DNA of 64,000 bases. It comes from Cyanophora paradoxa CCMP329 (taxonomy: Eukaryota; Plantae; Glaucophyta). Numbering within the stretch: position 1 is the first letter of the stretch; each line of letters opens with the position of its first letter. The position numbers and the translations under genes were made by a program. The notes beneath the pieces were generated by a model that made no database searches, had not been told where the DNA came from, and was given only the letters and a program-made list of their open reading frames with translations. Of the stretch, positions 1 to 64,000 are shown in pieces. The stretch lies in assembly GCA_004431415.1 (NCBI GenBank), contig QPMI01000605.1, positions 1-64,000 of the forward strand, read 5' to 3'.

Positions 1-3000
1 ATGCGCACCTCCTCGTCGAGCGGTGCGCAGAGGAGTCCCTGCGCGCCGTTGCCGCCGATCCATGGTGCCCCGTGCCCCTTCTGCGCTCCTTCCGCCCCCT
101 CCCGTTGAACCCGGTACCCCAGGGACCGGGACGGGGACGGGGCGCTGGACGGGGGCGAGCCGGAGGCGCTGCCGGGGCAGCTGAGGGCCCTCCTCCCTGC
201 ACCGGCCGGCGGCGGGGGCGGCGCGGGGGCCCGGGACAAGGAGAAGGAGAAGGCCGCTGGGGAGGCCCTCGCGGCCCTCCTCCGGTGCGCAGCCGACCTC
301 CGCGGCGAGGTGCGCCCCTTCTTCCATCCCCCTCCCTCCCCGCTCCTCAAGCCGATGTCGGGTGGAGCGGCGGGGCAGGCGGCCGCTCCTCCGGCGCTTC
401 CAGGGGGCGCCCCGGGCCCGCGAGGACCAGTGGCCCCGCCCCGCGCCCGAGCCCTCCCTTCCCGTTCGCCGCTACTACCCATCCCCCCCCTTACCCAGCC
501 GAACGTGTACCCAGCTGGAGGACGCGCTGGCGCCGGCCCCGCGCTCGGCGGTGCACGCGGCGGCGGCGCTGTACGGCCCCTGCGCGCGCCGGCCGCCAAG
601 GCGAGCTGGCCCCTGCTCGCCCGCTACCAGGCGACCCGAGCGCGAGTGGCCGGCGGGGTGCCGGGACGCTGCCGGGGCCGTCCCCAAGCTGAGGCGACCA
701 CCTCCGCACCATTCGCGCTCAAGTGCCGTCCGAGAACAGCTTTGGGAGAACAACTAGCTCCGAGTGCCGCCCCGAACACAGATAGGAGCCAGCCTGTCCG
801 CCGTCTGGAGCTCGTCCTCTTGCAGTCACGCGCCATGAGAAGGTGAGAACCGCCCTACGCATATACAACCGCAGCTGCTTACTGCGACCTGCCGCAGTTC
901 CGCGTATTCGGGCCTTAGCGCAGACGACCTGCGCGGAGAGACTCTATCAGTGACAAGTCGATGTGGACCACTCAATCTTAACGAGGCCACACTGGAAGAA
1001 TGGACGCGCGCATCCGCCCTATAGTTGAGCGCAAGCTCAAGACAGCGGAGAAGAAGAAAGAAAGTGAGCCCGCGAGACAGCGCTGCACACTTCTCGCTCA
1101 CTAATCGCGCTACAGAACAACCGAAAACAGGCTGGAGACCCAGGAAACCAAAGGAGCCGAGTGCAGACAGCGGTACGCCCACACCCGGGCCGCGCGCTGC
1201 CGAATCTGACGCAATGGCAACTGACGGCTCACGAAAGGCTCAACTCGCTCCCCCGTCCCAGCAAGTCCGCCTCAGCGGGCCGAGCAGCGCGCCATGAAAG
1301 CCTCATGCACGGTGCGCGCGCACAGCGAGTTATGATACATGTAGTCGCACATCTGATACCTGTGTAGGCAAAGCGGGCAACCCGCGGCGCCGGCGCCTCG
1401 CCGAACGCGCAAGCGAAGGCCTGGCGACGCTCAGGACCAAGTCCACGCCCGCGTCACTCCTCGTCGTACAGGGCGGAGTTCTACATAGACGACGTGGAGC
1501 ATGACGAAGAAGCACATGACGGACCCGAGGCAGCACCTGCTGTAGAGCTGTGTCAGGCGCGGGCGATCGGTTTCTTGCTGACTCGGCCAAGACGAGCACT
1601 TTCGCGCATCACGCACGTACAGATCGCCCTCAAGTCAAAGGACGACCAACTGAAGCTCTTCGGAGTGCACGATGCGACCATCCTTCGTCGTCAGAGTGTA
1701 CCCCCCATTAGTTAAAGGGGACACTCTCTAGGTTTCATGGACCTGCGTCCGTACACAGATTGGCCAACCAGTTGAAACACGCACTCTAAGGAGCCCGAGT
1801 GGCAGAAATCCTTGTTCAATCACGAATAATGATTGTAGACAAGCTCTGTAGGTCGGCGCCGCCGTCGGCGATGCACGAGCTCCACCCGGTCGATGTCCGA
1901 AAGGCTTAGTCCGTAGGTTCATCTCTCGACTGACACAGATGGACACCTCAGTTATACCTCTAGCATTGTCTCGGTGTGTGCGAATTCATTGATATGTCGG
2001 GCGGACGCGCGCTGGCACCGTAACGGTCACCTGGAACCGATGGCCGAAAGACTGAGGGGGTACAGGTCATGTTTGACCTTTGACTTAACAGAAGCGATGA
2101 CACGCAGAAGAAGAAGAATGAATCGAAGCTCCGCGCCGGCCGCGGATCCCGGACCGTGGCGCGCGCGGGGGCGGGGCCACATGACCAGGGTACAAGGATC
2201 GACTCAGCTCGAGCTGCGCAGGAGCTCGAGCTGCAGCTGCAGCGCTCAGTGCGCATGCTGCGTGCGTAGCCTGCAGCTAGCGCTAGCTATAGGTGGCACG
2301 TTCGCGCGCGCGCGTTCCGCGATGTGTCCCGCATGCGCACGGCGACGCCAGCACCAGCGCAGCGATAGCGGCCCGTGCGCGCGTGGCCAGCCGCGGCGCC
2401 GACGTTCGTCCTCAGTCATGATGAGCGCCATCGCGCGCCGCAATGGTCGGCCCAGCCAGCATGGCCGTGCGCGCCGCGGAACTGTTCGCCCGCGGCAGCA
2501 GCCGCGAGCTAGCGCTCGCGCTGTTGCGGCAGCTCTGCCAGCCTTGCATGCGGAACCGACTACGAAGCAGACCCGCCAGCCTCGGAATGGCCCCTGCCCC
2601 TCATATGCCCTTACTCGAGCAGGTGTGTGCGCAGTGAATATTTGCAATTGTAGCGATTCAGTTTGTACACGCGATACAGTCACAGAATATAATTATCGCT
2701 TGCAAATTCGAATATTAATTCGTTTTCAATAAGCTCAGCAGTGAGTGGGGGCGTTGCGCAGAACAAGGTGCAGATCGACTGGCGGACCTTCCAGACGCAG
2801 AGGAGGCTGAAGTGCTGAAGTCCCTCACTCTCATGGAGAAGCGCATCATCTGTTGCACTCAGTGTTTCATTGTCGACTTGAGACACTGAATTCCCTTTAA
2901 ATAATGCCCGCAGTGTTTTACTGTCGCCGCTCGCAGCACACATATTACTGCGACACCGCGGCGGAAGAAGGGCAGCACGGCGGCGGAATGAAGGTCGTTT

Positions 3001-4071
3001 CGCGCCCACGAACGTGGAGGATGTCTGCTGGTTCGTGATCAGTTCTGCATATTCCGATGTGTATTCCCCCTTATAATAACTTGCAAATTAGGTACGGTTG
3101 AATCCTCTACCCGAACCCGTAAAGAAGTTATTTTGCAATATAGAGAAGCCGCGGGGCGCGCAACCCAGTTCTACATCGTCGCCCTCACGTTGTGTACTTG
3201 GCACTTCGATGGCTTTGCAAGTACAATACTGGTACAACGGAACGCGCCTCACGGTCTATTCGCTGCCGGGCGAACACCTGAAGAGATTAAAGCTTATGTA
3301 CGGGACTGGTGCAATCATGATCAGCACGGCGGACTGTATTGTGGTATTATTGAATTTTAATTCGCTTAATACTTGTTTGTCTTACCCGTGCTGCGACTTT
3401 AGCTCCTGGGGACGAGGGGCGGACCCAGCAGATTTTCAGCGCCTTGTTGAGGCCATAGAGCGGGAGGAGCACGAGCGCGAAGAATGTGAGCAGCAGGAGC
3501 GAGAGCGCTTCAAGGCCGATGCAACCAACAGCCCACCTGTACCTATGCCGACGCCCCCGACGTCGAGTGTGATGGCCGACCTGCACCTGCCGCCATGAGC
3601 TCGAGCAGGAACGGCACTGCGGCCCTCCCCCACATGACGAGGGTGACAAGCCTGCTCCCGACTGCACCTGTGTCGAGGAAGATGCGGAGGCACTGGAGGG
3701 TTGGCCGATGGAGCCTGATCAAGTGCGCCGAGTCCTCTCGGCTGTCATCGGCGCCCCTGTCCTGCAGCCCCGTCAGCCATTCCGCACTTCTGAAGATGGC
3801 AAACGAGAGGCGCGCACCATTCCCTCTACCAACACGAAGCTGCTGAAGGACGAGGAAGAGCAAGGAGAGCCATGTGGATTCGTGTGGCTGCACCCACTAG
3901 GTAATTATCTAAACCGTGGACAACTTTCAATTGAGCGACTCACGGACGTGCATGCAGGCGACACGGCCTTCTTCTGTCCACGTCCGTTCGCATCACCATC
4001 CACGAATACTGCAAGTACCACATGTATGCCAACGTGCGTACTGCCAGACGTTATCCTATTAGCCCTGCCAA

Positions 4072-7000
4072 TTTCGGGCGAAGCCTCTTCGGGCGAAGCC
4101 TCTTCGGGCGAAGCCTCTTCCGAATGTCAATGGTGAACGGCGGATCTATTTTTTTCCACTCGAGTCCGATTGGTCCGAGCGTCCAGAGTCGCAACCTCCG
4201 CAATGAAGGCGAACGGTCTCCGACGTGACACAGTAGAACTGACAGGCGGCAACCTCCACTGATTTATTTTCGCAGTCATAGCTCCCTAAAATTCCGCCCG
4301 TGAGCGTCGCGCGAAAATCGCATTTCCCTCACGGATCAATTCCGGTATTTATACCCCGGCTCGATCGCGAAACCCAAAAAGTGGAACCGGTCCCGCCCGG
4401 TCCCGCGACGAAAGGCCGCCATAGACGCCCCAGAGCGATGCAGAGTTACAGATTAGGGCGCGCACATCACCATGAGCTCGATTTCGGCCGCCGTCGATGC
4501 TCCAGTGCGAAGAGTCGGCCGAAATTTCGACCCAGCCGATCCCGCCCGGTCCCACGACGCGCGCAATCGATGCGTTCTCGCGCGCATAGACATAGCACGG
4601 CCTGCGCACTCCAGGAATCCGCTTCTCGGAGCCGGAACAGTGCAGGAAGGTACCCAGCGGCAAAAATTCGATCCTGCACAGTCCCGGGCAACTTTCCGCG
4701 CGCCGACGCCGCGGCGCATGCGCGGAACAATAGCATATGCATTCGAGATGTAGACGAAGCCTTTTGCACGGGCTCCAAATGCGCCGGGCCGCGAGGACCC
4801 AGCCGACCCGAAAATTCGATCCTGCACGAACCTGCACATCTTTTCGCGCGCCCTCGCAGCCCCACGCATGCCATCGCTACAGTATTCATTTAACATCTTT
4901 TCAAAGCCTTCTCCAAGCTCTGCGGACGCGACGAAGCACGAGAACCCAGTCGACACGAAAATTTCGATCCTGGACAGGCCTGCATGTATTTCCGCGCGCC
5001 TCGCCTCCGCAGCCCTGGACATGTACATCGATCATGTATGTATCCGAGAATCTGTTTAAACGATTCATAAGCTCTGTGCATGCGCCTGGCCGCGAGAACC
5101 TCGCCCCTTCCCTCAACAATCTTCTCTCAATTTCCTCAGGGCCTCGAGCTCAACTACAGCTAGCTATAGCTGATTGGCAGGACCACTCCTCCCCTCATTA
5201 TATTCTCTCTCAGCTGCACCAATTCTCCGTATTACAGAATTATATTCTCTCAGGACAACTCCTGTCAGGCCCGCCACTGAGAGCCACGACAGCACACGAT
5301 CGCGATAAATAAGGGGACCAGGACGGGGACCGCGGCGATAAATAAGGGGACCAGGACGGGGACCGCAGCGACTCATGATTTAAATAGGGCATGGCGAGGG
5401 GCGGGCCGCGACGGGTCGCGATGCAAAAGGGGGGCGCAAAGGGGGCGGCAAGGGCTTCGCCCGATGTTTGGGACCCGCAGGGGCCCAGGGCTTGTCCGTA
5501 GGTCGATGGTGAACGGCCCCATCTATTTTTTTTCCACCGCTCTATGATTCGTCCGAGCGTCCAGATTCGCAACCTCCGCAAGGCGAACGGTCTCCGACGT
5601 CACACAGTAGAACTTTCGGGCGGCCAACCTCCACTGATTTATTTTCGGAGTCATAGCTCCCCTAGAATTTGCTCAAGACGACCGCTCTCCCATTGGCGTC
5701 GCGCGAAAATCGCATTTCCATGACGGATCGATTCCGGTATTTATACCACGGTTCGATCGCGAAACTCCAAAAAGTGGGACCCGGTCCCGCCCAAACCCGC
5801 GACGAAAGCCCGCCACAGACGCCCCAGAGCAATGCCGAATGACAGAGCAGGGCGCGCGCACCGCTGCAAGCTCGATTTCGGGCGCCGTCGACGCTCCAGT
5901 CCGAAGAGTCGGCCGAAATTTTGATCCATTCGGTTCCGTCCGGTCCCCCGGCGCGCGCAATCGATGCGTACTGGCGCGCATAGACATAGGAGGGCCTGCG
6001 CACTCCAGATATCCGCTTTTCGGAGCCGGAACAGCGCAGCAAGGTGCCGGCGGCAAACATTCGATCCTGCCCAGCCCGGACATCTTTCCCGCGCCCACGC
6101 CGCGGCGCATGCGCAGAACAATAGTATAAGCATTTGAGATGTAGACGAAGCCTTTTGCACGCTTTACAGATGCGCCGGACCGCGAGGACCCAGCCGACCC
6201 CCAAAATTCGATCCTCGACGGGCCTGAGCATCTTTCCGCGCGCCCTCGCGTCCTCACCCATGCCCATCGCTACAGTATTTATTGAACATCATTTCAAAGC
6301 GTTTCGCAAGCTGTGCGGATGCGACGGAGCACGAGAACCCAGCCGACGCCAAATTTTCGATCCTGGACAGGCCTGCATGTATTTTCGCGCGCCCTCGCCT
6401 CCGTAGCCCTGCACATCGATAGAGAGCGCATTCGAGATTCTGTTTAAGCGATTCACAAGCTCTACGCATGCGCCTGGCCGCGAGATTCTCCATCCTCCCT
6501 CAACACTCTCCTGTCAATTTCCTCAGCGCCTCCAGGTCGACTACAGCTAGCTGATTGGCAGCACCATCCCTCCCCTCATTATATTCTCTCAGCCCCAGCA
6601 ATATTAATTCAATGATTCCCCTAACTACATAATTATATTCTCTGAGCACGTACAACTCCTCTCAGGACAACTCCTCCCGAATTATATTCCCTCTCAGGAT
6701 CCCTCCCCTCCCTTTAATTTCATCGCCCCGCCAGGCCCCACCCTACCCCCCACTGGGCCACCCGGCCCAGCCACAGCCAGGACGGCCCGCGATAAATAAG
6801 GGGACCGGGACGGGGACCGCGGCGACTCATGAAATAAATACGGGTGGGGCCGCGACGGGCCGCGAAGAACAAGGGGGACGCCAAGGGGGCGGCAAGGGCT
6901 TCGCCCGATGTTTGGGACCCGCAGCCCAGGGCTTGTCGGGCGAAGCCTCTTCAGGCGAAGCCTCTTTCAGGCGAAGCCTCTTTCAGGCGAAGCCTCTTTC

Positions 7001-10000
7001 TCAAAACCAAAAACCGCCGACCCATATTCCTTTTTTAACCTTTTTTTCCACTCGAGATCCCCCCTGCCAAATAATTTCCGTATCGCACTCCCTCGAGGCA
7101 GAATTATTAATTCTGCCTCGACACGGACGCGATTGCCGCTAGTCACTCAGCCACCCGAACCCCCACAGACCTCTCTAGATCCATTTTTAGCGTCCTGGCT
7201 CCGCTAAGACGACCGCTCGCCCGTGGGCGTCGCGCGAAATCGAATTTCCCTCTGGATCAATTCCGGTACTTAACCTCCGACAAATGCAGTCCGAGTCAGA
7301 AGGTGGGACCCGGTCCCGCCCGGTCCCGCGACGAAATCGCGCCAGAGAGACCCCAGAACGATAAAGAATGACGCGCGACGGCGAGCGCATCGCCGCAAGC
7401 TCGATTTCAAGCGCCGTCGGCGCTCCAGTGCGAACAGTCGGCCGAAAATTTGATCCGGCCGGTTCCGCCCGGTCCCGCGACGCGCGCAATCGATGCGTAC
7501 TAGCGCGCATAGACATAGCAGCGCCTCCGCACCCCCGAAATCCGCTTTTCGGAGCCGGAATAGCGCAAGAAGGTACCGGACATCAAAAATTCGATCCTTC
7601 ACAGGCCTGGACGTCGACATCTTTCCGCGCGCCAACGCCGCGGCGCATGCGCGGAGCAATAGTATAAGCATTTGAGATGTAGAAGAAGCCTTCCGCACGC
7701 TTTGCGTATGCGCCGGGCCGCGAGGACCCAGCCCACCCCGAAAATTCGATCCTGGACGGACCTGCACAACTTTCCGCGCGCCCTCGCACCCTCACGCGAG
7801 CGCATCGCTACAATTTTCAGTTGACTTCTTTTAAAGCTTTTCGCAAGCTCTGCAGGCGCGACAGGGCGCGAGAACCCAGCCGACGCAAAAATTCGATCCT
7901 GAACGGGCCTGCACAGCTTTCCGCGCGCCCGCGCCGCGGCGCATGCACGGAACAATAGTATAAGCATTTGAGATGTAGAAGAAGACTTCCGCACGCTTTG
8001 CGTATGCGCCGGGCCGCGAGGACCAGCCCACCCCGAAAAGTCGATCCTGGACGGACATGTGCATCTTTCCGCGCGCCCTCGCATCCCCACGCATGCCCAT
8101 CGCTACAGTATTCATTTGAGATCTAAACGAAGACTTCCGCGACCTCTGTGGCCGCGACAAAGCACGAAAACCCAACCGACGCCAAATTTGCGATCCTGGA
8201 CAGACCTGCACATATTTCTGCGCGCCCTCGCCTCCGCAGCCCTGCACATCGGTGCTATATGCGTTCGAGATTCTGTTTAAGCGATTCGCAAGCTCTGTGC
8301 ATGCGCCTGGCCGCGAGAACCTCGCCCCTCCCGGGCCTCCTTCCCAACAATATTATATAATTAATCTCCTCTCAATCTGCTCCACCCTTTATTTCCTCAG
8401 TACATTAATATTCCTCTAGCCGGCCAGCGCTAGCTGGACTGGCCGTCAGCCAGCCAGCTTCCGAGTCCAGCCAGAAAGCTGTTCGCGATCGGCCAGGCCG
8501 CTGGCCAGTGCCCTATAGGCCTACTGTGCCAGCCGCGAGGGCGTCCGCGAGGCTTCGCCGTACTTAGTGCTCCGCAGGAGCACGGATCTTGTCTCAAACC
8601 CAAAAACCGACGATCTAAATTCCTTTTTTAACCTTTTTTTCCACTCGAGATCCCCCCTGCTAAATAATTTCCGTATCGCACTCCCTCGAGGACGAATTAT
8701 TAATTCTGCCTCGACACGGACGCGATTGCTGCTGGTAACACAGCTCCCCGAACCCCCACAGACCTCTCTAGATCCATTTGTAACGTCGTGGCTCCCCTAA
8801 GACGACCGCTCCCCCGTGGGCGTCGGGCGAATATTCAATTTTCCTCTGGATCAATTCCGGTACTTAACCTCCGACAAACACAGTCCAGGTCAGAAGGTGG
8901 GACCCGGTCCCGCCCGGTCCCGCGACGAAACCGCGCCAGGGACGCCCCAGAACGAAACAGAATGACGCGCGAGGGCGAACGCATCGCCGCAAGATCGATT
9001 TCGGGCGCTGTCGACGCTCCAGTGCGAAGAGTCGGCCGAAAATTTGATCCGGCCGGTCCGGCCCGGTCCCGCGACGCGCGCGATCGATGCGTACTGGCGC
9101 GCATAGACATAGCAGGGCCTGCGCACCCCCGAAATCCGCTTTTCGGAGCCGGAATAGTGCAGGAAGGTACCCGACGGCAAAAATTCGATCCTGAACAGGC
9201 CCGGACATCTTTCCGCGCGCCCACGCCGCGGCGCATGCGCGGAACAATAGCATAAGCATTTGAGATGTAGAAGAAGACTTCCGCACGGTCTCTAAATGCA
9301 CCAGGCCGCGAGGACCCACCAACTATGAAAATTCGGTCCTCTTCGGACCTGAACAACTTTCCGCGCGCCCTCGCGTTCTCGCGCATGCGCATCGCTACAA
9401 TATTCATTTGAGATTTTATCAAAGCCTTCCACAAGCTTCGAAGACGCGAAAGAGCACCAGAACCCAGCCGACGTCGAAAATTCGATCCTGCACGGGCCCG
9501 GACATCTTTCGGCGCGCCCACGCCGCGGCCTATGCGCGGAACAATAGCATAAGCATGTGAGATGTAGAGCAAGCGTTTCGCACGCTTTACAGATGTGCCG
9601 GGCCGCGAGGACCCAGCCAACCCGAAAATTCGATCCTGGACGGACCTGAACATCTTTCCGCGCGCCCTCGCGCCCTCATGCATGCGCATCCCCAGTATAT
9701 TCATTTGAGATCTTTTAAAAGCCTTTCGCAAGGTCTGTGGACGCAACAGGGCGCGAGAACCCAGCCGACGCAAAAATTCGATCCTGGCCAGGCCAGCACA
9801 TATTTCCGCGCGCCCACGCCGCGGCGCATGCGCGGAACAATAGCATACGCATTTGAGATGTAGAAGAAGCGTTCCGCATGCTTTGCAGATGCGCCAGGCC
9901 GCGAGGATCCAGCCGACCCCGAAAATTCGATCCTTCACGGACCTGGAGACCTTTCCGCGCGCCCTCGTGTCCTCACCCATGCCCATCGCTACAGTATTCC

Positions 10001-10217
10001 TTTGAGACCTCTACAAAGCCTTTAGCAATGTCTTTATGATTTGTAGAATACAACCAACGATAAATGAATGCCGCATCCTCACCCATGCATGCCCATCGCT
10101 ACAGTATTCACTTCAGATCTTTTTAAAGGTTTTCGCGAGGTCTGCGGGCGCGACAGGGCACGAGAACCGAGCCGTATGCATTCGAGGTTCTGTTTAAGCG
10201 ATTCGTAAGCTCTGCAG
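4072..10217. repeat. Complex GC-rich tandem repeat array (units ~1.2-1.5 kb built from shuffled sub-modules)
   Basis: Recurring blocks such as GCGAAGCCTCTTC, AAAATTCGATCCT, GGGACCCGGTCCCGCCC and CTCAAACCCAAAAACCGACGA. Same family and orientation as 51990-64000. The many ORFs here are spurious translations of the repeat. Confidence 0.85.
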
Positions 10218-11902
10218 AATGACGTCAAGTGGCACACGCCGAACCTGCACACCTTCCTCAGCTACTTCACGGCTCACGTCCTGCCCTCGTCGATGCGGCA
10301 CCTGGCGGATCCAGAACTTGGCCAAATCCTCAACTGGTTTCGAGACGGGGATCCGGACCACGTCGACGACGTCTACCACTACCTTCTCCGCCGGTGCCTG
10401 GACCTCAACAACGATCTCGGCGACGACAACGAGAATGCCATCCACAACACGCTGACCAAGAACCAAGACCCCACGTGGGACGAAGCGTACCACATGTTCC
10501 TCACGAACAAGCTCGCAGAGCAGCACAACGACGCGATGATCCGACGGCACCACGCCCAGTACCGCGACCCTGTCCTCAAGATCGGCGCCAAGGACACGCA
10601 TCCGCGCGAGCACATCAAGAAGTGCGAGAGCGTGGACGCGTACGGCGAGAGGATCCCATGCACGAACGAGTAAGGAAGCATCCCCCACAAGGTCATGGTG
10701 ACGGGGGGCATCAAGGTCATGCTTAGACAGAACCGCGACACAGACGACGGCCTCGTCAACGGCGCCATCGGACTGCTTGCCGGTTACAAATGGCGAGACC
10801 ACACGGAGACGCCCGACTACATCAGTCAGCACGCGACGGAGTTCACACCGGACACGCCGCTCGTGCTCGAACACGCTGCACCGGATCTCGTCCAGCACGA
10901 GCTCGACACTGCGGACCGTGGCCCCAAGCCCGAGCCGGAACCCGAACCCGAACCCGAGCCCGAGCCAGGACCTTCAGACCGGAAGAAGAGCAAGCCAAAG
11001 GTCAGCAAGGACAACATTGTACGGGCCGCAGTGGCAGCGACGAGGCAGAAGAAACAGAGCATAGAGGCGAAGGTGGAGCAGCTCCCGCATCCGCACCTCA
11101 TGCCCCCCATGACGTACTACATCTACTTCCACGATGACCGCGTCGGCCGGCGTGCAATCACGGAACGCTGCCAGCTCCCCGACGGTCGAATCGTCGACGC
11201 CGTCGAAATCAACGTCGAGCCCAGAAATGCTGGTGAGCCGCTGCATTTGTCAGCACGATCGTGAATGCACACGCGCTTCCCTCTCGAGATTGACTACGGT
11301 CACGTTGCGCAGACCACGAGGACGAAATCGCTGGCGGGGCAGGAGGCACGCACAACGTCAGGATAGGACCGCCGTTCCGCGTCGCCTACGGCACGACGGT
11401 CTACAAGGCTCAAGGGCACACCCTGAAGCGCGCCATCGCCGACGTGCGGGGCATGAACAGCAGGGACTACACACACCGACAGCAGCTGTACGTCATGCTC
11501 AGCCGCCCGCGCGAGGGAGCGCACTTCTTCATCGCGAACGCCTCGCTCCTGCAACGGTACGAGCTGCTGCACGTGATTCAGAACGTCAACCCCGACCTGC
11601 AAGCCGCCATCAAGGACCAGAAGGCCGAGAGCGCAGAATTTGCGAGGCTCCGGCAAGACGATCCGGCAATGCACGCAACAATGTGGGGCCACAAGCTCCA
11701 GTACCTGCGCTGGATCGAGGACAGCACCGCGCCGCACGGTCAGCGACTCGTCAACGCCGTCCCCACGGAATGCGAGCCCGGCGACTGGGGCCAAGTCGAA
11801 CAGTTCCAGCGCGAGTTCGAGAAGGCGGAGGCCGATTTCAAGAACACGCGATTCGTCGACACGATGCCGAAGCGGGTTTCCGCGGCGGCACACAAGCGTT
11901 GA
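10218..11902 (+). pseudogene. Pif1-family (Helitron-type) helicase, C-terminal half, 5'-truncated
   Basis: Motifs MRHLADPELGQILNWFRDG, FLTNKLAEQHN, GGIKVMLRQNRDTDDGLVNGAIG, PFRVAYGTTVYKAQGHTL and QLYVMLSR. In-frame TAA at 10671-10673. A GT-AG intron at 11233-11312 joins ORF 10695 to ORF 11444 in frame. Confidence 0.8.
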
Positions 11903-12059
11903 GTGCGTTACTTCACGCACATGGTTTATTACAATAATGAGTGCAATTAACGTGTTTTCGTGCAGATCTAAAATAACGCCCTCCATCACCGGGACCTGGA
12001 TGTACATGCAGCCGGACTGCCCGCCGATGACCACCGCGTTCCTAGATAGATATTCGTCC

Positions 12060-12690
12060 AACCCACCCCCCGCTGCCTGGCGTCCTCCAGGCCACCCATC
12101 GTTAATAGCATCGTCAGCTTGCTTGCCGTCCCTCCCCTCCCGCCCCCCGCTGATCTCTCCATCTCTGTGCAGGCCGCCGCGCTGGTCAGTCGAAGCGGCC
12201 GGCGTCCGGCGCCTCCATCGAGTCGTTTTCCCCGTGAGCCTCCCGGCCCGCCCCCGCCCCCCGCGTTCCCTGCTGACTGGCGCCCTTCACGACTCCCGCC
12301 GTCCCTAGCCTCGTCAGCTCACCCGTGCGCCTTCCCCTCGAAGCGGCCGGCATCCCTGCCGCCCCCGCCACCTGCGTTCTTGGCCGACTGGCGCCCTCCA
12401 GGCCTGCCGTTGTCCCTAGCCTCGTCAGCTCGCCCGCCCGCCCTGCCCTCCCGTCTCGCGCCGATCCCCCCGCCTCTCCGCAGGCCGCCACGCTTGTCAG
12501 TCGAAGCGGCCAGCGTCCGGCGCCTCCATCGTGTCGTTTTCCCCGTGAGCCTTCCGGGCCGCCCCCGCCGCCCGCGCTCCGCGCTGACTGGCGCCCTTCA
12601 GGTCTCCCACCGTCCCTAGCCTCGTCAGCTCGCCCGCCCGCCCTGCCCCCGCCCCCCGCCGATCTCCCCGTTTCTCCCCGCCGATCCCTA
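12060..12690. repeat. GC-rich degenerate minisatellite
   Basis: Repeated GTCCCTAGCCTCGTCAGCTC, GACTGGCGCCCT and GTCAGTCGAAGCGGCC blocks. Confidence 0.7.
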
Positions 12691-13156
12691 AACGAGTTGT
12701 GCCATGAAGGGGACCTGGTCGTGTATACAACCTGGCTGCCCGCTCATACTCTCGAACTTTGTAGATAGCTTTCGAGCGTGCCCTTGCAGATTCAAGTTTG
12801 CTAGCCCTCAGTTACCGCAGATATAGCAAGCATGAATATTCGCAACCCTTTGCGTCGAACCAAACCCAATTGCGCAATATAAAATACAGGGCCATTTTTT
12901 ACACTACACGTATGTACAGAACGAATTGCACACCATGCACTCGACGTTGACACAAGCACTGCCACATTTATCAGCGCCAACGGATGCACCTAAACTACAT
13001 GGCCCTTTTTATTAAATTAAACTTCCATCGTCTCGCTCGCATGCAAAGTTGTCCAGAAAGATCCGGAAACATGCACGGCTCTGCAGCTTGCAATTAGAAT
13101 AAATAAACACATTCGAGTCGCAATAGAAAAGCGAATCTGGCCGGCAATTCACCTCT

Positions 13157-14009
13157 TCACTCCTGGCCCGCAATGAGGCCGGCGAGGCGGGCCGGCAGGA
13201 CGACGTTGTGCGCACGCATCCTGCTCCGAAATCGCGTAAATTCGAGAGCACTGCAGATCACAAAATTCAGCAGGCGCACTCGTCCGCAATCTCGCGGATC
13301 TCGTCGACGGTCAGCATGAACGCGCCAAACTCGAACGTGCTCACGTCAGTGACCAGGTACGAGACCGGGTGGCTGCCGCCCTGCGTGGCCGTGAACTGCA
13401 GCAGGGTCGCCCGGAAAGGCGTCCCCTCCGCCTGCGACGCAAAACAGTCACGGCGGCAGCGGAGACAGCGCGCACACGAGCACCCGCAACTCGGCGTTGA
13501 GCATGTCCGCCACCTCGCGGCCAGTTTTCGGCGGCTCCATCTGTCGGCCGACAGCAATGATAGCCTCGTCGTCCGGGCTCATGGCCCGCACGGCGAGGTC
13601 GCGGTCATCCCTGAAAGCAATACGCGATTCAGGCAGAGGAAAAATAGAAGTCTAACGCTCAATTGCAAGACGGTACCCGAAGACGTCCTTCGCGGCGATC
13701 TTGTCACCGTGGCCCGACGGCCCCATCAGCACGCCAGAGACGACTGCAAAGAAGGTCCGTCAGGAAAATGAAAACAAAAGGCCTCACGACTCTAGCACAC
13801 CGATCAGCGCCGGGTGCCGTATCTCCTTCGCGCCCGAGTGGAAAGTCTCGCCGGCGCGGAAGCCGTAAGGCACGTTCTCGCAGGTCCTGGCGCGGTGGAA
13901 CCGCGACAGAATGTCGATGGCCCCCTGCACCAAAAACAATACGTCAATTTCGCCCAAAAAATGAAATCTTCAAGCTTCTCACCTGTTCGATATCCGCGCG
14001 ACCGACGCT
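13157..14009 (-). pseudogene. 3' part of a spliced host gene of unknown function, interrupted by the PLV insertion
   Basis: Five short GT-AG introns (13925-13982, 13744-13800, 13611-13676, 13432-13483, 13221-13279) give a continuous frame ...SVGRADIEQ-GAIDILSRF...LIAGQE*. Confidence 0.7.
14004..14009. other. Left target-site duplication GACGCT
   Basis: Identical to 50204-50209 and abuts the first base of the PLV-A TIR. Could be 7 bp (GACGCTG) because the next base is shared with the TIR. Confidence 0.85.
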
Positions 14010-14389
14010 GGTCGGTCTGCAGTCAACCTCACAGTTAAAACCCCGCATTGCATAAATAGACCTCATCGATAATCAAAGCAATTTACGATCGATTCCTTAC
14101 CAATGCCCGATAGGAATCGTAAATTGCTCACTTTTCATCAACCCTCGATCAAAAACCATGACCCCCTACCTATGCCTCTCATATATATCTATCGACTTTA
14201 TTGATAAATCACATTTTCTCTCTTTACCCATGACCCCCTCCCTGTGGTTTTACTGTAAGATTCTATTGTATCTATACAGAAAAAAGGATATACTATATCT
14301 TTTTTTAACGATAGATCTATCTTGGGGATATCGAACAGTATTCGATATTCTAACAGTAGATCCATTGTTGAAAAACAAAGGAATCCTTT
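14010..14389 (+). repeat. PLV-A left terminal inverted repeat (380 bp)
   Basis: GGTCGGTCTGCAGTCAACC...GGAATCCTTT is the reverse complement of 38517-38896. Confidence 0.95.
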
Positions 14390-14434
14390 ATTTCGTAAAA
14401 AATGACAAGAATTTAACAATCAAATACAGTAACG

Positions 14435-15139
14435 ATGGATTGCCCTATTTGCTTTAATAAAATGAAAAGTCATCGTATGACTCAATTAGAATGCGGTCAT
14501 AACTTCTGTAAAAAGTGTTTCGATGATTGGTATAAAGCAAGTGTTAAACAAATCTCTGTTTTTCCAGCGTGTAAAGGAAAACCATTCTGTGAGTCGGATA
14601 ATTTATTTGCACTTAATCTGAGTCTATCTAAAACATGGATAAGTTGCCCAATCTGTAAGCAAGATTACACATATGTGAATTGGGAAGCATCACATGGAAA
14701 TTCTAAAACGCCTAAATTGGAAAAGGTTATATGCAAAATTTGGTTTTCTGTAAATGGATGTTCAAGTGTAGACGCATGCGATCTTATCACAGACTTTAAA
14801 CCACAACTTCTAAATTACATTCCTTTATTAGACCGGAAACCATTAGAACTCGGAGAACAACCGAAATATCCACACACTTTAAGAACGATTAAGTATGTGA
14901 TGGAATGCATTGAAAACAATGAGACCGAATTTCACATGTGTAACTGTATGTGTAGTGATAAGAAATGTGCGAAGGTAAACATTATCTCAGCTAAAACATG
15001 TGATTGTTTAAATCATTCATCTCCAAGTGACTTTGAAAATTGGCTTAAAACATTTGATCCAGAGTCTGATGATTGGTTAGAGAGAATGAAATTTTACAAT
15101 CGTGCAAAATTCCGTATTCTCTCAAAACATGGTATTTAA
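14435..15139 (+). CDS. RING-finger (C3HC4) protein, putative E3 ubiquitin ligase
   Basis: CPIC...LECGHNFCKKC...CPIC pattern; AAAAAATGA motif upstream. Confidence 0.75.
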   Translation: MDCPICFNKMKSHRMTQLECGHNFCKKCFDDWYKASVKQISVFPACKGKPFCESDNLFALNLSLSKTWISCPICKQDYTYVNWEASHGNSKTPKLEKVICKIWFSVNGCSSVDACDLITDFKPQLLNYIPLLDRKPLELGEQPKYPHTLRTIKYVMECIENNETEFHMCNCMCSDKKCAKVNIISAKTCDCLNHSSPSDFENWLKTFDPESDDWLERMKFYNRAKFRILSKHGI

Positions 15140-15195
15140 ATGAAATGTTCAACGGGACAAAAAATGATGTCCCAAAAAAATAACAATTAAAAACA

Positions 15196-15609
15196 ATGGA
15201 TTACTACGGAGTTTACATGTTGGATATTGAAAATCCGGAATTACATAAAGATCTTCTCGAAAACAACGGGGCTGAATGGGATCCGGACACAAAATTATGG
15301 TTTGTCGAAGACGAAAATAACGAACTTTTAAAACAATTCCGTGTAAAACATCCGGGTGAATTCGACCAAGATTACGTTAAACAATTCCCCCGCCAGTATT
15401 TCGTGGCTGATATCAAAGCAAGACTACCGGAGATTGCGGCAAAGCGTATATTTACTCAGTCATCATTACGCAAATATATTAAAAAACAAGGCGCTACATA
15501 CGATCCTCAGTATCGTTTATGGTATGTTACTGATCCTGAAAGTGAGATATGCAAGATCTTTAAGATGTTCACACTCGAACAGGTAGAAGATCTGAGAAGA
15601 CCAAATTAA
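15196..15609 (+). CDS. Protein with two DUF5710-like repeats
   Basis: GAEWDPDTKLWFV and GATYDPQYRLWYV motifs. Confidence 0.65.
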   Translation: MDYYGVYMLDIENPELHKDLLENNGAEWDPDTKLWFVEDENNELLKQFRVKHPGEFDQDYVKQFPRQYFVADIKARLPEIAAKRIFTQSSLRKYIKKQGATYDPQYRLWYVTDPESEICKIFKMFTLEQVEDLRRPN

Positions 15610-15743
15610 ACCGTAATCGTCGTTGGTTCATTACTAATTCTTATCGATTCTCTCTTTTTTATCGCTCGTTTCTTAACAAACTTGCGGAACGCTTTTAGGT
15701 CATCATCTGTTATAATTGCACGGTCTGTGTATACTTTGATGTC
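15606..15743 (-). pseudogene. Captured 3' fragment of a PLV-B-type packaging ATPase
   Basis: Reads DIKVYTDRAIITDDDLKAFRKFVKKRAIKKRESIRISNEPTTITV*, nearly identical to the C-terminus of the ATPase at 48306-49073. Confidence 0.85.
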
Positions 15744-15821
15744 CGTAAAAACTCGGGAGATTGACCTTAATAAAAAATAAAAATGAAAATTTTCACTCCT
15801 TTTTCTAGCGCCGGCCCCAAC

Positions 15822-15956
15822 TTATACTTTATCGTATGTCAGTGTTAATGGGTTATCAATACCCGATACGAACCATAGCTTATGATCAGGATCCCACTTG
15901 GCTCCACCCTTCTTAGCCTTCTCGCGATCCTCGAACGGAATTTTCAAATAAATTTT
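15822..15956 (-). pseudogene. DUF5710-like fragment
   Basis: KIYLKIPFEDREKAKKGGAKWDPDHKLWFVSG; no in-frame start codon. Confidence 0.6.
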
Positions 15957-16149
15957 TTATTTTTGCGCATTAATTCCGAAACAGCCACGGTACTATAGGT
16001 AGATAGAAGCTTATGTTCCGGCTCAGTTACATACCAGCATTTATGCTTCATATCCCATTTAGCCCCAAGGGCTTTAGCTTCATCTTTTTGTTCAAAAGGG
16101 ACCTCAATATAGATTTTCTCCATTTCCTACTATACGAATATATAAAATT

Positions 16150-17516
16150 TTACCTGGTTCGGATCCTAGTACTAGCCCTTATAGCTGGAGCCTTATCATA
16201 GGATGCTACAGCCTCTGCCCCACCGGCTAATTTCTCGGTTCCGGCTACTCTTAGATTCGCTAGCTCCCTTGAAACCCTCTTCGTTCTCTGGACCCTATCC
16301 TCGATCAAGCTGCCTTTTGGCACTGATTCCGCCGGATCTATGCCCTCTCTGTGGATCTGTCTAATTGCTGCGGCCTCCTGCCTCACTGTATCCACTGTAC
16401 TTGCGGAAGGCTCAACGATTGCTTCAACTTCCGATATGATCTGCAGCTCATGAGGCTTGAAGATTCGATTCAAAGGAACACCCTGGGCATCTACGACCTG
16501 GATTCCATTCCCGGCCCTTCCTGCGATCTTGTAGACCTCTCGACTGTATCTCTGAGTGGCCCCCTTGTCAAACTTAGATCTAGGCAGCAAGACTCGAACA
16601 AACAGGCCGGGCTTGAATTTCTCGAATATATCATCAACAATTGCTTTCTTTTTCGATAAAATGAAACTGCGAATGCGAGCCATATCCTCTAACCTAACAT
16701 CTATTGGTCGCATACCTATAGTCCTATTAACACTGGAATTATAATTCAGAACAAAGTCCTCTAGCTTATCCATAAACTTGACTGTGTTGAAAGCGATGCA
16801 GTAGTTATTGATCATCGTTTTGAGGGTCAAATGGAATCGATTCATGATGCCTAAACTCGTGTGATCCCCAGCCTGTTTAAACCTATGCTCGATTCCAAAC
16901 TCCTGGATCACTGCCTGGAACTCTTTCGCTTTAAACTCGGAACCCAAATCAGTCTCTAACACCCTCATTGGAGCGGGAAGCTCACCCAATACCTCTCTAA
17001 ATGCAGTCGCAACACTGACTCCCTCTTTATTCTTTAATTTCTTAGCGTAAGCCCTCCTGCTCGTGATCTCAATAAGAGTGAGTACCGCAATGTACCCCGC
17101 ATTGTACTTTCCGTAAGATAAATAGAATATCAGATCGGCCTGGTAGGTCCAGGGTGGAGCTGTGATTGGAATGAATGTGGACTGCGATGCTGGGGTGGCT
17201 TCTTGTTAATCTGCATAAACTCTTGCTTTTCTGCAACCTCTTTGACCTCGTTATAAGTAACACTCGGATCCTCTTTCTTCAGCTCCTGATAGATCGTATG
17301 GGGATGCTTGTAACCTGTTTTAGGATCGTACATTCGCCTAACTATTTTATTCGAAGCCGGACTCACGGTTTTAAAAGGGACATCCCCTACTACATTTACC
17401 TTTGCTTCTCTTTTACTAATTCTGCCTTCTACTCTCTCTGTATCTGGGATCGGAATGGGGAGCAGGGTCGTTTCGGTCTCATCCCCAGCCCCTCGCCTCA
17501 CTATTTTCGATGCCAT
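16150..17516 (-). CDS. rve (retroviral-type) integrase, one frameshift near 17192
   Basis: WTYQADL, ETDLGSEF, GIMNRFHLTLK, YNSSVNRTIGMRP and FKPGLFVRV motifs. ORFs 17130-17531 and 16150-16989 join if one base is added in a C run. Confidence 0.88.
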
Positions 17517-17534
17517 CCTATAACTATACAAATT

Positions 17535-20500
17535 CTATTTTTTGCTGCTGTTGCATCCTTGATGAGCCAGCTTGCAGTTCGACTTGATGTGAGCCTCCTT
17601 ATTATTAATCCTATCAACCGTAAGCCTGTACCTTAGATCCTTTGCCTGAAGGGAAAGGGGTTCGGTACACAGAGAGCAGATTCGCTTCTGCTCCTTGAGC
17701 TGCTCAATGATCCACTCGGGTGTAATATAATCATCATCATTATAATCCCGACCCGCTTTCTGATCCTGGCACTTGTAAGCCCGAACCTTGGCCTTCAGAT
17801 GCTCGAAGATCTCGGATTTAGCCTCGAACTTGTGGAGCTTTGTGTAAATGAGAATCTCGCTCAAATCTCGGTTGCGAGTCAGAGCAGTCCAGAACCACTC
17901 AGGAGTAACATGGCAGAACGAGGCCTCACAAACGACAATGCCCGAATCGTAGGTGAGTCCTTGAACACTGTGGCATGTTCCAGCATAGGGTAGGTTGAAC
18001 TTTTCCAACAGAGCAGTGGGGAGAGAGAACTGGGTCCCATCAAACACATCCTCCAAAGTGACCTGGTTCCGATTGATATCGACTATGGTATAACTGTAAT
18101 TAGTGAAAGCCGCTACTTTCTCATCTTTTTTACCTCGGGTCACACAGATATATTCACGACAAACGATTTCGATTCCTTTGAAAAAATTGATTCCGTTCAC
18201 AAGGATCCCCTCGGTTTGGGGGTATATACGTTTATGCATGGTTCGGTTGTACAGGTAAGCCATCTCGTTTCTATAGCATACAGCCCTGTAGGAATCAGGA
18301 ATTTCGTTTAGATCAGTTGCAGTTCTGAATCCGTATTTATTTACTATTTCTGTAGGAGCAAGTCCGTTCTCAAAGAGATCGACCTTGATTGTTTTCAGCT
18401 TCTCTCGATCCTCAGGCTTGCGATGCCTCTTGTTGATCATCAGCTGCAGTATGTTGGGGAAGATGCTTGAGATAGCATCGCTGTAATATTGTTTGGGGTC
18501 AGCCACAGCAAGAGCATCTTTTATGGGAGCGTTTTGGTGGGGGTCTCCATTGCAGTAGAATTTCTTATCCGAATACTTGTTTATGAATTTTTTGATCTTT
18601 GCAAGGTCCTTTACTTTATAGGCATAGACCTCATCGAATACTACATGGGAAAAGCCTTTCATAAACTCATTGACCTGTGAAGCCGATAGGGCCTCTTCAC
18701 AGGTTTGCTCATTTAAGACTCGCAGACCCAGAACACTGTACAGGGTGGCCACCCCAATGCGGCTTGCAGCTTCGGGCTTCCCCAATCTGATGCCCATTTC
18801 TTTCAGAGAGCATCGGAACTCGGCCGCTTGTTTGTTGTAGGGGCAAACTATGAGTCCGTTGATGTCATTTTTTAGCAGGTAGACCATCAATCCGGTCGAC
18901 TTTCCGGCTCCTGGAAGCATTCCAAGGGTATTGACGTGATTGAACTCATTGTAAACCTTGGTATAAGCATCCGAATCAAATTCGTTTCGAAGGCAGAAGG
19001 AATTGATATTCGAAAGGGGATCCTCAATTTTAATAGGCTTCGGGAGGGTTCGAATGCGAATGGGGTTCATTGGGGGCTTCTTGTTCGGAATATAGGAGAA
19101 GCGACCAATGTTAGCAAAGGCATTGCGATCGAAGGGCTTTGAGCTATACCTTCCTTTGATATACAGGCAATCAGTGTGGATTCCCACGACCTCGTAACCC
19201 TTGCTTTTGAGTTCCTTGTACTTGTCATACATTTCGCTGCGAACTCGATCGTACATTGCAAACTGGATCGGAAGGAACCCGTTAATGAGATCCTTTTGAG
19301 AATCAGTTATCACATAATAGATGTGGTCATTGAAATCCGAGAGGTTCTTGACCAGAGTATCAGTTTTCGCACCAAAGGTGAATACTTCCACCATTCCGCC
19401 CACCTGCTGGGCATAGGTATCAGCCTCGGACTTTTTGCAGAACAACCTGGTCTTGGATCGCTTGTTGAGTCGCTTTCCTAGCAGACCAATCACTTCAACG
19501 AGAGTAGCCTTTTTCTCACGAGGATTCAGGTCGCTTGACATTATTTTCTGGATCAGCCTTTTTGAGGGGTTGCTTACGAAAAATGATGGGCGGTTGTAGC
19601 CTGTAATTGTCACGAGATCCTTGATGTCCTCCCAGTGACGCTTCAGAGTGTAACCTGTGATCAAGTTCGAGTAGGATGCAGCCCTGTAACGATCGAGCAG
19701 GATCTGAATTCCTGGATCGCAGATGCGGGATTTGTATCCTACTGGCTCATCATCAATATCCTCTTCGTATGTATCCACCCCTTGCATGTAGGTTCCAGTA
19801 TCGAACTGTTGCACAGCAATCACATAGAATGTGTCCTCCTCGATTGGGTGACCATCATAGGGGCGGATGCCATCGAAAATATTGAATACTGGAAGCTTTT
19901 CGATCTTGCTTATAACAGCTGGGTAGCATTTGCACATATCCACTGCAGTGTACTTTGTTCCTGGCTTTGGCTTGATGAAATAGCCATTCAGAGCAGAGCG
20001 ATTGTAATTAACAAGGGCAGTTCGGAATCCCTCCTCGTACTGTGAAATTGTGTCAGTGTTAATCAGGGCTTCCTTGAATTCTTGACGAATAGATTGGACC
20101 TTTTTGTAGTAAGCCTCAGTCTCGAACTCACACTGAACCATGTGATCAGAAACGGAGGGATTAAATACGGAAAAGAATATTCCACTCGCTTTGAATATTA
20201 GGGTTTTAATCTGTCCCCCTTTCATTCCGAGCTTTGGTTCGTATTGTAGGCGATCCAAGAAAGTGAACAGAAGCTCATCCATGGACCCAGTGTAGACGAT
20301 TCGGACTGTAGCTTTCTCCTTATCAGCTTTCAATCCCATGGTCGCAATCTTAAGCAAATCAGCAGGGGTGTGGGCGAACATATCGTACTGCTTGGTCTCA
20401 GTGATCTGGTAGGATGAGTTCAGCGAAGCCTCGGTTGGATTTTCGGTTTCCAGGTCCATTTTCTTGAAATTCTTCTCGAGAGCTTTGATGTTATCGTTGT

Positions 20501-21686
20501 AGCAGTAAACGTGGTTATTGTGTACCATGAAATTCATGCATTGCGGATGCAGATCCTTATTAACGGGCATCTCTCCATGTGGGTATCTGTACTTGAGCTT
20601 GTTATCCTCCGAATAAACACGGAATCCCAGCCTGCAACGATCCGCGAATTTTCGGAGCTGCCTCAGAGTGAGGGACATAGAGGCTCCCTCAGTATATTCC
20701 TTTCCATGGAAAAATCGATACAGACCCTCATAGGTCATCTCAATGTCAGTGTACTTCTTGTACCTCCCCCTTTCATGACAGGCTTTCATGGATCGAGAGT
20801 ACAATGAGATCAGCATATCGTAGACACAGGCATTCGATTTTCCAGAAGCAGGCTTGATGATTAATTCCTCGATCGATTTCGCCTCGGGATTGAGATCGTA
20901 GTTAATGTACTGGCTCACAGCTGCGGTACATCGCATCGATTCTTCGAGTTCTTCATCGAGAAACTCTTCTTGAACGGCTTCCTGGGCTTCCTCTTCCGCT
21001 TGAGCCTCCACCAAAACGATTTCGTGAATTTCCGCAAAATAATCGTACCAATGCTGAATTTCGCTTGCAAGTCGATCAGCCCTAAATACGGTCTCAACTA
21101 CATACAGGAAATCAGCGACCATATAGTGTCTCTGGTTTAGCACAAACCTCGTAACGAAACCATCTTGGGCTATTTGTCGCAGCATCCTTACTGGAATTGT
21201 GATTGAAGCCCTTTTCAGGGGTCGGTACATGCGACCTTCGAAGCGGAGTGGCTGATCCCTTGCACGACCAGTGGGTTCAGCATTAATCTCAGCCCAGAGT
21301 CTGAAAGTGACCCGGACAATAGCATCGTCGGGAAACTGGGCAATCTGCCGGAAAAATTGAGTTAGCTGCCTGTTCTCTCGGGGTCTCGTAGGTTCAGCCT
21401 CAATGGCTCCGATGCGACCGACCTCTCGATCAAATAAAGCCTGGCGAACCCCAAGCAGCGATTGCAGGGTATATCCCCTTGCAGGCCGTTCGATATCGAA
21501 TATTGACTGGATGTTTTTCAAATACAGCTCCAGCATGGTTTCGGGAACCTTGGATGTTCCCGAGAATTTGCGCAATAATGCATCAGCGGTTCTCTTGGTG
21601 AACAGGTTCCGCTGGATACCAAGGTTAATCAATTCAATCGCTTTTGCTTTCAAGCCTTTTCTTCTCTTGTAACTTGCGCGAGGCAT
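17535..21686 (-). CDS. Replicase: divergent family-B DNA polymerase + SF1 helicase + C-terminal HNH-like domain (1383 aa)
   Basis: PolB-like AVDMCKCYP, KKATLVEVIGLLGK and IHTDCLY; helicase GMLPGAGKST, FDEV, GDPHQ, TCHSVQG and WTALTR; C-terminal CSLC...TVDRINNKEAH..SNC..AHQGCN. Confidence 0.85.
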   Translation of the reverse strand: MPRASYKRRKGLKAKAIELINLGIQRNLFTKRTADALLRKFSGTSKVPETMLELYLKNIQSIFDIERPARGYTLQSLLGVRQALFDREVGRIGAIEAEPTRPRENRQLTQFFRQIAQFPDDAIVRVTFRLWAEINAEPTGRARDQPLRFEGRMYRPLKRASITIPVRMLRQIAQDGFVTRFVLNQRHYMVADFLYVVETVFRADRLASEIQHWYDYFAEIHEIVLVEAQAEEEAQEAVQEEFLDEELEESMRCTAAVSQYINYDLNPEAKSIEELIIKPASGKSNACVYDMLISLYSRSMKACHERGRYKKYTDIEMTYEGLYRFFHGKEYTEGASMSLTLRQLRKFADRCRLGFRVYSEDNKLKYRYPHGEMPVNKDLHPQCMNFMVHNNHVYCYNDNIKALEKNFKKMDLETENPTEASLNSSYQITETKQYDMFAHTPADLLKIATMGLKADKEKATVRIVYTGSMDELLFTFLDRLQYEPKLGMKGGQIKTLIFKASGIFFSVFNPSVSDHMVQCEFETEAYYKKVQSIRQEFKEALINTDTISQYEEGFRTALVNYNRSALNGYFIKPKPGTKYTAVDMCKCYPAVISKIEKLPVFNIFDGIRPYDGHPIEEDTFYVIAVQQFDTGTYMQGVDTYEEDIDDEPVGYKSRICDPGIQILLDRYRAASYSNLITGYTLKRHWEDIKDLVTITGYNRPSFFVSNPSKRLIQKIMSSDLNPREKKATLVEVIGLLGKRLNKRSKTRLFCKKSEADTYAQQVGGMVEVFTFGAKTDTLVKNLSDFNDHIYYVITDSQKDLINGFLPIQFAMYDRVRSEMYDKYKELKSKGYEVVGIHTDCLYIKGRYSSKPFDRNAFANIGRFSYIPNKKPPMNPIRIRTLPKPIKIEDPLSNINSFCLRNEFDSDAYTKVYNEFNHVNTLGMLPGAGKSTGLMVYLLKNDINGLIVCPYNKQAAEFRCSLKEMGIRLGKPEAASRIGVATLYSVLGLRVLNEQTCEEALSASQVNEFMKGFSHVVFDEVYAYKVKDLAKIKKFINKYSDKKFYCNGDPHQNAPIKDALAVADPKQYYSDAISSIFPNILQLMINKRHRKPEDREKLKTIKVDLFENGLAPTEIVNKYGFRTATDLNEIPDSYRAVCYRNEMAYLYNRTMHKRIYPQTEGILVNGINFFKGIEIVCREYICVTRGKKDEKVAAFTNYSYTIVDINRNQVTLEDVFDGTQFSLPTALLEKFNLPYAGTCHSVQGLTYDSGIVVCEASFCHVTPEWFWTALTRNRDLSEILIYTKLHKFEAKSEIFEHLKAKVRAYKCQDQKAGRDYNDDDYITPEWIIEQLKEQKRICSLCTEPLSLQAKDLRYRLTVDRINNKEAHIKSNCKLAHQGCNSSKK

Positions 21687-21868
21687 TGTTTACTTTAAGC
21701 CAAGAAAATAAATTCCGCAAGAAGAAGAAAAACTCTTTTTTCTCTAAGTTATATAAGTGGATTTTCCTTAAGTCATTTTTTGTTGACCACAGCGATAAAA
21801 TCATTTTTTCTTTTTCGATAGAAAAGCATGCATAAAAATAATATATACAGAGCTGCAAACCTCAGCAT

Positions 21869-22261
21869 TCATTGTGTCTCCTTGTTATACTTGCGGGGTC
21901 TACCGGGTTTAGGGGGATTTTGGGATGTCTCTGCCTTTTGTTCCTCAGCAATAGCAGCGAGTTTTTCGGCGTATTTCCTATGATAGTATGCAAGCGATGA
22001 TGCCTTCTTCTTTTCTCTGAACTCGGCATCATTCTGGTATTTCTCCTGTTTTTTATAGCATTGCCTTTCGAGGCATTGCTCCTTTGTTTTCTCATACCTA
22101 GCCTTGCGGACTGCCAGCTGTTTGGCTCGGAATTCGGGATCACTGTGATACCTTTCCCTGTACTTTTCGTTTCTCGCTTTTTTCTGCTCTGGGGACAGTT
22201 TGTATGGAGTTCTCTTTTTAGGCACTTCTGCGATTGCAGGGGTAGTTTCGATATCTGCCAT
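21869..22261 (-). CDS. Basic coiled-coil protein with AT-hook-like motif
   Basis: K/R-rich repeats (YHSDPEFR, YQNDAEFR) and a C-terminal PGRPRKY. Confidence 0.6.
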   Translation of the reverse strand: MADIETTPAIAEVPKKRTPYKLSPEQKKARNEKYRERYHSDPEFRAKQLAVRKARYEKTKEQCLERQCYKKQEKYQNDAEFREKKKASSLAYYHRKYAEKLAAIAEEQKAETSQNPPKPGRPRKYNKETQ

Positions 22262-22345
22262 CTTCCTATTAATAGCCAAGAAAAGTTTTTTCTCTAATTA
22301 AATTAGGGGGTTATCCTTAAATCATTTTTTGTGATGCATCGAGAT

Positions 22346-22633
22346 CTAATACTTCCTTGGTCTTCCTGGACCTTTGCCTAATAAACCTTGCTCAGCTTTC
22401 CTGCGATAATAGGATGCCAGGGCTTGCTGCTTCTTATACTCTCTATATTCTGGGTCCTCTCTATATCGTTTCTGCATTGCTAGAATGTGTCTTATAGCAC
22501 CCTCAGTTAAAGGCTCATCACTTGAAAACTCGATAACACTAATTGTGTCCTCCATTAATATTTGCTGAGAAAATGTTTTCTGCAGGTAAAGAGCTTCTCC
22601 TTGGGTAATCCTGCTGCTCATAGAAATACTCAT
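22346..22633 (-). CDS. Small basic protein with AT-hook-like motif (start uncertain)
   Basis: YREDPEYREYKK...ASYYRRK...GPGRPRKY, paralogous to the C-terminus of the neighbouring gene. Confidence 0.5.
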   Translation of the reverse strand: MSISMSSRITQGEALYLQKTFSQQILMEDTISVIEFSSDEPLTEGAIRHILAMQKRYREDPEYREYKKQQALASYYRRKAEQGLLGKGPGRPRKY

Positions 22634-22811
22634 TTGGGTCTGCTGGCATTGACTCTACAGAAATCGTAGACCTCCTTCTCTCTCTTGCTTCTGAAGCATT
22701 ATCCTCTGTATCTGACATCTCAAACTCTATTGTTGTGTCACAGCATCCACTGTGGCAATTGCTCACCACATGCAGACTGAACATCTCGAAGAACTTTCGT
22801 ATTATGTCCAT
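22539..22811 (-). CDS. Hypothetical protein
   Basis: ORF filling the gap in a co-directional gene block; no motif recognised. Confidence 0.3.
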   Translation of the reverse strand: MDIIRKFFEMFSLHVVSNCHSGCCDTTIEFEMSDTEDNASEARERRRSTISVESMPADPNEYFYEQQDYPRRSSLPAENIFSANINGGHN

Positions 22812-22833
22812 ATCTCTAATAAAACAGAGATAA

Positions 22834-23568
22834 TTAAAGCCAAACTCGTCTTTTATATACTGTTGGGGCAACTCCCTTTTCTACTTCAGCTTTGGTGGCA
22901 CCAGGTTCAATGGTTCCCTTTTGGGTTTTTGTTTTCATTTCATCTACTGCCTGCTCATCGATTTGGTTCTCTTTCTTAGCAATAAACTGTTTATCTGGGA
23001 CACCAGTGATTCCCATTTTATAAACTTCCTTTCGAAGCATCTCCTTTAGCTTGGCTCTCTCTTTCTTCTCAGTAACATACTGCTCCAAGGCACTTGATTT
23101 GGCTTCCAGATCTTTGAGTTTAGCAGTCATCTCATCCCATTGAGCCTTGGGAATTCGATGAATATTTTGAGTGGGAGCAGTCTTGTATGTGACTTCACCA
23201 GCCATAGACTGAATAACCTTGTCTGATTCTTTACTTAGACCTTCACCTTTGCGAGCCAGTGAAAGATCTTGCAAGCCTAAACCTTTGTCATCAGCAGCCC
23301 CAATAATTCGCCTGGCACCCTCAGCAACAGCTTTCATTTTTGAGGCTTCTGGTGAGATGTTGAGTTGGTCACTGGTTGAAGCCTGTGGGGCTTTGTCATC
23401 GACTGATTCCTCATAGGCAGCATTAAGAGGGTCTTCTTCTTGTTGTGAGGGCTTCACCTCATTCATACCATTGAATTTCAGTGGATCTGTGTTAATGGAT
23501 CCATTGTTTCCACCACCTGAATAGCCAACAGCCCCAGCTGGGATCCCTATTTTTCGTTTGGGAGGCAT
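22834..23568 (-). CDS. Hypothetical charged protein (possible core/DNA-binding protein)
   Basis: 244-aa ORF beginning with the NLS-like MPPKRK, directly after the ATPase. Confidence 0.6.
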   Translation of the reverse strand: MPPKRKIGIPAGAVGYSGGGNNGSINTDPLKFNGMNEVKPSQQEEDPLNAAYEESVDDKAPQASTSDQLNISPEASKMKAVAEGARRIIGAADDKGLGLQDLSLARKGEGLSKESDKVIQSMAGEVTYKTAPTQNIHRIPKAQWDEMTAKLKDLEAKSSALEQYVTEKKERAKLKEMLRKEVYKMGITGVPDKQFIAKKENQIDEQAVDEMKTKTQKGTIEPGATKAEVEKGVAPTVYKRRVWL

Positions 23569-23596
23569 TGTATCTTTATTAGAATGAGAGATAATT

Positions 23597-24391
23597 TTAT
23601 AAACCGCGTTTATATCGCATCAATTTATTGCTATGGACTTGGCTTTTCACTTCTTTGGGGGCTTCCTCTTTCTCTGGTGGTTTCAGTTCATCTTCTTTCT
23701 TTTTTGGCTTCCTGTGGAAGCGAGGAAAATCGAAATCTCCAACTAAATCGGCTTTATCGACATAGTAGCCCACATTATACTTGAAAGATGTATAAACAAG
23801 GAACTGGTATGAGTGAACATACTCTTCAAAGAGTTTATAGAAGTCTTCTTTTCGAGGAAAAGTCGAAAACTCCTCTGCAAATGCTTCCAGCTCTTTTTGG
23901 TTGCTTGCACAAACCATAATTACTATATCACTATTGCAGCGAATAACACTTGCGACCTTTCTTAATTTTTGGGAAATAGTTATAATTGATATATTGACAT
24001 GTCTGCCACGAACATAAAGCATTCCCACTGTTTTATCTCGACTGAGATCCAGCTGGTCATTTTCTATCATATCCTCTAAAATCACCAGCATATGGTTAAG
24101 TTCTTCTCCTTTCTCCCTTTTTGCCTCTCTTTCTTTTATAATTTTCGACATGTATTGGGGATCCCATGCACCCAGTTGAACAGTAGCAGCTTTGTCCCAA
24201 AAATGTGAAAATGATGTAGCGGATATAATAAGTGTTGTATCAATCTTTTTGGCATCATGCAGCTGTTTCAAATAATATTTTACAGCTTCTGTTTTTCCGC
24301 ATCCACTTTTTCCGAGTATGAGTAGTCGAAAAGGGGGTTCTATCATTTCACCAGCATTGAATTCCTCCAAATCAGAACTTGGTATAGGCAT
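23597..24391 (-). CDS. A32-like (FtsK-HerA) DNA packaging ATPase
   Basis: Walker A GKSGCGKT, Walker B LVILED, and the RGRHVNISIITISQ motif. Confidence 0.92.
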   Translation of the reverse strand: MPIPSSDLEEFNAGEMIEPPFRLLILGKSGCGKTEAVKYYLKQLHDAKKIDTTLIISATSFSHFWDKAATVQLGAWDPQYMSKIIKEREAKREKGEELNHMLVILEDMIENDQLDLSRDKTVGMLYVRGRHVNISIITISQKLRKVASVIRCNSDIVIMVCASNQKELEAFAEEFSTFPRKEDFYKLFEEYVHSYQFLVYTSFKYNVGYYVDKADLVGDFDFPRFHRKPKKKEDELKPPEKEEAPKEVKSQVHSNKLMRYKRGL

Positions 24392-24447
24392 TGTGTATCT
24401 TTCTATAAAGAAACAGATAAAAATAATGCAAGGTGACTGAATATGGT

Positions 24448-25377
24448 TTACATGTTAGAAAGGAATCTTTTAATGCAGCCCTCAATATCAGTTTCGGTGT
24501 ATGGGATTCTCAGCAGTTTAATGTTGTTAGCTTCACAGTATCGATTTTTAATTCCATCACGAACTTGGGTATCTTCAAATGCCTTCTGACCTCCAAACTG
24601 TTCCACAGGCTTGAAATGTTGAATGCCATCATATTCGATAGCGATTTTGAGAGATGGAATATAAATATCAAATGGGAGAACTCTTTTATGCTTGCAATCA
24701 GGAAATCTGTGGGATATTGAGAAGTCCAAACCAATTTCTTTAAGGGCTGCTTGCACTTTCGTCTCACCAATCGATGATCTACATGACAAACAGCCATAAC
24801 CATTGAGAAAATCACTTGGCGTTTTTTCGAATTCCATCTCGCACCTTTTGCATATTAACTTGACCTTGGTTTTTGAATTGAAATACTCAACCTTTGAGAA
24901 ATCATAGATATCACCATAAAGTTTAATTGCTCTTTCTGTAAACTTTTCAATCCCCATTTGCAACTTGTTTTTAATGCGATCCATTTTACATTTTGCATGT
25001 CCATCTCCTTGCATGTGTTTGTGTGGTTTTTGAGTGAAATACTCTTGACATTTCTTGCAGAAAATTGTTATTGGGTCTTCTCCCTTAATGTAAACAGATT
25101 CTGAATATTCATAAAGATCTCCATGCTTTTCAACCGCTCTTTTAACGAACTGTTCAGTTGTTAGTCTATTCGACATTCCCTTTTTAATATTCCCACAAGC
25201 TGGGCAACCAGTCCCAGCAATGTGACTATATGCAGCTTGCAAAAAAATATTGTTGCAAGTCCTGCAAATAATTGCGACTTTCTTTGTGATGCCCCCAAAG
25301 TCGACATTTGAGTAATCAAACTTATCACCATGAACTTGGATGGCTTTTGCAAGAAATGACTCATGAGAATAAGACAT
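24448..25377 (-). CDS. Homing-type endonuclease: repeated CxxC zinc/DUF723-like modules plus a PD-(D/E)xK (Vsr/DUF559-like) nuclease
   Basis: Three (V/K)HGD.(F/Y)DYS...C..C repeats; C-terminal LPFDIYIPSLKIAIEYDGIQHF...NNIKLLRIPY. Confidence 0.8.
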   Translation of the reverse strand: MSYSHESFLAKAIQVHGDKFDYSNVDFGGITKKVAIICRTCNNIFLQAAYSHIAGTGCPACGNIKKGMSNRLTTEQFVKRAVEKHGDLYEYSESVYIKGEDPITIFCKKCQEYFTQKPHKHMQGDGHAKCKMDRIKNKLQMGIEKFTERAIKLYGDIYDFSKVEYFNSKTKVKLICKRCEMEFEKTPSDFLNGYGCLSCRSSIGETKVQAALKEIGLDFSISHRFPDCKHKRVLPFDIYIPSLKIAIEYDGIQHFKPVEQFGGQKAFEDTQVRDGIKNRYCEANNIKLLRIPYTETDIEGCIKRFLSNM

Positions 25378-25450
25378 TTTACTTTATAAAGGTTTCCAAA
25401 AATAAATAATCATTTTTTCTTTAAATGCCTTACGAGAAATGGTAAGATTA

Positions 25451-26818
25451 CTATAAATTTATACGACGTAATCCATCGCGATCCAAAATTATATAGCTAT
25501 GCATTAAAGCGCGAACTTGAACATTGATTGTCTTATCTGTGGGCATGTAGAGTGTGAGGAATGAAGATGAGGAATTTGTCAGGTCGACAAAGCCACTTTG
25601 AGCGATATTTCGAATCGCATTTTCTCCATTAAGGCAGAATGGGAGTCCTGAAAGGACATAGCGATCAGCAACCTTATCCATGTTAGAGCATTTGAAGGCA
25701 TCAGCAATTAGCTCAGCTCCTTTGAGTAGAGAAATTGGCTCAGTGGCAAAAAGTCGCTGACCATTTATTTCAGTTGTGAATGTGATGTCTTTGGAGTTGG
25801 CATAGGTCTTAAGAACACTGTGGGAGCCATTTGATTTGTCAACAGTCTCATAATCACGAACTGAAACAAGCAGAGCATAGACAAGACCTGAGATTTGAGA
25901 GAGGTTAATTCGATTGGGCTGGGCATTGCCCTTGGCAGGGAAAGCAATGGCATCTACAAATCCAATATCAAGGGAGGGAATAGCCATGCCAGTAGTCTTT
26001 ACTTTTTCAATTACAGTAGCGAAAAGCTCATCAGAAACATTAATAGCATGCATGTAAAGGCGAGGAGAAGTAATTGAAATAGCAGGGGTTGTTGCACCAA
26101 GACTGAAAGTGGTGATGTTTTGACCAACATGGGCAAGTGTAGCATTAGCAGTATCACCAAGACCATCATCTTCTGTCTTATCAGTAGCTGTCCCACCAAC
26201 AACAGGGAGAGAGCGACCACCATAGGAAGTTTCAACATAACCCTTTCCAGCATCCTTAAACCAAACAGTAACAACCATTTCACCAGATAAAGCACCAAGG
26301 GGAAGATAGTGATTTAGCCAAGGCACTGGGATCTCAACGAAAAATGAGCCACCAAGTCGGTTGGTTCCATGAGCAGGGATACCATGAACCATGCCCATTG
26401 AGCGTTTCTTTTTAGCTAGTTGATCCTCCGAATAATAGACCAGGGGGAAATGAGCAAGGAAATCAGAAGGGATGTGGTAGGTGTAAGATCCATAGGTAAT
26501 TTCAAGTCGCTGAACTAAAGCACCAACTGGGCGAGTGTATCCATTGCGAACTAGATCTTCACCAGCAAAAGTGATTTCTGGTAGGTCGAAAGCAAGTTCG
26601 AGTTTTCCACAGAAATTGTAGCGAGGTAGCTTGAAGGAAATGCGATTTCCTACATTATTCTCAAAAGTATTGCTGGGATTCACAACAACTAGAACTGGCT
26701 TAGACTTGGATTCGAGACCAAGCATAAGGGAGTTATCCAGGAAAAAGGCTTTCGCCTCTTCTGGGGTTGTTAGGGCTTCTTTCAGCGAAAGTCTTTGAAG
26801 AGTGGAAGTGATATCCAT
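25451..26818 (-). CDS. Major capsid protein (double jelly-roll)
   Basis: ~455 aa, beta-rich; GNRISFKLPR, IPVPW..HYLPLGAL and GFVDL motifs; homologous by eye to 46999-48225; lies beside a penton and the ATPase. Confidence 0.8.
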   Translation of the reverse strand: MDITSTLQRLSLKEALTTPEEAKAFFLDNSLMLGLESKSKPVLVVVNPSNTFENNVGNRISFKLPRYNFCGKLELAFDLPEITFAGEDLVRNGYTRPVGALVQRLEITYGSYTYHIPSDFLAHFPLVYYSEDQLAKKKRSMGMVHGIPAHGTNRLGGSFFVEIPVPWLNHYLPLGALSGEMVVTVWFKDAGKGYVETSYGGRSLPVVGGTATDKTEDDGLGDTANATLAHVGQNITTFSLGATTPAISITSPRLYMHAINVSDELFATVIEKVKTTGMAIPSLDIGFVDAIAFPAKGNAQPNRINLSQISGLVYALLVSVRDYETVDKSNGSHSVLKTYANSKDITFTTEINGQRLFATEPISLLKGAELIADAFKCSNMDKVADRYVLSGLPFCLNGENAIRNIAQSGFVDLTNSSSSFLTLYMPTDKTINVQVRALMHSYIILDRDGLRRINL

Positions 26819-26871
26819 TATATTCTCTTTTATTATACTGCAACATAAAAAATCTACCAATGATCCTTAAT

Positions 26872-27882
26872 TTATGCGAAGTTTGTAATAACTGGATAGG
26901 AAGGGTGAAGCTGTGACATTCGCATCTTAAAGTATTCATAAACTGGGTCCCCAGCTGGCTCATCACCATAGCGAATTTCAAAGGTCAGATGAACAGGTTG
27001 ACCCTCAAAATCAATTGGTTCATTAATAGCATTTACAATATCAACCGAGAAAGTGGATAATCCAACTTTCTTATTATAGTATTTGTAAAGTGGATGAGCC
27101 TCTGTTGAATTGTAAACTACATGCTCACCATAGTCTTTGTCAGGGACCACTATTTTATGGAAGTAACCAGTCAGAAGACCATCCCCACATTGCACCAGAT
27201 CACCCAGCTCCTTTACTCTCACAAACAAAACACTGTCCCTGGTCTTCTCAGGCTCAAAAGAAGATAGAATACCGTTCACTCGAGTCCCAGTAAAGATACC
27301 ATCAGTGAGAGCATCATAAACTTGTGATTGGATTGGGGAGTTACCATATCTTCCAGGATCAAGACCCAGCAGTCTAGCTGAACTCAACAGCTTTTGGATT
27401 GTTTGTTGGCTTGGGTTCACAGCTACTGAGAAAGCCAAGTAAAACGGTACTGCTGAGTGGAATATAATTCGTTTCAGTGATTCATCCCATTTGCAGCGAA
27501 TGGATGGTTGGGGATTTCTGCCTTCGAATTTAGAGTTAATTACATTCACCAGTTGTTGGTGGCTTTGGATGGGGGTGTTTCGACTTATAATGAATTGTTT
27601 CCATTGTTCATAGTCAGCAGCTGGGCGAACTGTTGGAATTCCTGAGCTTCCAGCTCCAGGAGTTTGTTCAGAATAATAAATGCTAAATGCATTGTCAACT
27701 GTCACATCTCCAACTTTGGTTTCACCACTCACCATAGGGATGCTGTTATAAAATTCGGCTGATACCAGTCTCACAGCCCTCACATTCTCATAACTACTGG
27801 GGAGTCTTGCCACAAAGCTTGATGTGGGACCATCACCAGAGATTGTATTAAATGAGCTAACCTCGATGTAATCCACAGGCAT
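26872..27882 (-). CDS. Minor capsid protein (penton) 1
   Basis: LPSSYENVRAVRLVSAEFYNS N-terminus and FSVDIVNAINEPIDFEGQPVHLTFEI C-terminus typical of PLV pentons. Confidence 0.8.
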   Translation of the reverse strand: MPVDYIEVSSFNTISGDGPTSSFVARLPSSYENVRAVRLVSAEFYNSIPMVSGETKVGDVTVDNAFSIYYSEQTPGAGSSGIPTVRPAADYEQWKQFIISRNTPIQSHQQLVNVINSKFEGRNPQPSIRCKWDESLKRIIFHSAVPFYLAFSVAVNPSQQTIQKLLSSARLLGLDPGRYGNSPIQSQVYDALTDGIFTGTRVNGILSSFEPEKTRDSVLFVRVKELGDLVQCGDGLLTGYFHKIVVPDKDYGEHVVYNSTEAHPLYKYYNKKVGLSTFSVDIVNAINEPIDFEGQPVHLTFEIRYGDEPAGDPVYEYFKMRMSQLHPSYPVITNFA

Positions 27883-27911
27883 TCTTCTTTTATCTATATT
27901 TATATATTAAA

Positions 27912-28841
27912 ATGAATCGACTTGTTAATATTGATAGCAGGGATAGAAGCCAAGGACAAAATGAAAACTCTTACAGGGTCACTCTCACAACTCCAGTAGA
28001 GAGACCAAGGGAATGCAGGGTTCTCTATGCAGAGATTCCAAACAGTATCTATAACAGTGTGGGAACTGATCATCTAACAGTTCAGTTTAATTACCAAGAT
28101 GGTTCATACAATGAAATCATCACACAGAAAGTGTATCCCTTCCCAGTGGCTACATTAACCAGGGTCATTTTGGGGTAACACACCCTTATAATTATGGGCT
28201 GAACTATTCAAGCTTCCAAACCATTGCAGGCAAAACAGTAGCTTTTGAGTTCAAGATATTCTATAACCCAACTACCTATAAAGTGGAGTTTTACAGTAAC
28301 CATGAGTTTCGTTTTATTGCAAGCAACCAGAGAATAGGGAAGCTTTTGGGTGTGAGTTCTACTGAATACACCAATGGGTATTATAGCACTCCTCCTGTTG
28401 GTGGATCACCCTATCGACCTGAGAACCTGTTAAAGTATGATGGCAAACCTATTACACCTGATCACCCAGCATGGGGAACCACCTTTTCGGGACCCAGACT
28501 CTCATCTAAGCCCTTGCAATATTATTTTGACAGCAGGAAGATGTCTGATATGAATGCTGAGCAGTATCTGTACATGCATATTAAAGAGCTGTCCCCTTTG
28601 CCAGCAGACACAATATAATCCCGAAATCGCAACCACATAACCAGGGGCAATCCTTAGACTGCAATTGAGTAAAGATATAGGCGGCTATGTTTACCATAGT
28701 GGTGAGCATGCCGAATTCATTCAGATAAATGACAGAAACCTGGTGATAAGGGAACTCACTGTGGAGTTTAAAGATTACTTTGGTGAACTGATTGATATGA
28801 ATGGAATCGACAATTCTTTTCAGTTGGAGTTTATCGAATAA
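27912..28841 (+). CDS. Minor capsid protein (penton) 2, disrupted in this sequence (breaks near 28135 and 28600-28640)
   Basis: VNIDSRDR...YAEIPNSIYN, YLYMHIKEL and ELTVEFKDYFGELIDMNGIDNSFQLEF* spread over three frames. Confidence 0.72.
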
Positions 28842-30384
28842 AGGCACCTGTAAAGTCCACTCTCATTGTGGGAGCATTCACATACACAAGGGGATAAATG
28901 CGAATATACTTGATTCTGAGAGAAAAACCTATGTAAAAAGCATCCTTGATGCTGAGAGGAAATCCACTCAATAGAGCCACATCACCAGAGTTGTGAGCAT
29001 TGTTAATGTTCTCACAGACATATATTTTGTTTTGCCCATCTGATCGAATAAAAGACCAGTTGATCCCATCAGTGGATGTTGCCACATTGAAAGTCTTAAT
29101 AAAAGCATTGGTGTCCCCTGAACCATAGGCAATAACAGAGGAGAGTTCGAAAGTATATGGGAAAGCAACTTGAAGGTATTCAGTGGGGTTTCCCATATCT
29201 GCTCAGGAGCATAGGCTCCAGCTTCCCAGCCAAATGCTGAAGGTCTAGCCATGAAAGGCTCTTTACCTGTCACAGAGGATGAGGCAGTGAAGGCATCATC
29301 TGCAAGCTGATACCAATTTGCATCCAAAGGAGGTGATGTAGTGAGAGTGGATGATATGTAAGCCTTTGAAGGGTTCTTTAATTCATAGTTTGCTACTAGA
29401 ATGCTGCAAAGCTTATTAATCATATCATTGTTTGCTGCAATGTATGTTTCAGTGAATGCAAGCATGTCTGGGATTTTAGAAGTGTCATCCAGGGAGCTTA
29501 CTATATGATTTGGAAGTGGGACTGATAGCCTATAGTATCTCCCATAATCCTGATCATAGTTGTAGGGTAACAACTCCTCCATCTTATCAAGGGCAGAAAG
29601 CTCACTTGCAGCCATGAGCATGTTAATCAATGGGCTTCCATCTGTTGAGGCAATCCATGAGAGAATTCCCCAGCTGTTCACAGTCTCATAAGCATAACCC
29701 ACATAATCAGACTCTAAATGTGGGTCCACCTCTCCACAAGAGATACTTATTACTATAATATCATCATCATCACTGTAAATCTTCTTTGCATGGCTGTAAC
29801 CACACACACTGGGATTATTGTTTCCCGAAATGGCACCATCAATGAGACAGACATATACTCCCCGATTGAAATCAACAATGCTTACAGGAGAGAAATATGT
29901 AGGAGCAGCAGAAGTAGCCCTGGCAGCAATCTTACAAGGCATAAAGTTGTAATTGTTGTCATTTGTGATAAATATTGGTTTCATATTCTGAGTATCAAAG
30001 GATGTAATCACAATGTCTTTTAGGGAATCCTGTATTAGTGATTCACCAGTAACTGAATTGATTGCAGTCTCCAAGGGTCCCACATCATATTTTGTATTAA
30101 AGGGCATTTTCGATGATATTTCGAGGATTTGCAAAAATCAAGGGCAGTTGAGTTAGGTAAATATTGTGTAAATCGTTTGCTGTCAGTTTAGGTTCACCTG
30201 GTTTATCAGGATGCCTGATATTCAAACCTATTGCAATGATCCCACCAGTGGAAGTTCCACTTACAAGATCCACAAGATCGATTATTCTTCTGCCAGTTCG
30301 ATTTTCGATTTCTTTGAGCAGCCTGGTTATGATAATGCCCCTTGCACCCCCGCCAGAAAGACTTAAACAAACCCTGAGAGGCAT
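28831..30384 (-). CDS. Patatin-like phospholipase fused to a C-terminal discoidin (F5/8 type C) domain; frameshifts near 30105 and 29193
   Basis: GGGARG, GTSTG, ARATSAAPTYF and IDGA patatin motifs; then ASSS...W...EYLQV...STDGINW...KYIRIYP...MRVD discoidin pattern. Confidence 0.82.
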
Positions 30385-30427
30385 CTTTTACTTATCAGGA
30401 ATTTTATAAATCCATATAGTAAAAGCC

Positions 30428-33400
30428 ATGAGCTTCAATTACCCACCAAATCTAGAAACCATTCAAGATGATAATGCAAGCAGCACCAAGCATGTGAACT
30501 TTGATAATATTAAAGTAAAGGGTTCAGTTTCGATTGACCACAGTTCCGATAATTCATCCAAGACTCAATCAAGGGAGCATGCTTTATCTGTGAATCAAAC
30601 CGATCCAGATAAGGAGGAAGTTAGTGTTGCTTTTAGCTTGGGTAATGTGAAAGCAAACCAAGTGGCAGAGATCAAAGCAACAAGAAGGAGACCTAGGAAA
30701 CTCAAAACCAGTGGCACTCACCCAGATATACCTTCTAGGTTTGATAGTGGTCGATTGATTTTCAATGTTCAAGATGAGCAGGGCAAACAGAACACAGGTT
30801 TGCGAATTTACAATGAGGGCAGCACTGCAAAAGCTGAGGTCCCCCAAGTATTGCAAGTAGGTCCCATTGCCAACACAAATCAGGTCTCCTACACAAATGA
30901 TGTCTACCCCAAGGATATTACATATGACTTTGCAAGGAATGAGCCTTTTGGGTTCTTTACTCCAAAAGATGTCCATCAAAAAAGCCATCAATTACAATCA
31001 ACAGTAGCCCCAGTCAACCAGTAGCAATCCATTTACATCCTGATTTAGTCGAAATGGATAGGCACCTTTTGCCTTTGTATAGCAATGTGAAAGACCTTGG
31101 AATTCGAACCAGGCAATGGCGAAATATCCATGGCAGCAATGTGTATGCAAATGGTGAGAAGCTTGTAAGTGAGAAGACCATAAGAGAGATCTTTGAGTAT
31201 TATGGACCTGTCCCAGTTCCCTTCCCTCTTCCATGGGATCCACCGGATTTAACACCGAAAAAGCAACCAGGCAGAGAGTACACAGCAGATGAGACAGTTC
31301 CTTTTGGGCAACACATTGTTAGTTGGGAGCAAGTTCGCAATAAACCTATCTTCGAACCGAAAAAGCAAATAGATGAGCAGTATTTACCTCCTGAAGTCGA
31401 CATATTAGAGCTTGATGAATATCAATTCGTTCCAGATGAGGAAGAGTATTTACCAGATGGTTTTGACCCACAAGAGTATGAATATGATCAATATGACCCA
31501 AATGAGGAGGAAATATTACCAGATGGCTTAGATCCACAAGAGTATGAGTATGAGCAGAACTATGAACCCCATGAGGAGTATTTACCAGATGGTCATGATC
31601 CACCAGCTGTTGACTATGAGCAACCTTATGAACCCCATGAGGAACTATTACCAGATGGATTTCGCCCAGAGATTTGGGAATTCTTCCCTGATTGGGAGCA
31701 GATCAACAATAAACCAGCCAGATATCCACCAGAGGATCACAACCATGACTGGGATGAGATCTTAGGTAAACCAGAGAAATTCCCACCAGAGGATCACAGG
31801 CATGATTGGGGTGATCTGGATGGGATACCAGATAAGTTTGCAGCAAGCAACCATGAACACACCTGGGATGAGATCAATGACCAACCAGAATTCGCAAAAG
31901 TAGAGCCTCTTGCTACTCTGGGAGTTTCTCTTTACCAGACTTGTAATATCCCTGAAAGAATCTTTTTGAATGAACACTATGTACATGTGAATGGGACACT
32001 TGCAAATTCAGCTATGAGAGGACCACTTCATATTAGGACATTACCAGGCTCTTTTGAAACCCCACCACCACCAGGAGCAACCATACCAAATATCTTTGTG
32101 TCAAGCTACATGGAGGCTGACATTCCCACAGATACATTCAGAGTCCCAACAGACCCAGCAACCTACCAAAATTACAACTCTGCTATACAGGTTCATGTAG
32201 CAGATGTAAGCAGCTTAGATGGCTCAAGACCAATGATAGTTTTCAGTCGAGATAAGTATTCCTACATTCCCATAGTGGGAACTGCAAATGATAATTATGG
32301 AAGGGCAGAGCTTGCATGGATTAAAACAGATTATGGTGGGGTTCTGGAAGCCAATCAAAGAATGGCTGCAAAAAACATACACAATGAGAGCATTTCGAGA
32401 GTAGTCACAGAGGATTACCTTCAAGCCCAAAACTACATAGATGAAACAGAGCTGAATGTAATCATTGCAGGTATAGGTATTGGTGTTACAGGCAATTACC
32501 TCCCTCTCACAGGTGGGACTATTGATGGAACAGTAACAGCATGTAACTTCTTTGTCCATACTGAAAGCAATCAAACCTTTCCTGTGGTTCATCCAGGAGG
32601 TGAGTATGAGATACCTGATGATCCAGCTATTATGCCCATTAAGATTGATCTCCCTTCTGATTATGTGGGAAGGGGTGAACTAAAAACTATTTCATTCACA
32701 GGAGATTATAATGATCTCATAAACAAACCGACCGCAGCAAATCTACACCCTGTTGCATTTTCGGGTAGCTTCCTCGATCTTAATAATAGATCACACACCC
32801 ATACAAAGGCAGAAATCACAGATTTCGCACATACTCACACCAGATCCCAAATAACAGATTTTGCACATACCCACAGCCGAGCAGATATTACGAATTTCGC
32901 TCACACTCATGTTAAATCAGAGATAACAGATCTCGGAAATGTTGCATATGTTGGTCACACCCATACAAAGGCAGAGATTACAGATTTTGCCCACAATCAC
33001 ACAAAGGCAGAGATAACAGATTTTGCACACACTCATGATTGGAATACAGATATTTATAACAAACCAGCGATTTTTTCGGGCAACTACAATGATTTGACCA
33101 ATAGACCAACTCTTGATCCATTCACAGCTACCACCATCAGAGCGAATAACACAATGTATGTAGGATCAGGTCAGATAGTAGAACCAGCAGGACCTATGTT
33201 TGAAGAAACATGGTTCTTTCACAATTCGCAAAATTACTTTGATAAGACCTTACTTGTTCGTGGAAATGCCTATGCAAGAAATTTCTACGCTATGAACCCT
33301 TCCAATAATGCTTCTATAAGTAGATGTTTAACTGAAGCAGATCTTTCCAGTCAACTCAATGCATATTTCAATGGGAAACTTCAAGCAGGAACGTATGTTT

Positions 33401-33657
33401 ACACTACTCCTTATCTTTGGGCAAACCCTGACCATAGGTTTAACCTCACTATTAATTTCAACAGCAGCTTTGCTAACCCTCCTATCGTAACAACCGGTAT
33501 ACAACACAATGAGACAGCCTACTACTACCGCATGTATGTTAGGCTTAAACAAGTTTACAGTAGCTATTTCACATGTGAGCTTGAAATAGTTCCATTAAGT
33601 TCTTTTGACAGACCAGGATTTCCAGTTACAATTCATTACACTGCTGTCGCAATTTAA
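30428..33657 (+). CDS. Phage-tail-fibre-like protein (~1075 aa if the frameshift near 30980 is repaired)
   Basis: DLGIRTRQWRNIH motif, acidic EEYLPDG repeats, H.H.W..I..KP repeats, HTHTKAEITDFA repeats, FSGxYNDL.N(K/R)P, and a C-terminal H-lectin/gp53-like INFNSSFANPPIV...IHYTAVA. Confidence 0.75.
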
Positions 33658-33676
33658 CTATTTCGTTATTACAAAG

Positions 33677-34699
33677 ATGACCTCTCTATTAGAAATCCCA
33701 AACTATGAACTTGCAGCCAAATCACTCCATAGCACCTCACATGAAGTAGTTGACTCTACACCCGGTTTTATTTGCACTGAAACCACAAGCAATACATCTT
33801 TTACAGAAGGGAATATACTGAGAGTGAAAGAAATAAGATGTGATCGCAATAATGGTAAGATAAGAACCACAGGTATTATTATCTCGAACAAAAATCAAGT
33901 TCAAGCGGGTCAAATAGTCCCCGATTCAGCAATATATGATAATGTGGGTGGATTCACCACAGCAAAGATAGTTACTTTTGATAACACAAGTAATACTTCT
34001 GCTCTTGTAGTTAAAAGTGGAGGAGCATACATTGGTGATGGAGCAAATGTAGCAGGAACTCTGACAGCAAATCAATTGAATGTGAGTGGGACAAGTTCAT
34101 TTGCAGGATTGATGACCTTTAATGGTGGTCTTTCAGGAAGTATTCAGTATGGAACTATCACAGCTACTACAAGAATTAATGCACCTGAGATAGATAATGG
34201 TAAAGATTCGAATGTAAATTATAGAAGAAATGGAACTACAATGTTTACTCTCGAAAAGACAGCGGAAAATATTGAAACATTCAAAATATCGGGCTTTTTA
34301 AAACGGAGTGGTTGCCCACGATTTATGGCAACAAAAGCAACAACAGCCGTTTCATCTACCTTTACCGCCTCAGGTTACATTGTTTCATTTCCAACAGTGT
34401 TAGTTAACCAAGGAAATAATTTTGATTCTGCAACAGGAACATTTGTAGCTCCTATTGAAGGATGCTATCGATTCTTCTTCACAGGAATGCAGTCATCATC
34501 TTCATCCGTTTTGATATTATATCGAAATGGTTCAAGCACATTCCTGTCGACAATCAGTTCGGCAACTGGAACTCACTCCTTTGCATTAGATTGTTTTTTA
34601 AATCTTGCACAGAATGATTCAATCCGCATATTTAGTAACACACAAATAACATTAAACACAAGGTTCTTATTTGGAGGAATGCTGATTAGTTCAATATAA
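33677..34699 (+). CDS. Spike/fibre paralogue 1 with C1q/TNF-like head
   Basis: FPTVLVNQGNNFDSATGTFVAPIEGCYRF...LNLAQNDSI...FGGMLI; shared N-terminal domain. Confidence 0.78.
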   Translation: MTSLLEIPNYELAAKSLHSTSHEVVDSTPGFICTETTSNTSFTEGNILRVKEIRCDRNNGKIRTTGIIISNKNQVQAGQIVPDSAIYDNVGGFTTAKIVTFDNTSNTSALVVKSGGAYIGDGANVAGTLTANQLNVSGTSSFAGLMTFNGGLSGSIQYGTITATTRINAPEIDNGKDSNVNYRRNGTTMFTLEKTAENIETFKISGFLKRSGCPRFMATKATTAVSSTFTASGYIVSFPTVLVNQGNNFDSATGTFVAPIEGCYRFFFTGMQSSSSSVLILYRNGSSTFLSTISSATGTHSFALDCFLNLAQNDSIRIFSNTQITLNTRFLFGGMLISSI

Positions 34700-34721
34700 T
34701 ATTCGAACTGTATTGTAAAGA

Positions 34722-35747
34722 ATGACTACTCAAATAGCTGTTCCTGTTTTCTGTTATGCTGCACCAAAAATTCATCAACTTAATCACACAGTAACAGATG
34801 CAACTCCTGGTTTCATATGCACAGAAACAACAGGAGCAGATTCATTTTCGCAGAATTCAGTTTTAAGATGCAAGGAAATTCGATGTGATCGCAATAATGG
34901 GAAAGTAAGAACCACAGGTTTAATAGTTTCAAACAAGAACCAAGTTCAATCTGGATCGATTGTATCAGATTCAGCAATTTATGATGATGTGGGAGGGTTC
35001 ACCACACCCAAGATTGTCAATTTTGACAACACTGTTAATAATTCGGCTCTTGTAGTAAATAGTGGAGGCGCTTATATTGGAGATGGGGCAAGGGTTGATG
35101 GAACTCTAACGGCGAACCAGATAAATATAGCTGGAACAAGCACATTTACAGGACCTGTTGCAGCAAATGGTGGAATTCATGCCCCAAGTTACTCACACCA
35201 AATACTGGAAGCATCTACAAAAGTAGTTACACCAGAAGTAGACACTGGGGCAGATGTAAACCTTCTCTTGAAACGGAATAGCACTAATATAGCAACTCTT
35301 GAACCAAACAGTTTCACAATTAACCAAGGATACTATCTAAAACAAAATTCTCAACCACGATTTTGCGCTCAATTAGGATATAATCATACAGCAACAAGCG
35401 CCTCCGATTTGATAAACTGGGGAATAATCCATGTGAACCATCCTACAATACATTTTAATGTTGCTAATGGAAGGTTCACGGCTCCTGTATCAGGACATTA
35501 CCGATTTTCTGCAACTGCAATTTCTACTTCAACAAATGCAATTGAATTGACTCTTAAAATAAATAATGCCGATCCAAGTGGTGTTGCAATTAACACAATT
35601 AACTCAACAACTGTAACAAACAAAACCATTACCCTTAGTTGCATTCTGTATCTGGCTGTCAATGAATTTGCAACGCTTGTGACAAATGCAAATGGAGGTT
35701 ATAGTTTGAGAACAACATTCTCAGGTGAGCTTATCAGCATAGTTTAA
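34722..35747 (+). CDS. Spike/fibre paralogue 2 with C1q/TNF-like head
   Basis: FNVANGRFTAPVSGHYRFS...LYLAVNE...FSGELI; N-terminal ~140 aa closely similar to paralogue 1. Confidence 0.78.
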   Translation: MTTQIAVPVFCYAAPKIHQLNHTVTDATPGFICTETTGADSFSQNSVLRCKEIRCDRNNGKVRTTGLIVSNKNQVQSGSIVSDSAIYDDVGGFTTPKIVNFDNTVNNSALVVNSGGAYIGDGARVDGTLTANQINIAGTSTFTGPVAANGGIHAPSYSHQILEASTKVVTPEVDTGADVNLLLKRNSTNIATLEPNSFTINQGYYLKQNSQPRFCAQLGYNHTATSASDLINWGIIHVNHPTIHFNVANGRFTAPVSGHYRFSATAISTSTNAIELTLKINNADPSGVAINTINSTTVTNKTITLSCILYLAVNEFATLVTNANGGYSLRTTFSGELISIV

Positions 35748-35768
35748 TTTTCTCTTTATAAAGTAAGG

Positions 35769-36034
35769 ATGTCAAATATCTACCAAGTGGTTCTCTCAGA
35801 TACTGAAAAATTGGGAATGGAATATTGCGCTGCTTCTGTTCAGGATTGGATTGATAATGCTGCCCACAACAGGGCGAGAATTGCAATTGATGAGATTGTT
35901 CAGAAAGAGATACAGTCTTGCATCTCAGCTGGTATCCAAATACCAACCTCAAAGGAGGCTATTGTTTTACAGGCATTCCAAAGGGGACTGTGAAAAAAGC
36001 GATCGAGTATAATAATGTCACAGAAGAACAATGA
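35769..36034 (+). CDS. Small phage-like protein adjacent to C1q fibre genes (frameshift near 35990)
   Basis: LSDTEKLGMEYCAASVQDWIDNAAHNRARIAIDEIV resembles small proteins recalled beside C1q fibres in aquatic tailed phages (not verified by search). Confidence 0.5.
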
Positions 36035-36069
36035 ACATTATTTTTCTTTCCTTCTTAGTAAAAGAAGCA

Positions 36070-36914
36070 ATGGGTGAATATAATCGAGTTCAACTCCCAA
36101 TATATTCCTTGGATCCCCTGCAATGCATTTTCGCCAGCATGAAGTAAATGATGAGGTTCGTGGTTTAGAATCCACAGAGAGACCCAATTCCAATGGTAAC
36201 TCCTTTGATAAGAATTCGATTATTCGAGTTAAAGAGCTGAGAGCTGATAAGAACTCAGGTGTGGTGAAAACAACTCGACTTCTTGTCACAAATGCTAACT
36301 TTTTCCAACCTACTAATGGAGGTCCTGATGCTTACAGTGTTGATCTGAAAGCCCTTGATTTCGATAAGAATTCTGCAGCTGTTACTGTGAGATCAGGAGG
36401 AGCTTTTATTGGTGGAGGCTGCAGAGTTTCAGGTCAGCTTTCATCCTCAATTTCGTATAATGATGTCCCAGATACTCTAGAGCAAAATGTGGAAGACCCC
36501 CAACGAATTCGATTATATACTCCTGTCGCACAGCAGCCATTAATTCAATTTTACATTGGATATACTGTTACTCTTGAAAACTCGGAATTAATTGAAGGAA
36601 CCAAAAGAGTACTGAGAGGTCTTGCGATTCCATCTGCAATGCTTTCCCTTTGTAGAGCCAACAACAATCAAGTAGGTCATAAATACTATTTCAATGTTCA
36701 GGGATATAATCATTTCGGTTATGGCTACTGTGTTTATAATAATAATTTCACCTTTGACTTGTTTGTTACAGATATTGGGTTATATACTATAACTCTTATC
36801 GGTTTGAGAACAGATATAGCCGCTGTATCAGCTCTTAGAGGTGTAACTCCTGATACTCTTTCAGTTACAGGGTTTTACCAAGAGCCAGATGTAATTGATG
36901 ACCCAACCCCATAA
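36070..36914 (+). CDS. Spike/fibre paralogue 3 (non-C1q head; frameshift near 36115)
   Basis: Shared N-domain HEVNDEVRGLESTE...RVKELRADKNSGVVKTT. Upstream ATG at 36070 joins if one C is added. Confidence 0.7.
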
Positions 36915-36937
36915 AAGATATATCCCTTTAATGTAAA

Positions 36938-37771
36938 ATGGCTGAGCAACCCCCACTTGAACGAATTATTACACCTCAACTATCATTAGCTGCCCCAGCA
37001 AACCATGTTTTACAGCATGCTACCTTTGATGATGTAGAGGGTCTCCAATCCACAGAGGTCCAACCTACAATGAACACCTTTGGTTCCACCCACAAGCTGA
37101 GATTACAGGAACTCAGATGTGATAAAAATAATGGAATAGTTAAGACAACTAAGCTACTTGTGACAAATGCAAACTTTTCTGCTCATTATGGAGACCCAGA
37201 TAGCTATGGAGATCCTCTGTCTACTTATTCTTTTGAATCTAGGTCGGGAGCTATTAACTGCAAATCGGGGGGAGCTTATATTGGTGATGGTCTTAGGGTT
37301 GGTGGGGCTGTTGGAGCGCCTCTATTTGTGAATGATCAACCCAATCCCATTGATCCCAACACAAGAATTCGAACCTATGTCCCCAGCATGAATGCCCCCT
37401 ATATAATCAAGATATTCCCCATTGTTGTGAATGAACAAACAGCAGTAGTAGACTCTCTTGTTGAGATTGGTGACCACTACAAGGTTGTTGTTGATATCCC
37501 ACCAGATGTTTATGCTGTATGCCAAGTAGAAGGTGGAACTCCCAACTTTGCAGTAGTGATCACCCCATATGATAATTTCGGAATTGCTTATCATGGAGTC
37601 AATTTCGGTTTGGAAGACTATCAGTTTCTTGTGAGAGCCACCAAGTTTGGTATCTACAAGTGTGTATTATATGCTGAGAGAACCGATTTTATTGCAAAGC
37701 AGAATACCTATGCTGAATACTATGGGACAAATCGATATTTCCCCATTTTTGGGCAGGATACTGCTCCATAA
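36938..37771 (+). CDS. Spike/fibre paralogue 4 (non-C1q head)
   Basis: Shared N-domain HATFDDVEGLQSTE...LQELRCDKNNGIVKTT; C-terminal G.Y...L.(G/A).RTD motif shared with paralogue 3. Confidence 0.7.
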   Translation: MAEQPPLERIITPQLSLAAPANHVLQHATFDDVEGLQSTEVQPTMNTFGSTHKLRLQELRCDKNNGIVKTTKLLVTNANFSAHYGDPDSYGDPLSTYSFESRSGAINCKSGGAYIGDGLRVGGAVGAPLFVNDQPNPIDPNTRIRTYVPSMNAPYIIKIFPIVVNEQTAVVDSLVEIGDHYKVVVDIPPDVYAVCQVEGGTPNFAVVITPYDNFGIAYHGVNFGLEDYQFLVRATKFGIYKCVLYAERTDFIAKQNTYAEYYGTNRYFPIFGQDTAP

Positions 37772-37793
37772 GAATATTGGTTATATATAGAGT

Positions 37794-38066
37794 ATGGATA
37801 GTAAAACAAAAAAGTTTATTGATGCTGCTATGTCAGTCCATGGTAAAGATAAATTCGATTACAGTGAGACACATTACATCAAAGCTCAAGAGAAAGTATC
37901 TGTTAGATGTTTGCAGTGTAATAAGGTAATCCTTACCTATCCCTTTAATCATGTGAAGGGATCAGGGTGTAGGGAATGCAACAAAAAGCACTCTCAGGCT
38001 TACAGGAAAAGGGCTACTTCATCAATAACAGTGGAATATAGGGATGTTTGCATTAGGTTCGATTAG
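37794..38066 (+). CDS. Single DUF723-like zinc-binding module protein
   Basis: VHGKDKFDYSETHY...CLQC...GSGCREC: the same module as the endonuclease at 24448-25377 but with no nuclease domain. Confidence 0.6.
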   Translation: MDSKTKKFIDAAMSVHGKDKFDYSETHYIKAQEKVSVRCLQCNKVILTYPFNHVKGSGCRECNKKHSQAYRKRATSSITVEYRDVCIRFD

Positions 38067-38095
38067 GTTTAATTAATTTTTCTAAGGTATTCTTA

Positions 38096-38494
38096 ATGGA
38101 GACTCAATACAGAGGCTTTCATGTTATGCTTGATTACAAAGCTAAATCAGCTATTGCAACAGGACATGAGCATGTTAGCTTCCTAGGTAATTGGATTATG
38201 GGAACCCTTGAACAAGCTATATTGAGACAAGGTATTAGGATTGTTCATAAACACTGTGAAATATTTGATGGCAAAGTATCACCTCCTGGTTTTGCATTAG
38301 TTCTGCTATTAGATGAAAGCCATTGCACAGCTCATTGTTATTCCAATGAAGGCATGTTAGCAATTGATATATTCAGTTGTGGTAAAGAAGCTCAGCATAA
38401 AACACAATCAGTAGCAGATGAGATCGATAAAACAATGAATTTCTTAACATTTGAGAAGACTGAGAGACATAAACATGATAGATTCCCGTTTTGA
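38096..38494 (+). CDS. speD: S-adenosylmethionine decarboxylase proenzyme (short prokaryotic/pyruvoyl type)
   Basis: GFHVMLD, GFALVLLLDESHCTAH and AIDIFSCG: ES|H self-cleavage site and catalytic Cys. Confidence 0.85.
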   Translation: METQYRGFHVMLDYKAKSAIATGHEHVSFLGNWIMGTLEQAILRQGIRIVHKHCEIFDGKVSPPGFALVLLLDESHCTAHCYSNEGMLAIDIFSCGKEAQHKTQSVADEIDKTMNFLTFEKTERHKHDRFPF

Positions 38495-38516
38495 TGGGTT
38501 TCTATAATGAGTTTTG

Positions 38517-38896
38517 AAAGGATTCCTTTGTTTTTCAACAATGGATCTACTGTTAGAATATCGAATACTGTTCGATATCCCCAAGATAGATCTATCGTTA
38601 AAAAAAGATATAGTATATCCTTTTTTCTGTATAGATACAATAGAATCTTACAGTAAAACCACAGGGAGGGGGTCATGGGTAAAGAGAGAAAATGTGATTT
38701 ATCAATAAAGTCGATAGATATATATGAGAGGCATAGGTAGGGGGTCATGGTTTTTGATCGAGGGTTGATGAAAAGTGAGCAATTTACGATTCCTATCGGG
38801 CATTGGTAAGGAATCGATCGTAAATTGCTTTGATTATCGATGAGGTCTATTTATGCAATGCGGGGTTTTAACTGTGAGGTTGACTGCAGACCGACC
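38517..38896 (-). repeat. PLV-A right terminal inverted repeat (380 bp)
   Basis: Reverse complement of 14010-14389, ending ...TGCAGACCGACC. Confidence 0.95.
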
Positions 38897-38902
38897 GAGA
38901 GC

Positions 38903-39171
38903 TGAGCTGTGAGCATTACACCCAAAAATTACCCCAATATAATTTGCCCCTTCAAGCAATATCCGCATGATTCCCAGTAACCCAATCCCCAATCTCAGTA
39001 AATCTCAGTAAGCCTCAGTCACAATCTATTTTATTTAATCGAAGTTATATCTTAAATCTTATTAATCGAAGTTATATCTTAAATTAATTAATCGAAGTTA
39101 TATCTTAAATCTTATTTAATCGAAGTTATATCTAAAATCTAATCAATCGAAGTTATATGCATTACACCCAA
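38903..39171 (+). repeat. PLV-B left TIR (269 bp) with five ~27-bp tandem repeats
   Basis: TGAGCTGTGAGCATTACACCC...; AATCGAAGTTATAT x5 at ~39036-39158; reverse complement of 49935-50203. Confidence 0.95.
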
Positions 39172-40230
39172 CTACCTTTTAGTTAATCCGCTTCTTAATT
39201 GATACCTTTTTCTAACAACTTTGCTGCGATTTGGTTTGATTCCCTCTTTTGCAACTTTTCGATTCACTGTGTTTGTTTTCTTTACAGCTTGAATCCTCAT
39301 TTGCTGTGGAATTTTCATTATCTCATCTCGTTTCACTTTCTGTAACTCTTGTTGCTTAAAACGTCTCTTTAATTCCTCTGCATCATCTCCATTATCTTCA
39401 AGCACCTTGAATCGATTAGCATCTTTCCCAGCTACTTTGTAAATCTTCTGACTGAACCTGGGGCCTTCCTTTGAGAATGCACCTCTCTCCTCTAAAACTC
39501 TTACAGTATCTCCTGGTTTGATTTTATCGGGTTGATTCTCTTTAACATCCATGTTATGCTTGGTGGTTTTTAGGAAAATAAACATTTGCTTCTGTGGACT
39601 TGCAAACACTTGGTTTGGGGAATCATTGTTCAGTGATGAATGAGGCGAGTTATTGTAAGCCTTTAGCACATCTGGGATTAATTCGACCCACTTCGAAGTA
39701 TTCCTCGAGACCATGAGTTTGTTCATGTATTGTTTGAAGGTTCGAGTGAATCGATCGATTATCCCAAGTTTATTCCCAGCAGAAATGTGATCTTCTTTCG
39801 CAACATCTGTATACAATTCGACACCATTTTCACTGCACCAAGTTCGATAAACCGCACTGGAAAACTCATTATCCCCTGCCAATCCTACAACCTTACCTGC
39901 TTCGCCCTTGAATTTATTAAGTATTCCCGGAATCTCTTCGCTGGTCTTGAAAGCATACACAAATGCCTTTCTACTTAGAATGTCAATGAAACTAAGCGCT
40001 TTAATGTATCCATAATTTGCTGTCTTAAACTTTCTGAAAAACATGACATCAACCTGAAATGAGTATGGCTGGGCAACTATTCTTAAAAACGTAGTCTTTT
40101 TCCTAGGCTTCTTGAAAATTTGATGCAGTTCGGAATTCTTATACTTGTTTCTCAGTTCCGCCTCATCAAATTCCTTCCCTTCACTAATGAGCTTCTGTTT
40201 GTATTTTTTGTATGATAGTATATTCTCCAT
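39172..40230 (-). CDS. rve integrase (uninterrupted)
   Basis: SFQVDVMF, IDILSRKAF, AGDNEF, LGIIDRFTRTFK, YNNSPHSSL and IKPGDTVRV motifs. Confidence 0.9.
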   Translation of the reverse strand: MENILSYKKYKQKLISEGKEFDEAELRNKYKNSELHQIFKKPRKKTTFLRIVAQPYSFQVDVMFFRKFKTANYGYIKALSFIDILSRKAFVYAFKTSEEIPGILNKFKGEAGKVVGLAGDNEFSSAVYRTWCSENGVELYTDVAKEDHISAGNKLGIIDRFTRTFKQYMNKLMVSRNTSKWVELIPDVLKAYNNSPHSSLNNDSPNQVFASPQKQMFIFLKTTKHNMDVKENQPDKIKPGDTVRVLEERGAFSKEGPRFSQKIYKVAGKDANRFKVLEDNGDDAEELKRRFKQQELQKVKRDEIMKIPQQMRIQAVKKTNTVNRKVAKEGIKPNRSKVVRKRYQLRSGLTKR

Positions 40231-43200
40231 TACTGGGCTGAACAGTTACACCTACAATGTGACAAGAAACAGTTTCGAGAAATGTGAGCGATAGCATTGT
40301 TCTCCCGATCGACAGTAGCTTCTTCGAAATCCATAATATCAAAGCACCTTCTGCATCGCCCCAATTGCTTCCCATACTGCTTTTTGAACCAGTCCCAATC
40401 AACATACTCTGCCAAGGAGAACTCCCGATTGGCTTGTTTGTCCTGGGATTTGTAGGAATCGATTTTCTGAGCTTGATCCTCCTTCGTTTTCACCATTGTA
40501 GCCGCCTCGGATTTATCAACGAAAATCACGGTATCCGAGAGATTTTGGGTTCGAGTTGCTGCAACATAGAACCACTCAGCAGTAACATATGGGGACCCAG
40601 TCTCGTGAATTACAACACGAGAATCCCTGATTGTGTCACCCTGAATGATGTGACAGGTGAAAGCATGGGTCAATGCGAAATACTTGATATCTTCGCTTTT
40701 TAGAGTATGCACTTCACCCGAATCAATGTCTTTGAGAGTGAGAATTTCCTTGGCTTTGTATTCGACCACTTCGTAAACAAAGCCCCGCTGAATGATGCCC
40801 TCACTTGTTGTCATTCGCACCTTTGCAATCAGCTCAACACCTGTCTTATATACAGGATCCTCTCCATGAATCATTTTATGCATTTTGTTGTTCACCTCTG
40901 CACACTTGCGGTTTGAATTGCATATTGAGATATCACCCTTCTCCAATGTATCAACTACTTTCAAGCCCAATCGTCTGGCAGCAATAGAAACTGGTAGTTC
41001 AGTCCTGAATAAGTCCTCCCATAACTGGTCGAATTTCTTCTGATCTGCAGCCAGTTTATGACGCTTTCCAACCTGCAGGTAAACCTCGTTCTTGAAAAGT
41101 CTATCGAAGATCTTGTTGTAGTAATCTCGTTGATTGACTGTTATGAATTGGATGGGTGGGTTCTGGTAGGGGTCGCCTGTTGCGATGTAGAGTTTGTCTG
41201 GGAACTGCACAGTCATCACATCGCACAGAGATTCCAATTCCCTAATCTCAAACTGGTAGATCTCATCAATAACAAAGCAATCGTACTTAGATAATTCCGA
41301 AACCTTCTTCCCAACATTTCCCTTCATTCTCTCATCATCAACATTCAAATTCAAGGCTCGATAAATAGTCATCACCTCAGGAGCATCCTGCCCCACTCTG
41401 CTTTTAGTTCCATTCGCAAATCCTTGCATCTCTTATTAGTAGGCGCAACGAACAAGCATTTCTTACCATACTTCTTGGCCATTGCCTTTGCCAAAGTAGT
41501 CTTACCAGTTCCCGGTTTCACTCCTTTAATCAGCACATTACCTTGCCCATCCAAAGCATTTACGATTGCTGGGAGGTCATACTCATCCTGGAACTTGTGA
41601 ACCTTGTGAACAATCTTTTCAACATTGATGAAAGGTTTGGAACGAGTTTTGAGTCGATCAAATGTGATCATGTGGCTCTTTGGTTTTTTGGAAGTCCTCT
41701 TACTGTGGGTTATCGAGTTCATGTTTGCTGGCTTCACATCAAACTTTCCAGTGTTCTCGAATAGGTTTCGGTCAAACTGCTCGAATGGATATGGTCTATC
41801 GATTGTCAGCTCATCGGTCTTGATTGCAAGGACTCCCACTCCCTCAGAGAGCAATTTCTTGCATAGGCGATACATGATGCCTCGCATGGTGGAGTAAATC
41901 ACGCACTGTATTGGCAGGAAACCATCAATGAAAGCCCGTTCTTGTTCTTCCTGGTTCACATACCAAATCATGGGCGATTTAATGTCCTTCTCATTCTTAA
42001 CTGATGTGTGTGTTGGCTTCTCTTGATCGAAACTTATAAACTTCAGGGTCCCTCCATTCTCTTCAATGAAATTCAGAGCATCATTTTTATTGAAAAAGGT
42101 GTAGGTGGTTGCTTTTCGCTGGGACTTCTTACCAAATAGACCAATGTGATGGTTGGCAATGTCTTTCTTCTCCTTGGTCGAAAGCTGACTTGCATACAAC
42201 TGCTTGAAAGCCTGCAAGGTGACATTCTCGGCAATCCGATAAGGTCTTAGAACTGCCTCAATGCTGATGTCATCCTTAATATCCTCGTAAAACTCTTTCA
42301 AAACCTCACCATACATCAGGTTATACTTTGAATCGACGAGAATCCTCTTGTATTGATTCAAGGTATTCGCCTCACCATAATTTCTGAATGCTTTGAAGTG
42401 TTTGGCTTTCACTTTCACGGAATAGAACGAATTGTCTTCGATGTCCGAGCTGCAAGACACTTTGACTTTTTCGAATCTATCAAATGAACTGAAAACTGGA
42501 AACACCTTAAGCACTTTCGAAACGATGTGTGTGTATGCTTTGGAAATGTCGAGCTTGTGAGTATCAATGGATCCATAGGCAATGTTCTCTACTATTGTTC
42601 GGACCTCAGAGGCAGATCCAAAGAACCCAGTCAATGCACTCTGTTGCCCTTTAGTAAATGCTGCATATGTTTCTGGATTATATTTGCTTTTGTAGGGTTT
42701 GTTGATAAGCGCCCTATACATCATCTGACTCATCTCATCAAACAACTTGCGATGGGCATCATCTGCAAGGTTCACATCAATATTTTCCATATCCACCATG
42801 TTGCCTGGTGGAAGGATAATTACATCTTTATCCTCTATTGTGTAGTGAATGTATGTTATTGTTCCCTCATCAGTAATGGAAGTGTGAACCTCGTGATTAG
42901 CCTTTCGGAAGCTTCCCAACAACTCAAGTAACGGCTTGTTGTATGTGATCTTAATTTTTCGGAATTGCTATCTTTCTCTCTGGCAATGATCTTGATGATA
43001 TCCTCCTCGCTGTAAGCAAAGAAGCTGTTATCGTTGAACTGTGTTTTGATCTTGTATTTCATGGCTGCTGAACCCATACTCTTCTTGGTTTCACGGGCGC
43101 CAGTTCCATTGAAAGAACGAACCAGTTTACTGAGATCCTTATTTAATACATAAACGTGGTCGTTTGCAATCTGCACGTAAACACTTGCGGGAACTAAGTG

Positions 43201-44412
43201 AGAGTTGGTTCGATTCGGTTTGAAGGAAAGAGTATGAATAACCTTGTCATCCTTTCCAATTGCAATGAACCTGATGCGCCACTTTTTCAAGAAAGGAAGA
43301 AGCTCATCAAAACTCACTCCCCAATCAGAATCAGGCTTAGGTTCATATCCCTTGATCTGAGCAAAGAGCCAGTCTTTTGAGTAGTTGACCTTCTTATACT
43401 TCTTGATGCTATGGGCATACTCAAATCCTTTGCATAGGACCTGGTGTAATGCTTCAATTAAACAATCTTTGATGGTAAGTGAATCATCGGGACATATTTG
43501 GTCCATCACACACTTAGCCTGACCATTGAGGGTGTATTTTACGAAACGAGATACGATTTTTGGAGCCTGCCCATCTCGCAGAACTCGTTCATTCAAAGGG
43601 TATACTGTTTTGTTATCGCTGACAATAATCTCCTCGATTGTCATCACCTCTGGATACTTGATGTCTGATCCATTGGGCGCATCATTCGTGAAAACCTTAA
43701 CGAATTGATAGTCTCGATTGCGAGGGTTGCTTTGCCCAATAGAAATCAGGAAGGAACCAATCTCGTTCAGAGTCCACAATGCAAGGAAGTTATTAAAGTC
43801 CTCTTGCACCTGTTCAAGCAATCTCACCAGCACTTGCTTGGGGCAGGAAAGCATCAATGCGCGTTTTCCGGATTTTTGTGTTTCAATGTAAGGTGTGTCT
43901 TCGTGGATAACAACATCGTAGTTGTTTGGGAGGTTATTGAAGTCTTCAGGAATTCGGTAAAACCTCACACGAAGCGAGACTGTATCACCATCCTGGGCCT
44001 CAATATCCCTTATGATTCTCCTTACCAGCGCTTTGAACTGCTTACTTTGCTGCTTTTCCACATTCTTCTGGGAACGAGCGGAACGTTTAGCCTTCTTATT
44101 CTGCTTGCGATCAAAGCGCTTCCGCTTCTTTGCTTCGGCTGCTTTCTTGTTCTGCTTCTCAACATTCTTAGCGGCTCTCTCAGCCCTCTTCTCCTTCTTC
44201 TCTTGCTTGCGATACAAACGAGGCTCTACGATACCTCTCAGTGTATCTCTGATATCAATCAACTTTGGAATTCTAATTGCTTTGAAAGTAAATTCTCTCA
44301 AGAAATAGATATCCTGCTCTCGGGTCAATTTGTCTTCTACTTTTGCTTGCATGTAGTAACCAAGAATCTCATCCTGCAAATTCTTCGAAATCCGATTACT
44401 TGGTCGAGGCAT
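40230..44412 (-). CDS. Replicase: divergent PolB + SF1 helicase + HNH-like fusion (three ORFs; frameshifts near 42955 and 41392)
   Basis: LDISKAY, KDIANHHIGLFGK and IKTDEL; GVKPGTGKTT, IDEIY, GDPYQ, TCHIIQG and YVAATR; CRRC...TVDRENN..AH..RNC. Collinear with 17535-21686. Confidence 0.83.
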
Positions 44413-44653
44413 TTCTTTGTTCACTCTATTAATATATACCTACAAAAGTTTTCTTTAAATACTTTTATACTCGCGTCAATTTTTACCGGCAAAACCGAAA
44501 GTCTTCGACAAAATAAATTTAGTCGAGGGCATTTATAAAAATAACAAAGGGTTGGCTCGATGATCGAACTCTAAAAATAACAGAATGATTTTATTTGTGG
44601 TTCCAGCGCGGTTCCCACGGGTTTCTCAGAGCAGATCGCGCTGAGAAAAACGA

Positions 44654-44911
44654 TTAACAGACATATTTCGATTTGCGACCACGGTTAGAATAGGGGACAC
44701 CATAGAGATACTTCACAAAGCAGACTGCATTGGAAGCATAGAGACGCTGGGAACTCTCAACGATTCTCATGGCTCTGTAACACTCATCAGTATGGTATAA
44801 ATCACGCATTTGCTTTGCGAATTTCGCATTATACTTTTTTAAATATTCCTGACCTTTTTCAGTTTTGCGATAACGATAAGTAGCACGCTTCTGAGCCTCA
44901 CTGATTGGCAT
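44654..44911 (-). CDS. Small basic hypothetical protein
   Basis: MPISEAQKRATYRYRKTEKG; AAAAATTGA upstream; positional analogue of PLV-A 21869-22261. Confidence 0.55.
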   Translation of the reverse strand: MPISEAQKRATYRYRKTEKGQEYLKKYNAKFAKQMRDLYHTDECYRAMRIVESSQRLYASNAVCFVKYLYGVPYSNRGRKSKYVC

Positions 44912-45260
44912 TTTGTCCTTTTCTACTCTCTTAATATATGTTAAGAAATCTTTAAGTAGTTTTTCTGTCTGTATATATCGATTAAACTCCTGTCAATTTT
45001 TGGTCCCGATTGCAGAGCATCCAATTCTGAAAGAAGATGCTGGAAAAATGATAAAGCCACCGATACCCAGAAGGTTCACTTGTCGGCTGCAAGTTTCTAC
45101 CACTGAACCCGATAGAACAGGTGATTAAAGTGATTTACCTATGGATATTTCACTTCGCTCTACAACGCCTCCATAAAAATGAAGAAGTTTTGAGCCTACG
45201 GATAGGATTGGTTACGTAGCGCTAACAATATTCAAGATTTTTTAAATTCGGAAATGATCC

Positions 45261-46010
45261 TTAACGGCGATAACCGGGTCTAATACCAAGCTTGGCAAAC
45301 CCTGAGACCATTGGGGCAGCATTTGGAATCGAGTTGACTGGATCAGCCTGCGAAGTGGCAACCCGAAGGATCGATTTATTCAGGACCGGCAAATCCGTTT
45401 TGTTGGAGTCTTGATACTCAATGGTCTTCGCAATCAATTCAGTTGGTGAATCTTTTACGGCTTGCACAGGTTCAGGGATGACTTCATGGGTTACCTCTGG
45501 TTTCTTCTCCACCTTCTCCTTTGTGATTGGCTGTTCCTTGATCTTGTTTTCGTTTTTGGTCTCTGCTGCAATGCCATCAACAAGACTCTTAGCATACTGG
45601 TATGTCACAGATTTCAGTCCACCAGTGGTTGATCGAATAAAGTAGCGGTTGCGATGGTCTTTCTCGGAATAGGTTGAGTAGAGTCGCTCACCACCATCAA
45701 GCAGTTTCAGCAGTGTCGATGATGAGGCAACCTTGTCCTTCGTGGATGATTTGAACTGCCCTTTCTTGATTCCTCGTTTGGCTCCAGGCATGCGGTTCAG
45801 TGGGACTTGGTCAACCAGGGCATTATCATCATTTGAGTTTGAAGTAAGCGCGATTGTGTGAGCATTCATGGTTTGGTGAACATTTTTATCGAGATCACCA
45901 GTTCCATATGCAGCGGTTCCTTTTGATTTCTTAAACTGTTTCCGTTCTGGTTCTGCTTGCTCAACTGGTTTGGCTAAGAAATTCTTTGGCTGGGTCTTTC
46001 GAGTTGCCAT
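45261..46010 (-). CDS. Hypothetical basic protein (possible core protein)
   Basis: 249-aa K-rich ORF downstream of the penton. Confidence 0.6.
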   Translation of the reverse strand: MATRKTQPKNFLAKPVEQAEPERKQFKKSKGTAAYGTGDLDKNVHQTMNAHTIALTSNSNDDNALVDQVPLNRMPGAKRGIKKGQFKSSTKDKVASSSTLLKLLDGGERLYSTYSEKDHRNRYFIRSTTGGLKSVTYQYAKSLVDGIAAETKNENKIKEQPITKEKVEKKPEVTHEVIPEPVQAVKDSPTELIAKTIEYQDSNKTDLPVLNKSILRVATSQADPVNSIPNAAPMVSGFAKLGIRPGYRR

Positions 46011-46046
46011 TTGTAATATCGAGACAAATTTATTCTACAGTATTTC

Positions 46047-46946
46047 CTATGACCGTGAGAACGGCAAGTAGAGTCCCTCCAACTCTTTAATGACATTCTT
46101 CAATGCTTTCTTGGTCAGATCTTTATCATCTTCCGTAATGAGTTCGAGAGTCATCGACCAGTCAGTGGTAATATCCGTTTCAGCACCATTCCAGTATGTG
46201 AGACGAACTTTTAGCGTTTCCACTTCCACTAAACCATTTTGCTCATGCAGGATCATGGAATTATTCGATGAATCGTATTTTAGCAGACTGCCTACCGTTT
46301 GGTCAATCTCGATTTTTGCAAGGGCTTTATCATCGCTGGTGTTCTTGCTTACATAGTTGCCTTTGAGTGGGTCAACATGAAGAAGGATGTAAGAATTGAA
46401 CAGAAGATCAAGCGGTATAACACTGTCAATGTAGTAATTATAAGTATAAGCTCCAACTGTTACAGGTGAATCGAGCAGGGCAGAAGCGTATCCATTTTCA
46501 GAACTGTCAGGTCTGCGATCTGGGAAACCAAGGAAGTTCGCTAAGATCCGACTTCCAAAGGTGAGGGTAAATGTTGCATCGCACATGAACCGTAGAAACA
46601 TGGTAACAGGATCATATGTAACGTAGAAATGGCGAGTATATGTAGTTCCCGCTGCTCCGTACACTTGTGAAGCTAGTTTGGCATTTAGAAGATTCACCAA
46701 ACTATCCGAAGTATATGTCCCTTTCGAAATAGTGTTACTCTTGGTCTTAATTACATCCCCAGCATCATAGGTTCCTGTAATCAAACTTCCATTCTCGCTA
46801 AGATTGTAAATGTTATTGAACATCTCAAAGTTAGTCACTCTGCAGGCTCTCACATTTTGGATTGCATGGGGAATTTTGTAAGTAAAGTTCGTTGGGGTTC
46901 CATCATCTCGGTCCCTGGAATCAATATTGAGATAGTAACGCGTCAT
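46047..46946 (-). CDS. Minor capsid protein (penton)
   Basis: YLNIDSRDR...IQNVRACRV...FNNIYN and LKVRLTYWNG...DWSMTLEL. Confidence 0.82.
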   Translation of the reverse strand: MTRYYLNIDSRDRDDGTPTNFTYKIPHAIQNVRACRVTNFEMFNNIYNLSENGSLITGTYDAGDVIKTKSNTISKGTYTSDSLVNLLNAKLASQVYGAAGTTYTRHFYVTYDPVTMFLRFMCDATFTLTFGSRILANFLGFPDRRPDSSENGYASALLDSPVTVGAYTYNYYIDSVIPLDLLFNSYILLHVDPLKGNYVSKNTSDDKALAKIEIDQTVGSLLKYDSSNNSMILHEQNGLVEVETLKVRLTYWNGAETDITTDWSMTLELITEDDKDLTKKALKNVIKELEGLYLPFSRS

Positions 46947-46998
46947 TCTGTTTAATAAAGCATTTTAAAAATTTCTTTTGGTATTTTAAACATAAGAG

Positions 46999-48225
46999 AT
47001 GGCACTCACTGGAACTACCCTGAAGGAACTCCTCGTAACTCCCGGTTCCGATCAAATTTATCTTTCCCCTGGTCTCCAAATCGGAACCAACCCCAAATAC
47101 AAACCATTCCTCGAGCAAGTTCGTCCCCGAGGCAACACTTTTGGCTTCAAGAATACCGCTTACTTCGATCTTCCTCGCAAACAACTCCTTGCTGGTGTTT
47201 CGCTCTATTTCAAGATTGCCACTGGTGGTGGTGTAGCCTGCACCCTCCCCAATGGTGGTTCTTCCTATATTAATGAGGTCCGCTTTGTTCATGGTGGTTT
47301 CAAGTATATCATCCCTGGTGACTGGATAACTGTTAACGCTCTGATTGATAATGATCATGCTACCATGAGCAGCATGTATGCTTCTCTTGGTTACTTCAAA
47401 GAACTTGATCGTGAAAGCACAGATGAGGCTATGGAATACATTGTGAAAATTCCCGCTGCTTTCTGGGATGATGCTTACTTCCCACTATGCACACTGGCGG
47501 ATATGCCAACAATCGAGGTTGATTTCCGTGATGCTGGGATAGTCAAAGTTCCTGCTGGTGGATCTGTTACATTTGCGGATTGCTCCCTGATCTGTCAATT
47601 TGTAAACATCGCTTCGGCTGAGGCTGAGACACTTTTGAAAATGGCAAATGAACAAGGTGGCATTCGCATTCCGATCACAGAGGTCATCCACAAGAAGACA
47701 CGAGCGCTCAAAACCGCTGATGCTGGTGAATCGGTTGAGGTGACACTCGCTAATGTTTCTGGTCTGGTTCATTCGATTCTCATGACAGTTCGAGAGGTGA
47801 ACAAACTTAACACCTACACTCACTCTGATTTCTGTGGTCATGTTTCGGATGTTAAGATCGATCAGTTCCAGATCTTCCACAACAATCGCTCCCTGGATAT
47901 CTCCAACAAACCCATTTCTGGTTTCCTCTCGGCTATCAATCACATTCCTTCTCATTACAAGGGTGTTACTGTTGGCAATACTACTTATGGATTCGAGAAT
48001 GGAAATATTTACGGAATCGTTCTTTCCAAATCTGGAAAAGATTCGCTTCGGAACAGTGTTATGGGTTACCAGGATTTCTTCAACAGCAGTTCCAGTTACA
48101 TGGATCTCACTGTTTCGGGATGCACTGATGCTGCTCCTGTTCAGGTTGATATCTATGCCCTACGACACAATGTTATGGTCCTCAATGGCTACAACATCTC
48201 TACCCTGAAAGTCTCGAACTTCTAA
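46999..48225 (+). CDS. Major capsid protein (double jelly-roll)
   Basis: AYFDLPR, YIIPGDW, KIPAAFW..AYFPLCTL, VSGLVHSIL and GYQDF..SSSSY; homologous by eye to the PLV-A capsid gene. Confidence 0.8.
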   Translation: MALTGTTLKELLVTPGSDQIYLSPGLQIGTNPKYKPFLEQVRPRGNTFGFKNTAYFDLPRKQLLAGVSLYFKIATGGGVACTLPNGGSSYINEVRFVHGGFKYIIPGDWITVNALIDNDHATMSSMYASLGYFKELDRESTDEAMEYIVKIPAAFWDDAYFPLCTLADMPTIEVDFRDAGIVKVPAGGSVTFADCSLICQFVNIASAEAETLLKMANEQGGIRIPITEVIHKKTRALKTADAGESVEVTLANVSGLVHSILMTVREVNKLNTYTHSDFCGHVSDVKIDQFQIFHNNRSLDISNKPISGFLSAINHIPSHYKGVTVGNTTYGFENGNIYGIVLSKSGKDSLRNSVMGYQDFFNSSSSYMDLTVSGCTDAAPVQVDIYALRHNVMVLNGYNISTLKVSNF

Positions 48226-48305
48226 AGTTCTTTTTCTTTCGTTATAGTAGAAAGCTCAAAATTAGTAGGTAAGGGGTTTATTTTGTTTTTTATCTTATTA
48301 CTGTA

Positions 48306-49073
48306 ATGGATAACACAGGAATGGATATTGATTTGAATGACATCCCAGAGTTTGAGCCTGCAAGAACAGTTAAATTAAGCACGCGTTTTTTATTATGTGG
48401 ACGCAGCAATTCTGGTAAGACAACTTACTGCAAATATCTACTTTATGAACTGAGGGATAAGATCGATCAGATTGTAGTCTTTAGTTCTACTGCGTTTACT
48501 GGTCAATTCAGAGATATAACGCATCCTGATAATATCTATGAGGAATGGGACGATAATGTAGTAGTGAAACTCATTAGCATGCAAAAGAAACGAATTGAGA
48601 ATAATGAGAAGCGTAATAATTTGGTTATAATCTTAGACGATATGATCGGTTCTTCTTTGGATATGCATAATTCGGCTGTGTTATCTAAATTGATCACTAC
48701 AGCCCGTCATTATTCGATTACAGTAATTATTAATACTCAACGTTTATGCTCAATTTCTACTACGATTCGTCGAAATGTTGAGTTCGTAGTATTTTTCAAT
48801 ATTCTCGGGAATGAGAAGGAGTTTAACTGCGCTTATGATGAGTATAATGGGGGTCTTGATAAAAAGACCTACAAGGAATTGCATAGACTGTGGGGTTATA
48901 ACTACCAAACAGTCATAACTGGATTGCAAGGGTATGATATAAAAGTATACACAGACCGGGCAATATTAACAGATGATGATATGAAGGGCTTTAAGAAGTT
49001 TGTTAAGAGACGAGCGATAAAAAAGAGAGAATCAATAAGAATTAGTAATGAACCTACGACGATTACGGTTTAA
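48306..49073 (+). CDS. A32-like DNA packaging ATPase
   Basis: GRSNSGKT, VIILDD and ARHYSITVIINTQ motifs. Confidence 0.92.
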   Translation: MDNTGMDIDLNDIPEFEPARTVKLSTRFLLCGRSNSGKTTYCKYLLYELRDKIDQIVVFSSTAFTGQFRDITHPDNIYEEWDDNVVVKLISMQKKRIENNEKRNNLVIILDDMIGSSLDMHNSAVLSKLITTARHYSITVIINTQRLCSISTTIRRNVEFVVFFNILGNEKEFNCAYDEYNGGLDKKTYKELHRLWGYNYQTVITGLQGYDIKVYTDRAILTDDDMKGFKKFVKRRAIKKRESIRISNEPTTITV

Positions 49074-49302
49074 TTTGGTCTTCTCAGATCTTCTACCTGT
49101 TCGAGTGTTACGTAATCTTCTGCTCTTTTCTTAATTGCTTTTGTGGCTCTCCCACTCAATTGTGTGATGTTTACATTACTGATATGCTGTGTTATCTCGT
49201 TTCCTATTATCTTACGACGATCGATTGGTGATAAATCGGGATCGTTAAATAGGTCTCACTTTGATGTGATAAATTCATGGGACAGGATTGTATGCGTCAT
49301 GG

Positions 49303-49707
49303 TCACAGGTTGTGGGTTTGTTTTTTGTGACTCGTCATTTTTTTGCCCGATGCGGCAAATTGCTTTAAAAAGAATTGCTGACGCTTTCGCTGCTGCTCAA
49401 ACGGAGTATTTCGAATGCATTCTTTTGGAACTTCGTGACATCCTTCCCATTTAATGGTCTCATTCTTTGATAGAATAAATACGATTTGGAAAGGATCATA
49501 ATTATCATCAATTAACACAGAAGAAAAGTAACCCGGTGAATCCTCCTTTTTAACGGATTTCATACAGTTTTCCAAAGCGTTTATGGTCATATTGAAATCA
49601 TTCCAATGAAACCAATATTTTTTTATCACCTCTTTCAATTCATTCGCTGTTTTCACTTGATTAAAAAGAGCGGTTGCGGTATCACGGGAAATAGTAATGA
49701 AACTCAT
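49303..49707 (-). CDS. Hypothetical protein; followed by a disrupted frame ending ...TLEQVEDLRRPN* at 49070
   Basis: 134-aa ORF with AAAAAATGA upstream (49741-49749). Confidence 0.45.
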   Translation of the reverse strand: MSFITISRDTATALFNQVKTANELKEVIKKYWFHWNDFNMTINALENCMKSVKKEDSPGYFSSVLIDDNYDPFQIVFILSKNETIKWEGCHEVPKECIRNTPFEQQRKRQQFFLKQFAASGKKMTSHKKQTHNL

Positions 49708-49934
49708 GTTTATAATGTAAATATCTTTATTTTTATAACGTCATTTTTTGCATGAATAGAAGCGGAGTAATGGCGGATTATTTTTATTTTCAGACTGAGA
49801 ATGGTTTAGATTTTATCGATTGAAGGATATCGGGAATCTCGTCGATTGAATACTGAGATTACTGAGTTTCTCGATTGGATTACTGAGAATCATACGGATA
49901 TTGTGAAAAGCAGTGAAATATATTGGGGTAATTT

Positions 49935-50203
49935 TTGGGTGTAATGCATATAACTTCGATTGATTAGATTTTAGATATAACTTCGATTAAATAAGATTTA
50001 AGATATAACTTCGATTAATTAATTTAAGATATAACTTCGATTAATAAGATTTAAGATATAACTTCGATTAAATAAAATAGATTGTGACTGAGGCTTACTG
50101 AGATTTACTGAGATTGGGGATTGGGTTACTGGGAATCATGCGGATATTGCTTGAAGGGGCAAATTATATTGGGGTAATTTTTGGGTGTAATGCTCACAGC
50201 TCA
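49935..50203 (-). repeat. PLV-B right TIR (269 bp)
   Basis: Reverse complement of 38903-39171, ending ...TGCTCACAGCTCA. Confidence 0.95.
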
Positions 50204-50209
50204 GACGCT
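50204..50209. other. Right target-site duplication GACGCT
   Basis: Identical to 14004-14009. Confidence 0.85.
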
Positions 50210-50308
50210 GTACAGAAGAATCTTGGTCTTTGCATCGCAGACGAAGGTCGCAGCCGGAACGGGATTGTCGTTGTCCATCGCGGCGTTGTAGAAAGTGCAC
50301 TTGACCAA
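50204..50308 (-). pseudogene. 5' half of the interrupted host exon
   Basis: After a TTTCAG acceptor it reads LVKCTFYNAAMDNDNPVPAATFVCDAKTKILLYSV, in frame with GRADIEQ at 14003-13983 once the insertion is removed. Confidence 0.65.
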
Positions 50309-51989
50309 CTGAAAGCCAAGCCGTGGTGAGGAAAATTACAACAGGTCGAGCGGTTAGAACATTAGCGCATACCCGATTCTCCGCGAATAAGTGGCGCCAC
50401 GTACTCGAAAAAAAAACACGCGCGTCGCCTCGCGCGAGCGTCAAACTCCCCGCATGCTAGCTAGCTGCATGCTCACAGATCCCGACGCCTAATTACATGG
50501 CCCCGCAGTCAGACGCATGGCGGGCCAATGACTACGTCGCCAACGTCTGAATATTTACATCGGTTTGACAAGATGGCGCGCGAGACCGACAGCAACGCTT
50601 TGCTTTAAGCATCGAAAACTACCCAGATTTCCCACGACTGTTGCTATTGCAACTGGCCTGCCTCACCAAATAGCGCGAGCCAGGAACGCTGTGCAATATC
50701 GTTAATTATGCTCCGAGGCTCTCGATTTAGTGATTCCGAGTGCGAGCACCTCCGCAGCCGCTGCACGTACGCTCGCGAAGAATCGAGCGCCGAACGAAAG
50801 GGATATAGACGTCGTGTACATGCGAGTCTTCGTACTCGACAGCGAAGAACCGCGCCGGGAGAGCTGTACTGGACGCCGCACCGTCGAGCCCATTCGCAGA
50901 CATGATGTCGATATTCTGCACGCAGAGGCGCGCGCGACAAAACCAAAATAAGCGATGGCATCGGTGCGCGAGATTCGAAAGCGCCGCAGATAAATTTCAA
51001 CGAGAACAGCACCGGCCGCGAACTTAACTCCGAAGGATACTGCAACTGATGCCAGCTATCGAGACCGCAATAACTCCCGTAGAGAAAAGTTGCGCAATAA
51101 TGTTTTCAATCGCTACCCATTCCTAATTCTTCTCCTGCTTAAATTCCCTTAATCCACTCCTTCCCTCTAGCACCCTCCGAAATAACTGCAGCGACTACAG
51201 TCCGTACTTACGTACCTGAAACAGAACTTCTCCCCTCAAATCATTTCTCCTTCACAGACGTTACTTGCGGTCGGCAATTAGTCTGCCCGAACTGCGGTCT
51301 CAAACGCGTTCAGTGCTCTCCGTCACGGCTCACATCGCCCATCAGCCTCAAAATATTCAAGCGAGCGCAGCATGGCATTCCAATCGAGCACCGAGGCGGT
51401 CTCAACCGTCGCCGCCACCGAGATCAAAAATACACCATCTGCTTGCGACCGGTCCGAGCGCGCCGCTCGCGCAACCGGCAAGAGCACGCATACTGCGTGT
51501 AAGTTAATTCTAATGTCTCTGCCCATATCCATCCACCTCCGATCACGCATGCAGGCGTTACTGGGATAATCACTGGCGAATTTCCTCAACGCACGCGCGC
51601 CGGAATGTATGCACTACGCGTCGCGACGGGAGACGATTTTCGATAGTGCGCGCACGCTCGCTTAACACGCGATGCGTGCGTTCACGGCGTCCCAGTGCGG
51701 AGCGCATCGTCAACATCCCCGTGCCCACCGAAGAGCAGCTCGCGATCGTCGCTGACACCATGGACCTCGACGCCTCGGGTGCGCCGATAATCAATGTACT
51801 TGAGTTAACACCTGAAAGAAAAGATAAAGTGCCTCAGAGGATAATAATGTACTTGTCTTCGCAGATAAAGTGACCTCGATAAAGTGAATATCCCCGTCCC
51901 TGTGCTTGCAGATTGAAACTTCTTGTTCAATCAACTCGAATAAATATTACGTGTGTACTCGCTAGGCTGGACTCGCTCCTCGCTATATA

Positions 51990-54900
51990 TACGGTAGCCA
52001 GCGAGCCAACTGTGACAGCCGCGAGGGCGGCCGCGAGGCTTCGCCGTACTTAGTGCTCCGCAGGAGCACGGATCTTGTCTCAAACCCAAAAACCGACGAT
52101 GTAAATTCCTTTTTTAACCTTTTTTTCCACTCGAGATCCCCCCTGCTAAATAATTTCCGTGTCGCACTCCCTCGAGGCAGAATTATTAATTCTGCCTCGA
52201 CACGGACGCGATTGCTGCGAGTCACTCACCCACCCGAACCCCCACAGACCTCTCTAGATCCATTTTTAGCGTCCTGGCTCCCCTAAGACGACCGCTCCCC
52301 CGTGGGCGTCGCGCGAATATCGAATTTCCCTCTGGATCAATTCCGGTACTTAACCTCCGACAAACGCGGTCCGGGTCAGAAGGTGGGACCCGGTCCCGCC
52401 CGGTCCCGCGACGAAATCGCGCCGGGGACGCCCCAGAACGATACAGAATGAGAGCCAAGGGCGCGCGCATCGCCGCAAGCTCGATTTCGGGCGCCGTCGA
52501 CGCTCCAGTGCGAAGAGTCGGCCGAAAATCTGATCCTGCCGGTTCCGTCCGGTCCTGCGGCGCGCGCAATCGATGCGTACTCGCGCGCATAGACATAGCA
52601 AGGCCTGCACCGTGGCACATCCCAGAAATCCGCTTTTCGGAACCGGAACAGTGCAGGAAGGTACCGGACAGCAAAAATTCGATCCTGCACAGGCCCGGGC
52701 ATCTTTCCGCGCGCCCACGCCGCCGCGCATCCGCGGGACAGTAGCATAAGCATTTGACATGTAGACGAAGCATTCTGCATGCGTTACAGATGCGCCAGGC
52801 CGCGAGGACCCAGCCGACCCCGAAAATTCGATCCTGGACGGACCTGAACATGTTTCTTTGCGCCCGCACATCCTCACGCATGCGCATCGCCAGTACTACG
52901 GTATATTCATTTGAGAGCTTTCTAAGGCTTTAAGCACGCTCTGCGGGCACCACAGAGCACGAGAACCCAGCCGATGTAAAAATTGGATCCTGGCCAGGCC
53001 TGGGCATATTTCCAGATATCCGCTTTTCGGAGCCGGAACAGCGCAGCAAGGTGCCCGGCGGCAAACATTCGATCCTGCCCAGCCCCGGACATCTTTCCCC
53101 GCGCCCACGCCGCGGCGCATGCATGGAACAATAGCATAAGCATCTGAGATGTAGATGAAGCATTCTGCACGCTTTACAGATCCGCCGGGCCGCGAGAACC
53201 CAGCCGACCCCGAGTTTTCAAAGCCTTTCGCAAGCTCTGCGGACGCGATGGAGTACGAGAACCCAGCCGACGCAAAATTTTCGATCCATGACCCATGGCC
53301 TGCCAGGCTGGCCTGGGCCCGCGTGGGCGGCGTGGCCTGGGGCTGGCTCAGCTAGCGTTTCCACAGGCTAGGGCCACTGGGCCAGCCGGCCATGGCCACG
53401 GGCCAGACAGCTAGATAGCCAACCAGCCTACTGTGACAGCCGTGAGGGCGTCTGCGAGGCTTCGCCGTACTTAGTGCTCCGCAGGAGCACGGCTCTTGTC
53501 CGTAGATCGATGGTGAACGTGCGGATTTATTTTTTTCCAATCGAGTCCGATTCATCCGAGCGTCCAGACTCGCAACCTCCACAATGAAGGCGAACGGTCT
53601 CCGACGTCACTTGGCTCGACACGGACATTACACTTATTTTTGGACTCGTGGCTCCCCTCAAATTCAGTCTGCACTCCTGGGTCCCCGCGCGAAAATCGAA
53701 TTTTCCCACCTTGATCGATTCCGGTATATATACCGCGGTTCGATCGCGAAATTCCAAAAAGTGGGACCCGGTCCCGCCCGGTCCCGCAACGAAAGCGCGC
53801 CAGGGACGCTCCAGAGCGGTCACAATGACAGCGAAGAGCACGCGTACCGCAGCAAGCTCGATTTCGGGCACCCTCGATGCTCCAGTCCGAAGAGTCGGCC
53901 GCAAATCTGATCCTGCCGGTTCCGGCCGGTCCCAGGACGCGCGCATTCGATGCGTACTGGCGCGCATAGACATAGCAGAGCCTGCGCATCCCAGAAATCC
54001 GCTTTCCGGAGGCGGAACAGTGCAGGAAGGCAAAAATTCGATCCTTCACAGGCCTGGACGTCGACATCTTTCCGCACGCCGACGCCGCGGCGCATGCGCG
54101 GATCAATACTATAAGCATTTCAGATGTAGAAGAAGCCTTTTGCACGGTCTCTAAATGCGCCGGGCCGCGAGGACCCAGCCGACCCCGAAAATTCGATCCT
54201 GGACGGGCCTGAACATCTTTCCGCGCACCCTCGGATCCTCACGCATGCCCATCGCTACAGTATTCCTTTGAGACCTCTACAAAGGCTTTCGCAAGCTCCG
54301 TGGCGGCGAGACAGCACGAGAACCCAGCCCACGCCAAATTTTCGATCCTGGACACGCCTACACATATTTCCGCGCGCCCTCGCCTCCACACCCCGCACCA
54401 ATTCCCCTAATTACAAAATTATATTCTCTCAGGAAATCTCCTCTCAGGACAACTCCTCCCCTAATTATATTCCCTCTCAGGATCCCTCCCCTCCCCTTTA
54501 ATTTCATCGCCCCGCCAGGCCCCACCGGCCCAGCCACGACGGCCCGCGATAAATAAGGGGACCGGGACGGGGACCGCGGCGACTCATGAAATAAATACGG
54601 GTGGGGCCACGACGGACCGCGATGAACAAGGGAGACGCGAAGGGGGCGGCAAGGGCTTCGCCCGATGTTTGGGACCCGCAGGGGCCCAGGGCTTGTCGGG
54701 CGAAGCCTCTTCCGTAGGTCGATGGTGAACGGGCGGATCTATTTTTTTTCCAATCGAGTCCGATTCATCCGAGTGTCCAGATTCGCAACCTCCGCAATGA
54801 AGGCGAACGGTCTCCGACGTGACACAGTAGAACTGACAGGCGCCCAACCTCCGCTGATTTATTTTCGCACTCACACCTCCCCTAGAATTCCGCCCATGAG

Positions 54901-57900
54901 CGTCGCGCGAAAATCGCATTTCCCTCACGGATCAATTCCGGTATTTATACCCAGGCGCGATCGCGAAACCCCAAAAAGTGGGACCCGGTCCCGCCCGGTC
55001 CCTCGACGGAAGCGCGCCACAGACACTCCAGAGCAATGCAAAATGACAGAACAGGGCGCGCGCATCGCTGCAAGCTCGATTTCGGCCGCCATCGACGCTC
55101 CAGTCCGAAGAGTCGGCCGAAATTTTGATCCATTCGGTTCCGTCCGGTCCCCCGGCGCGCGCAATCGATGCGTACTGGCGCGCATAGACATAGGAGGGCC
55201 TGCGCACTCCAGATATCCGCTTTTCGGAGCCGGAACAGCACAGAAAGGTCCCTCACGGCGAAAATTCGATCCAGCACAGCCCCGGACATCTTTCCGCGCG
55301 CCAACGCCGCGGGCATGCGCGGATCAATAGCATATATATGCCTTTGAGATGTAGAAGAAGCCTTTTGCACGGTCTCCAAATGCGCCGGGCCGCGAGGACC
55401 CAGCCGACCCCCAAAATTCGATCCTCGACAGGCCTGAACATCTTTTCGCGCGCCCTCGCGTCCTCACCCATGCCCCTCGCTACAGTATTCATTTTAGAGC
55501 TTTTCAAAGCCTTCTCCAACCTCTGCGGACGCGACGGAGCACGAGCAGCCAGCCGACACGAGAAGTTCGATCCTGGACAGGCCTGCACATATTTCTGCTT
55601 GCCCTCGCCTCCGCAGCCCTGGACATCGATCATGTATGTATCCGAGAGTCTGTTTAAGCGATTCACAAACTCTGCGCATGCGCCTGGCCGCGAGAACCTC
55701 GCCCCTTCCCTCAACAATCTTCTCTCAATTTCCTCAGGGCCTCGAGCTCAACTACAGCTAGCTGATTGGCAGCACCACTCCTCCCCTCATTATATTCTCT
55801 CTCATGATCAGCTGCACCAATTCTCCTTATTACAGAATTATATTCTCTCAGAACAACTCCTCTCAGGCCTGCCTCGCGATAAACTTGAAATAAGGGGACC
55901 AGGACGGGGACCGCGGCGATAAATAAGGGGACCAGGACGGGGACCCTTGCGACTCATGATTTAGGGTACGGGGAGGGGCGGGCCGCGACGGACCGCGATG
56001 CAAAAGGGGGACGCGAAGGGGGCGGCAGAGGCTTCGCCCGATGTTTGGGACCCGCAGGGGCCCAGGGCTTGTCGGGCGAAGCCTCTTCAGGCGAAGCCTC
56101 TTTCTCAAACCCAAAAACCAACGAGCCAAATTCCTTTTTTAACCTTTTTTTCCACTCGAGATCCCCCCTGCTAAATAATTTCCGTATCGACACTCCTCAA
56201 GGCAGAATTATTAATTCTTCCTCGACACGGACGCGATTGCCGCAAATAACACAGCTACTCTAACCCCCACAGACCTCTCTAGATCCATTTTTAGCGTCCT
56301 GACTCCCCTAAGACGACCGCTCTCCCGTGGGCGTCGCACGGATCTTGTCTCAAACCCAAAAACCGACGATGTAAATTCCTTTTTTAACCTTTTTTTCCAC
56401 TCGAGATCCCCCCTGCTAAATAATTTCCGTGTCGCACTCCCTCGAGGCAGAATTATTAATTCTGCCTCGACACGGACGCGATTGCTGCGAGTCACTCACC
56501 CACCCGAACCCCCACAGACCTCTCTAGATCCATTTTTAGCGTCCTGGCTCCCCTAAGACGACCGCTCCCCCGTGGGCGTCGCGCGAATATCGAATTTCCC
56601 TCTGGATCAATTCCAGTACTTAACCTCCGACAAACGCAGTCCGACTCAGAAGGTGGGATCCGGTCCCGCCCGGTCCCGCGACGAAACCGCGCCACGGACG
56701 CCCCAGAACGATACAGAATGACGCGCGAGGGCGAGCGCATCACCGCAAGGTCGATTTCGGGCGCCGTCGACGCTCCAGTGCGAAGAGTCGGCCGAAAATT
56801 TGATCCGGCCGGTTCCGCCCGGTCTCGCGACGCGCGCAATCGATGCGTACTGGCGCGCATAGACATAGCAGGGCCTGCGCACCCCCGAAATCCGCTTTTC
56901 GGAGCCGCAACAGCGCAGGAAGGTACCCGATGACAAAAATTCGATCCTGCACGGGCCCGGACATCTTTCCGCGCGCCCACGCTGCGGCGCATGCGCGGAA
57001 CGATAGCATAAGCATTTAAGATGTAGAAGAAGACTTCCGCACGGTCTCTAAATGCGCCGGGCCGCGGGGACCCAGCCAACCCCGAAAATTCGATCCTGTA
57101 CGGACCTGAACATCTTTCCGCGCGCCCTCGCATTCTCGCGCATGCGCATCGCTACAATATTCATTTGAGATTTTATCAAAGCCTTCCACAATCGAAGACG
57201 CGAAAGAGGACGAGAACCCAGCCGACGGCAAAAATTCGATCCTGCACGGACCCGGACATCTTTCCGCGCGCCCACGCCGCGGCGCATGCGCGGAACAATA
57301 GCATAAGCATCTGAGATGTAGAGCAAGCGTTTCGCACGCTTTACTGATGTGCCGGGCCGCGAGGGCCCAGCCGACCCCGAAAATTCGATCCTGGACGGAC
57401 CTGAACATCTTTCCGCGCGCCCTCGCATCCTCGCGCATGCGCATCGCTACAATATTCATTTGAGATTTTATTAAAGCTTTTCGCAAGCTCTGCGGACGCG
57501 ACAAGGCGCGGCAATCCAGCCGACGCAAAAATTCGATCCTGAACGGGCCTGCACAGCTTTCCGCGCGCCCTCGCCTCCGCAGCCCTGCACATCGATGCTA
57601 TATCCTTTCGACGTCCTGTTTAAGCGATGCGCAAGCTCTGTGCATGCGCCTGGCCGCGAGAACCTCGCCCCTCCCGGCCGCGGGCCTCCTTCCCAATAAT
57701 ATTATATAATTAATCTCCTCTCAAACTGCTCCACCCTTAATTTATTTCCTCAGCACATTAATATTCCTCTAGCCGGCCAGGGCTAGCTGGACTGGCCGTC
57801 AGCGAGCCAGCTTCCAGCCAGAAAGCTGTTCGCGATCGGCCAGGCCGCTGGCCACACTGGCCAGTGCCCAGGTGTGCCCTATAGGCTACTGTGACAGCCG

Positions 57901-60900
57901 CGAGGGCGTCCGCGAGGCTTCGCCGTACTTAGTGCTCCGCAGGAGCACGGATCTTGTCCGTAGATCGATGGTGAACGTGCCCATTTATTTTTTTTCCAAT
58001 CGAGTCCGATTCGTCCGAGCGTCCAGATTCGCAACCTCCGCAATGAAGGCGAACGGTCTCGCATGTAACACAGTACCCCACGAACGTTACATAGACGTGA
58101 CATTTATTTTTGGACTCGAGACTCCCCTAAGACGATCGCTCTCCCGTGGGCGTCGCACGAAAATCGCATTTCCGTCCCCTAAGACGATCGCTCTCCCGTG
58201 GGCGTCGCACGAAAATCGCATTTCCGTCCTAGATCGATTACGGTATTTATACCCCGGTTCGATCGCGAAATTCCAAAAAGTGGGACCCGGTCCCGCCCGG
58301 TCCCGCGACGAAAGCGCGCCAGGGACGCTCCAGACCAATGCCATGATGCAGAGTGACAGAGCAGGGCGTACGCACCGCTGCAAGCTCGATTTCGGCCGCC
58401 GACGATGCTCCAGTCCGACGGTCGAAAGAGTCGGCCAAACTTTCGATCCTGCCGGTTCCGTCCGGTCCTGCGGCGCACGCAATCGATGCGTACTGGCGCG
58501 CATAGACATAGCAGGGCCTGCGCACTCCAGATATCCGCTTTTCGGAGCCGGAACAGCGCAGGAAGGTACCCGATGGCGAAAATTCGATCCTGCACAGTCC
58601 CGGACATCTTTCCGCGCGCCCACGCCGTGGCGCATGCACGGATCAATAGCATATGTATTTTAGATGTAGAAGAAGCCTTCCGCGCGCTTTACAGATGTGC
58701 CGGACCGCAAGGACCCAGCCGACCCCCAAAATTCGATCCTCGACGGGCCTGAGCATCTTTCCGCACGCCCTCGCGTCCTCACCCATGCCCCTCGCTACAG
58801 TATTTATTTAACATCATTTCAAAGCGTTTCGCAAGCTGTGCGGATGCGACGGAGCACGAGAACCCAGCCGACGCCAAATTTTCGATCCTGGACATGCTTG
58901 CATGTATTTTCGCGCGCCCTCGCCTCCGTAGCCCTGCACCGTGGCACAAGCTCCTCTACGCATTCGAGATTCTGTTTAAGCGATTCACAAGCTCTACGCA
59001 TGCGCCTGGCCGCGAGATTCTTAAAACTCCCCTCAACACTCTCCTGTCAATTTCCTCAGCGCCTCCAGGTCAACTACAGCTAGCTGATTGGCAGCACCAT
59101 CCCTCCCCCCATTATATGCTCTCAGCCCCAGCAATATTAATTCCCCTAATTACATAATTATATTCTCTGCATGAGGAAAACTCCTCTCAGGACAACTCCT
59201 CCCCTAATTATATTCCCTCTCAGGATCCCTCCCCTCCCCTTTAATTGCATCCCACCACCAGGCCCCGCGTGCACCCTACCCCACCCAGCCACCGAGAGCC
59301 ACGACGGCCCGCGATAAATAAGGGGACCGGGACGGGGACCGTGGCCACTCATGAAAAAATTTGGCACGGGGAGGGATGGGCCGCGACGGGCCGCGATGAA
59401 TAAGGGGGACGCGAAGGGGCAGCGGAGGCTTCGCCCGATGTTTGGGACCCGCAGGGGCCCAGGGCTTGTCGGGCGAAGCCTCTTCGGGCGAAGCCTCTTC
59501 CGTAGGTCGATGGTGAACGCCCGATTCTATTTTTTTTCCAATCGAGACCGATTGGTCCGAGCGTCCAGATTTGCGACCTCCGCAATGAAGGCGAACGGTC
59601 TCCGACGTCACACAGAGTTACACGGCTCCATTGATCTATTTTCGCACTCATAGCTCCCCTAGAATTTACCCAAGACGACCGCTCTCCCGTGGGCGTCGCG
59701 CGAAAATCGAAATCCCTCCTGGATCGATTCCGGTATTTATACCACGGTTCGATCGCGAAACTCCAAAAAGTGGGACCCTTAGATAGCAGGGCCTGCGCAT
59801 CCCACATATCCGCTTTTCGGAGCCGGGCCAGCTTAGGAAGGAGCTCGATGGCGAAAATTCGATCCTGCACAGCCCCGGACATCTTTCCGCGTGCCGACGC
59901 CGCGGCGCATGCACGGATCAATAGCATATGCATTTGAGATGTATACAAAGCCTTCCGCGCGCTTTACAGATGCGCCGGACCGCGAGGACCCAGCCGACCC
60001 CCAAAATTCGATCCTCGACGGGCCTGAGTATCTTTCCGCACGCCCTCGCGTCCTCACCCATGCCCCTCGCTACAGTATTTATAAAACATCTTTTCAAAGC
60101 GTTTCGCAAGCTCTGCGGACGCGACGGAGCACGACAACCCAACCGACACCAAATTTCCCATCCTGGACAGGCCTGCATGTATTTTCGCGCGCCCTCGCCT
60201 CCGTAGCCCTGCACATCGATCCTCTACCGTAGTACGCATTCGAGATTCTGTTTAAGCGATTCCCAAACTCTACGCATGCGCCTGGCCGCGAGATTCTCAA
60301 TCCTCCCCTCAACACTCTCCTGTCAATTTCCTCAGCGCCTCCAGGTCAACTACAGCTAGCTGATTGGCAGCACCATCCCTCCCCCCATTATATGCTCTCA
60401 GCCCCAGCAATATTAATTCCCCTAATTACATAATTATATTCTCTGCATGAGGAAAACTCCTCTCAGGACAACTCCTCCCCTAATTATATTCCCTCTCAGG
60501 ATCCCTCCCCTCCCCTTTAATTGCATCCCACCACCAGGCCCCGCGTGCACCCTACCCCACCCAGCCACCGAGAGCCACGACGGCCCGCGATAAATAAGGG
60601 GACCGGGACGGGGACCGTGGCCACTCATGAAAAAATTTGGCACGGGGAGGGATGGGCCGCGACGGGCCGCGATGAATAAGGGGGACGCGAAGGGGGCAGC
60701 GGAGGCTTCGCCCGATGTTTGGGACCCGCAGGGGCCCAGGGCTTGTCGGGCGAAGCCTCTTCGGGCGAAGCCTCTTCCGTAGGTCGATGGTGAACGCCCG
60801 ATTCTATTTTTTTTCCAATCGAGACCGATTGGTCCGAGCGTCCAGATTTGCGACCTCCGCAATGAAGGCGAACGGTCTCCGACGTCACACAGAGTTACAC

Positions 60901-63900
60901 GGCTCCATTGATCTATTTTCGCACTCATAGCTCCCCTAGAATTTACCCAAGACGACCGCTCTCCCGTGGGCGTCGCGCGAAAATCGAAATCCCTCCTGGA
61001 TCGATTCCGGTATTTATACCACGGTTCGATCGCGAAACTCCAAAAAGTGGGACCCTTAGATAGCAGGGCCTGCGCATCCCACATATCCGCTTTTCGGAGC
61101 CGGGCCAGCTTAGGAAGGAGCTCGATGGCGAAAATTCGATCCTGCACAGCCCCGGACATCTTTCCGCGTGCCGACGCCGCGGCGCATGCACGGATCAATA
61201 GCATATGCATTTGAGATGTATACAAAGCCTTCCGCGCGCTTTACAGATGCGCCGGACCGCGAGGACCCAGCCGACCCCCAAAATTCGATCCTCGACGGGC
61301 CTGAGTATCTTTCCGCACGCCCTCGCGTCCTCACCCATGCCCCTCGCTACAGTATTTATAAAACATCTTTTCAAAGCGTTTCGCAAGCTCTGCGGACGCG
61401 ACGGAGCACGACAACCCAACCGACACCAAATTTCCCATCCTGGACAGGCCTGCATGTATTTTCGCGCGCCCTCGCCTCCGTAGCCCTGCACATCGATCCT
61501 CTACGCATTCGAGATTCTGTTTAAGCGATTCCCAAACTCTACCCATGCGCCTGGCCGCGAGATTCTCCATCCTCCCCTCAACACTCTCCTGTCAATTTCC
61601 TCAGCGCCCCCAGGTCAACTACAGCTAGCTGATTGTCAGCACCATCCCTCCCCTCATTATATTCTCTCAGCCCCAGCAATATTAATTCCCCTAACTACAT
61701 AATCATATTCTCTGAGCACAACTCCTCTCAGGACAACTCCTCACCTTATTATATTCCCTCTCAGGATCCCTCCCCTCCCCTTTAATTTCATCGCCCCGCC
61801 AGGCCCCACCCTACCCCACGCGGCCCAGCCACGACGGCCTGCGATAAATAAGGGGACCGGGACGGGGACCGCGGTGACTCATGAAATAAATACGGGCGGG
61901 GCCGCGACGGGCCGCGATGAACAAGGGGGGCGCAAGAGGGGCTGCTGAGGCTTCGCCCGATGTTTGGGACCCGCAGGGGCCCAGGGCTTGTCCGTAGGTC
62001 GATGGTGAACGCCCGATTCTATTTTTTTTCCAATCGAGTCCGATTGGTCCGAGCGTCCAGATTCGCAACCTCCGCAATGAAGGCGAACGGTCTCCGACGT
62101 CACACAGTAGAACTTTCGCGCGGCCAGCCTCCAGTGATTTAATTTCGGACTCTTGACTCCCCTCGTTGCGCGTCGCGCGAAAATCGAATTTTCCTCATGG
62201 ATCGATTCCGGTATTTATACCCCGGTTCGATCGCGAAACTCCAAAAAGTGGGACCCGGTCTCGCCCAGTCCCGCGACGAAAGCACGCCGGGGACGCCCCA
62301 GAGGAGTACAGAATGACAGAGCAGGGCGCGCGCACCGCTGCAAGCTCGATTTCGGCCGCCGTCGATGCTCCAGTCCGCGAAATTTTGATACCCGATCCCG
62401 TCCGGTCCCACGGCGCGCGCAGTCGACGCGTACTGGCGCGCATAGACACAGTAGCACCTGCACACTTCAGATATCCGCTTTTCGGAGCCGGAAGAGCGCA
62501 AGAAGGTACCCGGCGGCGAAAATTCGATCCTGCACAGCCCTGGGCATCTTTCCGCGCGCCCACGCCGCGGCGCATGTGCGGAACAATAGCATAAGCATTT
62601 AAAATGCAAACGAAGCATTCTGCACGCTTTACAGATGCGCCGAGCCGCGAGGACCCAGCCGACCCCCAAAATTCGATCCCTGACGAGCCTGAGCATCTTT
62701 CCGCGCACCCTCGCATCCGCACTGCGGCACCCATGCCCATCGCTACAGTAATCATTTGAGCTCTTTTCAAAGCCTTTTCCAAGCTCTGTGCCGGCGAGAG
62801 AGCACCAGAACCCAGCCGACGCCAAATTTTCGATCCTGCACAGGCCTACACATATTTCTGCCCGCCCTCGCCTCTGCAGCTCTGCACCTGGACATCGATG
62901 GTGTATGCATCCGAGATTCTGCTCAAGCGATTCATAAGCTCTGCGCATGCGCCTGGCCGCGAGATTCTCAGTCCTCCCCTCGACACTCTCCTGTCAATTT
63001 CCTCCGCGCCTCCGAGGCTCCAGGTCAACAACATCTAGCTGATTGGCAGCACCACCCCTCCCCTCATTATATTCTCTCAGCCCCAGCAACATTAATTCCC
63101 CTAATTACATAATCATATTCTCTGAGCACATCTCCTCTCAGAACAACTCCTCCCCTAATTATATTCCCTCTCAGGATCCCTCCCCTCCGCGGCCGCCAGG
63201 CCCCACCATACCCCACGTGCACCCAGCCACCGAGAGCCACGACGGCCCGCGATAAATAAGGGGACCGGGACGGGGACTGTGGCGACTCATGATTTAAATG
63301 GGGCAAAGGGAGGGGCGGGCCGCGACGGGCCGCGATGAACAAGGGGGACGCGAAGGGTGCGACGGAGGCTTCGCCCGATGTTTGGGACCCGCAGGGGCCC
63401 AGGGCTTGTCGGGCGAAGCCTCTTCGGGCGAAGCCTCTTCCGTTGATCAATGGTGAACGTTTCCATTTATTTTTTTTCCACTCGAGTCCGATTCGTCCGA
63501 GCGTCCAGATTCGCGACCTCCGCAATGAAGGCGAACGGTCTCCGACGTGACATAGACGTGACTGGTACCCGGCGAACCCCTCTCCCATCAGCGTCGCGCG
63601 ATAATCGATTTCCCTCATGGATCGATTCCGGTATTTATACCCCGGTTCGATCACGAAACTCCAAAAAGTGGGACCCGGTCCCGCGGCGAAAGCGCGCCAC
63701 GGACGCCCCAGAGCGGTCACAATGACAGCCAAGACCACGCGCATCGCTGCAAGCTCGATTTCGGCCGCCATCGACGCTCCAGTGCGAAGAGTCGGCCGAA
63801 AATCTGATCCTGCCAGTTCCGTCCGGTCCCGCAGCGCGCGCATTCGATGCGTACTGGCGCGCATAGACATAGCAGGGCCTGCGCACTCCAGATATCCGCT

Positions 63901-64000
63901 TTTCGGAGCCGGAACAGCGCAGGAAGGTGCCCGACGTCAAAAATTCGATCCTGCGCAGCCCCGGGCAACTTTCCGCGCGCCCAGGCCGCGGCGCATGCGC
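51990..64000. repeat. Complex GC-rich tandem repeat array (same family as 4072-10217)
   Basis: Anchor AATGAAGGCGAACGGTCTC recurs near 53583, 54796, 58042, 59584, 60861, 62076 and 63524; includes a near-perfect ~1277-bp duplication at 59027-61503. Confidence 0.9.

Follow-up and report, generated by a model that had tools for sequence, protein, structure and literature searches.

How did two different Polinton-like viruses (PLVs) come to lie end to end within a single target-site duplication? The question is raised by a stretch of 64,000 nucleotides from Cyanophora paradoxa CCMP329 (contig QPMI01000605.1, positions 1 to 64,000; here called the window), where the order of parts is GACGCT, PLV-A, GAGAGC, PLV-B and GACGCT. 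Ideas about the linearisation of PLVs, their entry into chromosomes and the swapping of their gene modules derive nearly all from completed insertions. The present locus keeps the inner joint of two viral ends, and so gives a base-level view of the termini.

Structure of the insertion

The principal parts of the insertion are as follows:

14004..14009, plus strand: left target-site duplication GACGCT, present in the letters of the window and in a junction contig
14010..38896: PLV-A, 24,887 bp, 40.8% GC
38899..50203: PLV-B from its true left end, 11,305 bp, 40.3% GC
50204..50209, plus strand: right target-site duplication GACGCT, from the letters of the window

PLV-B was at first delimited by its terminal inverted repeats (TIRs) as 38903-50203. 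The GC contents of A and B compare with 60% and 56% in the host flanks, and core proteins of the two viruses share 22-29% identity. As the sequence-only reading had claimed, a duplication of 5-6 bp surrounds the A+B pair and none surrounds A alone or B alone. The chance of two random host 6-mers matching is 5.7e-4, and a 5-bp duplication, ACGCT, is equally possible, since one extra C/G pair lengthens the B TIR to 270 nt. The end-to-end A-B layout under a single GACGCT duplication is confirmed as real, with the right junction taken from the window only.

The pair interrupts a host exon:

13983..14009, minus strand: 3' part of the interrupted 126-nt exon, including the left target copy
50210..50308, minus strand: 5' part of the interrupted exon

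With a single GACGCT, the flanks give an open, AG..GT-bounded exon of 126 nt that runs from 50308 to 13983 on the minus strand and is in frame with the next exon. No Pfam match was obtained for the three pieces of host exon searched (0/3).

Viral termini

The ends of the two viruses are arranged as follows:

14010..14389, plus strand: A left TIR, 380 nt, starting with a GGTC direct repeat
38517..38896, minus strand: A right TIR, 380 nt, a 100% match to the left
38897..38898, plus strand: GA, either an A-end extension, an untrimmed B end or the first two letters of the target duplication
38899..38902, plus strand: GAGC, the B-family terminal sequence, absent from the B right end
38903..39171, plus strand: B left TIR, the 269-nt part matched at the right, with a 27-bp tandem repeat
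49935..50203, minus strand: B right TIR, 269 nt, 100% matched, ending in CA and lacking the last 4 nt of the family terminus

The TIR lengths and perfect pairing proposed from the letters were reproduced, as was the lack of relationship between the A and B repeats, which share no sequence in blastn (best E 1.8). Canonical Maverick/Polinton termini are 5'-AG...CT-3' and are not matched here, as A has GG...CC and B starts with GAGC.

The letters GAGAGC reported between the viruses are present, but their interpretation as a neutral spacer is not sustained, as the last four are the B-family terminus. In the read contigs, other B ends with GAGC or AGC lie beside non-A flanks, starting at 38897 in four of four runs, at 38899 in two and at 38900 in one (the depth of a B-end contig is a mean and does not give the number of ends starting at 38899), and one other B end bears all six letters. 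In all four runs GA at 38897-38898 is also found on three variant ends of A type. Given that GAGC belongs to the B-family terminus, the supposed spacer shrinks to 2 nt or less and the outer end of B is 4 nt short. Host-derived DNA at the inner joint therefore amounts to 2 nt at most, four of the six letters being viral and GA ambiguous.

On the first reading, a 6-bp spacer was compatible with a composite transposon, in which A and B were neighbours at an earlier site, with GAGAGC as the target duplication of that time, before moving on together. The occurrence of the B-family letters at other ends, in one case of all six, largely refutes GAGAGC as an old duplication, and the A-B junction is about single-copy (see below); we consider this origin most improbable.

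Gene content and classification

PLV-A carries the following genes:

14435..15609, plus strand: RING-finger gene and DUF5710 gene
15571..15743: 173-bp segment 90% identical to B 48936-49108, holding the 3' tail of a B-type ATPase gene
16150..17534, minus strand: rve integrase, frame break near 17190 (PF00665, E 2.1e-10)
17535..21686, minus strand: replication protein of 1383 aa with a fused SF1 helicase and a C-terminal HNH-like stretch
23597..24391, minus strand: A32-type packaging ATPase (PF04665, E 5.9e-14)
25451..26818, minus strand: double-jelly-roll major capsid protein, from predicted structure
26872..27882, minus strand: probable minor capsid protein, from position and weak likeness to that of B
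28968..30384, minus strand: patatin-like phospholipase, two frames
31054..37771, plus strand: fibre-like genes (PTR-PTR-H-lectin, two C1q proteins, two related ORFs)
38096..38494, plus strand: AdoMet decarboxylase (PF02675, E 5e-11)

The genes of PLV-B are:

39172..40230, minus strand: rve integrase, open frame, three acidic catalytic positions, the third being Asp
40230..44412, minus strand: polymerase-helicase gene in three frames, with breaks near 41390 and 42954
46047..46946, minus strand: probable minor capsid protein
46999..48225, plus strand: major capsid protein, homologous to the A capsid (E 1.5e-15)
48306..49073, plus strand: A32-type packaging ATPase (PF04665, E 3e-14)

In the A integrase D24 and D86 are present and the third catalytic position is Asn (16842-16840), where 13 of 13 homologs have Glu and B has Asp; as judged by its residues, the A enzyme looks impaired. 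The B integrase matches foamy-virus integrase (E 3.7e-5). The A replication protein includes what we take to be three family-B-polymerase-like motifs, and no Pfam match to a polymerase was obtained for it. Both breaks in the B polymerase-helicase gene are absent from the read contigs. The model of the A capsid (pLDDT 68.7) matches iridovirus and PBCV-1 capsids at E 3e-17, and the single-sequence model of the B capsid has a pLDDT of 29.6. The ORFs adjoining the two capsid genes resemble each other (E 1.5e-5) and are without Pfam match.

The PLV features assessed follow the definition in PMC4642659. With a capsid, a packaging ATPase and TIRs but no protease, both A and B are PLVs, known here from sequence alone. 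No maturation (cysteine) protease was found in 30 ORFs scanned at Pfam sensitivity, and the elements are not classed as canonical Mavericks/Polintons, despite the rve integrase.

Searches of viral_contigs gave no match to the TIR patterns or to the B integrase, and the B TIR pattern had none in metagenomes; three metagenome matches to the A TIR pattern were of 19-20 nt and are dismissed as chance. Exact protein look-up matched 0 of 10 proteins, and of two B capsid searches one had no match and the other six distant matches.

Junctions in the read contigs

The possibility raised with the sequence-only reading that the A-B join is a mis-assembly is rejected, as a contig of 60 letters over 38867-38926 occurs without differences in all four short-read runs. 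The A end divides it into two halves of 30 letters, where the bridging rule asks for 31. Its depth (80.7, 63.5, 24.4 and 86.7) is 0.6-1.3x that of the B unique region; the junction is about single-copy, and junctions of other subfamilies could be hidden.

The other two junctions proposed for confirmation gave less complete results. That between the A left end and the host is clear in three of four runs and merged with another end in run X1, and that between the B right end and the host was not found among the contig rows listed for the four runs. That the latter is missing from the read contigs follows from the host contig, which is unbroken past 50204 (four of four runs), and from the B-end contig 38899-38941, which is also unbroken (X4 and X6). 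Contigs show presence, not absence, and graph cleaning may plausibly have removed the short B-right link beside a repeat 12-24-fold deeper.

Beyond 50204 the host contig continues for 46 non-B letters in all four runs. As these would begin at 13958, the same start as that of the A-left junction contig, this contig is probably the empty site, and the predicted empty allele is thus probably present in each of the four runs. Depth over the right host flank, not corrected for GC, is 1.5-2.6x single copy, and two contigs cover the left flank, as would be expected if one copy of the site were filled and the other empty.

These data bear on the suspicion that the window is wrong at the B right junction, through dropped letters or a false join, so that the single duplication would be partly a product of assembly. 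The missing B-right contig and the 1-nt indels that separate the window from all four runs, at 50799 in host DNA and also within B, speak for such an error; but an error would not yield 6 repeated bases that make the spliced exon open again, and the flank depth together with the two left contigs fits filled and empty copies. We regard it as improbable.

Exact A-type ends number about 3-4 in the read contigs, and further ends of both the A and the B type adjoin non-partner DNA. No A-A or B-B joint appears among the contig junctions listed, a weak result for the reason given above. The exact A-type ends could have served in a repair event: A stood here by itself, its right end broke, repair used as template a second A copy that already adjoined B and so copied B in, and microhomology rejoined the product. 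This would account for the canonical A duplication as well as the short B end, but with the A-B junction at about single copy no donor is visible, and the origin of the donor's own junction would still be needed; such a course is very unlikely.

Origin of the pair

The best single reading, which we hold tentatively at close to an even chance, is that A and B were joined as free linear genomes and then inserted once through the A left and B right ends. Both genomes would have been free in one nucleus, where ligation, perhaps via a shared GA overhang, would have connected their inner ends with no letters lost. A retroviral-type integrase would then have made a 6-nt staggered cut in the target and attached B at a CA lying 4 nt inward of its usual end. 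CA is the usual retroviral integrase cut site, and it is a weak clue here since ordinary A and B ends lack a terminal CA. Either integrase may have acted, A's own appearing impaired, and the acting enzyme would have had to accept a foreign end, given the unrelated TIRs.

The single event is favoured by the single duplication that encloses both viruses within an otherwise continuous exon, by an inner joint that is viral apart from the ambiguous GA, by the complete identity within both TIR pairs, which fits one recent episode, and by dispensing with a second insertion within 2 nt of the A end. The mavirus-type rve integrase makes duplications of 5-6 bp (10.1101/068312), and host end-joining can act on protein-primed linear genomes, as in adenovirus (PMC7552057). 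The 173 bp of B-type ATPase tail carried by A show that the two families had met before.

Other features weaken this account. Adenovirus concatemer junctions have large, heterogeneous deletions (PMC7552057), but nothing is missing from the A-B joint, and both ends that meet there resemble those of ordinary integrated copies. The target duplication, too, starts with GA. It is B that has the abnormal end, and yet the intact integrase is B's and the altered one A's, the opposite of what simple hitch-hiking on B's enzyme would predict from these sequences. There is, moreover, one case only, and its B-right junction comes from the window alone. Hence co-integration in one event, as proposed from the letters, leads but is not established, and GA and the short B end also fit a later joining.

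In that sequence of events, which is a close competitor although we lean against it, A inserted normally with GACGCT on both sides and B was later joined at the A right junction, either by host end-joining that captured it at a break in the still fresh junction or by an aberrant B-integrase insertion 2 nt from the A end. GA would be a 2-bp duplication around B, and the B right end would be trimmed by 4 nt. The letters can indeed be read as A, GA, B, GA, CGCT; the A ends and their 6-bp duplication are fully canonical, leaving the outer end of B alone abnormal, and that end shows a 1-nt overlap (G). End-joining gives short overlaps such as 1 nt. Endogenous virophages have duplications down to 1 bp (PMC8547959), and nested or tandem elements are common in Halocafeteria, where 5 PLVs and 9 virophages are nested (10.64898/2026.07.28.741278). 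Against this, a hit within 2 nt of the A end and a second anomaly are both required; a TIR was seen, by eye, in none of the three other B-end flanks listed, a minority of all such flanks, so that targeting of A ends is not seen; and viral terminal sequence on either side also explains GA. An ordinary sequential insertion finds no 5-6-bp duplication around the later element, the 2-bp GA alone being readable around B.

Whichever order applied, the suggestion of a partnership between the viruses is not borne out. An obligate A-B association is rejected and a recurrent one is not supported by the junction depth, and the 36-kb unit is probably a one-off, since other A and B ends adjoin other DNA. 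The recurrence expected of such a partnership was likewise not seen for any of the joint types among the junctions listed. It is a doubtful extension that PLV genomes set free in the same nucleus become joined and enter through one end of each, so that A, its integrase disabled by Asn at the catalytic position, rides in on the enzyme of another species, and that such heterodimers recur in PLV-rich genomes, are missed by finders of TIR pairs and yield hybrid PLVs such as an A with a B-derived left end.

The locus is one case with a well-supported layout. If the single-event reading is true, a viral integrase accepted the end of another virus. The A and B ends make a defined pair of substrates for probing how stringently a Polinton-type integrase recognises its ends. 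If pairs recur, they would be a route to hybrid genomes in the PLV group, and catalogues built on TIR pairs and target duplications would miscount each pair as two elements without duplications.

Comparison with known systems

Endogenous PLVs of C. paradoxa have been catalogued, with 366 PLV capsid genes in two groups of 272 and 94 (PMC10120064, PMC12220804). In these accounts the B capsid is ~96% identical (by eye) to gene_49165, and the A capsid is 58% identical to gene_47449 (= P0001) and closer by eye to gene_64235. Shared with the reported glaucophyte PLVs are the rve integrase, AdoMet decarboxylase, lipase, PTR-PTR-H-lectin fibre and lack of protease, whereas B, at 11.3 kb, falls short of the size range given for PLVs, 14-40 kb (PMC10120064, PMC12220804). 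Neither an end-to-end pair nor a shared duplication is found in the available parts of the two catalogues; the one occurrence of GACGCT in PMC12220804 Table S4 concerns a different organism. The virus families were thus already catalogued for this host, and no report of the paired arrangement was found in the accessible portions of the literature.

Mavirus and the EMALEs of Cafeteria share with A and B the rve integrase, TIRs and 5-6-bp duplications without consensus (10.1101/068312; PMC8547959), and recombinant genomes are also described among EMALEs (EMALE02; PMC8547959). They differ in having virophage capsids with a protease and a separate duplication for each element, and no tandem case was found in the available parts of these accounts (10.1101/068312; PMC8547959). 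In Halocafeteria seosinensis viral elements adjoin or lie inside one another and exchange genes; they are given as nested or tandem, and a single duplication around two unrelated genomes is unstated in the accessible text, although Fig. 5B and the supplements could hold one (10.64898/2026.07.28.741278).

The joint itself recalls adenovirus concatemers, in which linear viral genomes are end-joined by the host, but those are same-virus joints with large deletions and no later viral-integrase insertion via the outer ends of two species (PMC7552057). For the present pair, two further comparisons are instructive. Retroviral 2-LTR junctions arise by host end-joining of a linear viral genome and are again same-virus joints. 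In composite transposons the outer ends of two copies of one element mobilise the DNA between them with one duplication; at this locus, in contrast, the outer ends of A and B are unrelated and nothing lies between the two viruses.

Arrangement of the pair and its target site

The sequence-only reading's arrangement of two Polinton-like viruses (PLVs), PLV-A (A) and PLV-B (B), and of both pairs of terminal inverted repeats (TIRs) proved exact on checking of the sequence (forward-strand coordinates):

14004-14009, GACGCT, left copy of the target duplication
14010-38896, A, with perfect 380-nt TIRs
38897-38902, GAGAGC, inner joint
to 50203, B, with perfect 269-nt TIRs
50204-50209, GACGCT, right copy of the target duplication

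The TIRs of A and B are unrelated. The GACGCT repeat is a real target duplication, as joining the host flanks with one copy restores a 126-nt exon that is open, bounded by AG and GT, and reads in frame into the following exon, and a 6-mer match by chance is improbable (5.7e-4). Because one further base pairs in the TIR of B, a 5-bp duplication would be equally possible, the empty site being identical under either length. The host target resembles the end of A: GACCGAC before the junction matches, as its reverse complement, GTCGGTC immediately within A (14000-14016), and GACCGA is present at 38893-38898 too; the resemblance reflects either chance or target preference.

Arrays of 1.2-1.6-kb units, composed of diverged 148-bp subrepeats, lie on both sides of the locus (4100-10150 and 52000-64000). 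A decayed Pif1-type helicase with weak Pfam matches (10209-11902) faces the interrupted short-intron gene (13300-50330), and together they may represent a Helitron-like element of about two copies.

Read support for the junctions

The end-to-end PLV pair under one target duplication is real and supported by reads. Of the 24 short-read runs listed, 14 contain half or more of the sequence words from 34500-44400, and four of these 14 were compared with the window; one of the four may be its source. As the flank contigs were identical across the four runs, these are probably separate libraries of one lineage. A 60-letter contig, one letter under the bridging rule of the tool, spans the A-B joint with zero differences in all four runs at 0.6-1.3 times single-copy depth. 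Of the junctions drawn in the sequence-only reading, reads uphold the inner joint and, clearly in three of four runs, that between A-left (the outer end of A) and the host; that between B-right and the host is seen in the window but was not found in the read contigs.

In all four runs the host contig at 50204 runs on for 46 non-B letters. The length of this continuation points to a start at 13958, the same as that of the left-junction contig, and the continuation is therefore probably the anticipated empty site. Since Cyanophora paradoxa is reported as more likely haploid (PMC6704402), such a site would belong to a second locus copy and not be an allele.

Gene content and relationship of A and B

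Each virus encodes an rve integrase, a long polymerase-like/SF1-helicase protein, an A32 ATPase, a major capsid protein and a probable minor capsid protein; no Pfam-detectable protease was found in A or B. The major capsid protein of A is predicted to fold as a double jelly roll. Identity between A and B is 22-29% in the integrase, replication protein, capsid and ATPase. Both capsid types are among the endogenous viral capsids of the glaucophyte C. paradoxa (PMC10120064 Table S2), and the fibre architecture of A is mentioned for this species (PMC12220804), which points to this alga as the likely host; A and B are viruses of a catalogued kind. No fibre gene is recognisable in B. Further features are as follows:

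15571-15743, final ~45 codons of an ATPase gene of B type, carried by A head-on with its DUF5710 gene
24448-25377, zinc-finger endonuclease-like gene (PF14311) between the ATPase and capsid genes of A
28968-38494, cargo of A absent from B: patatin phospholipase, PTR/H-lectin, two C1q fibre-like genes, AdoMet decarboxylase
37794-38066, short remnant related to the zinc-finger gene (PF14311), near the right end of A
39031-39158, 27-bp tandem repeat within the TIR of B
48936-49108, the same convergent junction in B as at 15571-15743
49859-49947, 89-bp repeat (82%) of the beginning of the TIR, immediately inward of the right TIR of B

A and B have one 173-bp DNA segment in common. Given the tail of a B-type ATPase at the left end of A, the two lineages have recombined before, and the leftmost genes of A probably derive from a virus of B type, namely from its right end.

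An A-B partnership, as the sequence-only reading had envisaged, is not supported, the joint being about single-copy and the other visible A and B ends adjoining other DNA. By depth, a rough measure, there are about 3-4 exact A-type and about 12-24 B-type ends. As the visible B flanks are a minority, there may be joints of other subfamilies among the rest. Over 39142-43751, this copy of B, whose TIRs are identical, is separated from the most frequent read contig by differences at 33 of 4612 bases and by two indels, and depth indicates about 6-12 close copies of the region.

Viral termini at the inner joint

GAGAGC had been taken as a spacer. Other B-family ends reach 38897 (4/4 runs), 38899 (2/4) or 38900 (1/4) before GC-rich non-A DNA, and deep B-end contigs begin at 38899 or 38900; hence GAGC is the terminus of B, of which the inner end is complete and the outer end 4 nt short. 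A is complete at both ends, as other A-type ends stop at 38896 or 38897. Three variant A-type ends (2-3 differences per about 40 letters) continue through GA. These two letters may extend the end of A, belong to a B end left untrimmed, represent 2 nt in which both ends overlap, or be the opening GA of the target duplication. Short direct repeats open both termini (GGTC twice in A, GAGC-T-GAGC in B), as is also the case at protein-primed origins that use a slide-back step.

Order of events

A precise 5-6-bp duplication indicates one concerted integrase cut, as described for mavirus (10.1101/068312). The ends that reacted would be A-left and B-right if the genomes of A and B were joined first and inserted as a pair, or A-left and A-right if A was integrated first. 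Insertion of a pre-joined pair, the one event proposed from sequence, fits the single target duplication and is tentatively preferred, at slightly under an even chance; it would require one oddity, the short end of B, and an integrase that tolerates a foreign end. A point against co-integration is that no sequence was lost at the A-B joint, whereas concatemer joints of adenovirus show extensive loss (PMC7552057). Later addition of B at the right junction of an integrated A is a close rival, somewhat less likely: it demands a hit within 2 nt of the end of A, a 2-bp duplication and the short end of B, but all three would follow if a newly formed integration junction broke and captured a genome present alongside. 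Both gradings are judgements and were not computed. Either route implies that A and B met in one nucleus.

The third catalytic position of the integrase, to which the Glu of a solved lentiviral integrase aligns, is Glu in 13 of 13 homologs from outside this host, Asp in B and Asn in A (16842-16840). In addition, the reading frame of the gene in A is broken near 17190 (17130-17205), which may be an assembly indel because the two frame breaks of B are missing from read contigs. Perhaps A depended on the integrase of a different element, a situation proposed for PLVs that lack their own (PMC4642659); however, the abnormal end belongs to B, and the Asn change could postdate insertion.

Comparison with known systems

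A and B themselves are PLVs of known kind, brought together by either co-integration or sequential insertion. The literature searched, most subscription papers lying outside it, yielded no case in which a single duplication encloses a pair of different PLVs that abut. Nested and tandem endogenous viruses have been described in Halocafeteria (10.64898/2026.07.28.741278), and hybrids in Cafeteria (PMC8547959) and in cryptophyte/chrysophyte sets (PMC12220804).
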